Source: a virus
Reading direction: 5' to 3' (one strand)
Length of the DNA: 64,000 bases
IMG/VR virus record: IMGVR_UViG_3300043395_002432
Span: 75,497 to 139,496 of that record
Shown: piece after piece, positions 1 to 64,000 of the stretch
Numbering within the stretch: the first letter of the stretch is position 1
Layout of the letters: each line of letters starts with the position of its first letter
The notes under the pieces: generated by a model
Databases searched by the model: none
What the model was told of the DNA's origin: nothing
What the model saw: only the letters and a program-made list of their open reading frames with translations
Made by a program: the position numbers and the translations under genes

Positions 1-8
1 CAACGAGA

Positions 9-35
9 TGAGGAGAGGGGATCTCCCTCTCCTCA
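9..35. other. Perfect 11-bp-stem hairpin between protease gene and the next (off-window) gene
   Basis: tgaggagaggg-gatct-ccctctcctca inverted repeat; function unknown. Confidence 0.4.
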
Positions 36-60
36 GCGTACTCTGGCTGCTCTTGGTGCC

Positions 61-2364
61 TTACTGCTTGGGCGCGACCATGCGTGCGAGGAGATCCTGA
101 GCGTAGTTCAGGTCAGCCTTGCTCAGCGGCTGCTCTTGCGCGGGGCGAGAGACCTCCTCCTCAATGCGCTCGGCAGGAGCGACTCCCTTGAAGGAAGGCT
201 CGGGGCTTGGTGCGTTCTGCAACCGAGCCTCCACGCTCTCCTCGAGCCTGCTCTCGCGGGCTGGGGCAAGGCTTTCCATGAGGTGCTTCACCCCCTCAGG
301 CGTGTCGAGCTTCTGGATTCGAGCCTGGAGCGCGAAGCGATCCGGGCGAGTAGCGACGCTCAGGATCGCGCTCTTCTGCTCCTCCAAGAGCTGGCTCCGC
401 GACTCCGCTGCCTCGATCCGCTTGGTGGCAGCAGCCTCCACCAACTGGAGCCGCTCCGCATGCGTGGTGCGCGCCTCCTCCATCTGCCGCTTCATCGCGG
501 AGACCTCAGCCTGGAAGCGATCCCGATCCGACTTCACCTCGGCAAGCTCGGTCTCGAGCTTCGAGAATGACTCAATCGTCTCGGAGATAGCTCCCCGCAT
601 CCGAGCGAGATCGTCCTGAAGTGTCTTGCGGGCCGCTTCCACAGATGCCTTCTCGACGTTGGCAATGGCGAGGTTCTCGCGGTGCCGCTGGATCTCCTCT
701 CGGGCCGTGGCCAGATCCGCCTCGACCGCCTCAAGGCGAGCCTGCCAACGCTCGCCAGCACGCGCCTCGATGTCGACCCGCTCTCCAGAGAGGCGCTCCA
801 GCACCAGCTTCTTCAGCGCCTCCTCGGGGGTGCCGATCTCGGGAGTGGCGAAGATCTGCTCCAGCCGATCCTTCACCACGGCCTCGGTGAGCTTCGGCCC
901 CATGAGCGTGCGGATCAGATCCGTCTTCGGGTGCGCCCCCGTCTGGCGCAGCATGAGGTTCTCCGCCCGGAGAGACTCGATCTGCTCCACCAAGCGCCGG
1001 TTCCGATCCTGTGCCTGGAGGTTCTTGAACTCCTCCCGCACCAACGCGTCCGTCAAGGACTCCACCCGATCCCGACTCTCGAGGAGCGCAGCCGCCTGAG
1101 GGCTGTTGACCAGCGGCTCAAGGTGCGGACGAATCGCCTCCACGATCCGAAGGGCAGCCATGACGCGAGGATCTTGGCTCGAGACCTGCGAGAGCGCCTG
1201 CTTGCGCCCAAGCGCATGCGCTTCTGCCGTCGCCTCCTCCATGCGCGTCCGCATCTCCGCGATCACCAGCTCCCGAGCCGACGAGATCGAATTCGCCAAC
1301 GCGTCCCGCTCAGCGGTGACCTGCTCCAGGGTCAGCCGCCCCTCCGCCAGCAAGGTGGCCGACTCGTTCTTGGTGGTGGCATTCTCCTCAGTCAGCGTGC
1401 GAATCCGCTCCTCACGCCCTTGCAGTTCCGTCTCCATCTCAGCGATCTTGGCGACCTTCGCGTCAAGGTCAGCCTGAGCCTCCTCCAAGCGAGCGCGCAC
1501 CAAACGATCCCGCTCCACGTCCCGCTCGTTGAGCTTGGCGATCTCCTCCTGAAGCGCACGAAGCTCTGCCCCCGCGTCCTCCTTCACGTCCTCCCTCACG
1601 TCCTCCTTCGTCTCTCCCAGCGTCTCCTGCGCCTCAGCCTGCGCCTCCGAGACCACTTCAGCGGCCTCAGGCTTAGCTTCGACCGCCTCCGCTACCTCCT
1701 CAGCGTCCTTGGTGCCAATGAGCTTGCGAACCACGTCGTCCGCCTCAAGCAAATCCCCCGCGATCATGTCCTTGGCCGCTTCGAGCAGAAACGGATTGTC
1801 GGAGAGAATTTGCCGCATCTTGACCTCGTCCGCCTCGACTTCGCGGATCGACTCGTTGAGCGACTCCGCAAGCGGATACGCGGTCTTCACCGAAGGGTCG
1901 ACCACGAAGTCGAAGGTCTTGAGGCGCAGATCCTCATTGACGTAGTCGGCGTCCCCCCTGCGCGTCACGCTCCCCGAGGCGCGAGAGGAGATCCCCACGG
2001 CAGCGTTCGCCTCGATCAGCGCCTGCATGATCTTGCCGCCAGGGGTGTTCAGGATCACGCAGGAACCCTCGATCACCCCGTCCTCGCGGATCTTCAGATC
2101 CTCGATGAGGTGGCTCACGCGCCAGAGCGAGGTCTTCCCCTCGGCAGGATGATCCAGCTCACCAAGCATGCGCCTCTTGGTGAGATCCTCGGAGGCGAGC
2201 TTGAGCGCATTCTCCATGATGCGCCGCTCGTAGATCCGCCCGTTCTGGTTCTTCGCGTCGACCCGACCAAACTCCCCCTTGACGCGAATCAAGCCAGCCG
2301 GGGTGCGCGCCTCCACAATGCTCAGAACCTGATCCGCCACCCGCTCGTAGAGTGTCTCCATCAT
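61..2364 (-). CDS. Prohead core protease (T4 gp21-like) fused to a long coiled-coil scaffold region
   Basis: KNQNGRIY, LGELDHP, VSHLI, LNTPGG, GISSRASGS, FDFVVDPS motifs of gp21-type proteases, then ~550 aa E/A/R-rich coiled coil; start moved to ATG 2364 (AGAGG RBS). Confidence 0.9.
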   Translation of the reverse strand: MMETLYERVADQVLSIVEARTPAGLIRVKGEFGRVDAKNQNGRIYERRIMENALKLASEDLTKRRMLGELDHPAEGKTSLWRVSHLIEDLKIREDGVIEGSCVILNTPGGKIMQALIEANAAVGISSRASGSVTRRGDADYVNEDLRLKTFDFVVDPSVKTAYPLAESLNESIREVEADEVKMRQILSDNPFLLEAAKDMIAGDLLEADDVVRKLIGTKDAEEVAEAVEAKPEAAEVVSEAQAEAQETLGETKEDVREDVKEDAGAELRALQEEIAKLNERDVERDRLVRARLEEAQADLDAKVAKIAEMETELQGREERIRTLTEENATTKNESATLLAEGRLTLEQVTAERDALANSISSARELVIAEMRTRMEEATAEAHALGRKQALSQVSSQDPRVMAALRIVEAIRPHLEPLVNSPQAAALLESRDRVESLTDALVREEFKNLQAQDRNRRLVEQIESLRAENLMLRQTGAHPKTDLIRTLMGPKLTEAVVKDRLEQIFATPEIGTPEEALKKLVLERLSGERVDIEARAGERWQARLEAVEADLATAREEIQRHRENLAIANVEKASVEAARKTLQDDLARMRGAISETIESFSKLETELAEVKSDRDRFQAEVSAMKRQMEEARTTHAERLQLVEAAATKRIEAAESRSQLLEEQKSAILSVATRPDRFALQARIQKLDTPEGVKHLMESLAPARESRLEESVEARLQNAPSPEPSFKGVAPAERIEEEVSRPAQEQPLSKADLNYAQDLLARMVAPKQ

Positions 2365-2665
2365 TCGTTTCCTCTCTCTTGAGCTTAGCTGCTCGAACGT
2401 GATCTGCCAAAAGAAGGTAGGGCTGGCGACGAATTCGACTTCGCCACCAGCCCCGCCTTCCCTTCCCTTTCCCCCCTTCCCTTGCTCTTCCCTTGTCACC
2501 GCTTCTTGCGCCGGAAGGGCAGCCTCCAGAGGAGGCTCCGTCGTCTCTTGGATTCTGGGCTTTCTCTCCGATCCGAGATCCGTTCCTGATCGGGCCTTAC
2601 CTGCGCTCTGAGATCCAGAGGGGTGTACCCGATCTTCCGCCGCACCTCAGACCGAGAGAACTCGC

Positions 2666-3649
2666 TCAGTTTCCCTCAGGCAGCTCCACCGCCGCCAAGA
2701 ACGCAGGCCGGAGCGGCACCACCGTGTCGATCTCCTTCGCCAGCGCCTGAAGCACCGAGAGGCGGTTCAGGATCGGCGCAAGGTGCGCTGCCTTGTTCCA
2801 CTCGCCCAGCACCGACTCCTCGAGGGTCTTGTCGCAGCCCGCCACCAAGGACTCCGCGATCTGCCCGTGGCCCTGAAGCTCGGAGAGGTTCGAGGTCTCG
2901 ATGATCGCCTGGATCTTGTCGGCACACTCCGCAATGGCGAGGTTCAAGGTGCCAGCCGCCTCGAACAGCGCGAAGTCGAGAGGGTCGACCGGGGTCGTGG
3001 CGGGAGCCGCAGACTCGTTCAGGAGCGCCCGCAGGGCCGCGACTGACTCGTTCTTCGGAGCAGGAGCCGCAGCCTTCTTGAGGTGCAGCTTCGCCCGCAG
3101 CTTCGCCACCTTCTTCATGTGGCGCTTGGTGGAAGCCTTGCGGCGGTATACCTTCGCATACCGCTTGCGATCCGAGCGGTGCCGACGCCGCAGGAGCTTC
3201 GCCTTCATCTTCTCGGCACCCTTCAGGATGCGCTGCTTCACCTTCTTCAGCGAGCCACCCACCAAGCGCCGGATGAGCTTGAACGCCTCATCGAGGGACG
3301 CACCAGAGGCGACCGCCTGGGCGACCTTCTCGGTGATGTTCGCCTTCACGGCGTTGCGATCCTTGTCCTCGACCGCCTGCTCGGAGAGGATCACGTCGCT
3401 GGCATACGCGGCGTCCACCATCTCCATGAGCGCGTCCACGACCTCGGCGGAGGTCTTGAAGCGAGACTCGGGCAGGACAATCGGGTCGTCCTGCTTGGTG
3501 GCCGCAGGCTCGGTCGAAGCGGTGGCGGCGGCTGGGGCGTCCGTGGTCTGCCGCTCCTCGGTCAGGGGCTTGGTGGCCACAGGCTCAGCCTGCTTGATCC
3601 CCATGAAGCGCATGGCGCTCGCGGTCAGCTTGTCCTTGTCGATGCTCAT
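2666..3649 (-). CDS. Putative prohead core protein
   Basis: Between portal and protease as T4 gp67/gp68; very basic central segment (KAKLLRRRHRSDRKRYAKVYRRK); start at ATG 3649. Confidence 0.6.
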   Translation of the reverse strand: MSIDKDKLTASAMRFMGIKQAEPVATKPLTEERQTTDAPAAATASTEPAATKQDDPIVLPESRFKTSAEVVDALMEMVDAAYASDVILSEQAVEDKDRNAVKANITEKVAQAVASGASLDEAFKLIRRLVGGSLKKVKQRILKGAEKMKAKLLRRRHRSDRKRYAKVYRRKASTKRHMKKVAKLRAKLHLKKAAAPAPKNESVAALRALLNESAAPATTPVDPLDFALFEAAGTLNLAIAECADKIQAIIETSNLSELQGHGQIAESLVAGCDKTLEESVLGEWNKAAHLAPILNRLSVLQALAKEIDTVVPLRPAFLAAVELPEGN

Positions 3650-3659
3650 CTCAACTCCC

Positions 3660-4400
3660 TCATCTAAGGAGATGCTTACCGATATACACAAAATCGGCAA
3701 GGCGAGCGCCCAGGAGATCGTGGATCGCCACCTGCTCGTAGAGACTCAAGGCTCGAATCTCCTCTCGGGATGGCAAGGCGTCGAGCGTGCGGTGCATCGA
3801 CGCCACCAAGCGGTCGAGCGCGGGTCGAAGGGCTGGAGGAGCTTGAGGAGAGATCGGAGGGGAAGATGCTTGATACCGCTCGATCAGCCCCAGGATCTTC
3901 GACTCGACGATCTTCTGGAATCGAGCGGGATTTCGATCCTTCAGAACGAATTCGGCGCTCTCGAATTCCTCACTCTGGAGGTTGATCTCTCCCCAGGCGC
4001 TCTTGGTGAGGACTTCCTCCACACGCTCGAAGCAAGAGGGGATCGGGGTCTTCAGTCCTTCCTCCACAGCCTTCTTGGTGAAGTACCTCAAGGCTTCTTG
4101 AACCCAAGCCGACGCAGCCTCTCCACCCCAAAGCGCGAACGACACCCGAGCCGGATTCGGATAGCCCTCCTCTCCCTCGTGGAATCCCTTCGTCGTCTTC
4201 CACCCCTTGGTGCGAGCCAAGAAGCGATACATCCGATTCGCCTTCTCCTCGGAGAGCGGATCGCCCTTCAGAAGCGCACGCGCCTCGCGGACAGTCTGAT
4301 CCTCCAAGCCGTCCCCACTCAGCCCCGCCTCATGCCACCGAAGCCCCTGCTCCAACTCGGCCAGCACCTCCTTTGGTGCAAGCAAGATCGAATCGCTCAT
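3660..4400 (-). CDS. Head-module hypothetical protein
   Basis: ARALLKGDPLS..RMYRFLAR..ARVSFALWGGEAASAW resembles a domain I recall from phage head regions; GGAG RBS. Confidence 0.6.
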   Translation of the reverse strand: MSDSILLAPKEVLAELEQGLRWHEAGLSGDGLEDQTVREARALLKGDPLSEEKANRMYRFLARTKGWKTTKGFHEGEEGYPNPARVSFALWGGEAASAWVQEALRYFTKKAVEEGLKTPIPSCFERVEEVLTKSAWGEINLQSEEFESAEFVLKDRNPARFQKIVESKILGLIERYQASSPPISPQAPPALRPALDRLVASMHRTLDALPSREEIRALSLYEQVAIHDLLGARLADFVYIGKHLLR

Positions 4401-4427
4401 GTTCTCCTCCAACGAATTCGAATTCGT

Positions 4428-6284
4428 TCACTCCTCGCGCCGACGCGATCTCCGATCCTGCTCATTGCGAATCCCGGTGAGGATCTTGGTGCGCCGGATC
4501 TCCTTTCGAAGCTGGATCAGCTCTCGCTCGAGCTTGAGCAACCGCGCCCGCTCCTGATCTCGACGAAGGCGCTCCGCCTTCTCGTCCGCACCAAGACGCC
4601 GAATCTCTCGAAGGAGCGTAGAGGACGTCGAAGCGTCGAGCGGATCGCGCTCAGTGAGGATCTTCTTGATCATCGGGTCAAGCACTGACTCTTGCGGTTC
4701 CTCGGGCATAGCTGCCTGCTGTGCCGCCATGATCTGCCCTTGTGCGCTTGCCTCGAGTTCCGCTTGCATGGCAGCAGCAGCACGATCCGCCTTCTCCTTC
4801 GCCTTGGTGACCTCACGCGCCTCCTGTTCAGAGAGACCGAACGCACGACGCAGAATGTCGTCCTTGGGAAAGAAGTCCACCATGCGGCTCGCAAGATCCG
4901 CCTTCGCGCTTAGCGCCTCGATCTGCGCCAGCTCGTTGATCTGCGACGGGGGCGTCATGTGAATGCTCCACTTCACCGCATCCGGGTCAATGCCCTTGGC
5001 AGTCAGGTGGTAGCGGCAGATCATGGACACGCCCGCGAGGATCTCGTTCTGAATTCGCTCCACGGTCGAAGCAAAGCGTGAGTCAAGCTGCGCGAGTGAA
5101 GCGCGAGTGTCGCCCTCTTCGAGCGAAAGATACGCCCGAGGAATCTTGAGCTTCGCCAAGACGTGCTTCAGGAAGTACTCAAGATCCTCGGTGTTCTGCC
5201 AATCCGCACCAGAGAGCATCTCGATCTCGGTGCTACGCTTCCCGTTCGAGGTCGCCACGAAGAAGTTCTCTTCTTGCCCAAGCGGGGAGGCGCGAAAGTC
5301 GATCTTCCCGTCAGGAGTCACAAACCGCTTCTTGGTGAGCATCGTCTTGGCGTTCTGAATGTGCGCCTGCGCCTGCTGCGTCGTCTTGCTGGTGGTGTCG
5401 ATGTAAAAGACGAAGCGAGCGGGTGAGCGCGTGAGCTTGTAGACAATGGCCGAGTCCTCGAGCAGGGTCAGCCGACGCCACGCCCAGATCGCGTCATGCA
5501 GGATTCCGTACCCGTAGACCGAGCTGCTCTCCCGAAGCCTCCAGTGAATGACCTCCCACGGCTCAAATGGCACCAAGCCCGTCGCACGAAGCTGCTCTTG
5601 GAGCTTCTGGTGGAAGAGCAACATGCTCCGAATGTCCTTGCTGTTTGGCTCAGGGATCGGCTTCTTCTTGATCTCCTGATACAGCACGGACGCCTGAACG
5701 TAAGCCTCCAACGAAAGCGTCCGCGAGGACAGTAGCTGTGCGAATCCAAGGTGCTTCCCGAGATCCGTCTCTACGCGGCGCATGCTGGAGGTCGGAAGGG
5801 GGCGAAAGCCCGCCACTCCCTCCTGCGAGTACGCGATCTCCGAGAAGCGATTTCCGTACAGGCAGAGCAGGCGAGCCGTCGAACGGAGGTCGTCCCCGAT
5901 CTTGAGCCGATCCAAAAGGTCGTTCAGCTCCTTCTGAATTCCCTCATGCTCAGAGACGCACCAGACCTTGCGGTTCTGGAGGTGATCCTTCTTGGTGCTG
6001 TCGTCAGCGTAAATATCCAACGCCGTCGACAGCACGGGGTACTCGGACATGGCCTCGTAGTCCGCATACCGATTCTGCAGGTCGATCTGCTGGCCAAAGG
6101 CGGAAGACAGGCCACCAAAGGGAGAGGCGGTCTGAAAGGGATGCTCCAGACCGTAAAAGCGGGGGGCGGGTTCCTCAGCACCAAGACCAGCCCCCTTAGG
6201 AAGCTCCTTGGTGGTTTCCTTGACGGAAGCCTTAGGAGCCTCCAGAAGGAGGCTCTGTCCCACGATCTTGCTGAACCAGCTCAT
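4428..6284 (-). CDS. Portal protein (T4 gp20-like)
   Basis: RYADYEAMSEYP..ALDIYADD, LLEDSAIVYKLTRSPARFVFYID, EDLEYF..LKIPRAYL, DSRFASTVERIQ. Confidence 0.93.
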   Translation of the reverse strand: MSWFSKIVGQSLLLEAPKASVKETTKELPKGAGLGAEEPAPRFYGLEHPFQTASPFGGLSSAFGQQIDLQNRYADYEAMSEYPVLSTALDIYADDSTKKDHLQNRKVWCVSEHEGIQKELNDLLDRLKIGDDLRSTARLLCLYGNRFSEIAYSQEGVAGFRPLPTSSMRRVETDLGKHLGFAQLLSSRTLSLEAYVQASVLYQEIKKKPIPEPNSKDIRSMLLFHQKLQEQLRATGLVPFEPWEVIHWRLRESSSVYGYGILHDAIWAWRRLTLLEDSAIVYKLTRSPARFVFYIDTTSKTTQQAQAHIQNAKTMLTKKRFVTPDGKIDFRASPLGQEENFFVATSNGKRSTEIEMLSGADWQNTEDLEYFLKHVLAKLKIPRAYLSLEEGDTRASLAQLDSRFASTVERIQNEILAGVSMICRYHLTAKGIDPDAVKWSIHMTPPSQINELAQIEALSAKADLASRMVDFFPKDDILRRAFGLSEQEAREVTKAKEKADRAAAAMQAELEASAQGQIMAAQQAAMPEEPQESVLDPMIKKILTERDPLDASTSSTLLREIRRLGADEKAERLRRDQERARLLKLERELIQLRKEIRRTKILTGIRNEQDRRSRRREE

Positions 6285-6324
6285 GCCCTGAGCTTACCCC
6301 ACACGGGGCAGTCGAGCGACTACT

Positions 6325-6798
6325 TCAGCTCCCCTGGAAGGGCTGGAGATCCTCGGGGACGTCGAAGAACTCCAGAGACTCATAGGCACGATCCTCGTCC
6401 TCAAGGCGGGTGAGGTCGTCCCGGTCGTCCTCAGCGTCGTCGTCGCCACGCCAGCCGTCGATCCCCATTTGGATCTGGTCGACCGCCTCTTGCAGCGTCG
6501 CTGCGCTGGCGACCGGGCAGGTGAACACCCAGCGATCCGTCGACACCGGATTGACGCGGATCGTGACCGCCTCAATCCAGTGGTCGGGGGAAGACCAGGG
6601 GAGAATGCCGACCGCGATCACGCCGAGGTCGAATTCGGCGCGCAGGCCGAGCTGGTCGGCGCGCATGAAGTGCCACACGCGCTCACGCTGAGCGCGCTCA
6701 TGGAGCGCCTCAGTGGTGAGGTGGATCGGGGCCGCGCTCGTCAGCGCGAGGGTGGCGGGGATCGAGGCGAGGGGGTTGGCGGTCGTCATGCCCCTCAT
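6325..6798 (-). CDS. Hypothetical protein
   Basis: Fills gap between portal and ParB genes; acidic C-terminus. Confidence 0.55.
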   Translation of the reverse strand: MRGMTTANPLASIPATLALTSAAPIHLTTEALHERAQRERVWHFMRADQLGLRAEFDLGVIAVGILPWSSPDHWIEAVTIRVNPVSTDRWVFTCPVASAATLQEAVDQIQMGIDGWRGDDDAEDDRDDLTRLEDEDRAYESLEFFDVPEDLQPFQGS

Positions 6799-6829
6799 GT
6801 ATCCCCAGCCTCATGGCTTGCCAGACCCC

Positions 6830-7753
6830 TTAGGCCGTCTTGACTTCTTCTTGACAGGATTCGTCCGCAGGAGGCGGGGGCGGATCTTCTGGTGCCGTAT
6901 CCTGCATGAGCGCAGCCGAAGGAACGTACCCATTCAAGAGATCGAGAAGGACGTCCGCAGGCTCGATCCCATTCTCCTTGAATCCCCGCAGCTTCTCATG
7001 TAAGAAGGCGAATCGCTCCTCGGAAGCCACGTTGACGTAAATATGATCCTTGCCCCCGTAGGAGAACACCAAGAAGTGCGAGCCAAGCTCATTGCCGTCC
7101 GTCGTGAACACCTTCGAGATGATGTTGCTCAGATCCTCGGGGGTCTTGGCCCCTGAAGCGGCTTTGTCGAACTCTTGGAGCTTCTTGCTTCGAGTCTGCT
7201 TGTCTACGCTGTCCAGGGCTTGCTTTACGGAGAGCCGAGCAGACGACAGGAGCTTTTCATACGACTTGTCGTCGGTGATGCCCATTGCCTCCTGAAGAAG
7301 CTCCGCCGGGTGGCGAAGGATCAGATCCATGTAGAGCTTCGAGAATTTCTCGGGACTCACCCTGCCGTGGATGAGGTTGAGCCTCATGGTGATCAGGTTG
7401 CGAAGATCCTTGCAGGCTTGGTCGTTGCCCGCGATCTTGGGATCGTGAATGATCATGGCGGGTATGGTCGTGTGGCCAAGCGAAGCGCACGCACGCATGC
7501 GATGCTCGCCACCAATGAGCTGGAACGTCCCATGTGGGGTCGGCCATACCTGAATAGGGGCGATCATCCCAACCTCTTGAATCTCCTTCACCAAGCGAGC
7601 GAACTCACGCTCGTTCATCGTGTTCGGATTCAGGGGATTCTTCTCGATCTTGGCGATCTCAAGAGCAGGATTGAAGTCGAGCGTATGGTGCGACGAAGTC
7701 GACTTCGCTGCCGTCGTTGCCAGAGCTTCTTGCGGATACATGACGTCGGACAT
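6830..7753 (-). CDS. ParB/Srx-like domain protein
   Basis: NPLNPN..LVKEIQEVGMIAPIQV..LIGGEHRMRA (GxxR motif). Confidence 0.85.
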   Translation of the reverse strand: MSDVMYPQEALATTAAKSTSSHHTLDFNPALEIAKIEKNPLNPNTMNEREFARLVKEIQEVGMIAPIQVWPTPHGTFQLIGGEHRMRACASLGHTTIPAMIIHDPKIAGNDQACKDLRNLITMRLNLIHGRVSPEKFSKLYMDLILRHPAELLQEAMGITDDKSYEKLLSSARLSVKQALDSVDKQTRSKKLQEFDKAASGAKTPEDLSNIISKVFTTDGNELGSHFLVFSYGGKDHIYVNVASEERFAFLHEKLRGFKENGIEPADVLLDLLNGYVPSAALMQDTAPEDPPPPPADESCQEEVKTA

Positions 7754-7762
7754 GCCTGCTCC

Positions 7763-8119
7763 TTAGCGTTTCTTTCCCTGGTTCTCTTCAAGCCAGAGAC
7801 GACCCCGCTCAGTCAGGATCGCCCACTCGATCTTGCGCGGGCCAGAAGACGAAGGACGCTCTTCGATCCGCACCAAGCCACGACGCTCGAGAGAGAAGTA
7901 CGTCGACCGATCATTGAACCCGTCGTTGTAGCCAGCCGAGATCAGCGCAACCTCTCCCCGTGAAGCCACGCGCTGAAGCGCCGTCCGCTGATTGTACCCA
8001 AGTGGTTTGGTGGTGACATCCACAAGCCCCCCACGAGCCATGTCGTCAAACAGCGGATCGGTCTCGGAAGAAGCCATGCCATAGTCTAACCGAAGACTTT
8101 GCAGGCTGTTTGCAATCAC
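7763..8119 (-). CDS. Small winged-helix-like hypothetical protein
   Basis: SLERRGLVRI...AILTERGR pattern typical of wHTH wings; coupled to upstream stop. Confidence 0.5.
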   Translation of the reverse strand: MIANSLQSLRLDYGMASSETDPLFDDMARGGLVDVTTKPLGYNQRTALQRVASRGEVALISAGYNDGFNDRSTYFSLERRGLVRIEERPSSSGPRKIEWAILTERGRLWLEENQGKKR

Positions 8120-9552
8120 TCACCAAAGAGTCCGACCTGCGCTTGACGAGGCTTCGGCTTCGTGGCTTCGTCGTAGCGGGGCCGCTGCGGAAGCCCCTGA
8201 ACCTCACGGGAGGCGTAGTCGCACCGACCGTAAATGACGGACTCCATCGCGGGATCTCGCTCAATGAGGGTGATCGACTGGCGATTCAGGACGGCAGCCA
8301 CGCCCGTGGTGCCAGAGCCTGCAAACGGATCGAGGATCTCGCCACCGGGGGCCGTGATGAGGTTCAGGCACCAACGCATCAGCTCCACAGGCTTCACAGA
8401 GACATGCGGATTCCAACGCTCGGTCTTGGTGCCGTCCGAATTGTCGAAGACCTTGAGCGGGGGCAGATGCTGCAAACCCAGATCCTTCTCCTCCAGGGTC
8501 GGCTTCGGGCAGTAGACGAAGCCGTCGTGATCCGTCCATTGGTGGTTGTTGAAGCGCATGCTCTCCGCCGAGAGCGGATCAGCGAACGGGTCGACCTGCC
8601 CATGCATCGCAAGCACAGGACAGCCCACGACGCACTTGGTGGAGGTGCATTCGAATGCGTGCGTCATGACCACGTTCGCCGGAAACCGCCCCATGTCGTA
8701 GCTCTGAGCAGGAAGCGAGCGATACTCCCCATGCGCGTTCGAATCGAGCAGCTTGCGCTTCCCTGAAGCCGTCACTCGCGCCCCCTCGGAGCCGATCCGG
8801 CAGGACTTGATGTTGAAGCCCCCCGTCCCCCACTTCAGCATGTTCTCCGCAATGGTCGCCTCACTGATCGGCTTCTGCACCACTGAGATCGGCTCGGTCG
8901 CAGGCTTCAGCCCTGAATGCCAATCCTCGAAACGCTTGCCCTCCTCAGAAGCGGGGTGAAGGCGACGGAAGACGCGACTCTCCCCGTCCCCGTATCCTAC
9001 GCTCGCCGTAGGATTGAGCAGCTTGGTGTGATCCCTTCCAGCCCCCCGATTCGACAGCTCCCCCTCACGGGAGCTGACACCAAGGTGGTCGTCGATGGCA
9101 AGCCCTATATTGAGACCCCGAGGCATCCCGGTCGCGTAGTGCCAAGTGATCATGCCGCGCTGCTGGAATCCCGCAAGACGAAGCGCCATCCCCATGAGGT
9201 CGAACGTGCGCGTCCCAGAGAAGGTCAGCAGGTAGCCCCCAGGACGAAGGACGCGAAAGCACTCGTACCAGAAATCTGGCCCAGGCACCCAGGCATCCCA
9301 CTCCTTCCCCCCGATCCCGCTCTTAGGCTTGGTGCGCGTCGCTGGCCCCGTGTACCGCTCCCCTCGAGCCTCCGCCTCCAGCACCAAGCGAAGCCACTCG
9401 CTCCACTCCAGAAGCACCTGACGCTGCATCCGCTCCTGCTCCTCCGCAGAGGAGAGACCATACGGAGCATCCGTCACAATGGCGTGGTAGTAGTTGTCGG
9501 GGATTTGGCGAAGGTACGCGAGGGAATCACCAATGTGTATCCTGGGAATCAT
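8116..9552 (-). CDS. DNA amino-methyltransferase (N4-C/N6-A, beta class)
   Basis: IHIGDSL..IVTDAPY (DPPY variant), GRFPANV, HVSVKPVELM, ILDPFAGSGTTG; start ATG 9552. Confidence 0.9.
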   Translation of the reverse strand: MIPRIHIGDSLAYLRQIPDNYYHAIVTDAPYGLSSAEEQERMQRQVLLEWSEWLRLVLEAEARGERYTGPATRTKPKSGIGGKEWDAWVPGPDFWYECFRVLRPGGYLLTFSGTRTFDLMGMALRLAGFQQRGMITWHYATGMPRGLNIGLAIDDHLGVSSREGELSNRGAGRDHTKLLNPTASVGYGDGESRVFRRLHPASEEGKRFEDWHSGLKPATEPISVVQKPISEATIAENMLKWGTGGFNIKSCRIGSEGARVTASGKRKLLDSNAHGEYRSLPAQSYDMGRFPANVVMTHAFECTSTKCVVGCPVLAMHGQVDPFADPLSAESMRFNNHQWTDHDGFVYCPKPTLEEKDLGLQHLPPLKVFDNSDGTKTERWNPHVSVKPVELMRWCLNLITAPGGEILDPFAGSGTTGVAAVLNRQSITLIERDPAMESVIYGRCDYASREVQGLPQRPRYDEATKPKPRQAQVGLFGE

Positions 9553-9590
9553 GAACGCTCCGTGATAGGGCGATCTATCACAGGATCGGG

Positions 9591-10085
9591 TCATGTGCCT
9601 TCGGAGGGAGCCACCAAGCCGCGATCCCGAGCGTTCGAGAGCGCGATCCGAATCGCGGAGAGCAGCGTCTTCGGCATCGGATCGTCCGGGGCGAGCGTTA
9701 GCCACGGGAGGGGGACGTAGCGCGTGTCGAGCGGGTCTTGGTGGATTACCAATTGCCACCCCGCGCACTCGGGGTCGTAGTCCTCGTCCTCGGGAATGAG
9801 CGTGTAGTACTCCAAGCTCAACGAGGTCTCCGCCTCGATCTCGTCGATGTCCGTCTCGCAAAGGATCAACGCGAGAATCCACAAGCCAAGCTGGTAGCCT
9901 GCAGGACGATGCAGGGGAATCCTCCGCTCTTGCTCCCCCGTCTCCTTCGACTTCCAATTCCAGTCAGGAATGAAGTCGGAATTGTTCTGCCAGGGGTGAA
10001 AGCCAAGCACCATGCGCGTGATCGGCGCAAGGACGGTGCGGACGGAGCCAGGAAGGCGGTTGACGCGAATGAAGTAGCTGTCCAT
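9591..10085 (-). CDS. Hypothetical protein
   Basis: Protein-like composition, fills gap between terminase and MTase. Confidence 0.55.
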   Translation of the reverse strand: MDSYFIRVNRLPGSVRTVLAPITRMVLGFHPWQNNSDFIPDWNWKSKETGEQERRIPLHRPAGYQLGLWILALILCETDIDEIEAETSLSLEYYTLIPEDEDYDPECAGWQLVIHQDPLDTRYVPLPWLTLAPDDPMPKTLLSAIRIALSNARDRGLVAPSEGT

Positions 10086-10148
10086 CGGGTTCCCTCTCGC
10101 TCCCTTGTTCGATTCCTCCTTGGTGGGCAAACGAATTCGAATTCGTCT

Positions 10149-12434
10149 TCAGCCCATGATGAAGGGAGGGGCGGGGACGTCCGGGTTCGCGTCGCTCGTC
10201 CCCTTCTTCGTCTCAAGCCCCGCGTCGTTGAGCCGCTCTACAGGGGCGTACTCGCGCCGATCCAGCTCCGTCATGCCGCCCCCGTCCCACTCTCGCCAGT
10301 TCTCGGGGGTCTTCGAAGGGGAAACCCACTCCAACCCGTCCTCCTCTGTGGTGCCATTCGGATACTCCCGAGCAGCCTCAATCGCCTTCTGCGTTAGGAT
10401 CGGATCAGGCTCAGGGGCAGCACCACGAAGGTGACGTAGCTCCACGTTTTGGTGCCGGAACGGCGCTCGAGGATTGATCGAGTCCTGCGTGACCCAATGC
10501 GTGTCCTCGAGATCCGCCCCCCCATGCACCAAGTCCGAATCAATGTACGACGCCTGCCGAAGGGCCATCAATTCAAGGTTCGTCACCACGCCAGCCACAG
10601 CGTCAGACGTGTCCTTCGATCCACCAAGCGGGTGATCCACCTTCCGCGACAGCGGGTCGTACTCGAGCTGCTTCATCTCGGTCAGGAAGGGTTCGTACTC
10701 GTACATCCGAACACGCCCCTCCATGAGCGCGTTTCGAAGCGCCTCATACGCCTCCGTCCCGTCGTCCACCGAGAGGAGGTTCGCCGGTATCCCATTGTCA
10801 CGAAGGATCTGGATTCCGTCCGCTGACTGATACTTGTCCAACGTCGTCAACGCTATCTCGAAGCCATGATCCCGAAGCGCGTAAATCAACGCCCGAATCT
10901 CTTGAAGCAGGATGTACTCTCCGCTCGGAGGCTTCACCCTCAAGACGAAGTCGATCTCGATCTCAGGCGCTGACTCGAAGTAGGTCTCCGCAAAGTCAGG
11001 CGAACGCCGCTCGACCTGCACCAAGCGCGTCGTATGCCCCATGCTGATCCCAAGCCCGTCTCGCGCCAACGACTGATCGACATGGATCACACGAACCGAG
11101 TCAGGGTGACGACGCGGAACCCAACGATACTCATGATGCCCCATGCCAACCTTGATCTTCTTTCGCTCACACAAGACGTCCCAAAGCGGGAGTAGCTTGC
11201 TCTGAAGAATCCAAGTCTCGCTCGAGAAGGGATGCTTCAGCTCTGGACGGATCGTAGGACGGTACAAGCACGCTTGAATCGTCAAGAAGGACGCCACAGC
11301 GTCCGTAGCCATGCCAGCAACGTCCTGAATGCTCGACACGAGGTTGATCTGAAACTCCTTGACGTACTCAAACGGGACGTTGATGATCGTACTCCCGTCC
11401 CGAAGTGCCGATGGATGCACCTCCTCCTTCGGGGCCAGAATGCGAGAGCGTGTCGACCCCTGCCCCACCAAGACTCGGAAGTACTTGCCACTGAAGCTCT
11501 CGGCAGGCTTGACGTCCCACGTCGCCTTGTCAACCACGTAGGTGGTCGGATCGTTCTTTCGCTCGTTCACGCGACGCGCCGAGAACGAATTCGAAGTCGT
11601 CTTCGAGGACATCAGTACCGTCTTCATCGGCACCTTGCCCCCAGAGAGGAAACGGCTCTTGATACGATTCGTGAGCGTGACATACACACGCTCCGCAAGA
11701 TCGAAATTCGCCGCCGTCATCGTCTGCCCAGGGGACTGAATGACAGGCTTCTTCCGGCGTCCCATGAAGTTCGTCTCGTCCATGAGGAAGCCAACGACGT
11801 CAAGACCCAGCGCACGCTCAGAGTTGACGGAGCCAATCTCTACAATAATGCTCTTCGGAAAGCGAATCCCGTCCGCCCTCTCCGTCCAGGGAAACTCCTT
11901 CTTGAAGTAGGGCGAGCTGCTGATCTTCTCCATCACCTTGCCAAGCACGACGCTCTTTGCAAGGTGCAAGCTCTTCGACATGCAGAAGAGGTATATGTTG
12001 GAAGTAGGCGCAATCCCAAGCGCAGACTGCGGGGAACGCATACACGAAAGCTCGTAGAGCTGCCGACAGAAGATGATCGACCCAAGGAAGGTCTTTCCCC
12101 AACCCGTCGACCCTGTCAGGATAATGTCAATGTACCGATCCGCCTCGAAGATTCGATCCAGCTCGTCCTTCAGCGGCTCGTAAAGCGACTCGCACGATTT
12201 CCCGAGAAAGTATGGATCTTGCACGAAGGTTCGTATATCTACCGGCTCCCGATCAAAGACCGCACGCGAGATCGCTTGGTAGGTGCTGTTCGAGCCTATC
12301 GCCGCCTCTTGGATCATTCGAAGGAAGAGCCTCCGCTGCTCGGGCTTGAGTGAGGCTATGGAGTCCTCGATGAGCGCAGCCTCCTCCTCCTTGGTGCGAA
12401 TGTGATGCGAACGCCCACCGCGATTCCGTATCAC
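10149..12434 (-). CDS. terL: Terminase large subunit
   Basis: Walker A GSTGWGKT, Walker B FLMDE, nuclease IHVDQS..DG, KVDHPLGGSKDTSDAVAG. Confidence 0.92.
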   Translation of the reverse strand: MIRNRGGRSHHIRTKEEEAALIEDSIASLKPEQRRLFLRMIQEAAIGSNSTYQAISRAVFDREPVDIRTFVQDPYFLGKSCESLYEPLKDELDRIFEADRYIDIILTGSTGWGKTFLGSIIFCRQLYELSCMRSPQSALGIAPTSNIYLFCMSKSLHLAKSVVLGKVMEKISSSPYFKKEFPWTERADGIRFPKSIIVEIGSVNSERALGLDVVGFLMDETNFMGRRKKPVIQSPGQTMTAANFDLAERVYVTLTNRIKSRFLSGGKVPMKTVLMSSKTTSNSFSARRVNERKNDPTTYVVDKATWDVKPAESFSGKYFRVLVGQGSTRSRILAPKEEVHPSALRDGSTIINVPFEYVKEFQINLVSSIQDVAGMATDAVASFLTIQACLYRPTIRPELKHPFSSETWILQSKLLPLWDVLCERKKIKVGMGHHEYRWVPRRHPDSVRVIHVDQSLARDGLGISMGHTTRLVQVERRSPDFAETYFESAPEIEIDFVLRVKPPSGEYILLQEIRALIYALRDHGFEIALTTLDKYQSADGIQILRDNGIPANLLSVDDGTEAYEALRNALMEGRVRMYEYEPFLTEMKQLEYDPLSRKVDHPLGGSKDTSDAVAGVVTNLELMALRQASYIDSDLVHGGADLEDTHWVTQDSINPRAPFRHQNVELRHLRGAAPEPDPILTQKAIEAAREYPNGTTEEDGLEWVSPSKTPENWREWDGGGMTELDRREYAPVERLNDAGLETKKGTSDANPDVPAPPFIMG

Positions 12435-13087
12435 TTGCCCTCCTTCGGCTCTTCCTCTCCCGTCTTCTTGGTGGTCGCAGCCACCACAGCATTGAACGCA
12501 CGAAGGACTTGCGAGAGCTGCTGCTGCGAGAGCTGCTTCGTCGTAGGAGGCGGACGGAGAGGAGCGCCCGCACTTGGTGCTGTCGGCTCCGCCACCGTCG
12601 ACGGAACGATCTTCTTCGTCATCTCAAAATACGTCGAGATCAACTCCTTCTGAATTCGAAGCTCCATCCCCGTGTAGCGATTCGTCACCGGGAGACGCTC
12701 CTCGAACTCAATCCCCTTCTGAATTCGCTTCTTCTGAATCCGAATTAGCTCCGCCATCTCCTCAATCGCATCGATGCGATTCTCAACGACCTTGGCAGCA
12801 GCCTCCACATGCCCAGGAAGAAATGGCTCCACAATGTCGATCTTCGCAAGCTCCGCACGAAGCGAAGTCACACGCCGAATCACCTCTTGCGGAGGGACGT
12901 CCAGCCAGATCCGATGATCGTCCTGAATGAACGACCGAACGCTATTGATCGCGTAGCCCCCCTTGATCCGGGCAAGGATCTGCTCGTAGCAAGGAAGCCG
13001 CTGAAAAAGCTGGTGATTCATCGAGATCGGATGAATCTCTGGCACCTCTACGGGGACGGGAAGCTCTGTTGGTGCCTTCCTGGGCAT
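12431..13087 (-). CDS. Putative terminase small subunit
   Basis: Overlaps terL start (GTGA); helical N-terminal domain plus coiled coil; called on position. Confidence 0.55.
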   Translation of the reverse strand: MPRKAPTELPVPVEVPEIHPISMNHQLFQRLPCYEQILARIKGGYAINSVRSFIQDDHRIWLDVPPQEVIRRVTSLRAELAKIDIVEPFLPGHVEAAAKVVENRIDAIEEMAELIRIQKKRIQKGIEFEERLPVTNRYTGMELRIQKELISTYFEMTKKIVPSTVAEPTAPSAGAPLRPPPTTKQLSQQQLSQVLRAFNAVVAATTKKTGEEEPKEGK

Positions 13088-13091
13088 GGCC

Positions 13092-13346
13092 TCACTTCCT
13101 GTCGAGGATTTCGTAGTGCGCGATAAATTGAATGTCGCTCAAGCGAGCCTCATACGAAGAAACCGCCGTGCCGTTGATACAGAAGGGCGACCCGTCGTCA
13201 TTCGCCACCCCGTTGATCCGAATCCAACCCCGCCGAATGTGAATGAGCTGCCCATGCACAATGTGGTGGTCGTACACCCGGTCGTTCACCCGCTTCGCCG
13301 CCTGCTCCGGTCGCTCCACACGGAGCGCCACCAAGGACGCCTTCAT
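13092..13346 (-). CDS. Small hypothetical protein (paralog of next gene)
   Basis: ATGA coupling; similarity to 13343-13597. Confidence 0.6.
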   Translation of the reverse strand: MKASLVALRVERPEQAAKRVNDRVYDHHIVHGQLIHIRRGWIRINGVANDDGSPFCINGTAVSSYEARLSDIQFIAHYEILDRK

Positions 13347-13597
13347 GCCGCCTCAACGAATTCGACTTCGTTGGCACATGCGGTGAAGACGACGTCCGCC
13401 ATTCGAAGGGTGATGCTGGTCATGGGCAACCCCTCGACAATGATAGGCTCTCCGCTCTTGGTGCGAGGAGAAGAGATCGTCAGCCAGGAGACCCCCTCGT
13501 CGAGGAAGTGCGTGCAGCCTCCACCAAGCATGCACGAACGCCCCGTGATGTTGGCACTCTCGCCCGTGATCCCGACCACCACCAGCTTCTTGCTCAT
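13343..13597 (-). CDS. Small hypothetical protein
   Basis: GGGAG RBS; beta-rich. Confidence 0.6.
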   Translation of the reverse strand: MSKKLVVVGITGESANITGRSCMLGGGCTHFLDEGVSWLTISSPRTKSGEPIIVEGLPMTSITLRMADVVFTACANEVEFVEAA

Positions 13598-13635
13598 GAT
13601 TCGCTCCCGTGAGCGAAGTTCTTAGCCCAGGAACG

Positions 13636-13666
13636 AAAAAAGGGCCACCCCCGCAGGGGTAGCCCT
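13636..13666 (-). terminator. Rho-independent terminator
   Basis: Minus strand AGGGCTACCCCTGCGGGGGTGGCCC followed by T6. Confidence 0.8.
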
Positions 13667-13681
13667 CACCCTCTCAGCCGA

Positions 13682-14758
13682 TCAGGCGTTGTCCACCGGA
13701 TGCGCGATGAACAGGTGCGTGTTCGCAGGCGCGGTCGACCAGTCGCCGTAGATCTTCAGAGAAGACCCCGTGAGCTGGAACTCACCAGCCGCCGCAGGCG
13801 TGATCGCCACCTGCTTGAAGGCCACGCCATTGAAGTCCGCACGAAGCCCGTCCGTCATGATCTGCACCAAGGAGCCATGACGCTGCATCGCAGCGGAGTT
13901 GATCGAGGTGTTCAGCGTGAAGGTAGAGACACCGCCAGAGACGGAGGCAGAAGCCGCCGCGTCCGTAAACTCCTTCTCCGCCCACTTCCACGACAGCTTC
14001 GCCGGGGTCGTCCCGAGATCCTTCAGCGCGAGCTGGTCGCTCCCGTTGGTGTAGATCGTCGAGTTGTCCACCTTCGCAGAGAACTCACCCCCCGAGAGGG
14101 TGATACCCACGCCAGCGGTGTACGACACCCCACCAAAGGCTGAGTAGCTCAGCGAGGTCGTCCCAAGCGTTGAGACTGTTGTTGCCAGATACCACGTCGT
14201 GTCCGCATTGGTGCTGCCAAGCGCCACAGAGATCAGCATCGAGGAGAGATCCGACGCAGAGTCCGCATCCACCGCACGAGTCAGCACGAAGGGGTTCGAC
14301 CCGTCCCCAACCGTCGTCACCACGTAGACGCCATTCTGCGCCCCTGTCGTCTGGTTCTTCACCAGAATACGATCCCCCACGGTCGGAGAACCACCGTCCA
14401 CGGAGATCGCCCCGTTGCTCGAACCCGTCAACGTCGCACCAACGCCAGAGGAGCCGTTGCTGTAGGTCGCCGCAAGGTTCGCCGTCGTCGCATACAACGC
14501 GTCGTCCTTCTGCGCCAAGCCAGCAATCATGGCCTGGGTCGTGGCAATCAAGCCGTCGACGTAGGTCTTGGTGGCCGCATCGTTGTTCGACGAAGGCGCT
14601 CCCAAGCCCGTCACCTTGAACCCACCAGCCGCAAGATCCGCACCAAGCGTGCCACGCAGATCGCTAAACTCCCAGGTCTGCGTCAGATCGACGTCCAACG
14701 CCCCACTCGTCGATGTCAGCTTCGCCGTCTTGCGAAGCATGCCCGCATTCACACCCAT
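13682..14758 (-). CDS. Virion structural protein (fibre/decoration-like)
   Basis: G/S/T/A-rich; DAATKTYVD, GDRILVKNQT..QNGVYVVT..LTRAVDAD, YTAGVGITLSG motifs typical of phage fibre/head-decoration proteins. Confidence 0.75.
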   Translation of the reverse strand: MGVNAGMLRKTAKLTSTSGALDVDLTQTWEFSDLRGTLGADLAAGGFKVTGLGAPSSNNDAATKTYVDGLIATTQAMIAGLAQKDDALYATTANLAATYSNGSSGVGATLTGSSNGAISVDGGSPTVGDRILVKNQTTGAQNGVYVVTTVGDGSNPFVLTRAVDADSASDLSSMLISVALGSTNADTTWYLATTVSTLGTTSLSYSAFGGVSYTAGVGITLSGGEFSAKVDNSTIYTNGSDQLALKDLGTTPAKLSWKWAEKEFTDAAASASVSGGVSTFTLNTSINSAAMQRHGSLVQIMTDGLRADFNGVAFKQVAITPAAAGEFQLTGSSLKIYGDWSTAPANTHLFIAHPVDNA

Positions 14759-14854
14759 GAAACACCTCCTGCCCTTCTGATAGGAGATCTCTCTCTTTCT
14801 GACAAGAGGAATTTACCCGACCTCGATAGGCTTCACGAATCTAAAATCAACGCA

Positions 14855-15748
14855 TTAATACGGAAAGTGTACGGACACGAAGTGGTCTCCGTCAGCGAAG
14901 TTTCCAGCGATGGAAATCTCACTTTCCTGAATCCGATACTCGCGAAACGTAGTAGCGTCACTGTCTGGTGTATCGTAAACACGCTTCGTGTCTACGACCC
15001 CGTCCACGAAGACGAGCATGCCGCCTCGAAAGGAAGCAGCCTCGGGAGGGGTAACACCAAGGTCGGCGGTACTCAGGCCAGATGCAGCGTCATAGGTGAA
15101 GTCGTCCTGGGTGAGGTGAACGACGCGCCATGAGATCCCAACCTGCTGAAGCCTCGGGTCTTGCGTAGAGTCTATGAAATTGTTGTCGAGCGGAAAGCGC
15201 GCCTCAAGCGCATGGATCGTGACCTCCCCCTCATGCGTGAACGCCACGTCCCCGTCCGTGTAGAGCGTTACCGTCCAGTCCCCTCGCTTGGCAGCAGAAG
15301 CCGACGCAAGAAAACGCGCCCCACTCTGAAGCGTCAGCGAAGTGTCCGACGAAATCGAATGCACCCGCGCCCATTGATGCTCCGAGCCAGAGGAGATCCG
15401 AATCAAGCAGCCAACCTCAAGCTCTGTGAGGAATGCCGTGCCTGTACCAGTTACCGTCGTGCCACGAAGCGCAACAGAGATCGTCCCCGTCAACGTAGTC
15501 TGCTCTACCGTCAGACGTCCATACACAATGGTGTCGCCGTAAATCCGATTCCCGTCGCTGTCGTAGGGATACACAAAGTTATACGACCCTGATGTCACCA
15601 TGCCAGGAATGAGACTCGTCCCACCAGCGTGACGACCCGACATGAGGTCGTTCACCACTACGCTCTCCTGCGTTGAGAACTCCGCCGCACCAAGAGAGAC
15701 ATACCGCGCAATCGTCGTCCCACCTACCTGATCTGGAGCCAGCGGCAT
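14855..15748 (-). CDS. Virion structural protein
   Basis: GTTVTGTGTAFLTEL..V.SISSDTSLTL motif; C-terminus resembles that of 13682-14758. Confidence 0.65.
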   Translation of the reverse strand: MPLAPDQVGGTTIARYVSLGAAEFSTQESVVVNDLMSGRHAGGTSLIPGMVTSGSYNFVYPYDSDGNRIYGDTIVYGRLTVEQTTLTGTISVALRGTTVTGTGTAFLTELEVGCLIRISSGSEHQWARVHSISSDTSLTLQSGARFLASASAAKRGDWTVTLYTDGDVAFTHEGEVTIHALEARFPLDNNFIDSTQDPRLQQVGISWRVVHLTQDDFTYDAASGLSTADLGVTPPEAASFRGGMLVFVDGVVDTKRVYDTPDSDATTFREYRIQESEISIAGNFADGDHFVSVHFPY

Positions 15749-15787
15749 GCGAAATCCCTCGTTGGTGCTTCTATCGTAAGAAGCAAG

Positions 15788-15816
15788 AAAAGGGGAGGAG
15801 CCGAAGCCCCTCCCCT
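15788..15816 (-). terminator. Rho-independent terminator
   Basis: Minus strand GGGGAGGGGC-TTCG-GCTCCTCCCC then TTTT. Confidence 0.7.
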
Positions 15817-15834
15817 CCCCTCCCCCCCCTCAGA

Positions 15835-16848
15835 TCAGATCTCGTCGGCAGGCTCGTCGTCCTGGCGGGAGGGCAGCTCCTCGCTCGCCTCCTCGCTCGC
15901 CTCCTCGAGGAGCGCGTTCGAGGCGCGGAAGGGCGTCCGATCCGTGACCGGCTTGCCCTCCGAATCCTCGTAGGTGCGCGGATTGCCCCGATCATCGCCC
16001 TCCTGCACGAGGTAGGCCCGACCGCTGGCCTTCCCAATGTCCCCGTTCGTCAGCACGATGAGGGCGCGGATACCGTGCTGCCGCAGACCAGCGACGAGCT
16101 GCTCCTCAGAGAGCTTCGCCACCAGGGCGAGCGCAGCCGCGATCTGCTCAGACGTCGTGCCGTTCAGAGCCGTGTACGAGCGCGCCACCTCAGCGAGCGC
16201 CTCCCCAGGGGAGACCGCCCCGTTGGCCTGCGCCGACGCAATGGCAGCCGTCATGGCCCGACCCTGCGCCTCGTTGTCCAGCGGGACGCGGAAGGCGGGC
16301 TTCTTGCTCCCCTTCTCCTCGCTGGAGGAAAGGTCGCGCCCGTTGCCCTCAGCGAGGTACTCCTTCATCTCCTGAAGGCTCATCTCCCCACCACGACGCC
16401 CCCCGGTCGTGATCGCACGCACCAAGCCCTCCGCCTCCTCAGCCTTGTCGAGGCGACCCACGAGGAGCCGCGCCTTGGTCGGCCCGAGCCGCTGCGCCAG
16501 CTCGCGGTAGGCCGGTGGGAGGCTACCGAAGTAGTTCCCCACCAAAGCGATCTGCTGCGCCTGCCGAATCTGCACGTCCAGCTCGTTCTGGACGTACTGA
16601 TCGAAGCTCTCATACCCCCACAGGCGGTAGAGGCTCTCCTTCTGCACCCGCCCCAGCGTAAGGGCGAACTCGAACGCCACCGACTCGCCCTGCCGGTGGA
16701 GCTGCATCAGCCGCAGCCGCGTGCCGTCCTCCACGCTGTTGGTGGAGACGGGGAGATCCCTCGCCTCGATCAAGGCAGGAAGGTCGTCCCCCACGCCCAC
16801 GACGTTCATCTCCATCTCGCTCTCGTCCAGCACGATCTCGCTCGGCAT
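15835..16848 (-). CDS. Putative DNA-binding protein
   Basis: LYRLWGYESFDQYVQNELDVQIRQAQQI resembles the GYxSFxxY helical motif of phage DNA-binding proteins; start ATG 16848 with GGAGAG RBS. Confidence 0.6.
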   Translation of the reverse strand: MPSEIVLDESEMEMNVVGVGDDLPALIEARDLPVSTNSVEDGTRLRLMQLHRQGESVAFEFALTLGRVQKESLYRLWGYESFDQYVQNELDVQIRQAQQIALVGNYFGSLPPAYRELAQRLGPTKARLLVGRLDKAEEAEGLVRAITTGGRRGGEMSLQEMKEYLAEGNGRDLSSSEEKGSKKPAFRVPLDNEAQGRAMTAAIASAQANGAVSPGEALAEVARSYTALNGTTSEQIAAALALVAKLSEEQLVAGLRQHGIRALIVLTNGDIGKASGRAYLVQEGDDRGNPRTYEDSEGKPVTDRTPFRASNALLEEASEEASEELPSRQDDEPADEI

Positions 16849-16999
16849 TGTTGCTCTCCTGAGGTAGCCCCGGAAGGGGTCGGTTTGACGCCCCCTATAT
16901 AAGCCCAACGAGGGGTCGAGGCGAGAACGAATTCGACTTCGTTGGGGCGGTTTGCTCGTTCTTGACAACGAGGCGAAGAAGATGCCTTCGAGCGTGCAG

Positions 17000-17665
17000 T
17001 CACGCTCGCGGCTTCGATCTTGGTGCCTTCTTCTTGATCTCCCCCATGAGCTGCGCCTGGATCGACTCTGGGGGCGGTAACGCAGGAAGCCGAAGGTTCG
17101 CCTCCACCGCACCAGCAAGCGCCGTGATCAACGCGTCAGCCTCATGGTCGTTCGCCGTCGCCGGGATCGGAAGCTGAATCTGACGCAAGCGCCCTAAAAC
17201 CCACGCCTTGACCTGCGCCTGCTTGATCTCCCGAGGAGGAGCGCGCCCCAAGACCAGCTTGCGCGCACGCGGGCTGGCAATCTCCCGAATGCCAGGAAAG
17301 GGAAGCGAAGTCTTGGTGCGCCACGCCTGCGCCACAGCAAGCTGGCACGCCCAATGCGCCCCACCGAGCTGCCCCATGCGCCCACCAGCCATTCCAAACG
17401 CCATGCCCTCTATCGAGATCGCCACAACCTGCTCAGGCGCGTACTCCTCCAGAAGCACATGCACCAAGTGAGACAACGCGTCGCTTAGGTGCAACAGCCG
17501 ACGAAGGTCGTCATTCTCTCCATCCCCCTTCTCGCTCTTGATCGTCAGGAGCCGAACCAACGCCCCCTCGGGCGTGCAGACCGCAACCCCCGTGTTCGAG
17601 AGCGAAGCGTCGATCCCCATCACCAAGCGCGATCTTCTCTCCCCGAGCTTCTCCACCTTGAACAT
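17000..17665 (-). CDS. RuvC-like Holliday junction resolvase
   Basis: MGIDASLSNTGVA, ISIEGMAF, NDHEADAL acidic catalytic motifs. Confidence 0.82.
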   Translation of the reverse strand: MFKVEKLGERRSRLVMGIDASLSNTGVAVCTPEGALVRLLTIKSEKGDGENDDLRRLLHLSDALSHLVHVLLEEYAPEQVVAISIEGMAFGMAGGRMGQLGGAHWACQLAVAQAWRTKTSLPFPGIREIASPRARKLVLGRAPPREIKQAQVKAWVLGRLRQIQLPIPATANDHEADALITALAGAVEANLRLPALPPPESIQAQLMGEIKKKAPRSKPRA

Positions 17666-17718
17666 GCCGCCCCCCAATGGAAAAGCCCCAGAAGGGGCCA
17701 CCGCTCTTGGTGTAGAGA

Positions 17719-18138
17719 TCAGCCCATCTGCCGAATCAGATCCGTCACCTCAGTGACCGTCTTGGGCGACAGCGAGATCAGGTACACCACCGAATCCTCC
17801 CGATTCGCCTGAGGACGATTCCCGTACATGTCCCGCCAATTCCGCCGAAACTTGTCCAGATCAGGCGTCGCAGAACACTCCGACGCACGCTGCTCCGTGA
17901 GCTTCCCGAGCTTCACCTTCTGAACGTGACGAACCGTCCAAGCAGCGGGCGGCGCACCTTGCTCGTCAGACTCGAGGATCACCGAATTGTCGTGCCGACG
18001 AAGCGATACAGGCTTCAGCTCCGTAGGAGCCATTGCCTCCGTCATGTAGTGACGCGCCAGCACCAACGCCGGTCGATTGCCAGCGGACTTCCGCTGCTCG
18101 TAGTAGCTGTCCTCAATCGCACTGAGCTTGATCGACAT
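17719..18138 (-). CDS. Hypothetical protein
   Basis: GAGGGG RBS, in operon. Confidence 0.6.
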   Translation of the reverse strand: MSIKLSAIEDSYYEQRKSAGNRPALVLARHYMTEAMAPTELKPVSLRRHDNSVILESDEQGAPPAAWTVRHVQKVKLGKLTEQRASECSATPDLDKFRRNWRDMYGNRPQANREDSVVYLISLSPKTVTEVTDLIRQMG

Positions 18139-18191
18139 TCATCCCCTCTTGGTGAACGACGCATTCGAATGCGTCTCAGCTCGAGAGTAAC

Positions 18192-18686
18192 CTACTTCGC
18201 CAAGCCACGCTGCTGACATTCCCAGCGATACCGACGCATTGCCAGATCCGCATTCGTGAGTTCGCACTCGATCTCGAAAGCGTAGAGCGGGTACTTCCGA
18301 TCCACCGTCCGTCGCCCCTCAGGCGAAACAAGCGTCATGGTGCGCGGAATCGGCTTCTGCTGGTGGAACCGATGCTGCTCCAGAAGGAAGTCGCTCTCCT
18401 TTACCCGGTAGACGAGAAGGGAGATGGCGTAGTGCGACTCAAGCCACCAGTCCTTCTCTCCCTTCGGATCAAACCAATCCGTAAGGTGATTCGCAAAAAG
18501 ACCCAGAACCCCAGGAATCGCTTTCGCCTGCGGCCTCATCACCGTCAGAAGCGCCTGATCGATCTTCTTCAGATGCTCCTCCTCCCGAAGGAGCGAAAGC
18601 GCGAAGGGCTTGCGATACGAATCCCACCACTGCAAGATCTGCTCCCTCATCCGCACCAACGTCGCCTCGTGCGGAGCAGGGGTCAC
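18192..18686 (-). CDS. Hypothetical protein
   Basis: GTGA coupling to upstream gene. Confidence 0.6.
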   Translation of the reverse strand: MTPAPHEATLVRMREQILQWWDSYRKPFALSLLREEEHLKKIDQALLTVMRPQAKAIPGVLGLFANHLTDWFDPKGEKDWWLESHYAISLLVYRVKESDFLLEQHRFHQQKPIPRTMTLVSPEGRRTVDRKYPLYAFEIECELTNADLAMRRYRWECQQRGLAK

Positions 18687-19162
18687 CGTGAAAGCTCCTC
18701 GTTGAACTCAGCAAAGACCGAAGAAGGCACCAAGACCCACTCAGACTCGCACAGCGGATCGCTCACCTTCAACTTGATCTCCAACGCAGGAAGACGCCCC
18801 TCCCCACGCGCCTCATTCGTGATCTTCTCAAGCCACTCGCCCTTCACACTGATCGAGCCGTGGATCGTTTGCTTCATCTCGATCAGGAAGGCACGCGTTT
18901 GCACGTCCCCCTTCGATAACGCGCTGCTCCCACTCCCAGGCTTCACACGCCCACCATACCGAGACGCCGAAACCTTCTCCTGAAGCGACGCCCGATCCCG
19001 ATTCGAACGCTCCACAGGCGTCGACCGAATCGCCTTCCGCTCCTCGTACCGCGAACGCGCCTCTCGCCTCAATGCCTCTCGCTCCTCAGCCTCAGCACGA
19101 AGACGAGCCTCGCCCTCCTCCTCTGACTCGAACCGACTCCGAACCCGAAATCCCTTGATCAT
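18683..19162 (-). CDS. PD-(D/E)xK nuclease, Hjc-like resolvase
   Basis: QE..GGRVKPGSGS..KGDV..LIEMKQT motif. Confidence 0.75.
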   Translation of the reverse strand: MIKGFRVRSRFESEEEGEARLRAEAEEREALRREARSRYEERKAIRSTPVERSNRDRASLQEKVSASRYGGRVKPGSGSSALSKGDVQTRAFLIEMKQTIHGSISVKGEWLEKITNEARGEGRLPALEIKLKVSDPLCESEWVLVPSSVFAEFNEELSR

Positions 19163-19200
19163 GTCTCACCCCGATGAACGAATTCGAATTCGCCACACCA

Positions 19201-19233
19201 AGAAGGGGGAGCGAAGTCTCCCTCGCTCCCCCC
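19201..19233 (-). terminator. Probable terminator after recA
   Basis: GGGGGAGCGA...TCGCTCCCCC 10-bp stem, short TTCT tail on minus strand. Confidence 0.55.
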
Positions 19234-19254
19234 TCGCGCCCCCTCAGTGAGAGG

Positions 19255-20700
19255 TCACTTCTTCTTCGCCGCCTTCGCAGCAGCACGCGACTCAGCCTCC
19301 GTACTCACCAAGTCCATGCCCGCAAAGCGAACCTTGAACGCACGCTCCGCCAACTTGCGATTCGAAGGATCAGCACGAAGCCATACCTTCGCCTCGTCCT
19401 GATTGCGGAACGTCACGTCCTCCATGCCAATCCCGTCAAGATGCAGAACCAACTTGCCAGGAAGGGACTCCATCACCGCACACGACGACTTCAAGATCAA
19501 CTTGAAGAAATTGTCGAAGTCCTCAATCTCCCCAGCACGCCACCCATCCATGTCCACCAACCGCTGAGCGTACCGTGCCTTCCGATTCGCAGGAGCGAAC
19601 TTGTTCTTGGTGACCGTTACCCCAACCTCAATACGATACGCAATCTCCGCCACGTCCGCATCCCTGATCCCAGATCCAGCCCACCTCGGATCTTCCATCC
19701 GCTCCACCTTCGAAGCAGACAAATCCACAATCAACGCAGCCGCGAACAACTGCCCCTTCCCCCCACTCATCGTCCGAGGATCGCCAAACGCAATCCCAAT
19801 CTTGTCACGCCACTGCTGAATCCAGATCGACGTCACAGGACGACCACGAAGCGATGCCATGTTGGTGCATTGCCCAACCACACGGAACATGCGGTTGAGG
19901 AGACGCGCATGCACGCCCATCATCGACTTGTCCGCAGACTCCTGAACCTCAATGTCAGGCGACATGGCAGCAAGCGAATCCACAATCACCATGTCCACCA
20001 AGCCACTGTTGATCAGCTCAGTGTAGATGTTCGTCACTTGCTCAGCCGAAGGCGGAATCACACGGTACATCGTCCTCGCATACGCAAAACGATTCACCCA
20101 CGCCGCGTCGAACGTCCCCTCCACGTCGATCACCGCCACATTGAACGGACGATACGAATTCGCCAGCAGCTCCTCATGCAGCGCCTGCCACTCCGCAAAG
20201 CCCTTCGCCTTCGGATCAGGACGAGGCCCAAGCGGATGCCGAATCACCTTCTGCGCGTAACAGTCGCACGACCCCACCAACGCCCACGTCGCCTCCTCCT
20301 CAGGATCGTCCGCAGGAATGTCCACCTCCTGCACGTCCACAGCAGGCCGATAGCACCGCGAACACAGAAGCTGACCCTGCCCAGCAGTCCGCCAAGCCGT
20401 CAACGACTTGCCACTCGACTGCGTCCCCACCAAGATCGTCCCATGCCCAACAGGGATGCCAGCCGTCCCATCCCCATTCACACCAACCGCCAGATCCAGC
20501 TCGAAACACCCCGTCGAGATCCGACGAACATTCATCGACGTCGGCTGGTGGATCGTCGCAACCCCCGTCTGCCCATTGATCCGACTCGTCAACTTCCGAA
20601 GCTCACCAGCCGACGATAGAGCCGCAGATCGCAACGCCTGGATCGACGGCTCCACCAACGAAGTCGAATTCGTTTCCTCTTGAGCCTGCTTGAATGCCAT
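19255..20700 (-). CDS. recA: RecA/UvsX recombinase with Cys-rich insertion
   Basis: ISTGCFELDLA, GTQSSGKS, IDVEG, IVDSLAAM, QWRDKIGIAFGDPRTMSGGKG, KNKFAP. Confidence 0.9.
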   Translation of the reverse strand: MAFKQAQEETNSTSLVEPSIQALRSAALSSAGELRKLTSRINGQTGVATIHQPTSMNVRRISTGCFELDLAVGVNGDGTAGIPVGHGTILVGTQSSGKSLTAWRTAGQGQLLCSRCYRPAVDVQEVDIPADDPEEEATWALVGSCDCYAQKVIRHPLGPRPDPKAKGFAEWQALHEELLANSYRPFNVAVIDVEGTFDAAWVNRFAYARTMYRVIPPSAEQVTNIYTELINSGLVDMVIVDSLAAMSPDIEVQESADKSMMGVHARLLNRMFRVVGQCTNMASLRGRPVTSIWIQQWRDKIGIAFGDPRTMSGGKGQLFAAALIVDLSASKVERMEDPRWAGSGIRDADVAEIAYRIEVGVTVTKNKFAPANRKARYAQRLVDMDGWRAGEIEDFDNFFKLILKSSCAVMESLPGKLVLHLDGIGMEDVTFRNQDEAKVWLRADPSNRKLAERAFKVRFAGMDLVSTEAESRAAAKAAKKK

Positions 20701-20759
20701 CGCTTCCCTCTCTTGGTGCCTCTTATCCCGAAAAGAGGAAGGAAGCAGCGGCGAGCGCC

Positions 20760-21323
20760 TTAGCGAGGAAGCGTAGAAGCCCTCGAAGAGAGATCCCGCA
20801 GCCGCTGCGTCAGCCGTACCTCAAGCTCCCGATACGCCTGCAGGAACTCCACGTTCGAGGGGCCAAAGGAACGCTCCGAAGTGACCTGCGGCTTCAGGTA
20901 CTCAGAACGCCCCCCAGCCAACTGACTCTCAGCCCCCTTGAAGGTACGCCCGTACACCAAGCGCAACGTCCCCATGACCGCAGGAGGCATCACCGGAAGC
21001 TCCTGAACCTCAGGCTTCCCCCGAAGGATCGAAGCCCGCTCCAACGAGAGGACGTAGAACACCAACGCGTCCGCATGCCCCACCAAGACCTCGTCCGTCA
21101 CCTCCTTCCGAGATCCCACCAAGGTCACCCCAACCCCAATCGAGAGGAATTCGAATTCGGGGAACGGGATCGTGATCTCCAGCGAAGTCCCAGCACTGAT
21201 CCGATCCTCCTCAGCGACGTCCCGAACACGAACCGAACGTGATGAGACGAATGAGGTCGACAACGCGGGCTGCTCCCGGTCGCGGTCGAAGGCTACAGTG
21301 GGCGACTGAGGGGAAATGAGCAT
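20760..21323 (-). CDS. Hypothetical protein
   Basis: GGAG RBS before ATG 21323; the ORF extension into the repeat array looks non-coding. Confidence 0.5.
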   Translation of the reverse strand: MLISPQSPTVAFDRDREQPALSTSFVSSRSVRVRDVAEEDRISAGTSLEITIPFPEFEFLSIGVGVTLVGSRKEVTDEVLVGHADALVFYVLSLERASILRGKPEVQELPVMPPAVMGTLRLVYGRTFKGAESQLAGGRSEYLKPQVTSERSFGPSNVEFLQAYRELEVRLTQRLRDLSSRASTLPR

Positions 21324-21493
21324 GCTTGACTCTCCGACCCCTAAGCTAAGCCCAACAGAGCCGAGGAGAAGCCATGAACAGCCCCCTTGACAGATCCTTA
21401 GCGGAAGCTGCGAGGGCTTCCCTGCCGGGGGCTTCGCCGTCGACTCGCATGCGAGCGACGGCGAGGGGCCTGTCGGTGCGAACCCTCTGTATA

Positions 21494-21866
21494 AGAGTGT
21501 CTTAGTTCGGGAAGAAGAGATCCGCATGAAAGGCAGCGAATCCACTCGTACTTTCGACGAGTCTCAGACCCCGGAGGTACGGACAGCGCAGCCCCGTGGA
21601 GCCGAGACGTCGAAGCCAGGAGCCGTGACACCAAGAGCGACGAGGGCGACATCCCCAGCCCCATGAGAGTGTCTTAGTTCGGGAAAAGGTTGTAGGCGTA
21701 GATCGCTGCGAATTCGACCGTACTTCGAAGGGCCATGACGCTCGGAACGCTCTGACAACGACGCCACGGGACGGCGCACCAAGTCGCGGTCACCCCGCCT
21801 ATCAGAGTGTCTTAGTTCGGGATCACGAAGTTATGGATCTACGCCAGCTTTCAGATCGTACTTTCG
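21494..21866. repeat. Three copies of bipartite motif AGAGTGTCTTAGTTCGGGA-N34-CGTACTT(T)CG (candidate origin)
   Basis: Box 1 at 21494, 21666, 21804; box 2 at 21547, 21719, 21857 (always +53). Confidence 0.85.
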
Positions 21867-21892
21867 GCTCCACGAAGCACCAAAGCCCCAGG

Positions 21893-21936
21893 GTCGCTGG
21901 GGCTTCGCGCACCCCATGTCGCTGGGGCTTCGCGCA
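21893..21936. repeat. 19-bp direct repeat GTCGCTGGGGCTTCGCGCA, first copy in a hairpin
   Basis: Copies at 21893-21911 and 21918-21936; AAGCCCCAG-GGTCG-CTGGGGCTT stem. Confidence 0.7.
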
Positions 21937-21955
21937 TTCGAATTCGTCGACGAGG

Positions 21956-23626
21956 TCAGCCCCCGGATCGCACCACAGGAGGACGCTTGACGTAGCGCGC
22001 CAGCTCCGAGAGCGATCCATCCTGCGGTAAGCTCTGACGCGCACCAATGGAGTTGTAGAACTCGATCCGCCGAACCGCCTTCCGCATGAAGCGCGTGTTC
22101 GTCTGCACCATGTCCACGACGACCGGATCAGGCTTGCCCGTACACGTCCCAGCCCGCCACGGACACCGCTCGCCACACTTCTTGGTGGGAGGACAGTGAC
22201 GACGAATCCGCCCCACCATCTGCTCCACGTCGCTGAACGGCATGCAGAGGATCATGGTGTCAAGCGACTGGTTGTTATACCCCTCCTCGATCATCTGCTT
22301 GGTAGACAAGATGATCTGACAGTTATTGAACACCTCCAGCTCTTGCTCCGTCACCGCACGCTTCTTGAGCGTCTCCTCCTTGTAGATCGGCTGCTTGGTG
22401 TCAGGATCGAACTCAGGCCGCTGCCCCGTCGCCCAGCCCACCGTGATCTGCGAGAGCCACCGACGTGAAGCGTCCCCCTGCTCCAGCGCCTTCGTCGCCC
22501 ACTCCTTCTCCTCCTGAAGGTAGCCCCAGAAAAGCGTAAGCTGCTCGATCCGCGTCGACAGCAGCATGACCTTCCGCCCCAACGCAGCCGCCTTCAATGC
22601 CTCAGCCACACAGCTCCGGTTGTGATGCTCGTTCTGCGCGATGATGTTGTCCACTTCCGCCGAATTTGCGTTCTCAGGGTCAATCCACTTGCCCCACTTC
22701 CGAAAGAAGGGAATCTCCCCCGCGTTCACGAATTTCACAATGGGCCGTCGACTCTCGGTCTTAGCCGCGTACCCAATCTCCCCGAAGTTATCCAAGAAGG
22801 CCCGCTCGCAGCCGTCCTTCCGCCGAGGGGTAGCTGTCAACGCCAGCCGGTAGGCTGCGCTGAATTTCGGAACCACGATGCTGAACGTGTCAGATCCCGT
22901 CCGGTGTGCCTCGTCCACGACGACCGTACCGAAGTACGAATACACTTCCTCTGGATATTGTCTCTGCGAAAGGGAATGGATCATCCCGATCACAATGTCC
23001 TTCCCCTTGTAGTCACAGACCGGCCCCTGAATCTTGCCGATCTTCGCCCCCGGAAGGAAGGTCTGAATCTCCTCCTTCCACTGCTTCATGAAGAACTCCT
23101 TGTTGACGACCACCAAAGCGGTACGCCCAAGTCGATAGATCGCACGAAGCGACGAGGCGGTCTTGCCGAAGGCGCAGGAGGCTTTCAGGATCGACCCGCC
23201 CCAAGGCTTGTCCTCCAAACCCTGACATTCCGCAGGCAAATGCCCCTCGCGCACCTTGCTGTACTGCCCCATCTTGACGAGGATCTGATCAATGGCCCTC
23301 GGCTGCTCCTCGTAAGGAGCCTGATCCGACCCACGAAAGCCCCCCGCAATGCATTCGGCGCTTAGCGCCTCTCCCCGAGAGACCTCGAGGATCTCTTGGT
23401 GCGGAGCCGTCTTGTTCCGAGCGTACCACATGCGCGGGACGTAGATCGCCTCGTCGTCCTCCCGGTAGAGCTTCAGCGGCCCTCGCGCCTCCCCTATGTC
23501 GCTCGTCGACTGAGGCTGGATCGTGAGGTTGCCCCGAATCACCAAGAGCGCGTCCTCTTTCAATCCGTCAGCAGCCCCAGCCCCATGCTTCGGGAGCCGC
23601 ACCATAGAACCGATCCTGACCTGCAT
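21956..23626 (-). CDS. SF2 DEAH helicase (UvsW/XPB-like)
   Basis: ASCAFGKT, VVDEAH, ALTATPRRKDG, EEGYN, EQMVGRIRR. Confidence 0.9.
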   Translation of the reverse strand: MQVRIGSMVRLPKHGAGAADGLKEDALLVIRGNLTIQPQSTSDIGEARGPLKLYREDDEAIYVPRMWYARNKTAPHQEILEVSRGEALSAECIAGGFRGSDQAPYEEQPRAIDQILVKMGQYSKVREGHLPAECQGLEDKPWGGSILKASCAFGKTASSLRAIYRLGRTALVVVNKEFFMKQWKEEIQTFLPGAKIGKIQGPVCDYKGKDIVIGMIHSLSQRQYPEEVYSYFGTVVVDEAHRTGSDTFSIVVPKFSAAYRLALTATPRRKDGCERAFLDNFGEIGYAAKTESRRPIVKFVNAGEIPFFRKWGKWIDPENANSAEVDNIIAQNEHHNRSCVAEALKAAALGRKVMLLSTRIEQLTLFWGYLQEEKEWATKALEQGDASRRWLSQITVGWATGQRPEFDPDTKQPIYKEETLKKRAVTEQELEVFNNCQIILSTKQMIEEGYNNQSLDTMILCMPFSDVEQMVGRIRRHCPPTKKCGERCPWRAGTCTGKPDPVVVDMVQTNTRFMRKAVRRIEFYNSIGARQSLPQDGSLSELARYVKRPPVVRSGG

Positions 23627-23720
23627 CCGATCCCCCAACGAGCGAGAGGCTTGAGAAACGCATTCGAATGCGTTCCCCAAGCCCCTTTATCCCGAACTCA
23701 CCAAGAGGCGAGTTTCGCCC

Positions 23721-24749
23721 TTAGAACGGGACGTCGTCGTCGCCGTCGAACGAGCCGCCATCCGCCGCGCCCGTCGCCTGCTTGATCTTGTCCTTCAGCG
23801 ACCCCACACCAAGAACCTCCGCCAGCCGCTGCGCCATCCCGTACCGCTGCTCCAGCTCCAGCCCCGAGTAGATCGGCAGCTCGGCAGCGGTGAACGGCGC
23901 GAGGCTGGTGTACTTCATGCGCGCCTCGCACTTCGAGAAGTCCCCGAAGATCTGGGGGTTGTCCGCCACCAGCTTCTTCAGCGCCACCAAGCCGTCCTCG
24001 GGCGAGGAGTAGCGCAGCCGGTAGTTGGTGGACTTGTCGATCCCCTTCAGCCAGGGAGCCACACCCTCCTCCTGAATCGAGAGGAGATCCTTCACCGACC
24101 ACTCCGTCCCGCAAGAGGAGGTCTGCTTCCCAGACCGCTTGGCCACGAAGATCCCACCAAGGGCCGAACCACCCCACTTCTCGGCGCGGGCGTTCATGAA
24201 GAGCTTGAAGTCGCCGCCCGGAACCCAATTGCCCTTAGCGTCCTTGCTGGTGATGCTCATGAGCGCCAGCCGCTTCCCGAACTGGTACTCCTTCCCGTTC
24301 GAGACGTCGGGCAGGACGCCCCGACCGAGATCGTCGGCCTTGGCAAGCGTTCCCAGCACCAAGACCGGGACGATCATCTTGGTCTGCGGACGCCGAGGAG
24401 CGCCGTCAGGATCGAGCTTCCCGTCCTTGTTGATCCGGGTCTCGCAGATCGGGCAGTAGTCGTCCACCTTGTCCTTCCCAGCGGGCGGGATCACCTTGGG
24501 GCAGACCACGAAGTTGTCAGTCGCCCCAGAGAAGCCGAGCTTCTGGAAGGCGAAGCCGATGTTGTGGATCGGCATACGGATCGGGCTGTCGGTGAGGCAC
24601 ATGACGAGCTGGGCCGTGTCGGGCTTCACCGAGAAGGGGAAGGGAACCCGCGTGGCACCACCGCCAGCACCACCACCAGGGGAGGCACGCCGGAAGGGAT
24701 CGGCGTAGGGATCGGTAGGATCGAAGTCGAAGCTTGGGATCTGGGACAT
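23721..24749 (-). CDS. Single-stranded DNA-binding protein (gp32-like)
   Basis: H..C..CPIC zinc ligands, acidic tail DGDDDVPF, located between primase and helicase. Confidence 0.75.
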   Translation of the reverse strand: MSQIPSFDFDPTDPYADPFRRASPGGGAGGGATRVPFPFSVKPDTAQLVMCLTDSPIRMPIHNIGFAFQKLGFSGATDNFVVCPKVIPPAGKDKVDDYCPICETRINKDGKLDPDGAPRRPQTKMIVPVLVLGTLAKADDLGRGVLPDVSNGKEYQFGKRLALMSITSKDAKGNWVPGGDFKLFMNARAEKWGGSALGGIFVAKRSGKQTSSCGTEWSVKDLLSIQEEGVAPWLKGIDKSTNYRLRYSSPEDGLVALKKLVADNPQIFGDFSKCEARMKYTSLAPFTAAELPIYSGLELEQRYGMAQRLAEVLGVGSLKDKIKQATGAADGGSFDGDDDVPF

Positions 24750-24914
24750 GGTCTTGGTGCCTTGTTGCCTTACGGCTGTTGTTGGCTTTGCTTGCGCCGC
24801 TTGCGATCCTGATTGATCGCTGCCCGCCCCTTCTATATACCCTGGGCGACCAAAGAGGTCGAGGAATCCCGTGTAAGCCAATCGTCAAGTGGGCAGGAAC
24901 GAATTCGAATTCGC

Positions 24915-26069
24915 TCAGAGCTGGATCGTCGCCCGACGCACCCCAGCCTCCAGCGGAAACTCCGAATCGCGCACCAAGCGGAGACGCTCGTTCAGCACGT
25001 CCACATGCTCTTGGTGCATCTCCCCTGGATCTTTCACCCCCGGCGGGAGCAGGATCGTGATCAGCGCACGCCCAGGCTCATTGAATCGAAGGAAGTTGTC
25101 CACCTCCCGGTTCATCCCCCGACCCGCGTCGTCCTGATCCCCCATTGTCGCAAGCGGCATCGTTGGTGCAATCCGAGCCGAGATCTTCCGAATCTGACTC
25201 CACGCAGGGTGCGCCCCCATGATCGCCAACGGGGAAGCCTCCAGCCCCAAGCTCAGCGGTCGAAGGACGTCGAGGAAGCCCTCCACGAAGATCGGGATCG
25301 CATTCGCCTTGTAGTAACGCTCCCCGTACAGAAGGATCGACTTCTCCATCCCAGGAGTATGGTAGTACTTCGGATGATTGTGACCGCAACGCTTACACAC
25401 GCTAAGCGGCTTCTCAAGCGTAGCGTCGCACCGCTCACAGATGCATGACGTCCTGTAGCTCCGCGCCGAAATCCCATGCACGACCCCAAGCTGATCTCGA
25501 ATCGGGAAGATCGCACGCTGACGACGACGATCCGTCATCACCCCAAACCACGCAAGAACGTCAGGAGAGATCCCCCGATCCACCAAGTACTGCGGCACCT
25601 CATCGTCATACGACTGAAGCTCGTCCATTGAGAACGACGAATTCGACTTCGGTCGATACGACGTCTCCGTTGGTGCCACATGCGGTCGAACCACCGGCTC
25701 GAACTTCACACGCTCCAGCGCATGATTCGACGACACCCACCGCAACGAACTCAGCCGCGAGAGGTTGAAGGGATCTTCCTCTCCCCGATCCTCCTGCCGC
25801 TCTTGCACATGCGAAAGGAGATCCCAAAAACGCTCGCCAAGCTGGTGCGCGAAGTACATCACCAGCCCTTCGAGCTTCCCCGTATGCCCGCAGCCAAGGC
25901 AGCAATAACCAGGGATCGTCCCCGGAGGAGACTCCAAGACCGCAAACGAAGGCGACCGGTCGTCATGGAACGGACAGCAAGCCAACACCTTCTTCGCTTT
26001 GACCTTCACCTCCTTCAGGCCGAGCTGGTGCAGGACGAGCGCAATCGCCTCCGGGCTGGTGTTCATCAT
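24915..26069 (-). CDS. DNA primase (CHC2 zinc finger + TOPRIM)
   Basis: CPFHDDRSPSF..CLGCG, YLVDRGI, IFPIRD, PKY, VEGFLD, DQDDAG, KDPGE. Confidence 0.9.
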   Translation of the reverse strand: MMNTSPEAIALVLHQLGLKEVKVKAKKVLACCPFHDDRSPSFAVLESPPGTIPGYCCLGCGHTGKLEGLVMYFAHQLGERFWDLLSHVQERQEDRGEEDPFNLSRLSSLRWVSSNHALERVKFEPVVRPHVAPTETSYRPKSNSSFSMDELQSYDDEVPQYLVDRGISPDVLAWFGVMTDRRRQRAIFPIRDQLGVVHGISARSYRTSCICERCDATLEKPLSVCKRCGHNHPKYYHTPGMEKSILLYGERYYKANAIPIFVEGFLDVLRPLSLGLEASPLAIMGAHPAWSQIRKISARIAPTMPLATMGDQDDAGRGMNREVDNFLRFNEPGRALITILLPPGVKDPGEMHQEHVDVLNERLRLVRDSEFPLEAGVRRATIQL

Positions 26070-26569
26070 GAGAGAAGCCACATGAGCGAACCCTGCACCA
26101 AGCTCCACAGGAGGCTCGAGAGGACGATAAAGCCAGCCCGCTGCATCTGCGTCCGCCCCTCCACCGAGACGAACTCCACGATGAAGGTCGAGAACTCGAT
26201 CTGCCGCGCCTGAAGCCGAAGCCAGAGCGAGATCGGCCCCTCTTGCCCGTTCAGACGGAAGACCCGGTGCGAGAGCGTCCGCTCCCAGAAGAAGCCAAGC
26301 GCCACCTGAAGCGGGATCGTCGCCAGCGTAGGAGCGATGGCAATCCCCCCGAGGAGGAGGGCAAGGAGCCGAACGAGCGCCACCTTGGTGTGGTAGCCGT
26401 ACAGCACAGAGGGCCGATCCTCGATCTTGTCAGGATTGACCTCGGCCTCCCCCTCGGGAACCAGATCCGGTAGAAGGAATGCTTGAACATTCACCTCCTC
26501 AGGACGGTAGAGAAGGTAGACCCCGATCTGCACCAAGGTCACAACGAGCATGAGAAGGATCGTTTCCAT
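26066..26569 (-). CDS. Membrane protein
   Basis: Three hydrophobic segments. Confidence 0.6.
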   Translation of the reverse strand: METILLMLVVTLVQIGVYLLYRPEEVNVQAFLLPDLVPEGEAEVNPDKIEDRPSVLYGYHTKVALVRLLALLLGGIAIAPTLATIPLQVALGFFWERTLSHRVFRLNGQEGPISLWLRLQARQIEFSTFIVEFVSVEGRTQMQRAGFIVLSSLLWSLVQGSLMWLLS

Positions 26570-26590
26570 GCCCCAATGATAGCGCACTCC

Positions 26591-27037
26591 TCAGGGAAGC
26601 GACTGCGCCTCGAACCCTGAAGGCGTCAACGAGATCGAACGCACCCCAAGCCTCCTCATCTCCCGCGCCAAGATCGAGAGTTGCAAGCTTGGTGCTGGGG
26701 CCGACGATGCCAGCCGCATCTGCTCCTCAAGCGAGGCATGCGCGACCACCTTGCGCGCCTCTCGCATGTACGCCGTCCGAACCTTCTTCCCAAGAAGCTC
26801 CCGACACCGCTTGTTCGTCAAATGCGGATCTTCCAGAAGCATCAGCACCAACGGGATCATGTACCGCGAACGAAGCGTCAGATCCGACGCAATCCGCTGA
26901 TCGTCCTGAATCCGCTTCGGATCGTACCGATACACCGTCGCCACGAAGGGGGTCTGCGGAAGCTCATGCGTCGGCTCCGCCGGAGGCGGAGGCGGAGGCA
27001 ACGTCAGCCCAAGTAACTCCTTCACTTTTTCCCACAT
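26591..27037 (-). CDS. Hypothetical protein
   Basis: AGGA RBS, in operon. Confidence 0.55.
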   Translation of the reverse strand: MWEKVKELLGLTLPPPPPPAEPTHELPQTPFVATVYRYDPKRIQDDQRIASDLTLRSRYMIPLVLMLLEDPHLTNKRCRELLGKKVRTAYMREARKVVAHASLEEQMRLASSAPAPSLQLSILAREMRRLGVRSISLTPSGFEAQSLP

Positions 27038-27699
27038 TTCCTACTCCTTACGCGCTGAACGATCCCGAAGTGCGTCCGTCTCCCGTGCGCCGGGGCAACC
27101 CCGATCCCCTCCCCCTCCGTCGCTAACGGGATCGGAAAGAACCTAAGCCACGGTCGGCTCCCGAAAGAGATAGGATCGAGGACGTCCTCCGTCCGTAAAA
27201 AGCTCGCAAAGCCCCACCTCGGCTTATCGCCGTCTAACGTGTAGATTTGATAAATCGCCCCAGGGTACAAAACCGTTGGAAGCGGACTTACCCAACAGAA
27301 CTTGAACTCGTTGACCGCATACGCCGTCTGCCCAAGCGAATGCTGTATCCAGAACCGCTCCTCGTCTTGCGGCTTGTACATCTTGGTGCGACGAGGACGA
27401 CCAGCCGCAGGATCTCGAATCGGAAGGTACGGAGCCGTTGGATTCTCCGCGATCAGCTCTGCCTGCATTCGCACCAACGCCTGAAGGAGCGCACGCCCTT
27501 CCGGCCCCTCGGGAACAACAAGCTCTACCTTCTCGGGAGGCGCACCCTCGATCTCGTCGACATGCCCCCTCCGCTTCTTCTCTCTCTTTTCCGCACGCTG
27601 TTCTGCGAGTTTCCGATGTTGCTCCGCAATCCTCCGCGACCGCGCCCCTTCCCTCGTCGCTTCCTTCTCGGTCGCTTCCTTCTCGACCCTGCGCCTCAC
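27022..27699 (-). CDS. Hypothetical protein
   Basis: GTG start overlapping MTase stop (GTGA). Confidence 0.5.
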   Translation of the reverse strand: MRRRVEKEATEKEATREGARSRRIAEQHRKLAEQRAEKREKKRRGHVDEIEGAPPEKVELVVPEGPEGRALLQALVRMQAELIAENPTAPYLPIRDPAAGRPRRTKMYKPQDEERFWIQHSLGQTAYAVNEFKFCWVSPLPTVLYPGAIYQIYTLDGDKPRWGFASFLRTEDVLDPISFGSRPWLRFFPIPLATEGEGIGVAPAHGRRTHFGIVQRVRSRKCGKK

Positions 27700-28403
27700 T
27701 CCACACCCCCCATGAATGCCCGCAGCAGATCCTCTGCCTTCTCGATGCGGGACGCGTCCGAATCGAACCCAATGTAGCGACGCTTGGTGCGGTGACACGC
27801 ACGAGCCAACGGCCCAAGCCCAGAAAAGATGTCCACCACCAAGTCCCCTGGCTCCGTCCACCGCTCGATCCACTGAGCCATCCAATCCGTGGGCTTCTCG
27901 GAATGCTGCCGCCGCTGCGAAGCATGACCATTGCGAAGCGCACCAAAGTGGTTCGTGAGATGCACCCCCTTGGTGTAGAGCAACACAAGCTCAGCCGCAC
28001 CAAGCCAATGATGCCCAACGCCGCCACCGTCCTTCACCCACGCACCTCCAGAGACGTAGCGCCACTTCAGGTCGTGTGACTCATGGAACCACCGCTCGAG
28101 AAGCGGAAACGTCGCCCACATGGCCAGCCGAACCCCACGCTCCTTGGTGCGCTCCTCAGGAAAAGCAGCATGCACGCGATTCAACGCACGCACGATGTCG
28201 CCCATGCTCATGTTCGCGTAGTGCTTCTCGATCTCCGCCACGTCGGCCCGACCGTAGAGACCCCCCTCATACGTCCACGGCGGATCAGCCACCACCAAAG
28301 AGGCGTCCGCGATGCAAGCGAAGTCGACTTCGTTGACGTCCCCCTGGACGAAGCGAATCTCAGGGGGAAGGGCTGTGGGCTTCAGATCAGGGAAGAGCTG
28401 CAT
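27696..28403 (-). CDS. DNA/RNA N6-adenine methyltransferase (MT-A70-like)
   Basis: VVADPPWTY, HYANMS, LAMWAT, WVK, HSEKP, VVDIFSGLG. Confidence 0.82.
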   Translation of the reverse strand: MQLFPDLKPTALPPEIRFVQGDVNEVDFACIADASLVVADPPWTYEGGLYGRADVAEIEKHYANMSMGDIVRALNRVHAAFPEERTKERGVRLAMWATFPLLERWFHESHDLKWRYVSGGAWVKDGGGVGHHWLGAAELVLLYTKGVHLTNHFGALRNGHASQRRQHSEKPTDWMAQWIERWTEPGDLVVDIFSGLGPLARACHRTKRRYIGFDSDASRIEKAEDLLRAFMGGVE

Positions 28404-28421
28404 TCCCCGATCCTATCCCGC

Positions 28422-28850
28422 TCAGAGGAGCCAGGGCATCGCCGGAACCCGCGCCCGATCCCGCTCAGCGCGCAGCCGCTCAAGGATCGTGAGCAGGTCG
28501 AACGCCCCTTCCCATGTCCAGGGATCATGCGGCTCAACCCGCAGGCAGCGGGTGGCCATGCCCCCAGAGACCCACTCGAACTCGAACCGGAACCGCCCCT
28601 CACCGTTCGGGGGGGCCACGATCTGGGCCATTGCGAAGCACACCGACCCCGTGCCGTTCCAGGCCGCGCCGAGGAAGATACAGGGACGCGCCCAATCCCG
28701 ACGACGACCCCAGCCAGCCGTGGGGGCGCGACCCGCCTGCTGCGTGCTGCGGGGCAGATCGCCCCCGCGCAAGAGAGCGCGGATCGAAGCCTCGGTGGCG
28801 GGGTCGAGGGGGGGGCGCTGGATCGGGGGAAGCGTGATCGTGGTCGTCAT
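28422..28850 (-). CDS. Hypothetical protein (possibly leaderless)
   Basis: ATG 6 nt after TATCTT -10 box. Confidence 0.6.
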   Translation of the reverse strand: MTTTITLPPIQRPPLDPATEASIRALLRGGDLPRSTQQAGRAPTAGWGRRRDWARPCIFLGAAWNGTGSVCFAMAQIVAPPNGEGRFRFEFEWVSGGMATRCLRVEPHDPWTWEGAFDLLTILERLRAERDRARVPAMPWLL

Positions 28851-28856
28851 GCCAGC

Positions 28857-28899
28857 AAGATACGCACCCTCTCGCTCAGTGTTGTCAGGATTGCGTCAA
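28857..28899 (-). promoter_or_regulatory. Tandem-TGAC promoter
   Basis: TTGACG-caatc-CTGACA-N20-TATCTT. Confidence 0.6.
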
Positions 28900-29376
28900 G
28901 AGCATACTCGCCCGCTCTAACGCCGTGAAGAGAAGAATGCCGATCCCTTGCTCGTAGCTCTCGCTTGGTGCGGGGACGTGAAGGCAGAAGGTCAGCCGCG
29001 TCAGGAACTGGCCGTCTGGCACCATGTAGCTCAGCCGGTGATGCCCCTCGCAGGTCGGATCGTAGAACGGCCCATGATGGAGCTTGGTGTGCTTCCCGAT
29101 CCCCTGAATGATCTGCGCCACCGTTCCCGCATGCGACAGATCCGGCACCAAGAGATCCCCACGACGAGCGGGCTTCATGTGCTGCTTGGTGCCAGGACGA
29201 AACCGCAAGAGCCGAAGCCCCTCAGGATCGTAGAGCGAATGCCGCGAGATCAGAAGCGCGAACGCCTCAGGACGAATCTCTGGCTCTGTTAGCCATTCCC
29301 CCCAATCTGGAAGGAGGGAACGAATTCGACTTCGGTTCAACACCCCAGAGGGGGCCACGAGAGGTACTCGACTCAT
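28885..29376 (-). CDS. Hypothetical protein
   Basis: ORF track, gene-dense context. Confidence 0.55.
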   Translation of the reverse strand: MSRVPLVAPSGVLNRSRIRSLLPDWGEWLTEPEIRPEAFALLISRHSLYDPEGLRLLRFRPGTKQHMKPARRGDLLVPDLSHAGTVAQIIQGIGKHTKLHHGPFYDPTCEGHHRLSYMVPDGQFLTRLTFCLHVPAPSESYEQGIGILLFTALERASMLLTQS

Positions 29377-29412
29377 GGCGAGAGACGTAGCCTCCTCTGC
29401 GGGTTCGAGCGA

Positions 29413-29688
29413 TCAGACCGGGTGGTGGTACGCCTCGATCACGACGCTGGCCGGGATGTCGAACTTGTTGCGGAAGTCCGCAATCATGGCGTCGGGGGTA
29501 AAGCGACCGTAGCGCATGACGGGGGTTTCGAGGTCGAAGGTGGAGCCATGCCCCACGCCCTCAGGGAGGTGGGGGTAGTTGTGGCTCTCGATGCGGTAGG
29601 CCCACTTCGAGATCACGCGAAGGCGGATCTTGCGGGGGGCGGGAGCGGGGCAGGAGACCTTGAAGGCGATGCGAGCGACGTTGGTCAT
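29413..29688 (-). CDS. Hypothetical protein
   Basis: AAGGAG RBS before MTNVAR. Confidence 0.6.
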   Translation of the reverse strand: MTNVARIAFKVSCPAPAPRKIRLRVISKWAYRIESHNYPHLPEGVGHGSTFDLETPVMRYGRFTPDAMIADFRNKFDIPASVVIEAYHHPV

Positions 29689-29707
29689 TTTGTGACTCCT
29701 TGAGGGG

Positions 29708-30280
29708 TTAGAGGCGACCATGCCAGGAACGGCGGCTATCTTCGCCCGAGAATGCCCGAGCGTCCATGTCCGCCTCTTGCTGCCGCCAAGCGCGCAGGGC
29801 TTCGGCTTGAGCAAGGCGCTGAGCCTCAGCAGCAGCCGCTTCCCGCCGGATCTGCTCAGCAAAGCTGGCGCGGCGCTCGGCGCGGTCGGGCGAGGCGAGG
29901 GTGAGGGCGATCTGCGCCTCCTCGAAAGCGAGGGCTTGGGGGCGAGGGGGGCGATCAGAGAGGCTCGCGTCGTAGAGTTCGCTGAACGCCTCAAAGGAGG
30001 CGAGAAGGCGCTGAATGAGCGCCTCATTCTCAGGCGTGGGGTTGCTCAGCCCGACGAGCCAGTGAATCCATGCCCATGTGAGGTTCGTCTCACCCTCGGG
30101 CCATTCGGCTGGGGTGAGCGCCATGCTCTCGAGGGCGCGGCGATCCGCCTCGTCGACGGCATGCGTGGCCGCCCGATCCGCCAGCCGGTAAATCCACCGG
30201 CTCCACTCCCCCATGTAGATGTTCTGGTTGAAGAACATGGCTCGCAGCTCGTTGGCGATCTGCGCTGGGGTAGGGGTCAC
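29708..30280 (-). CDS. Hypothetical protein
   Basis: GGAGAG RBS before GTG 30280. Confidence 0.6.
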   Translation of the reverse strand: MTPTPAQIANELRAMFFNQNIYMGEWSRWIYRLADRAATHAVDEADRRALESMALTPAEWPEGETNLTWAWIHWLVGLSNPTPENEALIQRLLASFEAFSELYDASLSDRPPRPQALAFEEAQIALTLASPDRAERRASFAEQIRREAAAAEAQRLAQAEALRAWRQQEADMDARAFSGEDSRRSWHGRL

Positions 30281-30299
30281 GCTCTCTCCGGTTACCCCC

Positions 30300-30343
30300 T
30301 TCATAGGATCGGCTCACCGCTGCGTATGTCAAGATTGTGTCAA
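30300..30343 (-). promoter_or_regulatory. Tandem-TGAC promoter
   Basis: TTGACA-caatc-TTGACA-N21-TATGAA. Confidence 0.6.
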
Positions 30344-31162
30344 GCGGTATCTCCGAATGAGGCTCTGGAGATCAGGGGCGGCGAACGCGGACAATGAGAG
30401 CAATCCCTGGGCGCGCTCGAAGTGCGGTCGCATGAAGTCCTCGGTGATATGCTGCTCAAAGACGAATGAGGCACGCAGGAAGGCATTTTGCGCCTCTCTT
30501 GGTGCCGACTCGAAGGCCATGTCGAGGAGCGCATGCGTAGCTCTCACAGGCTCGGTGCGTGCGAGCGCATGGAGGATCTCGACTCGCCACTCGCCCCTGT
30601 AGTCGTAGATCCAGCCCGTCGAGGCGAGCGAAGGGGCAATGGCCGCACCAAGCATGGAGCGAGCTGGCTCCTGAAGCGAGGGAAGGATCTCCTTGGCGAA
30701 TTCGAATGCGTCGGCTCGAGGGGAGATCATCCAGGCATGCGCCAGATGCAGGTTCTGCTGAAGCGCGGGGAGCGTTCTCTTGGCGGCTTCGAGGGGAAGC
30801 TCCTCGATCCAGGGCTGGCGAGCGACGGAGAGTGCATGCCAGCAAGCCTCCTGCACCGTAGCGAAAGGAAGCAAGCCCCGACTCGATTCGAAAGGAGCCG
30901 ACGCGACCGAGAGCAGGAAAGGGTAGAGCTTCAGGGGGCGAGGGCGACGAGGGAACGCCCAGATCGCACCAAGCGTGACCCAGAAGCGATCCTCGTCCGT
31001 GAAGCGGTCAAGGAACGAGAGGACGAGGAGAAGGTGCGGCTCCGCCTCAGGATCGCTTGCAAGCCAGCCAAAGGCGCTCCCACGCTCCTCTGGGCTGGTT
31101 GGGTAGTAGAGCGCGTAAAGGGCTTCGCTTGCGCCACCCCGTGGCTCCCAGCGGGGATTCAT
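30329..31162 (-). CDS. Hypothetical helical protein
   Basis: ATGA coupling. Confidence 0.6.
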   Translation of the reverse strand: MNPRWEPRGGASEALYALYYPTSPEERGSAFGWLASDPEAEPHLLLVLSFLDRFTDEDRFWVTLGAIWAFPRRPRPLKLYPFLLSVASAPFESSRGLLPFATVQEACWHALSVARQPWIEELPLEAAKRTLPALQQNLHLAHAWMISPRADAFEFAKEILPSLQEPARSMLGAAIAPSLASTGWIYDYRGEWRVEILHALARTEPVRATHALLDMAFESAPREAQNAFLRASFVFEQHITEDFMRPHFERAQGLLSLSAFAAPDLQSLIRRYRLTQS

Positions 31163-31584
31163 TCGGAAAAGAGACCGTAGCCGATCTCCTCGAAAGCTGG
31201 GGCCACACCACGCTCGACGTGCATGCGAATCAGGGGAGCGTCGACGAGGGTCACTTCGAGACCACCAAGACGCAAGAAGGCTGCCGTCGCACTCGCAAGC
31301 TCACACGCAGCGACCTCCTCAGAGAGCATGACCCCAAGTGCGGCGTACTTGGTGCGTACCTCCTCAGAGACACGACACTCCCCGTATCGAGCGCACAAGG
31401 TGCCGGGAGCGAGGGAAGGCTCAAGAAGACGGGCCTTCTCCGCCGCCAAGCGAATCTCCTCCTGCGCCCCCTCCTCCGTCTCGGATTGCACCATGAGGTG
31501 CAGGACGTAGCACTCGTATCGCGCATGGTGCCGCGAAGAGGCGTTCCCGATCTTGAGCGTGAAGTGACGAGAATGGCTCATCAT
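31159..31584 (-). CDS. Hypothetical protein
   Basis: ATGA coupling. Confidence 0.6.
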   Translation of the reverse strand: MMSHSRHFTLKIGNASSRHHARYECYVLHLMVQSETEEGAQEEIRLAAEKARLLEPSLAPGTLCARYGECRVSEEVRTKYAALGVMLSEEVAACELASATAAFLRLGGLEVTLVDAPLIRMHVERGVAPAFEEIGYGLFSE

Positions 31585-31946
31585 TTCACCTGAAAGAAGG
31601 ACGCGATCCCCTCGAGGCCGATTCGGGTCTCTTCGATCTCGTCCTCATTGCGCTTGACCCAGATTTGGGCTGCCTCGAGCGCATGCATGGCCACCTCCTT
31701 CTCGTCGAGAGCTTGCCAACGCCGCTCCTCGAGGCACTCGTAGAGATACTTGAGCGCGTAGCGTGCCACCTCCTCTCTGGTGGCGCGATCAGGATCGAGA
31801 TCGCACCCCCTCATTGGGGTTAAGAGGAATTCTTGGTCTCGATAAAAATAAAGGCACCAACATGGTGGCTTATCACAATCCGGCTTGTGATACTCCACAA
31901 CCGCCTCTTCACCGAGAATCTTCTTGAGAAGCTCTACCGCTGTCAC
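31581..31946 (-). CDS. Hypothetical protein, EEVAR paralog family
   Basis: GAGG RBS before GTG; TAVELL..ATREEVARYAL + coiled coil. Confidence 0.6.
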   Translation of the reverse strand: MTAVELLKKILGEEAVVEYHKPDCDKPPCWCLYFYRDQEFLLTPMRGCDLDPDRATREEVARYALKYLYECLEERRWQALDEKEVAMHALEAAQIWVKRNEDEIEETRIGLEGIASFFQVK

Positions 31947-32304
31947 CGATTCCTCGCACATTGTCCCGAATGAAGGGGCCGAGCTTGGCGGGCGGGACGT
32001 ACCGCTCGTCGACCGTGAACGGCGCGGAGAGGTGGCCGCGCTGCATGCGTACCCTGTAACGAGGGTCACCGTCCCGTGCCGTCACGCGAACCCATGTCCC
32101 CTGCTTCTCTCCGCGAGCGAAGAAGGTCAGGGTGACCTCGCGCATGGAGTAGTCCCCCTCCCAGCGAGGGTCGAAGTACCGAATCTCGGAGAGGACGCGT
32201 TCTCCGATCACCCGGCGGATCGTCTCCGCCTTCGCGTACACCTCCTTCGCCCAGAGATCCTTCTTGAGTTGCGGGAAGCCCTGGCGAAAGTCGAACATGC
32301 TCAC
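31909..32304 (-). CDS. Hypothetical protein
   Basis: First gene behind promoter at 32314-32356. Confidence 0.6.
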   Translation of the reverse strand: MSMFDFRQGFPQLKKDLWAKEVYAKAETIRRVIGERVLSEIRYFDPRWEGDYSMREVTLTFFARGEKQGTWVRVTARDGDPRYRVRMQRGHLSAPFTVDERYVPPAKLGPFIRDNVRGIGDSGRASQEDSR

Positions 32305-32313
32305 CTCGGGAGA

Positions 32314-32356
32314 AGGATACGCGCCCTGCTACCGCGTTGCGTCAAGAAGGTGTCAG
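32314..32356 (-). promoter_or_regulatory. Tandem-TGAC promoter
   Basis: CTGACA-ccttc-TTGACG-N20-TATCCT; abuts 14-bp palindrome at 32357. Confidence 0.6.
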
Positions 32357-32370
32357 CGAATTCGACTTCG

Positions 32371-32658
32371 TCAGTAGACTCGCTGCCGCCCCCTGAGGAC
32401 TCGCTCGTCCTCCTCGGCACCAAAGATGGTCTCGAACTCGACGTCGAGCGAACCCACGGAGCCTTGGCAGCGCGTGCAAGCAGCGGGGGAGGATGCCCCG
32501 TAGTCCGTGGTGCGCGTCTTTCCCTTGATGCCAGCGACCTGAAGATCCTCGGGGGAACACTCGCAATGCAGCCCCTCCACCAAGACGAACGGCGCTCCCT
32601 CGTAGGGCAGTCGAGCCGACGCCTCGCGCCCGTCGTGAAGCCTGAGCGTGATCTTCAT
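32371..32658 (-). CDS. Small zinc-ribbon protein
   Basis: CEC...CTRC; TIFGAEEDERVLRGR C-terminus. Confidence 0.65.
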   Translation of the reverse strand: MKITLRLHDGREASARLPYEGAPFVLVEGLHCECSPEDLQVAGIKGKTRTTDYGASSPAACTRCQGSVGSLDVEFETIFGAEEDERVLRGRQRVY

Positions 32659-32900
32659 GACTGATCCTTGAGGTACGCCTCGAGCCGAGCAAAGCCCCGC
32701 TCCTCGCTCTCCCGAGAGAAGCCACGCTCCTTGGTGCGCTCAGGGTAAGCGTTCGTCACGCGAACGATACGACCTCGCTCGTCCAGATCCACGTCGAGCG
32801 CAATCGTCCAGCCAAAGAGGTGCAAAGATCGGTTGATCCACCAAAGAAGGCCAGTCGCCTGAAAGGTCTTCCACGCCTCGGCAGCTTCGGGGGTGATCAT
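32655..32900 (-). CDS. Hypothetical phage protein
   Basis: F..TGLLWWINRSLHLFGWTI...RGFS motif; ATGA coupling. Confidence 0.65.
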   Translation of the reverse strand: MITPEAAEAWKTFQATGLLWWINRSLHLFGWTIALDVDLDERGRIVRVTNAYPERTKERGFSRESEERGFARLEAYLKDQS

Positions 32901-33109
32901 AGATTCAACTTGTTCGGATCGGGGTTTTGTGAGATGAAGACCACAGCCTCAGCCTCAGCCTCCTCTCGCGTAGGTTCGGTGAGGTAGGTAGAGATGCTGG
33001 TGAGGATCTTGCCATCGGGGGTCTTCACCTGAAGGGTGGCGCACCAACCCCTCGGGCTTGGAAGGATCGAAGTGACTACCCAGACAGATCCAGGCGGGTA
33101 GGTGTTCAT
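32897..33109 (-). CDS. Hypothetical protein
   Basis: ATGA coupling. Confidence 0.55.
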   Translation of the reverse strand: MNTYPPGSVWVVTSILPSPRGWCATLQVKTPDGKILTSISTYLTEPTREEAEAEAVVFISQNPDPNKLNL

Positions 33110-33657
33110 TTGCGGCTCCTGCGATGGCGCGGAGGTGGTGGGGTGAAGGGAGTGGGCTTCGATGGGGGCTTCTCCGCGCTCTTCTCCGCTCTATTCGTAC
33201 TCGTCGTCGTCGACGCCCTAACGAAGTCGTCGAAGGATCGAGCGCCTTGCTTGAGCTGGAGGTTGAGCGAGGGAATGGCCAGCGTGTGGACGGCTTCGGG
33301 CAGAGCAGGCTCGAGGATCAGCCTAAGCTGCCGCTCCTTCTCCTCGTGCTTGAGCGCATCTTCGTCCCAGGTGGCGGCAGAGCGACGGGCCTGCTCGGCA
33401 CCAACCCGAGCGAGCTGAGCGAGTTTGGCCGCTGTCTCTATCGCCGCCACCAACTCCGCACGGGCCAATTCCTCGGGCGTGCTGCTCTTGGGGAGATTGC
33501 GGCAGGCGTACAGGAACGCCTCCTGCGCTGCGCCTTCAGCGTCGACGTAGCGCATGCGCCACGGCTCCCCTTGGTGCGAGGCAGCTTCCGCGTCGTAGCG
33601 GAAGGAGACCGCACCAACCGCCCCGTGCTTCTCCTCGAGCCAACGAAGCACCATCAT
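33106..33657 (-). CDS. Hypothetical protein, EEVAR paralog family
   Basis: VSFRYD..W..STPEELARAEL + coiled coil. Confidence 0.6.
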   Translation of the reverse strand: MMVLRWLEEKHGAVGAVSFRYDAEAASHQGEPWRMRYVDAEGAAQEAFLYACRNLPKSSTPEELARAELVAAIETAAKLAQLARVGAEQARRSAATWDEDALKHEEKERQLRLILEPALPEAVHTLAIPSLNLQLKQGARSFDDFVRASTTTSTNRAEKSAEKPPSKPTPFTPPPPRHRRSRK

Positions 33658-34109
33658 TCGTTCCTCCGTTCAAGCGCCAGCTTGGCGTAGTAGATGTAGT
33701 CCTTCCGAACCGCCTCAATGTCTGCGTAATCCTCAAAGGAAACGAATTCGAATTCGACGCCTGCACCTTGTGCGTAGATCAGGACTCGGCGCAGTGTGGG
33801 GTCTCGAGGCACATGCTTCGGATGGAGTTCGGGAATGAACCGCAAGACGACGGCCCGATCCCCAAGCTCGACCCGCACCTCCCACGGGAGCGGGGAGAGA
33901 TACTCCGTCACGCCCGACGCCCGCTCGAAGGACTCTCGGGAATCAGGTCGCCAGCTCGGTCTTGGTGCAGGACAAGATCCGACTCGCTCGCTCACGACGG
34001 CGAGCTGAGCGCGAGTACGCTCAAGGGTCTCCTTCAGGAGGTCGAACTCCTCCCGAGAGACCTGGGAGGGCCGAGAGAGGACGCGCCGAAGGCGAGAGAG
34101 GAGGCTCAT
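33654..34109 (-). CDS. Hypothetical protein
   Basis: ATGA coupling. Confidence 0.6.
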   Translation of the reverse strand: MSLLSRLRRVLSRPSQVSREEFDLLKETLERTRAQLAVVSERVGSCPAPRPSWRPDSRESFERASGVTEYLSPLPWEVRVELGDRAVVLRFIPELHPKHVPRDPTLRRVLIYAQGAGVEFEFVSFEDYADIEAVRKDYIYYAKLALERRNE

Positions 34110-34480
34110 GCCGACTCCAGAGAAGCGAGGAGGAGGGCAGCGTAGTCAGCCCGATCTTGCACCTCAGAGATCGCCGCCTCGACCTCCTCATTGGTGCCAA
34201 TGTCGAGCAGAGGGTAGAGGCTCAGGTCGGGAGGATCGGCCTGAATCTCCCTCATGGCCCGAACGCGAGTCTCGGCTCGCGCCCGGAAACCTTCAAGGGC
34301 TTGCCGCGCCACCTCCTCATGCGAGAGGGTCTCCTCCGTTGCGGCGGTCGGACGACGCTCCTCACGACCGCGCTCGTCCTCCCAGACCACGAACCAGCAC
34401 CAACCCTCGAAGCGCAAGCGAGGAGAGGTGACCTGCTGGAAGCGGCCCAGGTACGCACCAAGCGCCTCGAGCGCAGTCAC
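34106..34480 (-). CDS. Hypothetical protein, EEVAR paralog family
   Basis: VTALEAL..LSHEEVARQAL; GTGA coupling. Confidence 0.6.
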   Translation of the reverse strand: MTALEALGAYLGRFQQVTSPRLRFEGWCWFVVWEDERGREERRPTAATEETLSHEEVARQALEGFRARAETRVRAMREIQADPPDLSLYPLLDIGTNEEVEAAISEVQDRADYAALLLASLESA

Positions 34481-35220
34481 TTCAGCACCCAGCGCATGCC
34501 TGGGAAGGCAGAGATGCACTTCAACACCGAGCGCATGTCAGGGAAGGCAGAGATACGCTGAGCATTCTTGGTGTGAATCGCCAGACGCTCCTCGGCCCGA
34601 AGAAGATCGGCGCGCAGCCCCTCGATTCGCTCGGTCTCCGTGCGGATGGCGTCTTGGATCTGACCGTGCAGGTACAGCAGGGAAGCCCTCGAAAGATCCT
34701 CGGGGGTGGCCGTGGAGAGCATCTGGCGACATGACTGCGCGGGAGAAAATCCGAGATCGCCCCCTTTTCGAGCGTGCCAGATCGGCGGGCCAAAGGGCTT
34801 CCCTGAGAGGTCAGTCTCCTGCTGGTAAGCGAATTCGACTTCGCTCACGCCGAGGATCAAGGCAAGCAGCGCCTGCCCCGACACAGCCTCCATCGTGTCC
34901 GCTTCAGCCTCGAGCTTAGAAGCCTCATGGGCGTGACTTCTGGCTGACCGAGCTTGCTGCTCCGAGCTTGCCCGCAGACTCGCGGAGGTGGCACGCAGCG
35001 GGGCTGCACCAAGACGGAGAGGTTCGGCGCGACAGAGAAGCTCGAAGCGAGCGACCGACTCGGGATCGGCCCCTTCAAGGTCGTTCCGAGCGTCGCAGGG
35101 AACGTGCTGAGGGCCAAATACCGTCTCCAGATCCATGATCCAGCGTGACGTAGAGCCGTCGTACCGAAACGAGATCCGCTTCGCTCCCTCGAGGGAGCAG
35201 AGGAATTCGAGCGCGGTCAC
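34477..35220 (-). CDS. Hypothetical protein with two EEVAR-family domains
   Basis: VTALEFL..ISFRYD..DPESVARFEL and ..ATPEDLSRASL. Confidence 0.6.
   Translation of the reverse strand: MTALEFLCSLEGAKRISFRYDGSTSRWIMDLETVFGPQHVPCDARNDLEGADPESVARFELLCRAEPLRLGAAPLRATSASLRASSEQQARSARSHAHEASKLEAEADTMEAVSGQALLALILGVSEVEFAYQQETDLSGKPFGPPIWHARKGGDLGFSPAQSCRQMLSTATPEDLSRASLLYLHGQIQDAIRTETERIEGLRADLLRAEERLAIHTKNAQRISAFPDMRSVLKCISAFPGMRWVLK
34478..34555. repeat. Imperfect 39-bp tandem duplication
   Basis: cacttcagcacccagcgcatgcctgggaaggcagagatg / cacttcaacaccgagcgcatgtcagggaaggcagagata. Confidence 0.8.
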
Positions 35221-35429
35221 TCGGTCTCCAGGGCGCGAAAACCGCCAGTCGAGGCGAGGACAATCGCTGCCACCACCAAGAGCATGTCGGGAGACGTGGG
35301 GCCAAAGCCGAGGTAGGTCGCCATGCCCCCTATCGCTTTGGCGATCATGACCAGCGCGAAGAGGTTGCACAGCGCCGTCAGGGTGAGCGCCCCCAATGCG
35401 AACAAGATGGAACCGATCTTCTTACTCAT
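35217..35429 (-). CDS. Small two-TM membrane protein
   Basis: AAGGAG RBS; two hydrophobic helices. Confidence 0.65.
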   Translation of the reverse strand: MSKKIGSILFALGALTLTALCNLFALVMIAKAIGGMATYLGFGPTSPDMLLVVAAIVLASTGGFRALETE

Positions 35430-35803
35430 GTGGACTCCTTGGTGGGATTCAGAATGCGAAGGCGAAATTTGAGTGCCTGAGCCATGAGCGCGTGGTACTC
35501 CGCCAAGAGGTGCCACGGGCCAGGGTGCTGGAGCGCGCTTTCCTCGGCGGCAGCGGCCTGATCGAGGTGGTAGCCAGCCTCGTTGGCGTCGAATGCCTCC
35601 TGCACCTCAAGCGCAATCTCAGCAGCCCGCTCGGGGCTGGTGTTCGGATCGTGCCAGTCAAGACTGACAGGAACGCTCCTGAACCCGTCAGACGTGGAGC
35701 CGCGCAAGAACCAGCTATCTCCGCTCCGCCGCATGCTGGCCGTCTGCGGCGGAATGCCGTGATACAGCGCGAGGCGCTCAAGGGCGGTTGGGGTGAGGCT
35801 CAC
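35426..35803 (-). CDS. Hypothetical protein, EEVAR paralog family
   Basis: TPTALERL..TSPERAAEIAL. Confidence 0.55.
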   Translation of the reverse strand: MSLTPTALERLALYHGIPPQTASMRRSGDSWFLRGSTSDGFRSVPVSLDWHDPNTSPERAAEIALEVQEAFDANEAGYHLDQAAAAEESALQHPGPWHLLAEYHALMAQALKFRLRILNPTKEST

Positions 35804-36204
35804 GTCGTCCTCCACGTCCATTCAACGCACCGCGTCATGATCGGGCCGCGCCGAAAGGAGCGGGCGTATTCGGTACACTCATCGGCCCAGGCGGGGCTGG
35901 CGAGCTGGACGCACACCTCGGTCAGCGCACGGATCGCGTCAGCGGTGGGGATGCGAATGTCGCCGCTCCAGATGTTGACCGACACCAGCCCCAACCGGGC
36001 AGGGGCGTCGTCGGAAGGGGTGCGGATCAGCAGCGACCACGAAGGCGGCATGTCCAGCCACGCCGATACGCGGAGATGCCCGGACAGAATGGGGTGGACG
36101 ATGCGGTGGATCGTGAGCGTGCCGCTTTCGTCGGAGAGTTGCCGGGGTGGCCCGAGGTCAACACCGGCAGCGGAGAGGGCGGCGCGCACGTCGTCGGCGG
36201 TCAT
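35800..36204 (-). CDS. Hypothetical protein
   Basis: ATGA coupling. Confidence 0.55.
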   Translation of the reverse strand: MTADDVRAALSAAGVDLGPPRQLSDESGTLTIHRIVHPILSGHLRVSAWLDMPPSWSLLIRTPSDDAPARLGLVSVNIWSGDIRIPTADAIRALTEVCVQLASPAWADECTEYARSFRRGPIMTRCVEWTWRTT

Positions 36205-36542
36205 TGGCGCTCCAGGGCTTCGGCCCGCTCGATCAGGCGCTCAGCGGCGTATTGGTGCGCCTCAGCCTCATGACGCAGGACGAGGGCTTCCTCAGCCCGC
36301 TGGAGGCGCTGTCGCTGCTCGGGCGTGATCGCCCTGAGGGCGAGGATCATGGAGGCGACCTGATCCTCGTCAACCCCGTCACAGTACCCCTCGGGGCGGG
36401 GAAGGAGCGGGCGTCGGTGCGCTCGGGCGGAGTGGACGACGAACCGAAGCCCTCCCTCCTCCTCTTCAAAGTACGCCCCGCTGTCGGCCTTGAACCCCAG
36501 GACGACAGAGAGCTTCTGCATCTCGCTAAGCGTGGGCTTCAT
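36201..36542 (-). CDS. Hypothetical protein
   Basis: GGAGAG RBS; behind promoter 36559-36602. Confidence 0.6.
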   Translation of the reverse strand: MKPTLSEMQKLSVVLGFKADSGAYFEEEEGGLRFVVHSARAHRRPLLPRPEGYCDGVDEDQVASMILALRAITPEQRQRLQRAEEALVLRHEAEAHQYAAERLIERAEALERQ

Positions 36543-36558
36543 CTTCTCTCCGCAGCCA

Positions 36559-36602
36559 TTCATAGGATCGAGGAGGCTCGGGGAGCGTCAAGAAGGTGTC
36601 AA
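36559..36602 (-). promoter_or_regulatory. Tandem-TGAC promoter
   Basis: TTGACA-ccttc-TTGACG-N21-TATGAA. Confidence 0.6.
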
Positions 36603-36664
36603 GCGAGCAAGTAGGGTCACGACCTTGTCGTGCCGACGACGCTCAGCGTAGTACTGAAGCGCGG

Positions 36665-36871
36665 TCATGTCTCCTCCGAAGTCGAATTCGCACCAAGAGC
36701 GTGGAGGTACTCCACTTCCTCGCTGGTGAGATCAAGCGTGAGCGTAGCGCCACCAAGAAGGGCGTCCGTCGCCTCCAGCGCAGCCTTCAGCCCGAAGTGC
36801 TGGGTCTCTATGAGGAATTGGGTGAACGGAATCTTCTTGAAGCCCGGTCGAAAGCCTGTGATTCGTGTCAT
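36665..36871 (-). CDS. Small protein, L7/L12-CTD-like pattern
   Basis: GFKKIPFTQFL..FGLKAALEATDALL. Confidence 0.5.
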   Translation of the reverse strand: MTRITGFRPGFKKIPFTQFLIETQHFGLKAALEATDALLGGATLTLDLTSEEVEYLHALGANSTSEET

Positions 36872-37110
36872 GGCAGGAACCCCTGAAGCTCGTGGATCTC
36901 TACAGAAGGGCCGAGGTCGTCAAGCTCCGAGAGCGCAACGCGGTTGACCTCGAGCGAGTGGGAAGCGAGAGTCGCCGTCCGCCCGCGAAGGAGCCGATCC
37001 AGCACCAATGAAACCGCGACCTCGTTGCAGCCAAGCTGCCGCAGAAGGCGCATGACCTCCTGGCTCTTGGTGGGATCGAGGATCGGGTTCGGCGTGATCA
37101 AGATAAGCAT
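36868..37110 (-). CDS. Small hypothetical protein
   Basis: ATGA coupling; similar pattern to neighbour. Confidence 0.55.
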   Translation of the reverse strand: MLILITPNPILDPTKSQEVMRLLRQLGCNEVAVSLVLDRLLRGRTATLASHSLEVNRVALSELDDLGPSVEIHELQGFLP

Positions 37111-37439
37111 TCGCCCCTCTGGAACCGCTCAATGATCCCAATCCGCTCCTGGGCGTCGAGGAGGTCTTGCGCGAGATCCTCGCGGTGGTCTTGATCCTCG
37201 ACAGGGACGGCCTGATACCGTTCGACCTGCCGAAGCCACAACTGCCGGTGCGCCTCAAGGTGGCGACCCGCCACCTCCTCAAGCGTGAGAGAAGGATCGT
37301 CGATCCCGTCGAAGGGAATCGACGGGAGTCGACGAGGAAGCTCCCCCCAGCTCACCAAGACCTCCCACGCGGAGGTGAAGCGGATCTCGACAGTGTCGGC
37401 GGAGTAGAGCCACAGAAGGTACGCCTCGAAGGGGGTCAC
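37098..37439 (-). CDS. Hypothetical protein, EEVAR paralog family
   Basis: TPFEAYL..VEIRF..W..LTLEEVAGRHL + coiled coil. Confidence 0.6.
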   Translation of the reverse strand: MTPFEAYLLWLYSADTVEIRFTSAWEVLVSWGELPRRLPSIPFDGIDDPSLTLEEVAGRHLEAHRQLWLRQVERYQAVPVEDQDHREDLAQDLLDAQERIGIIERFQRGECLS

Positions 37440-37678
37440 GCGACAACCAAGAGCGGGGACTCTTGGGCAGAGACCCCAAGTGAGGCGAAGCTGAGCCGCC
37501 GCTCAAGGCTCTCCTCCTTGCGATGCGCGAGGTTGACCCACTCGCCACGCGAAAGGGTCAGTGCCGCCATGTGGGCGTCGAACGCGTGGAAGCCGAGTTC
37601 GAGCAGAAGCTGCTCGACCGCAGCCTCCTTCTCGACTTCGCTCTCGAGACCAGCGGGCTTCAGGGTGAGGAGGGTCAT
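37436..37678 (-). CDS. Small hypothetical protein
   Basis: GGAGGAG RBS. Confidence 0.6.
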   Translation of the reverse strand: MTLLTLKPAGLESEVEKEAAVEQLLLELGFHAFDAHMAALTLSRGEWVNLAHRKEESLERRLSFASLGVSAQESPLLVVA

Positions 37679-37694
37679 GGCGTTCTCCTCCCCC

Positions 37695-37738
37695 AAGCTA
37701 AGCGCAGTAACGCGAGAGGGGCGTCAAGAACGTGTCAA
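37695..37738 (-). promoter_or_regulatory. Tandem-TGAC promoter
   Basis: TTGACA-cgttc-TTGACG-N21-TAGCTT. Confidence 0.6.
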
Positions 37739-38196
37739 GCAGGCCATGCGTCAAGGAAGAGGCTGGGGGCGTCCGAATTCGACTCCGCAAGCTCTTCAAG
37801 CGCGATCTCGGCGTAGCTGTCCTCAGGGTCGTCCGCAAGCGTACAGGCGAACGCGATCCCGTTGATCGTCGTATCCTGAGGATCGGGGAGCGTCTGGTTC
37901 AGGCGGGAGATAGCGTGCGTATCATACGCACGAAACACTAAAGCAGCGCGAGCCACCAAGGGATCGTTCGGCTCGATCTTCAGAAGAACCTCTGCGAATG
38001 CAGCGAACCACTTCCGACGATCCAGACAAAAGGCGAAGAGCGCCGTCTCCTCAGGCGACTCCCTCATGAGGGAACCCCACTCTCGCAGGGTCAGCCCGTC
38101 CTCCATGCTGACGGGCCGCCCAAGGTGCTGGCTGAGGCGTACCACTCGCTCGACTTCGTTCGAACGAGAGCGAGAAAGATGCTCGACCGTGATCAT
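37735..38196 (-). CDS. Hypothetical protein
   Basis: GAGG RBS; behind promoter at 38212-38243. Confidence 0.6.
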   Translation of the reverse strand: MITVEHLSRSRSNEVERVVRLSQHLGRPVSMEDGLTLREWGSLMRESPEETALFAFCLDRRKWFAAFAEVLLKIEPNDPLVARAALVFRAYDTHAISRLNQTLPDPQDTTINGIAFACTLADDPEDSYAEIALEELAESNSDAPSLFLDAWPA

Positions 38197-38211
38197 GTGA
38201 ACCTCACCCCC

Positions 38212-38243
38212 AGCATAGGATCAGGAGAGGGGTGAGGTGTCAA
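38212..38243 (-). promoter_or_regulatory. Promoter (single TGAC box)
   Basis: TTGACA-N20-TATGCT; 14-bp palindrome at 38251 overlaps the position of the upstream box. Confidence 0.5.
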
Positions 38244-38265
38244 GAACCAGCGAATTCGAATTCGC

Positions 38266-41175
38266 TCAGCCCCGCTGCGGGATCTCGCATTTGTCGGTGG
38301 TGCAGTACTTCTCCCCAGAGGCTTCCGCGCCCCCCTGGTAGAAGATCCCCATGTCCTCAATCGGGCGCAGACGAGCCACATGCTCGTCGTAGACCTCCTT
38401 GGTGACCGGAATGAACGGAGCCTGCGGGTAGATCTCCGCATCCGCGTCGTAAGGCTGGAAGGAAACCGACTTCAACTTCCCGTCGTAGAAGGCGAGAATG
38501 CGCGAAATCTGCGGCCCCTCCGTCTTGCGATCAAAGGAGAGCGAGACCGAGACGCTGTTGTCAGACCAGTCATGCTGCATCTGCGCCGCCAACGCCGCCT
38601 TCTCCCACACAGAGACCTGCTGCTCCGTGCGCTGCCAAGGCCGAAGCGCGAGCGGGAAGTACACCACCACCGTCGTGTCAGGTGACGTTACGTCAGGCTC
38701 CACCTTGTAGCCGTGAGCGCGCAAGACCTCTACCTGGGGGTTGAGGACGCTGAGCCGAATCGTCCGCAAGGTGTACGTGCTGCCAGGAAGCCAATGCACC
38801 CCTGGCGTCACACCAAAGACCAAGCCCGTCGTCCCACCCGGCTTCTCCGTCGTCACCCGAATCGACTCTCGAACGCAGAGCCACTCGGAGTAGAGCCGAT
38901 CATACCGACGAATCGCATCGTACCCATGCCGCGTCCACTCCCGAAGCTGAAGCGCACGCCCCGGAGCCTCGTCCAAGAAGTCCGCCACCCCAGAAAGCGA
39001 CAGCCCAATCCGCCGATTCCGCTGCATGATCGCATTCGTCTCCCGCCAATGCGTCGACAGAAGCGTCACCGTCTTCGCATACAGGAACGCCACCTTCAAG
39101 GTGCGCTCAAGCTCCTCCTTCGAGGAATGCCGATTCAAGAACACGTCCACCAACGTGCAACACTCACCAGACTCCAGCGGCTGCTCCCCACAAGGGTTGA
39201 AGCCCTCCACACGCCAATCCCGATTGTCAGGCGGATCAGACAGGCGACCGTACTTCCGCGCCACGTCGATCCAGATCACCCCAGGCTCCCCACGCTCAAT
39301 GATCTGCGGCACCAAGCCAGAGAGATCCGAACCAGACACCACCGCAGGCGAATTGTTCGACATGTAGCCCCAGCCACGACGAGGATCGTCAGGATCGGAA
39401 CTCCAGAAATTCCGCTCAGGGAACCGCGAAGGATCTTTCAAATGCACGAACTCGTCCGTCATCGGCCCAATGAAGATCTCAGCGCTCCGACGCACATTCC
39501 CAGAGACGACGCACACCCCGATCAAATTCCCAATGTCCGCAATCGTCACCAAGTCCAGCAGCGTCCCAGATCGCTCAGACAAGATCTTCCGCAATTGCGC
39601 GTGCAGCCGCTGCAACGGTGCTGGCCCAGCAGCCGTCCCACCAAAGGTCTTGATCGGCTCGCCAGCAGGACGAATCAACGTGTAGTCGAACGACACCTCA
39701 GGCTGGTGCGAGATCAGGTACGAATTCAACAACAGCCGAACCGACTGAACCCACCCCTCACGGGTGTCAGGAACGACGTAGACCTCAGAAGAAGGCTGCG
39801 GCTCATGCACCAAAAACCGACCAGCCCCCTGCGCGTCGAAGCCACAGCCAATCCCAAGCATCGACGCCTCCATGAGGAAGCAGAACGGATACGCAGGATC
39901 GTCATGCCGCATGTCCTTGGTGCTGATGAAGGCGCAATTCGAAGTGTAGATGCCGCTGGCCAGCGTGAACCGCTCCACCCCCGGAACCACCGCACAGTAC
40001 ACCTCTTCCTCTTCGTCAAGCACCTCAATGGAACGCACCCTCATGAAAGAAGGCGTCTCCACGAGTGAGATCTTCCGAAGAGGGGCCGAACGAGGCCCAT
40101 ACTGCGTGTCGCCGCTCTGGGTGTTGATCCCAGTGACGGAGAAGCCAGCCTCAGCCGCATGCAAGATCAGCCAGTCCGCTGCCTCCTGATTCTGGGTGCT
40201 GAGGATGAACCCACCGCAAGCAGACCTGCTGCCGTCAAGCGCAACCCAGCCACGAATGAAGGCTGCGTTGTATTCGGGAGATCGGCCCTGGGGAAGCTCC
40301 TTCATGTTGGTGCTGCTGCGATGATAGGCGACCGGATCGCCATCACAATTCGGCTGGTAGTGATACTTGCTGAAGTAGCTCTTGTACTTCTCCTTTGCAC
40401 CACACAACCGCATGCTGTGCGAGAAATCGCCATTCTTGTACCGATAGCCGACCGATCCATCCGCAAAGATCAGCCCGTGCCGATACGCCTCCTCGTCGAA
40501 CTCAAGCGAGGTCACAGGCGTGCAGGGAACAACGTCACCAACAGAGAGGCTGGTCGTCGTCGTCCCGTCTGCAAGCTCCCAACGATGATTGGGCGTCGCC
40601 ACCTCAACCACTCGGTGGTTGCTCCGCACGTTGTACGGCGCGAAGCTGATCCGCTGGACAGGCTGACGCCCGAACGAACGAACCGTCGCTGGCGTCCAGC
40701 CCGAGCGCGTCCAGACCTCCACCTCCTGATCCACCAAGTCCACAAGCTCGCGGACGCCCTCTCGCGTCAGGATCGACGTGTCGCCCACGAAGCAATTCTG
40801 CAACGCAGCGCTGTTCCGCTGCGTCATCACCAAAGGCGTCCCCATCATCCACAGCCCACGCCCAGGCGGACTCCACTTCATCGTGAAGAGCAGATCGAAC
40901 GCCTCCCGAGCCGAAGTCTGCGCCTTCTTCCCATTGAACGGAATCCGGTTCTGCTTACAGTGATCCTTCTGAATGCTGTACATCCCATTGATCACACGAA
41001 CACAGACGTCCAACCACGACTCCTTGGTGCCGTCCCCCTTCAAACGCGAGTACTTGTCAAGGAACGTCAACTCACCAAGCGATAATCCCGCAGGCGTGCG
41101 ATACCCAAACTCAGGCACACGCCCACGATACTGATCCACGAAGTCCTTGCTTAGCTCGAAGCTGAAGACGCTCAT
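38266..41175 (-). CDS. nrdJ: Class II (B12-dependent, RTPR-type) ribonucleotide reductase with intein
   Basis: PPGRGLW, LQNC, SMLGIGCGFD, VVSGNVRRSAEI, SNN, GEPG, GFNPCGEQPL..CCTL, NRRIGLS, KPGGT, WSDNSVS, C-terminal YCTTDKC. Confidence 0.93.
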   Translation of the reverse strand: MSVFSFELSKDFVDQYRGRVPEFGYRTPAGLSLGELTFLDKYSRLKGDGTKESWLDVCVRVINGMYSIQKDHCKQNRIPFNGKKAQTSAREAFDLLFTMKWSPPGRGLWMMGTPLVMTQRNSAALQNCFVGDTSILTREGVRELVDLVDQEVEVWTRSGWTPATVRSFGRQPVQRISFAPYNVRSNHRVVEVATPNHRWELADGTTTTSLSVGDVVPCTPVTSLEFDEEAYRHGLIFADGSVGYRYKNGDFSHSMRLCGAKEKYKSYFSKYHYQPNCDGDPVAYHRSSTNMKELPQGRSPEYNAAFIRGWVALDGSRSACGGFILSTQNQEAADWLILHAAEAGFSVTGINTQSGDTQYGPRSAPLRKISLVETPSFMRVRSIEVLDEEEEVYCAVVPGVERFTLASGIYTSNCAFISTKDMRHDDPAYPFCFLMEASMLGIGCGFDAQGAGRFLVHEPQPSSEVYVVPDTREGWVQSVRLLLNSYLISHQPEVSFDYTLIRPAGEPIKTFGGTAAGPAPLQRLHAQLRKILSERSGTLLDLVTIADIGNLIGVCVVSGNVRRSAEIFIGPMTDEFVHLKDPSRFPERNFWSSDPDDPRRGWGYMSNNSPAVVSGSDLSGLVPQIIERGEPGVIWIDVARKYGRLSDPPDNRDWRVEGFNPCGEQPLESGECCTLVDVFLNRHSSKEELERTLKVAFLYAKTVTLLSTHWRETNAIMQRNRRIGLSLSGVADFLDEAPGRALQLREWTRHGYDAIRRYDRLYSEWLCVRESIRVTTEKPGGTTGLVFGVTPGVHWLPGSTYTLRTIRLSVLNPQVEVLRAHGYKVEPDVTSPDTTVVVYFPLALRPWQRTEQQVSVWEKAALAAQMQHDWSDNSVSVSLSFDRKTEGPQISRILAFYDGKLKSVSFQPYDADAEIYPQAPFIPVTKEVYDEHVARLRPIEDMGIFYQGGAEASGEKYCTTDKCEIPQRG
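39937..40794 (-). mobile_element. Intein (286 aa) with LAGLIDADG homing endonuclease
   Basis: N-splice CFVGDTSILT, block B ATPNHRW, GLIFADGS and FIRGWVALDGS, C-splice VYCAVV..GIYTSN followed by +1 Cys. Confidence 0.9.
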
Positions 41176-41208
41176 CCCTCTCTCCTCCAGAACTCAACCT
41201 GTATCCCG

Positions 41209-41400
41209 TCAGATGCCTTTTTGCCCAAACGCAGAGAGCGTCACGATCCGCTCAGTGACGCCCTCCACGAACCACAAAGGAAGCTCGCATTCCACCAAGT
41301 AGACCTCAGGGGTAGCGACCTCCACCACGAAGACCACAGAATCAGGGGAACGCTCCACACGATCCACCACCAAGAACAGGAACGCCAAGCCCTCAAGCAT
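41209..41400 (-). CDS. Small hypothetical protein
   Basis: GGAGG RBS. Confidence 0.55.
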   Translation of the reverse strand: MLEGLAFLFLVVDRVERSPDSVVFVVEVATPEVYLVECELPLWFVEGVTERIVTLSAFGQKGI

Positions 41401-41451
41401 CGATGCCTCCCAAGGAACCCTTAGCGCCCACAGCGAACGAATTCGAATTCG

Positions 41452-41643
41452 TTACGCCAACAACGCAGCTCGCGCACCACGAAGGCGTAGCGCAGCCTGG
41501 AAGAGAAGATCAGAGGCAGCCTGCGCCTCAGCACGGAAACGCGCCGAAGTCTCCTCCTCCAACGCCTCGTCCACAGATGCCTGCGCCTCCTCCACCGACT
41601 CCAACACCTCGCTCAACGAATCCACCAAGAAGTCAACGTCCAC
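41452..41643 (-). CDS. Small acidic helical protein
   Basis: AAGGAGGTGA RBS. Confidence 0.6.
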   Translation of the reverse strand: MDVDFLVDSLSEVLESVEEAQASVDEALEEETSARFRAEAQAASDLLFQAALRLRGARAALLA

Positions 41644-41656
41644 TTCTCACCTCCTT

Positions 41657-41693
41657 GAAAAAGGAAACCCCTCTCAAGCTGGAGAGGGGTTTC
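41657..41693 (-). terminator. Rho-independent terminator
   Basis: GAAACCCCTCTC-N6-GAGAGGGGTTTC then CTTTTT on minus strand. Confidence 0.75.
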
Positions 41694-41770
41694 GTGGCGG
41701 ATCACTCCGCGACCCGAACTTTGTTTGCTGGACAGGATTCGAGTCAGCTCTGCGAGCCACCAAGAACCTA

Positions 41771-43483
41771 TCACGAATCGCGCCGAGACGCACGCGGATC
41801 GCTCACCAAGAGCCGCGCAATGAAGAAGTTCCCATCCTTGTCCACACGCGCCCCAGGAAGACGCCCATTCGCACCAGCAGCAAAGACCGCAGGATCAAGC
41901 GAACCCCCACGCCCAACCACAGAGAGAAACCCTGAACCCACCAACGTCAACACAGATCGAACCTCCTCAGAAGCGTAGAACGAATCCAACGCCGAACGAT
42001 CCACAAGCGGCACCTCAAGCCCAAGCAAGATCTGAAAACCACGCTTCGACGTCTCAACCACATTCATTCGACCACTGAACAACGGATGCCCCTTCACCAC
42101 CTCTCGAAACCCAGCCAAGACACGCGCCTCCTCCTCACGCCCCTCACGCGACAAAGGCGAGTAGGAACGACGCTCAAGCTGGTCAAGGTCGAACAATACA
42201 TACTCCCCAGCAACCGCCTCAAACCCTGAAGGACTCAACGTCGACCACGAACCATCCCCAAGCGTGACCTCAACCTCCTCCCGATGCGTCATCTCATGTA
42301 TCGAAATGTACTGATCCGGGTAGACCTGCTTTGGTGCCTCATGCGCGGCACGAGCCTCAAGACGAGCCGCCATGCTCAGATACCGATCACTCGTCTCATT
42401 CGCCGCAAACGAACGCGTCGAACGGGCCGATACAACCATCTGATCCATCACGTCCACACGCGAAGCATACCGACGACGCGCATACCGACCACCACGAGAA
42501 GACCCCTCATACACCGTCGTCCGAACCGCACCAAAACGCCTCACACGCGAACGCCAAGCCTCAATCGCCCCCTCACGCCGAATCAATCCAGACGCCCGAT
42601 ACCGACCAGCACGAACCTTCCGAGCCTCGTACCAAGAAACCACAGAAGCGTCGCCAGTAGAAGGAAAGTCGAACGGTAGCTCATCCTCCATCATGACGCT
42701 TCGCTCGGGAAGATCCTCGAACGGCTCCTCTGAAGGAAGCGAAGAAGGAAGCGAGGAACGCGACGACGGAAGCACCTCCACAGGAGCGCGTGAAGGATCG
42801 AGCAGACGCACCAAGAGCTGCCCCCCCTCCTCCTTCCAGCCACCTATGGCACGACCACACGCGAAGCAGAACACCGCACGAGAACCAACCTCCAGCAACG
42901 TAGCCGAAGGCGTCCGCTCCATGCCCCCCTTGTGGATCGGACACCGAACCATGATCCCACGACCACGACGACCAGCCACGTCCTCAGGAGCAAGCACGCG
43001 CCACTCAGAGAACCGAGAGGAACGAAGCACGGAAAGATCCAAGCCGTACCGAGTAGCACCAACACGAAGCTCCTCTCGAACCCCCCGAAGTACCTCAACC
43101 CCAAGATCCGAGAGCTGATACAACGAGCCACGATACCCAAGCAGCCGCGCATTCGAATTCGTTTCCACCAAGACCTCAGGCCCAAGCACTACGACAAGGC
43201 GCTCCAAGATCTCCCGAGCCAGCCCCTCAGAGATCCGATCTGAGCCGTCAGCCAATGCCAGAGGAAAACGACCGCTCGCGTAGTAGCGGCGACACCGATC
43301 AATGGGCTTCCCAGCCTCATGCAAGCGACAGAAGTCTGAGACCACATGGAGGAGGGCTGCAGCAACAAGGGGGCGGCGAGAAGGTCGAAGCTCGACGAAG
43401 GAGAGAAGCTCCAGAACGCAACGTCGAACGAATCGAGCGGTTCGCGTTTTTTTCGCTTGTTGAGGTGGTCTGCTAACGCTCAT
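41771..43483 (-). CDS. Putative replication initiator / AEP (RepB-like) primase with zinc finger
   Basis: RCPIH..ERTPSA..FCFACG zinc finger; C-terminal VLFDLD, VETSKRGFQI, LD..GRLPG resembling AEP motifs; GGAG RBS before ATG 43483. Confidence 0.6.
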   Translation of the reverse strand: MSVSRPPQQAKKTRTARFVRRCVLELLSFVELRPSRRPLVAAALLHVVSDFCRLHEAGKPIDRCRRYYASGRFPLALADGSDRISEGLAREILERLVVVLGPEVLVETNSNARLLGYRGSLYQLSDLGVEVLRGVREELRVGATRYGLDLSVLRSSRFSEWRVLAPEDVAGRRGRGIMVRCPIHKGGMERTPSATLLEVGSRAVFCFACGRAIGGWKEEGGQLLVRLLDPSRAPVEVLPSSRSSLPSSLPSEEPFEDLPERSVMMEDELPFDFPSTGDASVVSWYEARKVRAGRYRASGLIRREGAIEAWRSRVRRFGAVRTTVYEGSSRGGRYARRRYASRVDVMDQMVVSARSTRSFAANETSDRYLSMAARLEARAAHEAPKQVYPDQYISIHEMTHREEVEVTLGDGSWSTLSPSGFEAVAGEYVLFDLDQLERRSYSPLSREGREEEARVLAGFREVVKGHPLFSGRMNVVETSKRGFQILLGLEVPLVDRSALDSFYASEEVRSVLTLVGSGFLSVVGRGGSLDPAVFAAGANGRLPGARVDKDGNFFIARLLVSDPRASRRDS

Positions 43484-43606
43484 GACTCCCGTCCAGCACC
43501 TTGAAGATAGCACGGCATGGGCTTTGGTGCTGAGAAGAGGAATGAGATGAGAGACCCCCCCAGACCCCCCCCCCACCGCGAGATCAGCACCTCTACCTCC
43601 GACATA

Positions 43607-43669
43607 GAAGTGTCTTAGTTCGGGAAGACGAAGACCCCAACGAAGGCGACTTTTCAGATCGTACTTTCG
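43607..43669. repeat. Fourth copy of bipartite motif upstream of Rep-like gene
   Basis: GAAGTGTCTTAGTTCGGGA at 43607, CGTACTTTCG at 43660 (+53). Confidence 0.85.
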
Positions 43670-43753
43670 ACGACCACGAGGACGACTGCACCAAGCCCTG
43701 TCCACGAACGAAAAGAGGCACCCCAGGGGATGCCTCAGCGAAGTCGAATTCGC

Positions 43754-44575
43754 TCAGAACGCGGAGATCGAAGGGATCGCCTCCCGCGACCGGGCCAACG
43801 TGATCGAGTAGCTCTGACCAGAATGCTCCCGAGCCAGCTCCGCGTACTTCCGAGCCAGCTCATGGGTATTGGTGCTGTTCGAGATATGCCCCACCACCAA
43901 GTGCCGAAGCGAGGGCGTATTCCCAACGAGAAGCCTGTAAGCCTGCTCATTGCTCAGATGCCCGTAGTCCCCGCGAATTCGCGTTCGCACCGACGACGGG
44001 TACTCTGAATTCAGGAGCATCTCAGGGTCGTGATTGAATTCCATCACCAAGATCTCGACCTCTTTCAGCCGCTCCCGAATCACCGAGGTCGCCCGACCCA
44101 GATCCGTACAGACCATTGCCGTCGAATGGCTGTTGGACACCAAGAAGCACACAGGCTCCCGAGTGTCATGCGGAACAGGGATCGCCTCAATCTTTAGGTG
44201 CTTGACGAAGAAGACCGAACGCTCGATCACCTCTTGGCACCGAATCTTGCCCCGCTCCAGATTCTTCGACCCCTCCCACGTCCCCCGCGTAGCCCACACG
44301 TCAGGCATGCAGCCCCGGCCAGCCAACGCCCGCTGCACAACGCCAACGCCACCAACATGGTCGATATGCTCATGCGTAATGAGGATCGAATCAATCGGGT
44401 GGCGCTCTAAACCCCCAGCAGCCTCTAAGCCTTGCTGAAGCCTCATGTTCGACCCACCGCAGTCGATCAGAACGCCAGCATGATCGTCCCCTACCCAGGT
44501 GCAATTGCCTTGCGACCCCGAGGTGAGGGAAAGAAGCCGAAGAGGCTTTGCCAGCCGAACCCCCCTCAGGCGCAT
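43754..44575 (-). CDS. MBL-fold metallo-hydrolase (YycJ/WalJ-like)
   Basis: SGSQGNC, LIDCG, THEHIDH, HDTREP, TDLG, EFNHDPEML, GHLSN, GHIS. Confidence 0.88.
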   Translation of the reverse strand: MRLRGVRLAKPLRLLSLTSGSQGNCTWVGDDHAGVLIDCGGSNMRLQQGLEAAGGLERHPIDSILITHEHIDHVGGVGVVQRALAGRGCMPDVWATRGTWEGSKNLERGKIRCQEVIERSVFFVKHLKIEAIPVPHDTREPVCFLVSNSHSTAMVCTDLGRATSVIRERLKEVEILVMEFNHDPEMLLNSEYPSSVRTRIRGDYGHLSNEQAYRLLVGNTPSLRHLVVGHISNSTNTHELARKYAELAREHSGQSYSITLARSREAIPSISAF

Positions 44576-44579
44576 GACG

Positions 44580-44753
44580 CTACCAGACGATCCATGCGAT
44601 CACCCCCCCGATCACGAAATTCCAGAACGCCAGCCCAAGCCCCGAGAGGACGCGCCCCAGGACGCCCCGCGTCAAGAAGTTGAGGAGGCTCGCCTCCTCC
44701 GCACTCAGCTCGCCCGCCCCGTAGTCCACCCCAGCCCGAAATTCCTGACACAT
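44580..44753 (-). CDS. 57-aa membrane protein (below ORF-track cutoff)
   Basis: GGAGG RBS; MCQEFRAGVDYGAGELSAEEASLLNFLTRGVLGRVLSGLGLAFWNFVIGGVIAWIVW; directly behind promoter. Confidence 0.6.
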   Translation of the reverse strand: MCQEFRAGVDYGAGELSAEEASLLNFLTRGVLGRVLSGLGLAFWNFVIGGVIAWIVW

Positions 44754-44774
44754 GAAGACCTCCGTCGCCCCCTG

Positions 44775-44818
44775 AAGCTAACCCCAACCCCTCAGAGATC
44801 TTGTCAAGAACGTGTCAG
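44775..44818 (-). promoter_or_regulatory. Tandem-TGAC promoter
   Basis: CTGACA-cgttc-TTGACA-N21-TAGCTT; abuts 14-bp palindrome at 44819. Confidence 0.6.
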
Positions 44819-44839
44819 CGAAGTCGAATTCGTTCCTGC

Positions 44840-46183
44840 TTACACCAAGCCAAGGACGAGCAACCACGACGGTGAGCCGTCCGGGCCGAATCCTTCCGGC
44901 TCGACCTTCTTGCCGGTCACCGACTTCGCAATGCCATCGCCCATTTTCTCAATGGCCGACCATGTCGGCATCTTCATGAAGGGCTTTCCGAAGATGCCCT
45001 CCAAGTACTTGGTGCTGATGCGGGTGTTCGGGCGCGAGGCGAAGTCGACGATGGCCATTGCCGGATTGGCCTCGTCAAAGCGAACGGTCGCTTTCTCCCC
45101 TGCCTGAAGGACGGTGCCGTCCTTCAGCTTCAGCGAGTCCTTCTTCAGGGTCACGGGAATGCCCGTATTCGGCTTACCAGCAGCTTCCTTCAGCGGCTTC
45201 CGCACCACGGTCTTGTACTTCCAGGGGTAGGCCGCGACGGCAGCCTTCAGCTCTGCCATTGCTGCCTCTACCTTGCGAGGAGATTGGCTCACCCCCATCG
45301 CATGAAAGACGTCCTGAGCCTTCGCAAGCATGGCACCAACGGTCGGGCCTGTCCTCGGAGCATACCCGTTCACCTTGCGCCACGCATCGCCCAGCTTCTC
45401 GAGCGCGAGAACCAGCTCCTCGGAGTCGTCAGCGAACTCGTACCGATCCACCTCGGCTGTCGTCCAAGTGTCCTTCACCCGGTCGTAGGTCGCATAAAGC
45501 TGGCGAATGAGCGACATCAGCTCCCGCTCCTCCTCCTCGGACGGCTCCCCATTGGCACCAATCGCCTCCCAGACCTCTCCGCCATCCTTCAGCGCCGAGT
45601 GAAGCTCGTCCTCCATGTCGTTCTTGAACGCCTGAAGGTTCCCGTCGAAGCCCTGGAACTCCTTCCAGAATTCCCGAGCCATTGCGGGAAGCACGTCCTC
45701 CGCCTCGGAGCCAAAGAATGCCTTGGTGAAGGAATCCAGCGTGTAGCCCTTCGCGTGCGGATTGACCTTCTGCTCACCAAAGGACGCCGTGGAGTCCTTC
45801 AGGAAGGAACGCGCTGCCGTCTCCCCCTTCTTGGTGAGCGAGTAGAGGTCAGGGGCGTTGTCGACCTCGACCCCGTAACGGCCCATGCGATCCCCCGAGC
45901 CAGAGGCGACCTGCTGGGCGTAGCCCTTGTCCTCGAGCGCCCCCAATGCCTGCTCGATCTCAGCGAGGCTCGTCTTCCTCTTGGTGCCACGGTTCATCTC
46001 CGCCTCAATGTCCTCGGGAGAGACCTGCATGCCGCCGCTGTAATCCTGAATGTCCGCCATGATCGCCAGGACGAACATCCACGTCTCAATCCCCTTCCCC
46101 TTCGTGGCCCGGATCAAGCCCTTCAGGGTCGTGTACTGAGGAACCCCCTCCACCAACGCCAACGTCTCAACCAGCCACTTCAT
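44840..46183 (-). CDS. Putative internal head protein (multi-domain)
   Basis: N-terminus MKWLVETLALVEG; wHTH-like N-domain; C-terminal VEPEGFGPDGSPSWL. Confidence 0.6.
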   Translation of the reverse strand: MKWLVETLALVEGVPQYTTLKGLIRATKGKGIETWMFVLAIMADIQDYSGGMQVSPEDIEAEMNRGTKRKTSLAEIEQALGALEDKGYAQQVASGSGDRMGRYGVEVDNAPDLYSLTKKGETAARSFLKDSTASFGEQKVNPHAKGYTLDSFTKAFFGSEAEDVLPAMAREFWKEFQGFDGNLQAFKNDMEDELHSALKDGGEVWEAIGANGEPSEEEERELMSLIRQLYATYDRVKDTWTTAEVDRYEFADDSEELVLALEKLGDAWRKVNGYAPRTGPTVGAMLAKAQDVFHAMGVSQSPRKVEAAMAELKAAVAAYPWKYKTVVRKPLKEAAGKPNTGIPVTLKKDSLKLKDGTVLQAGEKATVRFDEANPAMAIVDFASRPNTRISTKYLEGIFGKPFMKMPTWSAIEKMGDGIAKSVTGKKVEPEGFGPDGSPSWLLVLGLV

Positions 46184-46269
46184 CGCTCACCTCAAGGTGG
46201 CGATAACACCCACGTTACAGAAGTGACAAGGGACACCACTTGGTGTCCCCGTCGAAGTCGAATTCGTCC

Positions 46270-47004
46270 TCAGTCCCTCAGACCGCCCACCAAGCTCCCC
46301 ATCTCCAGAGAGATCCCGAGCTTTGCAAGAAGCCCATGAGCCTTGTCGAGCCGCGTCTCCGCCTCAACAAATTGGATACGGACGTCGTCCAGAGACGTGG
46401 CGAACCGCGAGACCTCTTGGCGAACCGCCTTGACCCCGTTGGTGAAATTCGCCTCCTCCTCTGTCGCCAGCTTGACAGCCGCATCCGGCTTGCCATTGGC
46501 CAGACTGTACAGCCTCGGCACGAAATTGAGGGGCTTTACCGTGATGCGTTGCCCGAGCTTCTTCTCGCAGAGGATCTCCAGCCGCGTGTGGGCATCCATG
46601 AAGGCGAGCAGGGTCTTGCGGCTGTCCGCCATGAATTTCTCCGTGTAAGAGGCCGCATCCTTCAATGCGGGGAGGATTCGCTGAACCTCTCGAGCCGCAG
46701 CCGAGAATTGCTCCCGAGCCTCGTTCAACGCCTCGATCTCTTTCGCCAGAACCTCGCTCGCCGCAGGAGAGGAGGATTCCTCGACCCGCCCCTCCACGAC
46801 CCCCTCGATCCGCTTCACCGAGTACTTCACGCCGGGGACGTTCTTCTTGGCCCAGGCATGCGCCTCGGCCTCGGTGGCGTAAGCCCCACGCGTCAGCGTC
46901 TTGGTGGCGTGCTGCCACTCCGTCTTGCCGGGAGGGAGAACCACCGTGAAGTAGGCTTCCCCCTCCAGGGCGGTTTCTGCGATCAGTTGTGCGAGCGTCT
47001 TCAT
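46270..47004 (-). CDS. Putative internal head protein
   Basis: N-terminus MKTLAQLIAET resembles T4 capsid-targeting sequence. Confidence 0.65.
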   Translation of the reverse strand: MKTLAQLIAETALEGEAYFTVVLPPGKTEWQHATKTLTRGAYATEAEAHAWAKKNVPGVKYSVKRIEGVVEGRVEESSSPAASEVLAKEIEALNEAREQFSAAAREVQRILPALKDAASYTEKFMADSRKTLLAFMDAHTRLEILCEKKLGQRITVKPLNFVPRLYSLANGKPDAAVKLATEEEANFTNGVKAVRQEVSRFATSLDDVRIQFVEAETRLDKAHGLLAKLGISLEMGSLVGGLRD

Positions 47005-47013
47005 GTTGTCTCC

Positions 47014-47556
47014 TTAGGAATCCTTCAGCCTTGCGAGCAAACCGTTCAACACCTCAAGGTGCGCCACGACCTTCGAGAAGGGAACCCGGATTTCCACCAG
47101 CCTGCGCGAGAGCGAGTCCAGCGGCTTCGTCAGCAGCTTCGTTACCGTACCGACACGCTCCGCATCCCCAAGAGCTTCCGAGACCTTCTCGACGTCCGCC
47201 CCCTGAAGGAGTAACTCCATCGCCCGGACGAGATGCTCGAAGGGCTTGGTCGAGATCTCCACCCCATAGGGCTTGCACGCCATGATCGCCTCGTCACGGA
47301 CGTCCAGAAACGCCTGGATCGTACTCTTCGCGTTGCGAGCGAAGGCAGGATTCCGAGTCGAAGGCGCAGTCCGAATTTCCAAGATCAGATCGCGGAGCGT
47401 CTTCGACTTGGCCCACGCCTCCTCGTAGAGGCTCTCAAACAGCTTGACCTCCCCCTCCAAGAACGCACTCGCATCCTCGATCTTCTTAGGGCTTAGCGGG
47501 GTCAACAGATCGTCAAGGGGCGTCGACTCCACCAAGACTTGCGCGAGCTTCTTCAT
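47014..47556 (-). CDS. Putative internal head protein (paralog of 46270-47004)
   Basis: MKKLAQVLVES; GAGGAG RBS. Confidence 0.65.
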   Translation of the reverse strand: MKKLAQVLVESTPLDDLLTPLSPKKIEDASAFLEGEVKLFESLYEEAWAKSKTLRDLILEIRTAPSTRNPAFARNAKSTIQAFLDVRDEAIMACKPYGVEISTKPFEHLVRAMELLLQGADVEKVSEALGDAERVGTVTKLLTKPLDSLSRRLVEIRVPFSKVVAHLEVLNGLLARLKDS

Positions 47557-47603
47557 GTCGGGTTCTCCTCGGGTGGAACTCAAAGCGATACTCTCGCTTT
47601 GAG

Positions 47604-47888
47604 TCAAGCGTATCTGCTCTCGGGCCAAATGTCATTGGTGCTGACCTTGACATCCTCACCCGTCACCGTGGCAAGGACACCACCCCTCCGAAGAAGGGAA
47701 GCGATCCGCTTCGCGTCCGCATTCGAATTCGTTTGCAAGACGACCTCCCCAGGGGCGTCCACCCAGGTGAACCTGATCCCCGAGACCTCGATCTCAGCAC
47801 CAAATCTGCCGAACTCGAACCCGAGGACGGCACCAATGGCCTTGTAGGCGTCAGCGGGCGTATGCAAGACCTTCAGCAGTGCGCGCAT
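47604..47888 (-). CDS. Hypothetical protein
   Basis: GGAGG RBS; MRALLKVL. Confidence 0.6.
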   Translation of the reverse strand: MRALLKVLHTPADAYKAIGAVLGFEFGRFGAEIEVSGIRFTWVDAPGEVVLQTNSNADAKRIASLLRRGGVLATVTGEDVKVSTNDIWPESRYA

Positions 47889-47914
47889 TCGAATCCTCCC
47901 ATAACGATGTCGAA

Positions 47915-48673
47915 TTAAAGAGGAGTCACGTCCACGTGACCCTTCTCACCAACGCTAACCTCGAATTTACCACGACCGAATTTGGCATCGATGGCACCCT
48001 GCACCTCCTTGGTGATCGGATTGACGTAGTCCGCACGCCAGCCATCCTCGTCCCAATCGCCGCCATCTTGGCCCTTCTCCCAAAAGTGATCGAGCCGCTT
48101 GCGCCATTCGTATGCGATCCGCCAATTCCCCCATTCGGCGTCCCAACGCACCTCTTCCACTCGCCCCCCGGTCTTGGTGGTCAAGCCTCGAAGGAATGGG
48201 GCAACCGAAGCAGGCTCCTTCCCCTCATGGATCTCATCTTCCTCTACGACCTTGAGGGCGCGCAGGACGGAGGGGCGCAGGATCTTGAGCGCTGCCGAGA
48301 CCTCCTCCGCTGCGAGCTTCTCAGCCGACGCTGTGGGAATTCCCTTGCGCTTGAGCTTCGTCACCTCCAAGAGGGTCGACCGCAGGCGCACCAAGAAGGC
48401 AAATTCCCTCCGCACGTCAGGAAACTCCGAGACGAGCGATCCCGCGACCTTCGGCAAGCTCCCCATGCCAGAGAATTCCCACTCACCCTGGAGCTTCAGG
48501 AGCGCGTCACCAAGATCCGTGATCGCAATGGCCGCTTCCGAGTGACGAACGCCACTCCTCAACGCCCGCTCCGCTTCCGAAAGCAGATCCAGAATCCTCC
48601 TCGACATCTTCCGCAGAGAAGCCGAAGAAGAGCCGTACCCCTGCTCATTCAGTGCCGCTACGAGACCACGCAT
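47915..48673 (-). CDS. Putative internal head protein
   Basis: MRGLVAALNE; C-terminal domain shared with next gene. Confidence 0.65.
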   Translation of the reverse strand: MRGLVAALNEQGYGSSSASLRKMSRRILDLLSEAERALRSGVRHSEAAIAITDLGDALLKLQGEWEFSGMGSLPKVAGSLVSEFPDVRREFAFLVRLRSTLLEVTKLKRKGIPTASAEKLAAEEVSAALKILRPSVLRALKVVEEDEIHEGKEPASVAPFLRGLTTKTGGRVEEVRWDAEWGNWRIAYEWRKRLDHFWEKGQDGGDWDEDGWRADYVNPITKEVQGAIDAKFGRGKFEVSVGEKGHVDVTPL

Positions 48674-48683
48674 GTCACCCTCC

Positions 48684-49802
48684 TTAGCTCAAAAGGGCCG
48701 CGAGAGACTTCACCCGCGACTCCACGATCTTCTGTAAACCCTTGTTGGTGCGGTAGACCCCGACGTAGCCCTTGTCGTCGATCTCGACATCGAACAAGTC
48801 AGCACCAAACTCACCCTCGAGGCGAGCAACGATCTCGTCCCGAAGGGGAGAGGCGTAGTCCTCATCCCACCCCTCAGAGTCCCACCCATCTTCGTCGTCT
48901 TCGCTCGAACCGTAGTGATCCAGACGCTCCCGATTCTCTGGCTCCGCAAGCCATTCAGCACCAGTCCATTCTGGACGCTTGAGTCGACCTGCCGTCTTGG
49001 TGCGAAGGCCCGAGAGGAATCGAGTGACCTCGTCCACGCTGAAGTTCCCGGCAGCCTTCTTCTCCGCCTCCGCCTTCTCGGCAGCAGCCTTCTCGGCCCT
49101 GATCCGCTCCTCGCGCTCCCTTGCCGCCGCCATATCTTTGTCGTAGGAGGACAAGCGCCGCGTGAGTTCGGCTGCCTTCGCCTTGATGTCGTCTGAACTT
49201 AATCCGGCGACGAACCTGCGTTTACGGTCGTAGACCTTGAGTAGCCCTTCCTCTTCGACGGAAAGATCGTCTCCATTAATGGAGCTGTCCACGTCACGAA
49301 ATTTCAGGAGGCTTTCTACACCAAGCCTCGCTGTGACCAAGTTGGTGTCTCCCGTCCCCAGATCGCTTCCACTCGATAAACGCCCAGAATTAAGCAATGT
49401 CAAGGATGCTGTCTTGATCCCGACTTTCTTCTGTGTCTTGGTGATGTGCTTCGCTAAGTCAGGGATACGAGCAGTCCTCCTTCCGTTCGAGAGCTTGCCT
49501 GCATCGAGCAGCGCGCATATCACCTCAAAGTCGGCATCAATGGCGAAGATGTTGGATTTATCCAACCCCTTGGTGACGAGCTTGTAGCAGTCCGTCAAGA
49601 AGCCCGACTTTGGACGCAACTCCACGTCCCTCTTCTCGAGGCTCGCATCCCGCAGAGTCTTCAAGCGCAGCATTTCCTTGAAGCCCACCTTCTGCGCCCA
49701 AGCCGAGGTATCGAAGTATGCAACCGCCAGAGCTTGCTTCTCGTAAGCACGACGCTGGGCATCCGATAACTTGGCTTCCAGTAGTTCACCGATGGTCCTC
49801 AT
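48684..49802 (-). CDS. Putative internal head protein
   Basis: MRTIGELLEA; GGAGAG RBS. Confidence 0.65.
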   Translation of the reverse strand: MRTIGELLEAKLSDAQRRAYEKQALAVAYFDTSAWAQKVGFKEMLRLKTLRDASLEKRDVELRPKSGFLTDCYKLVTKGLDKSNIFAIDADFEVICALLDAGKLSNGRRTARIPDLAKHITKTQKKVGIKTASLTLLNSGRLSSGSDLGTGDTNLVTARLGVESLLKFRDVDSSINGDDLSVEEEGLLKVYDRKRRFVAGLSSDDIKAKAAELTRRLSSYDKDMAAAREREERIRAEKAAAEKAEAEKKAAGNFSVDEVTRFLSGLRTKTAGRLKRPEWTGAEWLAEPENRERLDHYGSSEDDEDGWDSEGWDEDYASPLRDEIVARLEGEFGADLFDVEIDDKGYVGVYRTNKGLQKIVESRVKSLAALLS

Positions 49803-49864
49803 GGCTCTCTCCCTCTTGGTGGCTTTAGTCGAGGATGTCGGCGCGGGCAACGAATTCGAATTCG

Positions 49865-50335
49865 TCAAACGAGATCAGCGTAGAGAGCTTCTCGCTGCTC
49901 TTTGGTGCCGTACATGTGGACGAACTCGTCAATGGTCAGATCTGACCTACGTCCGAGACCCTCGACCCGCATGCGGTACGTCATGGGGTCGATCTTCCTT
50001 GCCTTCGGGCAGCGAATGACCATGTCGACCGCCGTAGCGATCTGCGCCTCTGTTGGATTCCGACCGAAGCGAATGTTGTAGGCGTTGGTGACACGCGCCC
50101 ACCCCTGAAGGTAGAGGAAGGCATCTGCTGGCCCTCCATGCTTGCGGTACGCCTCTCCGTCCGCATGCTTCCCGCGTAGGTACCGCTCGGCCCACTCGTT
50201 ATGCACCTCCCCACCAAGAGAGACCCACTCCCCAGACGGCTTGAGCCAAGCCGCCGAGGTGTAGTGAGGCGTGCAAGCATGAGCGATCTCCCACTCCGCG
50301 AAGGCTTCGCTCAAGACTTGGTGCAAGAGGCGCAT
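49865..50335 (-). CDS. Putative internal head protein
   Basis: MRLLHQVLSEA; WLKPSGE..HNEWA..GWARV motif. Confidence 0.65.
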   Translation of the reverse strand: MRLLHQVLSEAFAEWEIAHACTPHYTSAAWLKPSGEWVSLGGEVHNEWAERYLRGKHADGEAYRKHGGPADAFLYLQGWARVTNAYNIRFGRNPTEAQIATAVDMVIRCPKARKIDPMTYRMRVEGLGRRSDLTIDEFVHMYGTKEQREALYADLV

Positions 50336-50339
50336 GGGA

Positions 50340-51320
50340 TCAGTGGGTACGGACTTCGTACTTGCCGATCTTGAGGTAGACGCTCAGGCTCAGCCCCTTG
50401 ATCTGCTCGTCCATGTAAATCACATACCCATCGGGCCGAGGATCAACAGACGAGATCGTGACGTCCATCTCGTCCTTCGCGCCATACCCGAGCTTGCTCT
50501 TGAGGTGCTTCTCAGCCAGCGTCATGGCCATGTCCTGCATGGCCTTCATGAAGGGGGCGTCAATCGGGATCGTGCCAGAGCTGACCTCGTCCGACCCCTC
50601 CTGCATCTGCGACGCAGGCGTCCCGCGCTTCTCAGGCTCGGAGGGATCGCGGTACTGATACTGGTTGCCGACCGCAACGCGCTTCAGCCCGGTCAGGATC
50701 TTCACCTTGCCATCTTCACCAGCGATCAGGTGGGCAACGACATGCTCGTCAGCGCCCCGCTCTGACGCCTCGAACGTGGCGACCGCGTCGTAGATGAGCT
50801 GGGTGACCTTAGACACCACGCCGCTCCCGAGATCGATCTTCTTCCCGAGCTTCTTGTACGCATCGCGGATCGCCTTCTCAACATTGGGCCAGCTTTCCGA
50901 CGCCTTATCCTTCGGGAAGAGGGTCACCTCTCCGTAAAGGTTCTTCTTGGCGTCGCTCACTACGATGAGCTTGGCGTTGTACGCCTTGCCGTCCTCGAGA
51001 TCGAAGTTCAGCATGACGTTCAGATCCGGCCCCTGGCCCGGAGCGAGCTTCGCCTCATTCAAGCCCTCGCGGATCGTGCGCCGGTCGACGACCTTGGGCT
51101 TCCCGCCGTTGGAGGGATGCTTCAAGGTGCGAGCGGCTGCCAGGGGAGCGCCCCCGTCGTCGGGGAAGAAGGCTCGGTCGCCGTTGCTCAAGGTGCGCCA
51201 CACCCCGACCTTGCCTTCGTACTCCCACTTGCCGTCCCCAAGCTCCTTCGAGCGGGCCTCATCCACCACCTTGCAGCCACAGTCGCTCTCTGACAGCAAG
51301 GACGCAATCGACTTCGCCAT
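50340..51320 (-). CDS. Putative internal head protein
   Basis: MAKSIASLLSES; AAGGAG RBS. Confidence 0.65.
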   Translation of the reverse strand: MAKSIASLLSESDCGCKVVDEARSKELGDGKWEYEGKVGVWRTLSNGDRAFFPDDGGAPLAAARTLKHPSNGGKPKVVDRRTIREGLNEAKLAPGQGPDLNVMLNFDLEDGKAYNAKLIVVSDAKKNLYGEVTLFPKDKASESWPNVEKAIRDAYKKLGKKIDLGSGVVSKVTQLIYDAVATFEASERGADEHVVAHLIAGEDGKVKILTGLKRVAVGNQYQYRDPSEPEKRGTPASQMQEGSDEVSSGTIPIDAPFMKAMQDMAMTLAEKHLKSKLGYGAKDEMDVTISSVDPRPDGYVIYMDEQIKGLSLSVYLKIGKYEVRTH

Positions 51321-51343
51321 TGTCTACTCCTTCTCTGGGAGCC

Positions 51344-51568
51344 TTAGACTGGAGAAGGCTTTGCAGCAACCCTTCGAAAGAAGTCCGTCAATTCACGCAT
51401 GCGATGAATCCCTTTCAGCTCTGTGAGTGAGGGGATCTTGCATTCCGCGTGTGCCAAGATGCCAGAAGCACCAAGGATCATGTACTCAAGCCCGCTTTGG
51501 TGCAGGTAGAGCTTCATGGGGACGACGGCGGCGTCCTCAGAGTGAAAGCGCCACGCCTCAAGGCTCAC
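51344..51568 (-). CDS. Small hypothetical protein
   Basis: GTGA coupling. Confidence 0.5.
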   Translation of the reverse strand: MSLEAWRFHSEDAAVVPMKLYLHQSGLEYMILGASGILAHAECKIPSLTELKGIHRMRELTDFFRRVAAKPSPV

Positions 51569-51834
51569 TTCAACGCCTCTTGCATGACTTGCTCGACGTT
51601 CGGAAAGATCCCCAGGCAGCCCGGAGTGGAAGCGAGGATCTTGGCGAGCGTATCAGAGAACGTGTAGCGTGCGCTTAGCTCCGGGCTAAGCACCAGAATC
51701 CGAGAGCGCAGGGGGTCGTAGCGCACGACGCCCCCAGCACGAACCTTCTCGCGGATCTTCTCAACGACGGCAGCCGAATCACGCATGTCTTTTCCCTCCG
51801 CAGCTAAAGTAGCGTGTCCGACCGCCCCTTGCAT
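51565..51834 (-). CDS. Small hypothetical protein
   Basis: Follows Hen1-ligase gene; start may be the internal Met with GGAGG RBS. Confidence 0.5.
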   Translation of the reverse strand: MQGAVGHATLAAEGKDMRDSAAVVEKIREKVRAGGVVRYDPLRSRILVLSPELSARYTFSDTLAKILASTPGCLGIFPNVEQVMQEALK

Positions 51835-54449
51835 CAGAGACGAGGATCGAGGCTTCCGTCGTCAAGCGAGTGCAGCCGCAGACACGCCTCGGCGCAAGCG
51901 TACCGATCCCCCTCGTACCAAGCCTTGAGCGCCTTCTCGGCCATCCGGGTCTCGTTCGACGCCTGAGCCATCTTGCGGCCCACGGAGCGGTTCTGAAGCC
52001 GCCCCAGGTAGTCAGGGTACTCGGGGCCGTAGATCAGCCTGAGGTACTCAGGACGCCGCACCTTGATCGCTGGCGCAATCGAATTCGTTTCCAGCCCCTG
52101 CATGACCTTGAGATCCGCCTCCGCCGTAGAGCGACGCTGCCTCATCGAGGGCATGGGCTTGACGACGAAGCCCTCCAGATCGGGGGCAGCGGAGAGGAGG
52201 AAACGCCCCTCAACGAAGCTGCGGGCGACCAATTTCCGCCCAAAGGGTTGATCCAGCCACACCGTGTAGTCGGAGATCCCTCGAATCGCTCCTTCGTCTC
52301 CCAAGAGGCACGCAAGCTCCTCTCGGAAGGTGCGATCAGGATCTCCGATCATGAGGCTCTTTCGGGCCTTATCGAGCGCCGGAGTGCGGACGTTCCACAC
52401 CCTGTAGTGAACCTCCGAGGAAGCCCCGAAGATGTTGAGCTGGTTGCGGTAGGCTACAAGGTGCTTCAAGCGCCGCTCCTCGTAGAGATCGGGCCGATGC
52501 TTCTCGGCATGCGAGGCGAGGGCGGCAACGGGGCCGAAGGTATCCTCGATCAAGCCCCGAGCCTTCAGGCTCCAGGGCATCAATTCGCCGTCGAGGAGGA
52601 TCGGGGTGCCGTACCGCTGCACCAAGGTGTCGAGGGTGGGCTTTGCCCTCTCGAGGAACTCGGCCTCTTGCTCGGGGCGAAAGAACCGCATCCCTGCGCG
52701 AGAATGGAACTTCCACTCCTTCCCGTCCTGTGAGGAGGCGATCATGCGGCTGCCCATGTACTTATACTCTACGACGACCCGGTCGACGCCGACGCTCTCG
52801 TAGTAGCGGAAGGCTGCCTCAGGATGCTCGAGCAGTTGGTGCGCTGGGTGATCTGCACTCTCCTCTCGCAGCGACCGCATGATGCTCCCAGAGGGCGGGG
52901 GGATCGTGGCAGGCACGCAGGGAAGATCCCAGGGCGCTCCCTTGGTGCGGAGCCAAGACTCCAGCACGACCTTCGAGGGAAGCTCGAGGAGCGGCTCACG
53001 CGCCCAGGGGTCGGGGGGGCAGAAGCAGACCACGGCACCTTGTGTTGGCGCTCCGTACTTCTCGCTCTCGGAATTCTCCTGATCGACCCCGAACACCTTG
53101 CAAACTTGCCAGATCCCCTCCTTCTCGAGGCGGGTGAGGAACGCCCCGAATTCTTCACGCGTCCACTCGAAGGTGTGATCCCAATGGCGCAGTCCTTCGA
53201 GGTTCCAGGCGGCGTTGTACTCTCGATTCGGCGTCGTGATCAGCATGTGCTTGCCACCAAGCTGCTCGCGGAGCGCCTGCATGCAGAAGTCCACCATGTT
53301 CGGCGGGAGATGCTCGATCACCTCGACGAAGAGGAAGAGGTCGGCGGCTACGATCTCGGCGGGGAGCTTGAACCCGACCGCCCCTCGAACGACGGTGGCG
53401 CGCTTGAACGCCCCTGGTGCGGAACGCTTCTGGTTGCGCCGGAACCACTCTCGCTCCTCACCAAGCGGCTCCATGCCGATCATGGCCACGTTCTGCGTGT
53501 CTGCTCCGGGGAGAAGCGGGGCGAGCATGCGAAGGAAGCGACCGCCCCCACAGCCGAGGTCTGCGATCAGGCAGTCGCCCTTCATGAACGGAATGAGCTG
53601 CTCTGCGGTGACCTCTACCCGCCGCTGATACAGCGTGACGGTCTCCCCCTTGCCGCCCACGTCCTCCTCGCGCTCGGGCTGCGGCTCGACCTCGGAGGGA
53701 GGGAGGCTCGCGTCGAGAAGCTGCCGCTGCTTGCGGTTGTCCGTGAGCGAGTGAACGATCCGCGCCCGCATGCTTGGTGCAATGCTCGAGATCCAGCCCT
53801 CCATGAGCTTCGCTTGCGCCTTGACGTCGTCCTCGGAGAGGGGGTAGTGCCGATCCGAGGAAAGGACTCGCACCAACGTCACGATCTTCTGAAAGATCTC
53901 GTCGATGGAACCCTCGATCTCCAGCGAGAGATCCGCGAACTGCCCCACCAAGCCCCCGCCGTCCCAGCTCCCGTAGAGGTAGATCGGGCTGGGGCAGGGA
54001 CTCCCCTCAGACGGAACGAAGCCCAGGGCAGCCGCAACCTCGCCCACCACGCGCTCGTTCCTCCAGCCCGAGGAGAGCCTGAGGTTCGGGATCTGCATCC
54101 GAACCCGCATGTGCGGATCACACTTCGACGTCGCCTCCTCGGGGAAATTCCCCTTCAGCGGGGTCTTCCACATGCGGGCGAACGCCGAAATTCCCCTCGA
54201 GTCCGTCTGGTACGGGGCCGAGGTGACGTAGGGGGCGAGCGGGAAGCCAGAAGACCCCGTGATCACCAACGTCTCAGGCTCAAGGTGCAGGCTCGTCGTG
54301 ACCTTGAGCCAGTCCTCGCCCTGAACGAATTCGACTTCGCACTGCCCGACCCCCGCTCGCTTCGGGGCTTGCGGCGATGCGGGATTCTTGCCGAGCAGCC
54401 ACCCCACCGAGAGGGGATCGGCTACCAGAAACCAGAGGATGATCTTCAT
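51834..54449 (-). CDS. Hen1 (activation + 2'-O-methyltransferase) fused to Pnkp ligase domain
   Basis: WLLGKNP..PYVTSAPY (Hen1 N-half); DLGCGGG, EVIEHL, TTPNREYN, RHWDHTFEWTREEF (Hen1 MTase); LEHPEAAF, EYKYMGSR, LDGELMPWS, EGFVVKP, PAIKVRRPEYLRLIYGPEY, DPRL (Pnkp ligase). Confidence 0.9.
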   Translation of the reverse strand: MKIILWFLVADPLSVGWLLGKNPASPQAPKRAGVGQCEVEFVQGEDWLKVTTSLHLEPETLVITGSSGFPLAPYVTSAPYQTDSRGISAFARMWKTPLKGNFPEEATSKCDPHMRVRMQIPNLRLSSGWRNERVVGEVAAALGFVPSEGSPCPSPIYLYGSWDGGGLVGQFADLSLEIEGSIDEIFQKIVTLVRVLSSDRHYPLSEDDVKAQAKLMEGWISSIAPSMRARIVHSLTDNRKQRQLLDASLPPSEVEPQPEREEDVGGKGETVTLYQRRVEVTAEQLIPFMKGDCLIADLGCGGGRFLRMLAPLLPGADTQNVAMIGMEPLGEEREWFRRNQKRSAPGAFKRATVVRGAVGFKLPAEIVAADLFLFVEVIEHLPPNMVDFCMQALREQLGGKHMLITTPNREYNAAWNLEGLRHWDHTFEWTREEFGAFLTRLEKEGIWQVCKVFGVDQENSESEKYGAPTQGAVVCFCPPDPWAREPLLELPSKVVLESWLRTKGAPWDLPCVPATIPPPSGSIMRSLREESADHPAHQLLEHPEAAFRYYESVGVDRVVVEYKYMGSRMIASSQDGKEWKFHSRAGMRFFRPEQEAEFLERAKPTLDTLVQRYGTPILLDGELMPWSLKARGLIEDTFGPVAALASHAEKHRPDLYEERRLKHLVAYRNQLNIFGASSEVHYRVWNVRTPALDKARKSLMIGDPDRTFREELACLLGDEGAIRGISDYTVWLDQPFGRKLVARSFVEGRFLLSAAPDLEGFVVKPMPSMRQRRSTAEADLKVMQGLETNSIAPAIKVRRPEYLRLIYGPEYPDYLGRLQNRSVGRKMAQASNETRMAEKALKAWYEGDRYACAEACLRLHSLDDGSLDPRL

Positions 54450-54456
54450 GCCCCTT

Positions 54457-54500
54457 GAAGTAAGGCATCCTCCCCCGAAGGGGTGTCAAGATTGTGCAAA
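54457..54500 (-). promoter_or_regulatory. Degenerate tandem-TGAC promoter
   Basis: TTTGCA-caatc-TTGACA-N21-TACTTC. Confidence 0.45.
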
Positions 54501-54529
54501 GGACTATACCTCCTGCATGAGGAGGTGCC

Positions 54530-54832
54530 ATGAAGACCGACAACGACCCCAATGTAGTCAAGGGCATGCCGGTTCATTTAGCTGTCGGCTCCATCCTTCG
54601 TGGTTGGAATTCGACACGATCAAAGCTGATTGAGGTGGCGAACGAATGCGACTCGATTGCCAAGCGAACTCACGATCCCGACGTGGCCTCACTCGCGGAA
54701 GAGTTGAAGAAGGCTGCGTTGGTGCTGGTCAATATCGGAGAGCTTTTATCGGTGTTTCATCAGTACATTCCCACCAAGAAGGTCTCTTGGTGGGAGAAGG
54801 CTGTGGCGATCTTCACGATCTTGAAACAGTAG
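54530..54832 (+). CDS. Hypothetical protein (only credible plus-strand gene)
   Basis: GAGGAGG RBS, fills a gap with no minus-strand gene, lower GC. Confidence 0.7.
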   Translation: MKTDNDPNVVKGMPVHLAVGSILRGWNSTRSKLIEVANECDSIAKRTHDPDVASLAEELKKAALVLVNIGELLSVFHQYIPTKKVSWWEKAVAIFTILKQ

Positions 54833-55078
54833 CTACTTGTCAGTGGGCGTGGGCGTTGGCCCCGAGAGACTGTCTCGTCCCGGTCGCTTGCAGAGAAGGG
54901 AAACATGCTCCCAGGGCATCTCCGCCTTCAGGGCGACGATGAGGTCGCTGCTGTTCTGGCGAAAGTCGTCGAGCGACCAACGATCCAGTACGCCAACGAT
55001 ATCGAATTCGTCGGTGGCCTCTGAGGGCGAAAGCAGACCCTGCGGGGGGCGTGTCTTGAGAGCCGAGATCATGTTCAC
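54833..55078 (-). CDS. Small hypothetical protein
   Basis: GTGA coupling to upstream gene. Confidence 0.5.
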   Translation of the reverse strand: MNMISALKTRPPQGLLSPSEATDEFDIVGVLDRWSLDDFRQNSSDLIVALKAEMPWEHVSLLCKRPGRDSLSGPTPTPTDK

Positions 55079-55509
55079 TTCCCCCCCATGTTCATGCCCA
55101 GGTAGGTCGCTGCTGCCGCCACCAAGGCGACGATCAGCTTAGAGACGCTCTCGTTCGAGAGCAGGTTGAGGATCTTGTTGCTCCCCACTTGCCGCTCGGC
55201 CCGAAGACGGCTGATCTCTGCGTCCTCCAGGGCGAGGCGCTTGGCATAGGCTTCATTGGTGATCGCCTGCTTCTCGATGAAGGCGTGCAAGTCCTTCAGT
55301 TGCTGCTGTTGCGTCTGAAGGACTCTCCCCTGCTCTTCGATGAGCTGGCTCTGACGCTGAATGATCTGGTGCTGCGTCCGCTCAGCGTTTCCGTGTCGAT
55401 CAAGCTCGGTCGCCAATTCTTGCTGCGACTCCAGCAGACGAATGAAAAACGGCCTCAGCCCATTCATCGCTGCCGAGACCGCCTTCTGGATCATCTCGGT
55501 GTCTGCCAT
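55075..55509 (-). CDS. Putative holin-like coiled-coil protein with C-terminal TM
   Basis: Directly after endolysin; LIVALVAAAATYLG. Confidence 0.5.
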   Translation of the reverse strand: MADTEMIQKAVSAAMNGLRPFFIRLLESQQELATELDRHGNAERTQHQIIQRQSQLIEEQGRVLQTQQQQLKDLHAFIEKQAITNEAYAKRLALEDAEISRLRAERQVGSNKILNLLSNESVSKLIVALVAAAATYLGMNMGGK

Positions 55510-55551
55510 CTTACCCTCTTGAGGCACCAATGGCAGAATGCACCGAACTCG

Positions 55552-56322
55552 TCAAGTCAAGGCGGGCGTAAACGTACCCCAACCCGAGAGCGAAGAGCGA
55601 GGACGCTCCTTCGAGCGAACGCCGTTCGAGGTGTTCCCCTCGATGGTGCCAACCACCTTCCGCTCCGGGTCGTAAGAGACGACGAAGCCAGTGTGGCCAT
55701 GCTGCGGATCGACCCCGTCCGCTCCAGGGTAGAGGATGATGAAGATGTCACCGGGCTGAGGATCTCGATCCGCCTGCGTGGCGTCCACATACGTCCCCAG
55801 CTCCTCGAGCTTCTGCTTCCACTTCACCACCGCATAGAGGTAGGGGTCGACCCACTTCTTGGTGGGTTCGAACTCAGGCCCAAGAGGACAAGTGTTGAAC
55901 GCCCAAGAGACGAAAGCAGCACACCAAGGAACCGCCCAGCCCTTCGTGTAGACGTCCACGCGTGGCCCCTTGTTCTGCCCCAGGGGATACTCCTCCACGC
56001 CGACCTCAGCGCGAATATGCTCCAAGAGCTTTCGCACCTTCTCCGGGGCAAGCGCCGAGATCTGGCTCGGAATGTGAGAAGCGAGTCGCTCCTTCTTGCC
56101 CTTGTTCGAGTCGTTCTTGTTCCGCTTCAGCGCGTCGATCTCGACCTCACTCGCATTCCCGATCTTCAGCCCTTGCGACGCCTGAAACTGATGGAGCGCC
56201 TTCTCTGTTGCAGGCCCAAAGACCCCGTCGATTGGGCCAGGAATGAAGCCATTGTCTCGAAGGAGCGTCTGAAGGAAGACGACGTCCTGACCCTTATCCC
56301 CGCGATTGATCTTCATGACCAC
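55552..56322 (-). CDS. Endolysin: peptidoglycan-binding domain + CHAP domain
   Basis: GDKGQDV..LQ..IDGVFGPATEKALHQFQ; PWCAAFVSW, HGHTGFV, TIEGNT. Confidence 0.9.
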   Translation of the reverse strand: MVMKINRGDKGQDVVFLQTLLRDNGFIPGPIDGVFGPATEKALHQFQASQGLKIGNASEVEIDALKRNKNDSNKGKKERLASHIPSQISALAPEKVRKLLEHIRAEVGVEEYPLGQNKGPRVDVYTKGWAVPWCAAFVSWAFNTCPLGPEFEPTKKWVDPYLYAVVKWKQKLEELGTYVDATQADRDPQPGDIFIILYPGADGVDPQHGHTGFVVSYDPERKVVGTIEGNTSNGVRSKERPRSSLSGWGTFTPALT

Positions 56323-56340
56323 CTCTCTCGTAGAGGTAGT

Positions 56341-57258
56341 CTACTTTGCAGCACCTTGACGAAGTCGAATTCGTTGACCACCCCCGGATGGGGCAGCGAC
56401 ACGCTTGGTGCTTTGGTAGAGGTACTCGTTCGCCTCAGAGGTCGCCCCCACGGAAGCCCCAATGGAACGACGCTCTCGGATCGGCGTGCGCTTCCCAAGG
56501 AAGCCCCAAGCCTCATCCGCCAACGCGCAAGCGGGCTGGCTCACCAAGAGGAGGATGCGATCCCCGAGAGCTGCGAGAAGCCGCTGGCAGATCCGCGAGA
56601 GGACGTTGAGGTGAGTCACACCAAAGGCTGCCGAGTAGCCAGTGAATTCCCCCGAGGCTCCAGTGACGTAAGGCGGATCGAGGTAGACAACGACTCGGTC
56701 GTATCCCGAGAGATCCTCCTCGAGGAGGCGAAGAAGCACCTCGTTCACCCCCCTCGCCTCAAGCCGAATGTCCCCCTGGCGCAGCGCCTCGGCAGCAGAG
56801 AAGAGCATCTCCCGCTGATCCTCAGGAAGCCCCTGAAGACTCCCGCCCCACGACACGTTGAATTCCCCCCGCTGGTTCGTTCGCCATAGACCGTTGAATC
56901 CGTAGCGCGAGAGGAACACCAAGAGGGCCGCTCGCTCGAGCGCAGATCCCGCCCCCGAGTTGAACCTCGCCTTGCGAAGCTCCCAGAGCGTCTCCGTGTT
57001 TCCCTCTAATGCCATGAGCGCGTCCCACACCCCTTGCGGATCGTCTCGGATCGCGGTGTACGCCCCCATGAGGTCAGCGTTGTAGTCCGAGAGGTGCGCC
57101 CGCTTGAACCTTGGTGCGAAGGCTAAGCCCACAGCGCCGCCACCCAAGAACGGCTCGACGTAGAGACACCGACTCAGATCCAGATCCGCGAAGCCTGCCG
57201 AGATGTCCGCAAGCTGCCTGCGCTTTCCCCCTGGCCACTTGATGAAAGGCGTTGCCAT
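56341..57258 (-). CDS. dam: Dam-like DNA adenine methyltransferase (alpha class)
   Basis: PFIKWPGGKR, YVEPFLGGGAV, GFNGLWRTNQRGEFNV, VYLDPPY. Confidence 0.9.
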   Translation of the reverse strand: MATPFIKWPGGKRRQLADISAGFADLDLSRCLYVEPFLGGGAVGLAFAPRFKRAHLSDYNADLMGAYTAIRDDPQGVWDALMALEGNTETLWELRKARFNSGAGSALERAALLVFLSRYGFNGLWRTNQRGEFNVSWGGSLQGLPEDQREMLFSAAEALRQGDIRLEARGVNEVLLRLLEEDLSGYDRVVVYLDPPYVTGASGEFTGYSAAFGVTHLNVLSRICQRLLAALGDRILLLVSQPACALADEAWGFLGKRTPIRERRSIGASVGATSEANEYLYQSTKRVAAPSGGGQRIRLRQGAAK

Positions 57259-57269
57259 GCTCTCCTCCT

Positions 57270-58034
57270 TTAGAACTTCGAATTCCGCTTGCCCCACGAC
57301 CATGACGCGATCACAGCCCCGCTCGGACGAGAAGTGATCTGGAGCTTGGAACCACCAAGCGTCTCCAGCGGCGTCCCGTACACCAAGTGCCGAAACTGAA
57401 CCAAATGCTCCAACAGCGCGGCTCCCGTGATCTCCACCCCCTCAAGCATCTCTCGATCCAACTTCGGAAGCGTCCCCATGAGTTCCCGACGAAAGAGATC
57501 CCGTACTACGGCCACCAAGTACCGCCCCATCTCCTTCCCCGACATGAGGAACCAGACGTCGTAGAGCTTGAACGTCGAGTCAACGCTCCCGTCAAAACGA
57601 ATCTCCTCATCCCCGAAATTCATCCGGTGGTATTTCGCTTTTCGAGAGACGGGCTGGATCTGGATCGGGCGAGCGAAGTAATAGCCACCGCTCTTATACT
57701 TGCAGTGCCAGATCCTGGCCTTCATGCTCGCCCAGACCTCGGGGTGCTTCTTGAGATACGGGTACGCCTCAAGGATCGGGGCAAGCACCTTGTTGCGCTT
57801 GACCCGATCCTCCAAGACCTCCTCGGGCGACCAGCTCGCCTTCTTCGCCCGGTACTCCGCCGACAAGGCGCGATAGTGCTGCTGCCTCCAGCGCAGTAGC
57901 TCCTCATTGGCCGCACCGGGCGGACGCACCAAGACCAGCCGACGCTCTCGCAAGAGCTGCTTGAGATGCTCCGTTGGTGCTAAGGAATTCCCCTCACCTG
58001 AATGTTGTGCTTCTGAAGAATGATCCTCACCCAT
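57270..58034 (-). CDS. Hypothetical protein
   Basis: ORF track; start uncertain. Confidence 0.55.
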   Translation of the reverse strand: MGEDHSSEAQHSGEGNSLAPTEHLKQLLRERRLVLVRPPGAANEELLRWRQQHYRALSAEYRAKKASWSPEEVLEDRVKRNKVLAPILEAYPYLKKHPEVWASMKARIWHCKYKSGGYYFARPIQIQPVSRKAKYHRMNFGDEEIRFDGSVDSTFKLYDVWFLMSGKEMGRYLVAVVRDLFRRELMGTLPKLDREMLEGVEITGAALLEHLVQFRHLVYGTPLETLGGSKLQITSRPSGAVIASWSWGKRNSKF

Positions 58035-58852
58035 GATTCCACCTTCCGCTTCTTGATTGCCGCCACCAGCTCTGAGATCAGATTGAACCCATGCGTCGAA
58101 TCCAAGATCGACCCCCTGGCCTTCTTGCCAGCATGCAGGACGCGAATCCCCCTCGGATCGATCTCCACCGTCAAGAAGACCCGCTGCCCATACCGAAGCT
58201 GCCCCTGAAGGGTAACCTCAAGCTCTGTGAACGCAGCCTTCGGATGATCCGCCTGCACCTTGGGCGCGTAAAGCCGAAAGCTCAGCCCCCGCTCCAGCTC
58301 GTCCACGGGGATCTGCACCGACCGCTCAGAGGTGATCGTCCGAGACCGCTCATTGAACTGATCGAACGGCGTGAACAGCTCGTAGTCCCCAAAAAGCTGC
58401 CCCCACTCCCCAGCCGACGCACCAAGATCCCGCTTGACCGCCAACCGAAACGGCCCCTTCGGAACCACCGCCTCGTCCTTCGCATTCGTCGCCCCACCTG
58501 ACTCGTCCACACGGAAAAGCAGCCCCTTGCTGTCGACGTAGACGATCCCCTCATTCCTCGGAAGCTCCGAGAGATTCTTCGCTACGCCATTCTCAACCTG
58601 CGTGAAGTACATCCAAGTGAGCCGACCAAGCGCCCCGTCCTTCTCCAGATCCCGAGAGAAGTGAAAGGCGACGGGAACTGGAGCGTAGATCCCGTCTTGC
58701 TCCAACTGAAGCTCTCCGAGCTTCAGGTTCGTCGCGGTCGGGACGGCCTTCGGGACGTTCTTGAACTCCCTGAAGATCAGCGTGTCTGACTCGAGCCGGT
58801 CGTCGTCAGGCTCAGCGGCTTCCAGCAGGGACGCAAGGGATCTCACAGGCAC
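57980..58852 (-). CDS. Putative internal head protein
   Basis: N-terminus MPVRSLASLLEA; GGAGG RBS. Confidence 0.6.
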   Translation of the reverse strand: MPVRSLASLLEAAEPDDDRLESDTLIFREFKNVPKAVPTATNLKLGELQLEQDGIYAPVPVAFHFSRDLEKDGALGRLTWMYFTQVENGVAKNLSELPRNEGIVYVDSKGLLFRVDESGGATNAKDEAVVPKGPFRLAVKRDLGASAGEWGQLFGDYELFTPFDQFNERSRTITSERSVQIPVDELERGLSFRLYAPKVQADHPKAAFTELEVTLQGQLRYGQRVFLTVEIDPRGIRVLHAGKKARGSILDSTHGFNLISELVAAIKKRKVESWVRIILQKHNIQVRGIP

Positions 58853-58894
58853 CTCCGCTCTTAGGCATACACCAAAGAGCTGGATCGGTCGAGC

Positions 58895-60232
58895 TTAGAA
58901 CTCCGTGACCGCCTCCACAGAGACGTCCTCCTGCACGCCGACCTCACCAAAGTGCATCCCGTCCAGATCCCACTCCATCACGATCTCCTTCACGCGACTG
59001 CCCGGTCGCCGCACCTTGGCAGGAATCAAGCGCATGCGACTGTCAGCCGCGTCGTCAGCACTCCGCTCCAGCTCGAAGAGGTTGTCTGCCGTCTGCGTGA
59101 TCCGATCCGTAATGCCAACGCGCCCCTGAATCGACACCGAAGACTCCTTCGAGAGTGACTCGCGGTTCTCTTGCGTCGTTACCAAGATCGCAATCTGCCG
59201 CTTACCCCCAACATTCCAGTAAGCCGGATGCCGAACCACCGGCCACGACTTGCGCGTCCACTTGCGAATGAAGGAGCAGCCAATATCCATCTTCTCCTTA
59301 TCTTTGGTGACCTTCGGCCCGCCCCAAGCGATCTCATACGCAGAGTCAAACACCACGACGTCTGGCTCGAACGCCAGAATGTGCGCCTCAATGTTCTCGG
59401 GCGTAAGCCCGTCGTCCTCGTCCAAGATCCCGAAGCCACCTTGACCCACAAACTGCGACCGCAACTGCGCCGCAAGCAGATCTCGCGTGTGCGAATTGAG
59501 ACCACGCACCATGCCCGCATACGACGCCCCCGTCGCCAACGCGAAGGCACGCTCCGCCATCTCGAGCTTCTTCAACTCGGGAGAGACCACCAAGATCCGA
59601 GGCTGACACTCCCCTGGAATGAAGCGCCGCATCCAGAGGGAGATCGCAATGATCAGCACGATCCACGTCTTCCCTACGCCAGGACGCGCCATGAACCACG
59701 TAGACGTGCCAGCCGCAATGCCCCGCGTGAGCGAATTCAGGGTCGCCCACGGCGTCTTCAAGCCGTCTGATCCGAGGATCGCCTGATCCAACCGCACCAA
59801 GAGCGGCTCGATCATGTCCGTTAGCTCGGGAGTCACCAACGTCGACCGAGACGAAGGCATCTCCTGCAAGATCCGACCAAGCTCCCCCACCGCCCCGTCA
59901 ATGTCCTTGCGCTCCAGCCGAGCCACCAACGTCGGAATGCCCCCCACAAGGTGGTCAAAGACCCGACGCTTCGTCAGCTCTTGGATCGCCCACTCTGGCG
60001 TTAGCTCCGTCTCTTGAATGGGCGCTTCATGAACGAAATGCCCAAACATCTCCCGTACCGCAGACACCGTTGGCGAATTCGATTGCGCTTCCGTGTAGTG
60101 ATCCAACCACTGAATCACCGGGTGCCACTGAGGCTTCAGGAGGTCGACGCTGAAGCCAGCACGCACCAAGTCGTCCTTCTGCCTGCGGTAGATGTCGACG
60201 ACCTTCGCGTCGAGAGAGAATTCACTCCTCAC
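58895..60232 (-). CDS. Replicative helicase (DnaB/gp41-like)
   Basis: GLKTPWATLN..GI, ARPGVGKT, VSPEL, VVFDSAY, TTQENR, ITQTAD, KVRR. Confidence 0.85.
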   Translation of the reverse strand: MRSEFSLDAKVVDIYRRQKDDLVRAGFSVDLLKPQWHPVIQWLDHYTEAQSNSPTVSAVREMFGHFVHEAPIQETELTPEWAIQELTKRRVFDHLVGGIPTLVARLERKDIDGAVGELGRILQEMPSSRSTLVTPELTDMIEPLLVRLDQAILGSDGLKTPWATLNSLTRGIAAGTSTWFMARPGVGKTWIVLIIAISLWMRRFIPGECQPRILVVSPELKKLEMAERAFALATGASYAGMVRGLNSHTRDLLAAQLRSQFVGQGGFGILDEDDGLTPENIEAHILAFEPDVVVFDSAYEIAWGGPKVTKDKEKMDIGCSFIRKWTRKSWPVVRHPAYWNVGGKRQIAILVTTQENRESLSKESSVSIQGRVGITDRITQTADNLFELERSADDAADSRMRLIPAKVRRPGSRVKEIVMEWDLDGMHFGEVGVQEDVSVEAVTEF

Positions 60233-60235
60233 CCC

Positions 60236-60625
60236 TCACCTCCTGCTTTGCGAGTCTCGATCCGAGAGAAAGCCCATTGGGAACCATGTAGGGCGCGCAC
60301 CAAGATGCGGAAAAAAGACGAAGACCCGATCCAGCGCAGAGACGTACACGGGTAGACACTCCACGTCGTCCTCAGGATGCTCTTGGTGCATCTCCACACG
60401 CCGAATCGGAACCCACGCGTCCCGATCCTCAAAGCAATGCCGCATCATCCCCGAACTCAGCCAGAGATCCCCAGCCGCCTCCTCGACCAGCTCCATGAGG
60501 ATCGACCACTCTGGGGAAAGCCTCCCATGATACCGAGCCACCAACATCTGGCAGTAGACCCGGTTCCGCTCCACCACCCCCAACTGAAGCCACCCCTTCA
60601 AGGTGCGAAAGACCCTGAGATCCAT
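60236..60625 (-). CDS. Hypothetical protein
   Basis: GGAGAG RBS. Confidence 0.55.
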   Translation of the reverse strand: MDLRVFRTLKGWLQLGVVERNRVYCQMLVARYHGRLSPEWSILMELVEEAAGDLWLSSGMMRHCFEDRDAWVPIRRVEMHQEHPEDDVECLPVYVSALDRVFVFFPHLGARPTWFPMGFLSDRDSQSRR

Positions 60626-60661
60626 GCTCTCCCCCTTAACCAAGAGGAGAAATTCAGCCCG

Positions 60662-61153
60662 TCAAGCCACCGTCAAGATCGGCTTCCGATGAAATCCGAA
60701 GCGAGCCGTGAGAAAACGTGCGCCAAAGCCCTGGATCTCCCTGTTGATCCGAAGCGAGAAACGCAGCCGAGATCGCGTGTACTTCGACCCCCACGCCCGA
60801 GAACCTCCCCGAAGCGAATTCCCACTCCAGCCATGATCGCCCGCTGGATCTAACTGCGCCTGATACACCCCAAGCGCCAGACGAGGAATCAAGAACTCCA
60901 ACGGAAGCGCAGACACCTCCGCCAGCCGCACCGAAGCACCAAGTAGACGCGTCGCCTCCGCTTGCGAAGCACGCCAGCCAGATCCCCTCGAAGCACTCAG
61001 ACGCTGAGACTCCCCAAGAAGCCCCAACGCCTCAGCGCCAGCTCGCGCACAAGCACCAAGAAACAATCCCCACTCCTCACTCCCAGGAACGAATTCGACT
61101 TCGTCCCAAGCGTGAAGAGCGAAGATCGCCAACGCCTCAGACTCGGCACTCAC
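60662..61153 (-). CDS. Hypothetical protein
   Basis: GTGA coupling. Confidence 0.5.
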   Translation of the reverse strand: MSAESEALAIFALHAWDEVEFVPGSEEWGLFLGACARAGAEALGLLGESQRLSASRGSGWRASQAEATRLLGASVRLAEVSALPLEFLIPRLALGVYQAQLDPAGDHGWSGNSLRGGSRAWGSKYTRSRLRFSLRINREIQGFGARFLTARFGFHRKPILTVA

Positions 61154-61362
61154 GCCGACAACACCACCGCCGACGTCTCAGGCGGGTGGATCTTCAGCTT
61201 CCCCAGCTCAGGGGAAGAGGCACTGCAGCCGTAGGGCCGGATCTCCACGTTGAGATCCGAGAGGATCGTCTCCCAGACCTCCGGGGTCTGCTCCGACGCC
61301 CGCCAGAGACGAGAAGCCTTGAAGGCGAGCTGGACGACACGAACTTGAGGGGCGATCAGCAT
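61150..61362 (-). CDS. Small hypothetical protein
   Basis: GGAGAG RBS; behind promoter. Confidence 0.55.
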   Translation of the reverse strand: MLIAPQVRVVQLAFKASRLWRASEQTPEVWETILSDLNVEIRPYGCSASSPELGKLKIHPPETSAVVLSA

Positions 61363-61382
61363 GTTCTCTCCGTTGCCCCCTC

Positions 61383-61425
61383 AAGGTAACCACTCCCCTT
61401 CAGGAGGTTGTCAGGATTGTGTCAA
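61383..61425 (-). promoter_or_regulatory. Tandem-TGAC promoter
   Basis: TTGACA-caatc-CTGACA-N20-TACCTT. Confidence 0.6.
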
Positions 61426-62351
61426 GACAGCCGCGAGGAGGGACTGTCATTGATCAGGACGACCTTCAAGCCATGCTCGGTGCCTTTGAAGACCACCGTC
61501 TGCTTGAGAACGCCAGGATCGGAGATCGGATCTTCATACGAGGTGATCTGTGCGTTGTGCAGGGTGATCTCCATCGAGCGAGTGCCGTCCGAGAAGGTGA
61601 TCACAGCGTCGCTCGCGGTCTGAGCCTTGTGGGCCGTGTAGAGCGCGTCGGAGCGCGCCACCAGCTCGCACTCGACCTCGATGCTCTGGAAGTCGGTCGG
61701 CTCAGGCTCGGAGGAGTACTCGGAGCCAAGCTCGTCGAGGCGGGCGAGGCTGTTGTTGATCCTGAGCGCGAAGCTCGAAATCTTGTAGTCAACAGAGTTG
61801 TAGCTGAGCAGCCCCGCGTGCTTGTGCAGGATCGGGAGGTAGGTGCCGAGAGCGGGCGGAGAGTCACCCCCACGCGCACCAGAGGTCATGCCGATCAGGT
61901 CGAGCTTGCAGGACATCACCCCGCCAGGAGTGACGGACAGCTCGAAGGTGTTGACCTTCAGGCCGTAGAACTCCTCGTCGCCCATGCTGGCCCCTACTCC
62001 ACGCTCGACAGCAGCGCTCATCGAGAGCAGGCTTGCTCCGGGGGTGAACGTGTGGGTGTACGGGCCAGATCCCGTCGTTGCCACCGAACCGAGCGCCGCC
62101 TCGAGCAGCAGCCCAAGGCCGTTGCTTGCATACGCAGCAGGCATCTCAATGCTGCCGTTCACGTCGACCGAGGGGGTGAACATTTCGGGAGCGCCAGTCA
62201 GCGTTCGAATGGGCTTGCTGTTGCGTTTCGTTCGCAAGGTGGTGGAAGTGACCCGACAACGAACCGTGGGTGTAGCTCTCTTGCCTGCGGTATCTTCGAT
62301 ACCGAAGGAGACATGCTTGTATGTCTTCACTTTACATCCTACTCGCACCAA
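61422..62351 (-). CDS. Tail tube (major tail) protein
   Basis: FGIEDTAG, VNGSIEM..GLGLLLEAALG..PYTHTFTP, FYGLKVNTFELS, FALRINNSL; start uncertain. Confidence 0.75.
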   Translation of the reverse strand: MVRVGCKVKTYKHVSFGIEDTAGKRATPTVRCRVTSTTLRTKRNSKPIRTLTGAPEMFTPSVDVNGSIEMPAAYASNGLGLLLEAALGSVATTGSGPYTHTFTPGASLLSMSAAVERGVGASMGDEEFYGLKVNTFELSVTPGGVMSCKLDLIGMTSGARGGDSPPALGTYLPILHKHAGLLSYNSVDYKISSFALRINNSLARLDELGSEYSSEPEPTDFQSIEVECELVARSDALYTAHKAQTASDAVITFSDGTRSMEITLHNAQITSYEDPISDPGVLKQTVVFKGTEHGLKVVLINDSPSSRLS

Positions 62352-62463
62352 GCTCGATCTGGGCTTCAGGTGGGAGCAAGATCAACGTATCCGATCCGGC
62401 CTATGAATCAAGGCCGGAAGTATACCTTGTCGCGGGATTTGGTGCAAGGGGTTTCCACCAAGA

Positions 62464-62841
62464 TCAGCGAAACGACACCACATGCCATGTGGCGTCCTGC
62501 GACATGACGGCGGAGGGGAAGAAGGGAGATCTCGACACGATCTCTGAGTCGGCGTCCTGCGAGCCGTCCTTCGAGCGGTAGAGCAGCCCTCGGATCTCGA
62601 GATCGAGGCTGAGGTGCCGTTGGCCCTCCTTGGTGCGCTTCAGAGGCTCGAGGGCAGCTCCTTGCGCGGGAATGAAGAGGGCGTACTCGTCATGCTTCTC
62701 GGAGTAGACCACCAAGTATTGCGGACGAAGCTCTCGCCAGATGGAGCAGGCACGAAGGCGTGCGTGGTTCAGCAGTGAGGGGCAGTCCTCCTGCGGAGCG
62801 TCCCTTGGTGCCAAGCCCTCACATTCCGTCCCGACCCTCAT
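62464..62841 (-). CDS. Hypothetical protein
   Basis: ATGA coupling. Confidence 0.5.
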   Translation of the reverse strand: MRVGTECEGLAPRDAPQEDCPSLLNHARLRACSIWRELRPQYLVVYSEKHDEYALFIPAQGAALEPLKRTKEGQRHLSLDLEIRGLLYRSKDGSQDADSEIVSRSPFFPSAVMSQDATWHVVSFR

Positions 62842-63224
62842 GCTCCCTCCGAATTCGCTTCTCCCCAGAGAACCCGAATGGCGAGGTCAAGCACGTCCTC
62901 AAGCTCGGTGTCGTATGGAGGCTGAACGCCGGGGATCTCCGCCACGTCATTCCCCTGCCCGATCAGCCAAAGGCCGTTGTCCCAGTCGTAATACAGGACG
63001 ACTCCGGCCCAGAACGCAAATCCGATCTGCTCACAGATCGCCCGAAAGAGGTGGGTCTGCGTCATGGCGTCGCTGAGGTCGATCTCGATCTCGGGCCGTT
63101 GCACCAAGCGCCCCTCCTCCGCGAGAGTGAAGAGACCGTTGCTCGCACCAAGAAGGATCGCCCCCCCAACATGGCAGCCCCTGATCGCAAGGGCGAGATC
63201 CGCATACTCTCGCCTAAGCAGCAT
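62838..63224 (-). CDS. Hypothetical protein
   Basis: Start moved to ATG 63224 near upstream stop. Confidence 0.5.
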   Translation of the reverse strand: MLLRREYADLALAIRGCHVGGAILLGASNGLFTLAEEGRLVQRPEIEIDLSDAMTQTHLFRAICEQIGFAFWAGVVLYYDWDNGLWLIGQGNDVAEIPGVQPPYDTELEDVLDLAIRVLWGEANSEGA

Positions 63225-63966
63225 GGGACACTCGGCGGGCGCGAAGGCGCTCAATCTCGGCGTAGCCCGAGAGCCGTCCCCCAACGGAGGCGGTCAGGAT
63301 CGGACGAGGGGGGTACGAGTGACGCCCGAAGCGGTGGGTCGTTTCGCAGACGCAAGCGTGAACCTCGTCTACGATGTCACTCCACTGAGAGTAATCCCCG
63401 AGCGCCCAAAGGATCATGCGGCCAGCGGCGAGGGAGAAATCGAAGCGGTACTCAAGCCCCGCCTCGAAACGACGACGACGCGCAAGCTGGAGCGCCTCGT
63501 GGGCGTGCTTGGTGCCGAGATCCCCGTACATCATGAGGGCGGTTGCGACGCGGCCTCCGTAGAGCGCGGAGTGCGTCAGCTCCTCGTCGAACTCCTCGAG
63601 CGGAATGTGCTTGAACCCGTCTTCGTAGCCCTGCTTCACGGGGAACGAGTGACGCTCCTTGACGCAGCGCATGATCGCTTGCTCGATCTCACCAAGGGGT
63701 CGGCCCCGCACGTCGGCGGTGAGGGTGGCTCCGCATGCGAGATCTCGCTCCCCTTGCGCCCCGAAGTGGTACACCAGGGGTCGCACGAAGGTGCGGCAGT
63801 CCCACTCCAGGGAGGTCGGAATCATGCCCATCTCGGGCCAGCGCTCCAGAAGCTCGCGCAGCCCCGGCAGCCTTGCGAGGATCTTCATCGGCTCCCCTGG
63901 CAGGACGAGGAAGTCGCGCATGAGGGCGGTCGCTTGGGATTGCCGCATGGGAAGGAGCTGGGACAA
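63214..63966 (-). CDS. Hypothetical protein
   Basis: ORF track; GAGG RBS. Confidence 0.55.
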   Translation of the reverse strand: MSQLLPMRQSQATALMRDFLVLPGEPMKILARLPGLRELLERWPEMGMIPTSLEWDCRTFVRPLVYHFGAQGERDLACGATLTADVRGRPLGEIEQAIMRCVKERHSFPVKQGYEDGFKHIPLEEFDEELTHSALYGGRVATALMMYGDLGTKHAHEALQLARRRRFEAGLEYRFDFSLAAGRMILWALGDYSQWSDIVDEVHACVCETTHRFGRHSYPPRPILTASVGGRLSGYAEIERLRARRVSHAA

Positions 63967-64000
63967 TGCCGAATCCTCGTCCGAGAGCGACGGAATGCGC

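Follow-up and report, generated by a model that had tools for sequence, protein, structure and literature searches.

Spread across the contig of an uncultured freshwater phage are about 90 copies of a single 18-bp palindrome, which raises the question of what reads these sites and what they do for the phage. The window analyzed here is a 64,000-nt stretch of that contig (G000, 139,496 bp). All 31 exact copies of the core CGMAKTCGAMTKCG listed in a sequence-only reading of the window were present, compared with a mean of 0.01 and a maximum of 1 in 100 dinucleotide-preserving shuffles. Across the whole contig 69 exact copies were counted, and 91 sites at two or fewer mismatches where an order-5 Markov model predicts about 12 (means of 0.8, 2.1 and 9.0 for zero, one and two mismatches in 30 simulations). 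The true unit is the 18-bp palindrome RR-CGMAKTCGAMTKCG-YY, its R R ... Y Y flanks matching the 16- to 18-bp extension described earlier. Nine near-matches had also been listed and all exist: those at 11586-11599 and 21146-21159 carry one mismatch to CGAATTCGAATTCG and those at 6624-6637, 37774-37787, 52074-52087, 54997-55010 and 60074-60087 carry two, whereas 8646 and 51303 carry three. Near-matches beyond that list were found at 1282-1295 (CGAGATCGAATTCG, two mismatches) and 43974-43987 (two mismatches), both within two mismatches of CGAATTCGAATTCG. The premise that phages avoid such palindromes did not hold for this contig, since GAATTC occurs 53 times outside the lattice against 18.6 expected from base composition.

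Only three half-sites, CGAATTC, CGAAGTC and CGCATTC, make up the 69 exact copies genome-wide, the same three that had been named from the window (38, 22 and 9 on the left; 42, 18 and 9 on the right). The variants are used equally on both sides, and left and right halves combine independently. C3 is paired with G12 in 3 copies, compared with 6 + 6 unpaired combinations, and G5 is paired with C10 in 4 copies where independence predicts 5.7. No hairpin covariation was detected in the core or overall in the flanks, with no Watson-Crick excess at flank positions 1-8 other than at one offset (p 0.03, uncorrected for multiple tests). Because the degeneracy is dyad-symmetric, the halves are independent and pairing covariation is lacking, the pattern fits a symmetric dimer on duplex DNA rather than a hairpin, as the earlier suggestion of dimeric binding would have it.

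The sites are found both between and within genes. Intergenic DNA makes up 11.7% of the contig and holds 44 of the 91 sites; 22 of the 91 lie 0-7 nt past a stop codon, compared with 0.94 expected at random, using stop codons from a crude gene caller. With the same crude caller, the ten junction sites reported in the window all fall within this distance. Copies lie immediately past a stop codon at 32357-32370, 41438-41451 (retained in L147 and in strains X5 and X6) and 49851-49864; 1 nt past at 4413-4426 (ahead of an SD and the following gene's start), 24900-24913, 38251-38264 (after ribonucleotide reductase) and 43739-43752; 3 nt past at 10132-10145 and 46253-46266; and 7 nt past at 44819-44832. 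Further intergenic copies lie at 2430-2443, where the copy caps a longer GC-rich inverted repeat, at 16928-16941, 18160-18173, 19179-19192 and 21933-21946, and at 23659-23672, within a longer inverted repeat. Three copies had been said to abut promoters; by eye, boxes lie 2-12 nt downstream of four copies, TTGACA at 38251 and 44819 and TTGACG at 32357 and 24900 (11 nt downstream in the last case), but a consensus promoter scan covering 36001-56000 did not pick up any of the by-eye boxes. The other 47 sites are coding and use all three frames (27, 14 and 6). They are represented in the window at 13357-13370, 20659-20672, 25638-25651, 28319-28332, 29321-29334, 30697-30710, 33743-33756, 34830-34843, 47718-47731, 54326-54339, 56360-56373 and 61090-61103, with one copy within the 5′ end of a ParB-like gene (7694-7707) and one inside a primase gene (43148-43161, retained in L147); a further copy lies at a gene start (36677-36690).

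Gaps between the 91 sites of the contig average 1508 bp (range 235-3714 bp) with a coefficient of variation (CV) of 0.49. Random placement gave a CV of 0.98, and a junction-aware null, in which intergenic sites were placed one per gene gap, gave a mean of 0.93 and a minimum of 0.67; under either null, 0 of 5000 simulations were as low as the observed value. The largest gap, 3714 bp, compares with a null median of approximately 7100-7400 bp. The lattice is spaced far more evenly than chance, and both the regular spacing and the junction enrichment considered in the sequence-only reading extend to the whole contig. No published mechanism explaining an evenly spaced palindrome lattice was found in the literature; the closest published likeness, a 17-bp repeat in Cluster O mycobacteriophages, is itself unexplained.

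Lattices are also present in other phages. The same RR...YY palindrome occurs in the 27.1-kb contig G001 (11 exact copies, 13 at two or fewer mismatches), whose sites downstream of the primase gene are spaced at a CV of 0.27 (p 0.00045) and which has its own terminase, SPP1-type portal and protease. A 39-nt stretch surrounding the window copy at 61090 is 95% identical to a G001 site. When the 179 predicted G000 proteins were compared by phmmer with the ORFs of G001, L148 and L149, only the primase and a tail-tube protein were in common, and BLASTP of those ORFs against the G000 proteins agreed. On these comparisons G001 and its kin are a lineage unrelated to G000 yet with an identical palindrome. 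Relatives of G000 with portals about 40% identical carry different palindromes, in genomes of 48 to 65% GC. The L001/G004 lattice consists of GAAAT-NN-ATTTC (10 copies in 21 kb; CV 0.31, p 0.00045), that of G012 of GCAATCGATTGC (6 copies in 27.8 kb) and that of L155/G007 of TGCAA-N4-TTGCA (5 copies in 19 kb); in G009, a G000 relative flanked by direct terminal repeats, the 129.6 kb hold only 8 copies. These comparisons support the lattice as a lineage trait, with a palindrome that differs in sequence among relatives.

The earlier list of candidate readers missed a primase (41771-43705, minus strand) that is common to both lattice lineages, the palindrome being present in all five contigs with a close homologue of it (35-85% identity; G000, G001, L147, L148 and L149). 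From N to C terminus, the protein comprises a winged helix, a CHC2 zinc ribbon and an AEP domain. Its start codon is uncertain, and conservation begins at about 43354. In an AF2 model (mean pLDDT 83.7), residues 274-522 match AEP primases (S-2L PrimPol, Z 8.6; RepB′, Z 8.5), and Foldseek matched the same residues to HSV UL52 and human PrimPol. Its Cys/His pattern is conserved, with matches to the Pfam CHC2 zinc finger among distant homologues. The part spanning residues 1-104 matches the winged-helix domain that binds DNA in CooA (Z 7.2, rmsd 1.9), and likewise those of other CRP/FNR-family regulators, SarR, PadR, MarR and ORC2/Cdc6. The proteins matched by this domain are dimeric palindrome readers and origin binders. 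Directly upstream of the primase gene, G001 and L148 have tandem units of about 210-280 bp with one palindrome each (n=3 and n=4, respectively); in G000 the smallest gap of the genome, the 235 bp from 43739 to 43974, lies upstream of the gene, with one further copy within it. Most likely, the palindromes are genome-wide docking sites for a phage-encoded, sequence-specific protein that reads the duplex as a symmetric dimer; that they are the docking and priming sites of this primase is our preferred reading, held tentatively and at somewhat less than even confidence.

The main rival, possible though doubtful in our estimation, takes the palindromes as parS- or O_B-type loading sites for the ParB/Noc/KorB-like protein encoded at 6830-7753 (minus strand). 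The protein would clamp shut at each site and then slide about 1 kb, and even spacing would let it cover the entire genome, perhaps for silencing, protection, compaction or carriage of the neighboring methyltransferase along the DNA. Already a candidate in the sequence-only reading, it is a member of the classic palindrome-reading family and plausible by fold, with a ParB_N domain bearing a GGEHRMRA box and best Foldseek matches to Noc (7nfu), KorB (8qa9) and ParB (7bm8 and 6sdk) over 207-253 columns, although the DNA-binding part of the model has a pLDDT of only 55-78. Of four contigs examined, three with a full-length homologue carry their own lattice (L001/G004, 45% identity; G012, 31%; L155/G007, 29%), whereas L154, with a homologue of 33% identity, has none in 12.7 kb. 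A sliding clamp would also account for the ceiling on gap length, and the cassette of N6/N4 DNA methyltransferase (8116-9957, minus strand; the leading gene), small winged-helix-like protein (7763-8119, minus strand) and ParB-like protein is conserved in L001, where the small protein has a counterpart in the same position (30% identity). The sparse G009 lacks a ParB_N domain; it also lacks the primase, however, and cannot discriminate the two readers. G001 carries the identical lattice in a record that CheckV scores as 94% complete, yet it yields no ParB_N match at E ≤ 0.001 in its 27.1 kb, ten ORFs of its lineage having no relevant Pfam match. Also weighing against this reading, phage ParB-like proteins without an evident DNA-binding domain are reported to activate DNA-modifying enzymes (PMC13229309), and the ParB-like gene lies beside a methyltransferase. 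Another candidate named earlier, the protein at 15835, matched no Pfam or PHROGs family and showed no link to the motif. The reader could instead belong to the host, a nucleoid-associated protein or regulator such that lineages with a common host have the same lattice and those with other hosts have other palindromes. This would explain both the identical lattice in two phages with unrelated proteomes and the different palindromes in relatives of 48 to 65% GC, and the tail-tube gene, 87% identical between the G000 and G001 lineages, shows that the two exchange genes and hence that their host is probably common. It is nevertheless unlikely: a 16-mer scan of bacterial contigs revealed no many-copy genome, at least 120 stretches being matched with a single site each among the matches listed, and each of 301 genomes from a single order (judged from the central record to be Burkholderiales) had two or fewer copies of the 16-bp pattern. 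The host-wide signature weighed in the earlier reading was accordingly absent from the genomes sampled, a set outside which the phage's actual host may lie.

Two further explanations were considered. Like the PeSL cassettes of T4-type phages, the palindromes could serve mainly as short homologies at module boundaries that promote modular exchange during co-infection. Copies are found ahead of -35-like boxes in several cases and within terminator-like hairpins in some, features that PeSLs have too; in strain X5 a replacement joint spans 37781 to 38249, and other strains' contigs lose their match within 5 nt of the palindromes at 38251 and 44819, accounting for 4 of the 20 loose ends listed (of 75) where sites plus margin make up about 2.5% of the 10 kb compared. 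Those four come from two sites only, however, the other 16 of the 20 listed are away from palindromes, and homology would end at a conserved junction sequence regardless; with 47 of the 91 copies inside genes, and even spacing and strict dyad symmetry left unexplained, module exchange is quite improbable. Still less credible is a hairpin role, in RNA or in single strands, whether for termination, processing or ssi-type priming. RepB′ primes at hairpin ssi sites. The title of the PDB entry for this structural match of the primase (3h25) mentions 'initiator DNA', and about five intergenic copies top longer GC-rich hairpins that have T runs behind them (window positions 2430 and 23659; genome positions 7666, 71717 and 73890). 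Core positions 3-12 and 5-10, though, are mismatched in about half of the copies and do not covary, the copy at 43739 has its own separate canonical terminator adjoining it (43736-43715), and half of the copies lie inside genes, in all three frames. As a general role the hairpin is largely refuted.

The primase reading has difficulties of its own. The winged-helix Z values are middling (6-7) and such values can reflect a common arrangement; by eye, the G000 and G001 proteins differ in the putative recognition helix, and at only 42% identity the two would have to recognize one and the same 18-bp site. The lattice is absent from L150 and L151, two contigs whose primases are 34-35% identical to the distant homologues used as queries (themselves about 25% identical to the primase of the window), so the wider primase family works without one. 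No primase homologue was seen in the lattice-bearing G000 relatives G004/L001, G005, G006, G012 and G011, all of them fragment contigs in which such an absence carries no weight. To our knowledge, no primase has been described that works from a lattice of long duplex palindromes.

Taking the winged-helix/CHC2/AEP primase as the most likely reader, we infer that it binds the palindromes and initiates priming at them. The cluster of sites close upstream of its gene may be an origin or an autoregulatory operator. Pre-positioned at some 90 sites, one about every 1.5 kb, the primase would start DNA chains on either strand, the palindromic symmetry would offer the same site to forks travelling in both directions, and the gap ceiling of about 3.7 kb would keep priming intervals on the scale of Okazaki fragments.

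All 31 exact copies of the palindrome that the sequence-only reading had placed in the window were confirmed in position, where dinucleotide shuffles give 0.01, and the whole contig (G000) contains 69. When up to two mismatches from CGAATTCGAATTCG were allowed, 91 sites were found in the contig (20, 46 and 25 with zero, one and two mismatches), 40 of them in the window. The corresponding means from 30 order-5 Markov simulations were 0.8, 2.1 and 9.0, so the proposed excess holds genome-wide. Alignment of the exact copies revealed purines at positions -2 and -1 (63 of 69 each) and pyrimidines at +15 (62 of 69) and +16 (57 of 69). Because of these flanks the unit is taken to be an 18-bp palindrome, which in duplex form is AACGAATTCGAATTCGTT. 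Half-sites vary by two substitutions, A3 to C and T5 to G, never both in one half-site; near-matches can also have A at position 5. Variant usage is equal on the two sides (left 38/22/9, right 42/18/9), and the variants of the 69 exact copies combine independently across the dyad. C3 and G12 occur together in three copies and only one of the two in 12; G5 and C10 occur together in four copies, against 5.7 expected under independence, and positions 5 and 10 are mismatched in 32 further copies. A length of 14-18 bp with independent half-sites agrees with ParB/KorB-type sites, which are palindromes of ~13-16 bp with two equivalent half-sites. This is the pattern that a symmetric dimer reading duplex DNA would produce.

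The expectation that a phage should avoid such palindromes did not hold for this contig, since GAATTC occurs 53 times outside the lattice against 18.6 expected from base composition. The palindrome is built from tandem 6-bp restriction-type palindromes, GAATTC-GAATTC, a build shared with the palindrome of one relative, GCATGC-GCATGC (L003:3309-3324 and L003:9997-10012). CACCAAG (246 copies) and its complement CTTGGTG (167), whose TGGTG core may resemble Chi-like sequences, outnumber every other 7-mer of the contig, including the words of the palindrome itself. A few palindromes are flanked as CTTGGTG...palindrome...CACCAAG; eight of these 7-mers lie at +8 to +21 from a palindrome and four at -13 to -18, where an estimated two per 13-bp window are expected by chance.

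Although intergenic DNA makes up 11.7% of the contig, it holds 44 of the 91 sites, each in a different gene gap; the other 47 are in coding sequence and use all three frames. The earlier impression that many copies sit just after a stop codon was borne out, with 22 of 91 sites starting 0-7 nt past one against 0.94 expected, and the stop codon frequently contributes the purine flank. Gaps between sites range from 235 to 3714 bp (mean 1508, CV 0.49). Under random placement the CV is 0.98 and the largest gap has a median of ~7400 bp; under a junction-aware null, which allots each intergenic site to a gene gap of its own, the CV averages 0.93 and never falls below 0.67. In 5000 trials neither null produced a CV as low as 0.49, which confirms that the spacing is regular. 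By eye, tRNA-like sequences separated by palindromes were seen at ~10,600-12,100 of the contig, outside the window. We conclude that the lattice is genuine and under strong selection; its simplest predicted role is to provide docking sites for a dimeric phage protein.

If the palindromes acted instead as hairpins, as in ssi-type sites or terminators, pairing should be kept; however, covariation was absent at core pairs 3-12 and 5-10 and in the flanks, where positions 1 to 8 outside the core showed no general excess of Watson-Crick pairs. A canonical terminator, a GC-rich hairpin ending in a T run, directly follows the copy at 43739, which is therefore not itself the terminator. About 5 of the 44 intergenic copies do form the top of longer, terminator-like hairpins, and TTGACA-like boxes lie downstream of four or five copies at varying distances; we read these as cases of a site fitted into whichever junction element was available, and a hairpin function is very improbable. 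Apart from two runs of what may be the source sample (X1, X2), positions 36001-46000 of the window are partly represented in contigs of freshwater and riverine metagenome runs of other studies, one of which (X3) carries 81% of sampled words and three others (X4-X6) 20-23%; contigs of X3-X6 were aligned to this stretch. Four of the 20 loose ends listed lie no more than 5 nt from the palindromes 38251 and 44819, and one strain replacement joins 37781 to 38249. A conserved junction sequence would yield the same breakpoint picture anyway, and while the palindromes may also be places of module exchange, we consider this role improbable. The copy at 41438 is kept by other-strain contigs, and the listed variants skip 41327-41487. 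In a near relative (L147) both shared sites are conserved at 14 of 14 bases, which is uninformative given its 94% nucleotide identity to G000. Divergence exactly at two palindromes, at window positions 38249 and 44817-44836, was noted in freshwater-run contigs, and in one strain the gene at 37735-38196 is swapped for 24 other letters. An X3 joint from 36691 to 43146, which links two palindromes with 21 letters on one side, was discarded as an alignment artefact arising through the shared motif.

The contig is a single 139,496-bp sequence of 61% G+C with a CheckV completeness of 68%, and the window spans its bases 75,497-139,496. Besides the DNA methyltransferase and the ParB-like protein taken up below, the window encodes a T4-like portal, a prohead protease, a helicase, a class II ribonucleotide reductase and a Hen1-Pnkp ligase fusion. 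In this fusion, a single 871-aa ORF at 51834-54449, a Hen1 N-terminal region is joined to methyltransferase and Pnkp-type ligase domains (PF12623, PF13489, PF16542). By a crude gene caller, 176 of 179 predicted genes of the contig are on the minus strand, a one-directional layout unusual in a phage of ~140 kb or more. No close relative was found among isolated phages: megablast of window positions 1-25000 gave no match, the best tblastn match to the portal was less than 30% identical, and the putative primase described below had no match among isolated phages.

Relatives found through the portal share many proteins with G000 at 30-55% identity, and three of them each have an over-represented palindrome of their own. 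These are GAAAT-YR-ATTTC in L001 (48% G+C; 10 copies in 21 kb; CV 0.31, p 0.00045), GCAAT-YR-ATTGC in L002 (55% G+C; six copies in 14 kb) and GCGCATGCGC with its 16-mer in L003 (65% G+C; five copies in 10 kb); in triplet shuffles of the three contigs any palindrome reached at most 2-3 copies. GCAATCGATTGC occurs six times in G012 and five times in G011, both fragments of relatives, and the six sites of G012 are too few for a spacing test (p 0.18). The palindrome core GCAATCGATTGC is also common to L002 and another relative, L155. G009 (L183-L189), a 129.6-kb relative with direct terminal repeats, has only eight copies of CGCAAT-YR-ATTGCG and no other enriched palindrome; a decayed lattice is one possible explanation, a small and possibly ancestral regulon another. 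Neither the putative primase nor the ParB-like protein was seen in G009. A lattice thus characterizes the lineage, while the sequence of its palindrome shifts between relatives, which argues for a co-evolving reader.

In IMG/VR the 16-mer was found in 15 stretches, 14 of them with a single copy and the remaining one in G001, a 27.1-kb record of an unrelated phage. G001 has 11 exact copies, or 13 when two mismatches are allowed; their flanks follow the same RR...YY pattern, and gaps of ~2.2-2.9 kb separate them downstream of its primase gene. Its terminase, SPP1-type portal and protease-capsid genes are its own, and the closest match of its terminase among isolated phages was at most 26% identical. 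A phmmer comparison of the 179 G000 proteins with the ORFs of G001 and two metagenome contigs of the same kind (L148, L149) identified two shared proteins only: between G000 and G001, a tail-tube protein is 87% identical and the product of 41771-43705 (minus strand) is 42% identical over 544 residues. The palindrome is present in all five contigs with a close homologue of the latter (G000, G001, L147, L148 and L149). Directly upstream of this gene lie tandem units of ~210-280 bp with one palindrome each, three in G001 (L024:3250-3830) and four in L148 (L148:8960-9870), with conserved blocks that include a GAAGGAAGGAAGG run and a ACCACAATTAGATA box; the units may serve as an origin or as an array of promoters. 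The smallest gap of the G000 genome (235 bp) is likewise upstream of this gene. The last 127 bp of the G001 record (26974-27100) exactly repeat the internal 1732-1858, probably an assembly overlap, which leaves its CheckV figure of 94% and its true genome ends uncertain. Two other records, G002 (149 kb, two copies) and G003 (347 kb, one copy), were rejected as relatives, and a ParB-like match was found in neither.

A profile search of 1.84 billion proteins returned 72 homologues of the 41771-43705 product; a word-based search returned none, and a profile search of PDB sequences gave a chance match only. In an AlphaFold model (mean pLDDT 83.7, built on 36 sequences) the C-terminal half resembles archaeo-eukaryotic-type (AEP) primases, with Foldseek matches to HSV UL52 (E 7e-5), human PrimPol and the LigD polymerase domain, and residues 272-524 align by VIA-align with S-2L PrimPol (Z 8.6) and RepB' (Z 8.5). 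AEP primases bind metal through an acidic DxD motif, and all 36 aligned homologues have D389 and D391. Motif II of the family is sGxGxH, with a histidine; here, in a provisional register, the aligned block ETSKRGxQ has a nearly invariant Q441 where the histidine would be expected. C138, H141 and C163 are nearly invariant, in the pattern of a CHC2 zinc ribbon, and although the query itself has no Pfam match, the distant homologues P0007 and P0010 pass the cut-off of Zn_ribbon_DnaG, the CHC2 zinc finger. The first 104 residues resemble winged-helix domains of CRP/FNR, MarR/SarA, PadR and ORC/Cdc6 with Z 6-7 (rmsd ~2-4 Å), values that are middling and can be common. Judged from the model, we regard this protein as a primase whose DNA-binding head is of a type found in palindrome-reading dimers. 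Upstream of its conserved part is a ~370-bp non-coding leader (43345-43715) with G runs, a tandem AGACCCCCCC repeat at 43552-43571 and a CCCGAACTAAGACACTTCTAT box that recurs near position 21,650 of the genome. A search for repeats upstream of distant primase genes (L150, L151) gave noise only.

We tentatively predict that this primase is the reader of the palindromes, since it is the sole plausible DNA-binding protein common to the two lineages that write the same palindrome, and since the densest group of sites flanks its gene. It is also favoured because a priming grid would explain why the sites are palindromic, why they are spaced on a kilobase scale and why gap length has a ceiling. It is possible, though doubtful, that a sequence-specific primase starts chains only at the 18-bp palindrome, which on both strands and every ~1.5 kb would form a programmed grid of Okazaki starts. 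With chain starts so confined, the genome would have to carry the palindrome on both strands; the grid would also limit priming to phage DNA, and any other phage that took up the primase would need this grid within its genes as well.

A different dimer, a ParB/KorB-type clamp loaded at the palindromes, remains a strong if speculative contender for the same role. The ParB-like protein (6830-7753, minus strand) matches PF02195 at 45.3 bits, has a ParB_N domain with the box GGEHRMRA in the Noc/ParB alignment and is the only gene of this CTPase-domain class in the contig. Full-length homologues occur in the lattice-bearing relatives L001, G012 and L155, and the cassette of methyltransferase, small winged-helix protein and ParB-like protein is conserved in L001. 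For the model of the protein (mean pLDDT 60.8) the best matches are chains of Noc, KorB and ParB, the Foldseek alignments covering 207-253 columns including the HTH domain, where the model has a pLDDT of 55-78 and the rmsd exceeds 10. However, the protein does not accompany the sites throughout: G001 has 13 sites and no ParB_N match, and L154, a relative, has a homologue and no lattice, both records being possibly incomplete. G009, with neither candidate, does not discriminate between them. For the ParB-like gene, a function connected with the methyltransferase next to it is a live alternative, because phage ParB-like proteins that have no evident DNA-binding domain activate thymine dioxygenases, according to a 2026 report (PMC13229309). 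No match to a profile of the small winged-helix protein was obtained, even at E ≤ 10, in G001, L148, L149, L147, L002, L003 or L154-L158, and its predicted complex with the ParB-like protein scored 0.00, which is evidence neither way. A host factor that reads the palindrome, as a HIP1-like host signature in the sequence-only reading's terms, is less probable still: among the 16-mer matches listed from 185,579 species' genomes at least 120 stretches have one copy each, five of those genomes scanned whole have one copy each, and 301 genomes of one order have at most two per genome. The host-genome check thus gave no excess in the sampled genomes, which lowers the host-signature idea, although the sample may not include the host.

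The closest case in print appears to be the unexplained 17-bp dyad repeat TGTTCGG-NNN-CCGAACA of Cluster O mycobacteriophages (PMC4351075, PMC6439249). In the accessible text of the main report, it occurs in more than 30 copies in a ~70-kb genome, roughly one per 2 kb, part of them intergenic and about one-third inside genes, and most are not tied to promoters; its authors predicted a dimeric DNA-binding protein, left the function unknown and noted proteins with ParB-like domains (PMC4351075). Both cases thus have dozens of copies of one short dyad repeat between and inside genes (44 and 47 of 91 here). They differ in sequence and phage type, and the Cluster O repeats are denser at one genome end whereas those here are even; a reader, lineage-specific palindromes and sharing across unrelated phages do not figure in what the accessible Cluster O text reports.

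The IncP plasmid RK2 carries about a dozen O_B operators. Like the lattice, these are scattered palindromic operators, read at kilobase distances by a ParB-family protein, KorB, in the portion of the report available (PMC11790492). G000 likewise encodes a ParB/KorB-like protein adjoining a small winged-helix protein; unlike RK2, it has ~90 evenly spaced sites, often in genes, and an unrelated phage has the same lattice without a ParB_N protein. Among origin-binding primases and initiators, RepB' of RSF1010 acts at ssi sites, the alpha protein of phage P4 has a winged-helix origin-binding domain, and ColE2 Rep is a further example; each uses one or a few sites at an origin. They share with the G000 protein, whose AEP fold matches RepB' as noted, the union of a primase with a sequence-specific DNA-binding module and sites grouped by its own gene, but the ~90 sites here are genome-wide and show no ssi-type hairpin covariation. 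L5 stoperators are asymmetric and orientation-dependent, and these and the phiC31 conserved inverted repeats are repressor sites of temperate phages. Many operator copies in short gene junctions are common to these sets and the lattice; half of the sites here are coding, however, and nothing examined marks the phage as temperate. The PeSL cassettes of T4-type phages are also repeated junction elements, here with a T4-like portal and strain differences that end at some copies; as far as the accessible text describes them, PeSLs combine promoter and terminator in longer motifs that are limited to variable regions, unevenly spaced and outside genes (PMC2839356, PMC4122927). A full-text literature search with the 14-mer returned no papers. 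The literature on dyad palindromes and phage ParB/parS, with supplementary tables outside reach, yielded no description of an evenly spaced phage lattice, and neither a genome-wide priming grid nor a ParB-type clamp lattice was found described for viruses in the literature searched.

Scattered dyad repeats have thus been known since 2015 from Cluster O mycobacteriophages and, in the text available, were left without a function. New here are the statistical demonstration of even spacing with a ceiling on gap length, and the evidence for a lattice that relatives inherit as a trait although its palindrome changes between them. Also new is the occurrence of the same palindrome in two phages with unrelated virion and replication genes, whose sole common non-structural gene is predicted to encode a primase with a DNA-binding domain.

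Follow-up and report, generated by a model that had tools for sequence, protein, structure and literature searches.

A large freshwater phage carries, in one uninterrupted open reading frame, a Hen1 N domain, a Hen1 2'-O-methyltransferase and a Pnkp-type (Rnl4) RNA ligase, and the same fusion recurs in many other phage sequences. We consider it probable, with considerable reservation, that the product is a functional enzyme which methylates and seals RNA as a single chain. From its sequence we infer the activities, the substrate and a role in counter-defence: the enzyme would seal and methylate broken tRNA, with healing of the ends supplied in trans or unneeded.

The gene was found in the window, by which we mean the whole stretch of 64,000 nucleotides analysed, that is the terminal 64 kb of a 139.5-kb (139,496-bp) viral contig with an estimated completeness of ~68%. 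Its assignment to a phage, made already in the first-pass annotation, is confirmed by T4-like portal, prohead protease, Gp23 capsid, sheath and baseplate genes on the same record. The reading frame starts with ATG and encodes 871 amino acids, and its GC content at the three codon positions (0.65/0.45/0.82) resembles that of other genes of this phage. The features are as follows.

51834..54449, minus strand: whole reading frame, Hen1 (N domain and 2'-O-methyltransferase) fused to a Pnkp-type (Rnl4) RNA ligase in a single chain (ORF list; Pfam, NCBIfam and PDB matches; codon-position GC)
53784..54410, minus strand: Hen1 N-terminal ligase-activating domain, residues 14-222 (Pfam Hen1_L, E 5.8e-12; PDB 4dqz, E 1.4e-6)
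53031..53573, minus strand: Hen1 3'-terminal ribose 2'-O-methyltransferase domain, residues 293-473 (PDB 3jwg/3jwh/3jwi, E ~1e-12; invariant columns 7/7)
52842..53030, minus strand: linker and start of the ligase module, residues 474-536 (no family match; spanned by independent contigs and by a relative, L105)
51837..52841, minus strand: Pnkp-type (Rnl4) ATP-dependent RNA ligase domain, residues 537-871 (PNKP_ligase, E 2.6e-36; 3ty9/4drf alignments; invariant columns)
54503..54531, minus strand: weak promoter-like site, ATGGCA, 17 nt, TATAGT, ~55 nt 5' of the start codon (consensus scan)

The composition of three modules in one reading frame, proposed earlier from the letters alone, is borne out by the agreement of Pfam, NCBIfam and PDB searches. 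The N domain scored 45.7 bits with Hen1_L (PF12623), for which the cut-off is 23, and its match to 4dqz in the PDB sequence search extended across residues 13-221. General class-I methyltransferase models matched residues 295-424 at E values of 1e-4 to 2e-2, under the Pfam cut-offs, and the Hen1 methyltransferase structure 3jwg was retrieved at E 6e-13. When the profile of bacterial Hen1 (TIGR04074, NCBIfam) was used, residues 15-473 aligned to positions 14-459 of 462, at a score of 132.6 bits against the curated equivalog cut-off of 340; judged by this score, the Hen1 part is a divergent relative and no equivalog of bacterial Hen1. The family is characterized by an E-x-x-E-H...H metal site and a DxGCG SAM-binding motif, as described in PMC10781085. 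In the phage protein, the SAM motif (D297-G299-G301-G303) and the metal ligands E376, E379, H380 and H425, the last within R421-H422-x-D424-H425, are invariant in all seven fused proteins aligned.

The ligase part matched PNKP_ligase (PF16542) over residues 537-653 and a second stretch, with 126 bits against a cut-off of 28.2, and matches to the bacterial Pnkp profile TIGR04075 were restricted to its ligase portion (positions 499-631 and 764-851 of 851). K563, located in K-Y-M-G-S-R, the lysine-AMP motif, aligns with the lysine of K-H-M-G-S-R in the ligase domain of Clostridium thermocellum Pnkp (CthPnkp; 3ty9/4drf); the relative L105 has the canonical K-H-M-G-S-R. In the same seven-sequence alignment, K563, D620, E622, E759, G760, K764, K796 and R798 are all invariant. 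The 82 C-terminal residues align through the chain end of 3ty9/4drf. The middle of the ligase (~654-789), corresponding in location to the CthPnkp insertion module and similar to it in length, was left unaligned by Pfam and PDB sequence searches. In the ESM Atlas model of the exact protein (pTM 0.69), residues 1-478 align to Hen1 clusters (TM 0.76 by target) and residues 363/480-871 to Pnkp ligase clusters.

The fusion is no new kind of system. Its closest counterpart is bacterial Pnkp-Hen1, known from C. thermocellum and Anabaena variabilis (3ty9, 4drf/4e6n, 3jwg, 4dqz), with which it shares the Hen1 N domain, the methyltransferase and the Rnl4 ligase in the same order; CthPnkp is the nearest match of its ligase half (E ~4e-21 in the PDB sequence search), and both end in DPRL. 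However, the bacterial system consists of two polypeptides and the phage one of a single, strongly divergent chain (25-31% identity), from which the N-terminal kinase and the central metallophosphoesterase of Pnkp are wholly missing. The linker lies where the hen1 stop codon and the kinase-phosphatase half of pnkp are located in the two-gene system. In the account of PMC4411300, that half, which the phage protein lacks, is expected to join two Pnkp-C-Hen1 units in a heterotetramer. The Pnkp1-Rnl-Hen1 complex of Capnocytophaga (4xrp/4xru; PMC4411300) resembles the phage enzyme in that its ligase is set apart from the kinase-phosphatase and activated by the Hen1 N domain, indicating that healing can come from a separate subunit. 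There, though, Rnl and Hen1 are distinct proteins that Pnkp1 keeps together in a ring, whereas the phage has a single reading frame, no separate Rnl and no gene on its record for a Pnkp1-like kinase-phosphatase; Capnocytophaga Rnl (4xrp_B) is also far less similar to the phage ligase (E 3.9e-6) than is the CthPnkp ligase. Another phage, the Xanthomonas jumbo phage XacN1, carries a Hen1 module too, but has kept a full Pnkp (ORF197/198; PMC5852040). Pnkp and Rnl1 of T4, acting against PrrC, are alike in outline as phage enzymes reversing anticodon-loop cleavage; their ligase is of an unrelated family, they do not methylate, and they include their own kinase-phosphatase, while a PNK3P-type phosphatase is missing from the phage studied here.

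As to healing of the ends, the first-pass annotation had reported no kinase or phosphatase domain in the reading frame or elsewhere in the window. Indeed, none of the 70 window ORFs picked matched such families (Pfam, E<=1e-3). The complete 139,496-bp record, searched in six frames, yielded no Pnkp healing module with TIGR04075, no Metallophos match (the fusion ORF included), no PNK3P or HAD phosphatase and no RtcB. No P-loop polynucleotide kinase was found in the 139.5 kb, nor AAA_33 in the fusion itself; two sub-threshold AAA_33 matches were rejected, one being an AAA ATPase and the other a DnaC/IstB-like protein of 207 amino acids. In the remaining 75 kb, genes were called by third-position GC, and 30 further ORFs were scanned in addition to 2 scanned earlier. 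Thus, the suggested check for a kinase-phosphatase elsewhere in the genome gave no canonical enzyme in this record, which, being just ~68% complete, cannot prove that the phage lacks a polynucleotide kinase.

The absence holds for canonical domains; beyond the window, two candidate genes for non-canonical healing are present. One, at positions 63773-64363 of the record, encodes a 2H phosphoesterase (P0121) with two H-x-T motifs. For phage 2H enzymes, a role in removing cyclic phosphates from RNA ends, so that ATP-dependent ligases can act, has been proposed (PMC7824862). On the other hand, the sole PDB match of P0121, a non-significant one, was to Acb1 (7t26, E 0.19), and P0121 may alternatively act against CBASS in the manner of Acb1. 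The second gene, P0122 (record positions 14679-15149), lies within a cluster of 25 tRNA genes and encodes a CX5R phosphatase-like protein, with a weak match to Pfam DSPc (E 0.007) and no phosphatase match in the PDB sequence search; we treat it as a lead, a candidate non-canonical healing enzyme.

The mechanism we propose is as follows. In the two-protein system, the ligase of Pnkp becomes active when the Hen1 N domain locks its insertion domain, and the RNA is methylated before it is sealed (PMC4411300). This N domain is retained in the fusion and, by analogy, presumably unlocks the ligase in cis. The Rnl4-type domain would seal the break through lysyl-AMP formed at K563; stem-loop breaks are sealed by Rnl4 ligases, and likewise by Rnl1 (PMC4408790). 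The resulting junction would bear a 2'-O-methyl group and would not be recut by transesterifying ribotoxins. End healing would not be built in: separate phage or host enzymes would supply it, or some breaks would need none. The phage context, namely the 25 tRNA genes (ARAGORN), a second, Rnl2-like RNA ligase encoded on the minus strand, both outside the window, and the 2H phosphoesterase, is pointing to tRNA or RNA repair. In another fusion-bearing contig (L008), the fusion adjoins an Rnl2-like ligase and Thg1.

Pnkp-Hen1 is the standard example of a repair pathway from which RNA emerges with more protection than before, and little is known about its natural targets or the biology in which it works. 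A large and diverse phage family of single-chain methylate-and-seal enzymes would place this chemistry in the arms race between phages and hosts over tRNA, and raises the question of where end healing comes from, or of which defence nucleases produce ends that can be sealed as they are. The protein offers a compact system for studying ligase gating in cis by the Hen1 N domain, and could become a tool, a single chain that joins RNA ends and leaves a 2'-O-methyl label at the junction.

An alternative would dispense with healing altogether. Metal-dependent tRNA-cutting nucleases, including those of the TOPRIM type, leave 3'-OH and 5'-phosphate ends. The enzyme might be adapted to breaks that already have such ends, produced by PIN/VapC-like tRNases or by TOPRIM effectors of the OLD/PARIS kind, the kinase and phosphatase having been shed as useless against the defences which this phage group meets. 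The lack of a canonical healing enzyme in 139.5 kb agrees with this. The same was observed for G009, a relative that is complete and has direct terminal repeats; it bears the fused gene, has no metallophosphoesterase and has a dNMP kinase as its only kinase, so that canonical healing is not regularly encoded by the phage. Moreover, healing-free modules, fused and split, are widespread in phages, and defence nucleases of the TOPRIM and other types are described as commonly cutting tRNA (10.64898/2026.07.10.737580). However, the nucleases against which a 2'-O-methyl group mainly protects are those with the 2'-OH as nucleophile; the cyclic phosphate ends that they leave do need healing, and the intact Hen1 active site fits this class better. 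The phage also has its 2H phosphoesterase, and two relatives retain stand-alone healing genes within 4 kb of the fusion. One of them, G005, encodes a metallophosphoesterase of 239 aa 0.7 kb upstream of it and an AAA_33 kinase protein of 314 aa 3 kb downstream; the other, G006, has an AAA_33 kinase protein of 331 aa at 3 kb on the upstream side. These two relatives provide precedents for healing in trans, and we regard the healing-independent alternative as unlikely.

A broader proposal, about equally doubtful in our estimate, is that healing-free Hen1-Rnl4 enzymes, fused or split, form a phage-specific counter-defence class distinct from cellular Pnkp-Hen1. They would have shed the kinase and phosphatase because they either directly reseal and 2'-O-methylate the 3'-OH/5'-phosphate breaks left by metal-dependent antiphage tRNases, or team with non-canonical healers such as the 2H phosphoesterase and the CX5R-like protein. 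If this were true, either route would leave the tRNAs of host and phage permanently protected from the defence nuclease.

It is less likely still that the enzyme has no part in counter-defence and processes or marks RNAs of the phage itself. It could place 2'-O-methyl groups on the 3' ends of tRNAs or small RNAs as a protection from exonucleases or 3' tailing, or join or circularise RNA during maturation of the 25-tRNA cluster. Such a role would suit the large size of that cluster, and eukaryotic Hen1 homologues shield the 3' ends of small RNAs (PMC10781085). Nor was any defence or anti-defence gene found linked to the fusion. No neighbour was conserved across four fusion-bearing phage contigs, no partner was common to this phage and contigs L008, L012, L106, L010 or L011, and the seven small or uncharacterized flanking ORFs had no match in PHROGs or Pfam. 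Nevertheless, the pairing of a Hen1 N domain with an Rnl4 ligase is, in the account of PMC4411300, known solely from RNA repair systems, the fusion gene is located ~110 kb away from the tRNA cluster, and ARAGORN reported no intron in the tRNA genes called, leaving no obvious need for a splicing ligase.

The architecture is not a rarity. Of the 150 best-scoring protein cluster representatives, 75 have the same fusion, and an uninterrupted fused ORF also occurs in nine further contigs of IMG/VR (L008, L012 and L187-L193). Common it is, then; described it is not as far as we found, for the database names of the fused proteins are generic only and no published description appeared in the literature searched, a coverage outside which the most relevant survey lies. 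The fused Hen1-ligase is a widespread, unnamed phage gene family. Motif patterns run on 68 full-length fused representatives recovered E-x-x-E-H and the ligase K-x-x-G-x-R in 67 each and D-x-E-x-x-P in 65; Walker A occurred in just two. Among GenBank phages there were four weak partial matches and no fused protein. No fusion was seen among the best 80 of 641 relatives in GTDB genomes, a sample that gives no estimate of frequency.

The fusion had also been called rearranged, which did not survive comparison with the two-gene loci. Hen1 precedes the ligase or pnkp in the usual hen1-pnkp pairs (60/85 and 55/80 loci), the order kept by the domains of the fusion, and the fusion thus equals loss of the kinase-phosphatase (healing) modules. 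IMG/VR also contains split healing-free pairs of Hen1 and ligase (L197 and L207) and pairs of full Pnkp with Hen1 (L010, L198, L199, L201, L204, L206 and others). A deep all-fused clade was obtained with FastTree (59 rows, support 100) and with IQ-TREE (16/16 sampled rows, support 100). A single origin of all fusions was rejected by the AU test (p 3e-14, for a group named after the tree was seen), and on these trees the fusion appears to have arisen more than once.

The junction itself is real. The related contig L105, from another assembly, is 95.95% identical across 2988 nt and holds residues 296-871 in one frame; a 2143-nt contig from a different sample and study (run X3) and a 568-nt contig from a further sample (run X4) span the methyltransferase-ligase junction (DNA 52847-53027) with 0 and 6 differences, respectively. 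Recovery in three independent data sets rules out an assembly chimera, the error that the first-pass annotation had named as fatal to its claim. The 576 codons compared with L105 differ by 15 synonymous and 5 non-synonymous changes, and the fusion gene is under purifying selection. That the gene is an artefact, or an inactive remnant left once the healing half of pnkp was deleted, is therefore very improbable and already largely refuted: the fusion does equal the deletion product of a hen1-pnkp pair, the L195 copy is frame-interrupted and phage L011 holds a ligase-only remnant, but against this stand the confirmed junction, the synonymous excess, catalytic motifs retained in 65-67 of the 68 representatives and the deep, well-supported all-fused clades. 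L011, a complete phage and, over this region, a close relative of the L106 contig, has kept the ligase half alone, which indicates either a decaying gene or a ligase able to stand without Hen1.

Two small contigs from RNA libraries (X23 and X24), of uncertain origin and not proof of transcription, overlap the fusion gene. The consensus scan gave one promoter-like site, compared with 0.5 expected in shuffled sequences.

The first-pass annotation had placed a Hen1 N domain, a Hen1 methyltransferase and a Pnkp ligase in one open reading frame, and matches in Pfam, NCBIfam and the PDB bore this out.

Window 51834-54449, minus strand: fused Hen1-ligase ORF, 871 codons, ATG start

Its GC content per codon position (0.65/0.45/0.82) follows the pattern of the phage's remaining genes, while by the same measure a 544-aa ORF on the opposite strand over the gene looks like a shadow frame. 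In Pfam, residues 14-222 match Hen1_L (E 5.8e-12), residues 295-424 give weak class-I methyltransferase model matches, and PNKP_ligase covers 537-653 and a further segment (E 2.6e-36). The bacterial Hen1 model of NCBIfam aligned over its full length (14-459 of 462 positions), though its score of 132.6 bits lies below the cut-off of 340, and of the bacterial Pnkp model the ligase part alone was matched (positions 499-631 and 764-851 of 851). Among PDB entries, the N terminus resembles 4dqz, an N domain of Hen1 (E 1.4e-6), and the middle region resembles 3jwg, a Hen1 methyltransferase (E 6e-13); for the C-terminal half the nearest structure is the Clostridium thermocellum Pnkp (CthPnkp) ligase domain (3ty9, 4drf/4e6n; E ~4e-21), Rnl of the three-component system (4xrp_B) being a much weaker match (E 3.9e-6). 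For the insertion-module region of the ligase, the Pfam and PDB searches gave no sequence alignment. An identical protein is present in the ESM Atlas, where the model (pTM 0.69) aligns with Hen1 clusters over residues 1-478 and with Pnkp ligase clusters over 363/480-871. By these matches, the protein is a divergent Hen1 relative and belongs to the Rnl4 ligase family; it lacks two of the domains that define a Pnkp and is therefore not one.

When the protein was aligned with six other fused proteins (25-34% identity), the SAM motif (D297, G299, G301, G303), the Hen1 metal site (E376, E379, H380; R421, H422, D424, H425) and the ligase motifs (K563 in K-Y-M-G-S-R, D620/E622, E759-G760...K764, K796/R798) proved invariant. 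In the CthPnkp structures the K-H-M-G-S-R lysine is the residue aligned with K563, and the metal site and SAM motif correspond to the E-x-x-E-H...H and DxGCG that PMC10781085 gives for Hen1 proteins. Regular expressions for the metal site and for the ligase lysine motif each matched 67/68 full-length fused representatives; that for Walker A matched just 2/68.

According to PMC4411300, the insertion domain of the Pnkp ligase keeps the enzyme blocked until the N domain of Hen1 locks this insertion in the open position, a gating which guarantees that methylation can come before sealing, and the junction bears a 2'-O-methyl after repair; Rnl4 ligases seal stem-loop breaks (PMC4408790). As all three modules for 'methylate and seal' are retained, by sequence matches, the fusion is most likely a phage repair enzyme for tRNA or other stem-loop RNA, with its activator tethered in cis. 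By analogy, it would work like Pnkp-Hen1 minus healing, i.e., minus the kinase/phosphatase end-cleaning modules of bacterial Pnkp: the tethered Hen1 N domain would act as ligase activator, and other proteins would heal the RNA ends, unless these are directly ligatable.

That neither the ORF nor the window encodes a kinase or phosphatase, as had been claimed, was confirmed: no match to such families occurred among the 70 window ORFs scanned, and six-frame searches of the whole record found no Pnkp healing modules (TIGR04075), Metallophos, PNK3P or RtcB. AAA_33 gave two sub-threshold matches in the record, one to an AAA ATPase and the other to a DnaC/IstB-like protein. A Pnk kinase-phosphatase, marked by the first-pass annotation as a gene to look for elsewhere in the genome, was absent from the ~68%-complete record, and no 5'-kinase candidate was found in it, a third of the genome being missing. 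A rival, less likely reading is healing-independent repair of 3'-OH/5'-phosphate cuts. Healing genes were also looked for in five fusion-bearing phages, all from a clade other than that of the window protein.

G005, 22% complete, 3877-4518: metallophosphoesterase, 239 aa, 0.7 kb upstream of the fusion
G005, 5216-7759: fused Hen1-ligase, 848 aa
G005, 10785-11747: 314-aa protein, 3 kb downstream of the fusion, with an N-terminal half without assignment and an AAA_33 kinase at the C terminus
G006, 91% complete: 331-aa kinase protein resembling that of G005, 3 kb upstream of the fusion
G007, 48% complete: metallophosphoesterase 6 kb from the fusion, no AAA_33
G008, 39% complete: metallophosphoesterase 9 kb from the fusion, no AAA_33
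G009, complete with terminal repeats: dNMP kinase only, no metallophosphoesterase

These genes indicate that separate phage healing genes are common near the fusion, though not universal. All three G005 genes lie within 8 kb, and the locus looks like a 'disassembled' Pnkp-Hen1 system. Across four fusion-bearing contigs no conserved neighbour was found. A further viral contig (L008:5224-12400, GC 0.40) carries a small tRNA-repair island: an 809-aa fusion and, facing it head to head, an Rnl2-like ligase (PHA02142 OB domain plus RNA_ligase), with a Thg1-like tRNA-His guanylyltransferase and a TnsA-like endonuclease close by.

Besides repair, processing of the phage's own RNAs is a further rival reading, and an unlikely one. 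Outside the window the record holds several RNA-related genes.

L003:1132-2271, minus strand: 379-aa Rnl2-like RNA ligase, K-L-H-G-T-N motif
L003:10468-17113 (10.5-17.1 kb of the record): 25 tRNA genes (ARAGORN)
L003:14679-15149, minus strand: 156-aa C-x5-R protein inside the tRNA cluster, DSPc E 0.007, very weak
L006:8773-9363 (63773-64363 of the record), minus strand: 196-aa 2H phosphoesterase, Pfam 2_5_RNA_ligase2 E 4.4e-8

The Rnl2-like ligase matches Pfam RNA_ligase (E 9e-13) and phrog_548 (E 9e-33); a 399-aa shadow ORF lies on the opposite strand. Two of the tRNA genes have odd anticodon loops. The C-x5-R protein is a possible cysteine phosphatase. The 2H protein has two H-x-T motifs, and its gene is flanked by two gp19-like tail tube genes. 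In jumbo phages 2H enzymes were proposed to clear cyclic phosphates (PMC7824862), and by analogy this one could do so; an Acb1-like anti-CBASS role is just as possible.

The last rival, that the gene is a relic, meets a fusion which is real, no artefact, and under selection. In L105, a contig of another metagenome assembly 95.95% identical over 2988 nt, residues 296-871 are encoded in a single frame with 15 synonymous and 5 non-synonymous codon differences in 576, one of which (Y562H) gives back the canonical K-H-M-G-S-R. The methyltransferase-ligase junction (DNA 52847-53027) is spanned by Logan contigs from two further samples of other studies, one of 2143 nt with 0 differences (X3) and one of 568 nt with 6 (X4). 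An assembly error is ruled out by the L105 frame and these contigs. Two wastewater RNA libraries contained five small contigs within the gene, which is no proof of transcription.

The rarity implied by the first-pass annotation did not stand. An exhaustive search of 1.84 billion representatives gave 1486 matches at E<=1e-3, and the best 150 comprised 75 fused proteins (68 of at least 750 aa), one fragment of the query itself, 58 Hen1-only, 9 ligase-only and 7 kinase/phosphatase-ligase proteins; ranking by score favours fusions here because both halves score. In a word-indexed search, Hen1_L and PNKP_ligase occurred together in 7 of the 120 best of 705 matches, one of the 7 being named 'Hen1' in a Treponema genome; the other matches of the 120 are ~480-aa Hen1. 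The similarly ranked best 80 loci, where the ordinary hen1-pnkp pair predominates, included no fusion among GTDB genomes and two among metagenomes (L105, L106). In IMG/VR, 2/5 loci were fused in a first scan; a second, seeded with the largest fused clade, gave an uninterrupted fusion in 8/23 loci, one frame-interrupted copy, one partial copy, one ligase-only gene, two split healing-free pairs (L197, L207), eight canonical pairs and two loci with three separate genes. Nine other viral contigs there (32-275 kb, GC 0.25-0.65) carry the fusion. Fused proteins bear source names such as 'SAM-dependent methyltransferase', 'methyltransferase domain-containing protein' or 'hypothetical protein'.

Nor is the fusion 'rearranged', as had been proposed: in 60/85 and 55/80 two-gene loci hen1 directly precedes pnkp in the same orientation, so that Hen1-ligase is the order expected from in-frame loss of the hen1 stop and the pnkp kinase-phosphatase half. 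In a FastTree ligase-domain tree of 116 rows, the window protein falls within a small all-fused group (12 rows, support 97), the majority of fusions form one deep clade (59 rows, support 100) with the viral L012 and L106, and 11 are nested among canonical Pnkp ligases. IQ-TREE (62 rows) recovered the big clade at 100; the wider group of the window protein was weakly supported, its nearest set being four rows (support 99). Forcing all fusions into a single group lowers the log-likelihood by 144 units (AU p 3e-14; that group was chosen with the tree already in view), and thus fusion, or its reversal, occurred repeatedly. A complete 188-kb phage with terminal repeats, in this region a close relative of the L106 contig, has a ligase-only gene (L011:9199-10990 versus L106:1385-5606) 95% identical to residues 417-841 of the L106 fusion and lacks ~2.4 kb including the Hen1 half; this gene is a natural ligase-only variant or remnant.

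The fusion is ordinary in its parts. A phage-borne full Pnkp and Hen1 pair was published for XacN1 (PMC5852040), as were ligase and kinase-phosphatase as separate subunits (PMC4411300), and a term search of this Pnkp1-Rnl-Hen1 paper gave no mention of a Hen1-ligase fusion. An incomplete full-text literature search found no paper on the fusion or on healing-free phage modules, prior mention being possible. Its interest lies chiefly in the size of this as yet unstudied phage family and in its being a two-protein switch that occurs naturally as one chain.

The record (linear, 139,496 bp, of which the window is bases 75497-139496) belongs, by gene content, to a large tailed phage with T4-like modules. 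Window genes include portal, prohead protease, UvsX-like recombinase, class II ribonucleotide reductase, DnaB-like helicase, primase, endolysin and several DNA methyltransferases, and the remaining 75 kb encode Gp23-type capsid, sheath, tube, baseplate, ThyX and clamp. Capsid identity to any GenBank phage is at most ~26%, and runs with the phage DNA are freshwater and riverine metagenomes. The fusion gene probably heads a transcription unit.

Window 54531-54503: weak promoter-like site upstream of the fusion gene
Window 54530-54832, plus strand: 100-aa ORF, divergent, directly upstream
Window 51344-51834, minus strand: two small ORFs (89 and 74 aa) downstream
Window 43754-44575, minus strand: metallo-beta-lactamase-fold hydrolase (Lactamase_B_2 E 7e-20; phrog_392)
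Window 6830-7753, 8116-9957, 27696-28403, 56341-57303 and L003:8747-9832, all minus strand: ParB-like nuclease and four DNA methyltransferases

The three small flanking ORFs gave no family match; the first downstream one overlaps the fusion stop by one base, and the plus strand, used by the 100-aa ORF, is rarely used elsewhere. The hydrolase, a possible cyclic-nucleotide-degrading counter-defence gene, matched anti-Pycsar Apyc1 below threshold (E 8.5e-4; 19 bits, cut-off 50). The ParB-like nuclease and the methyltransferases, three of N6/N4 type and one Dam-like, suggest heavy anti-restriction methylation of the phage DNA.
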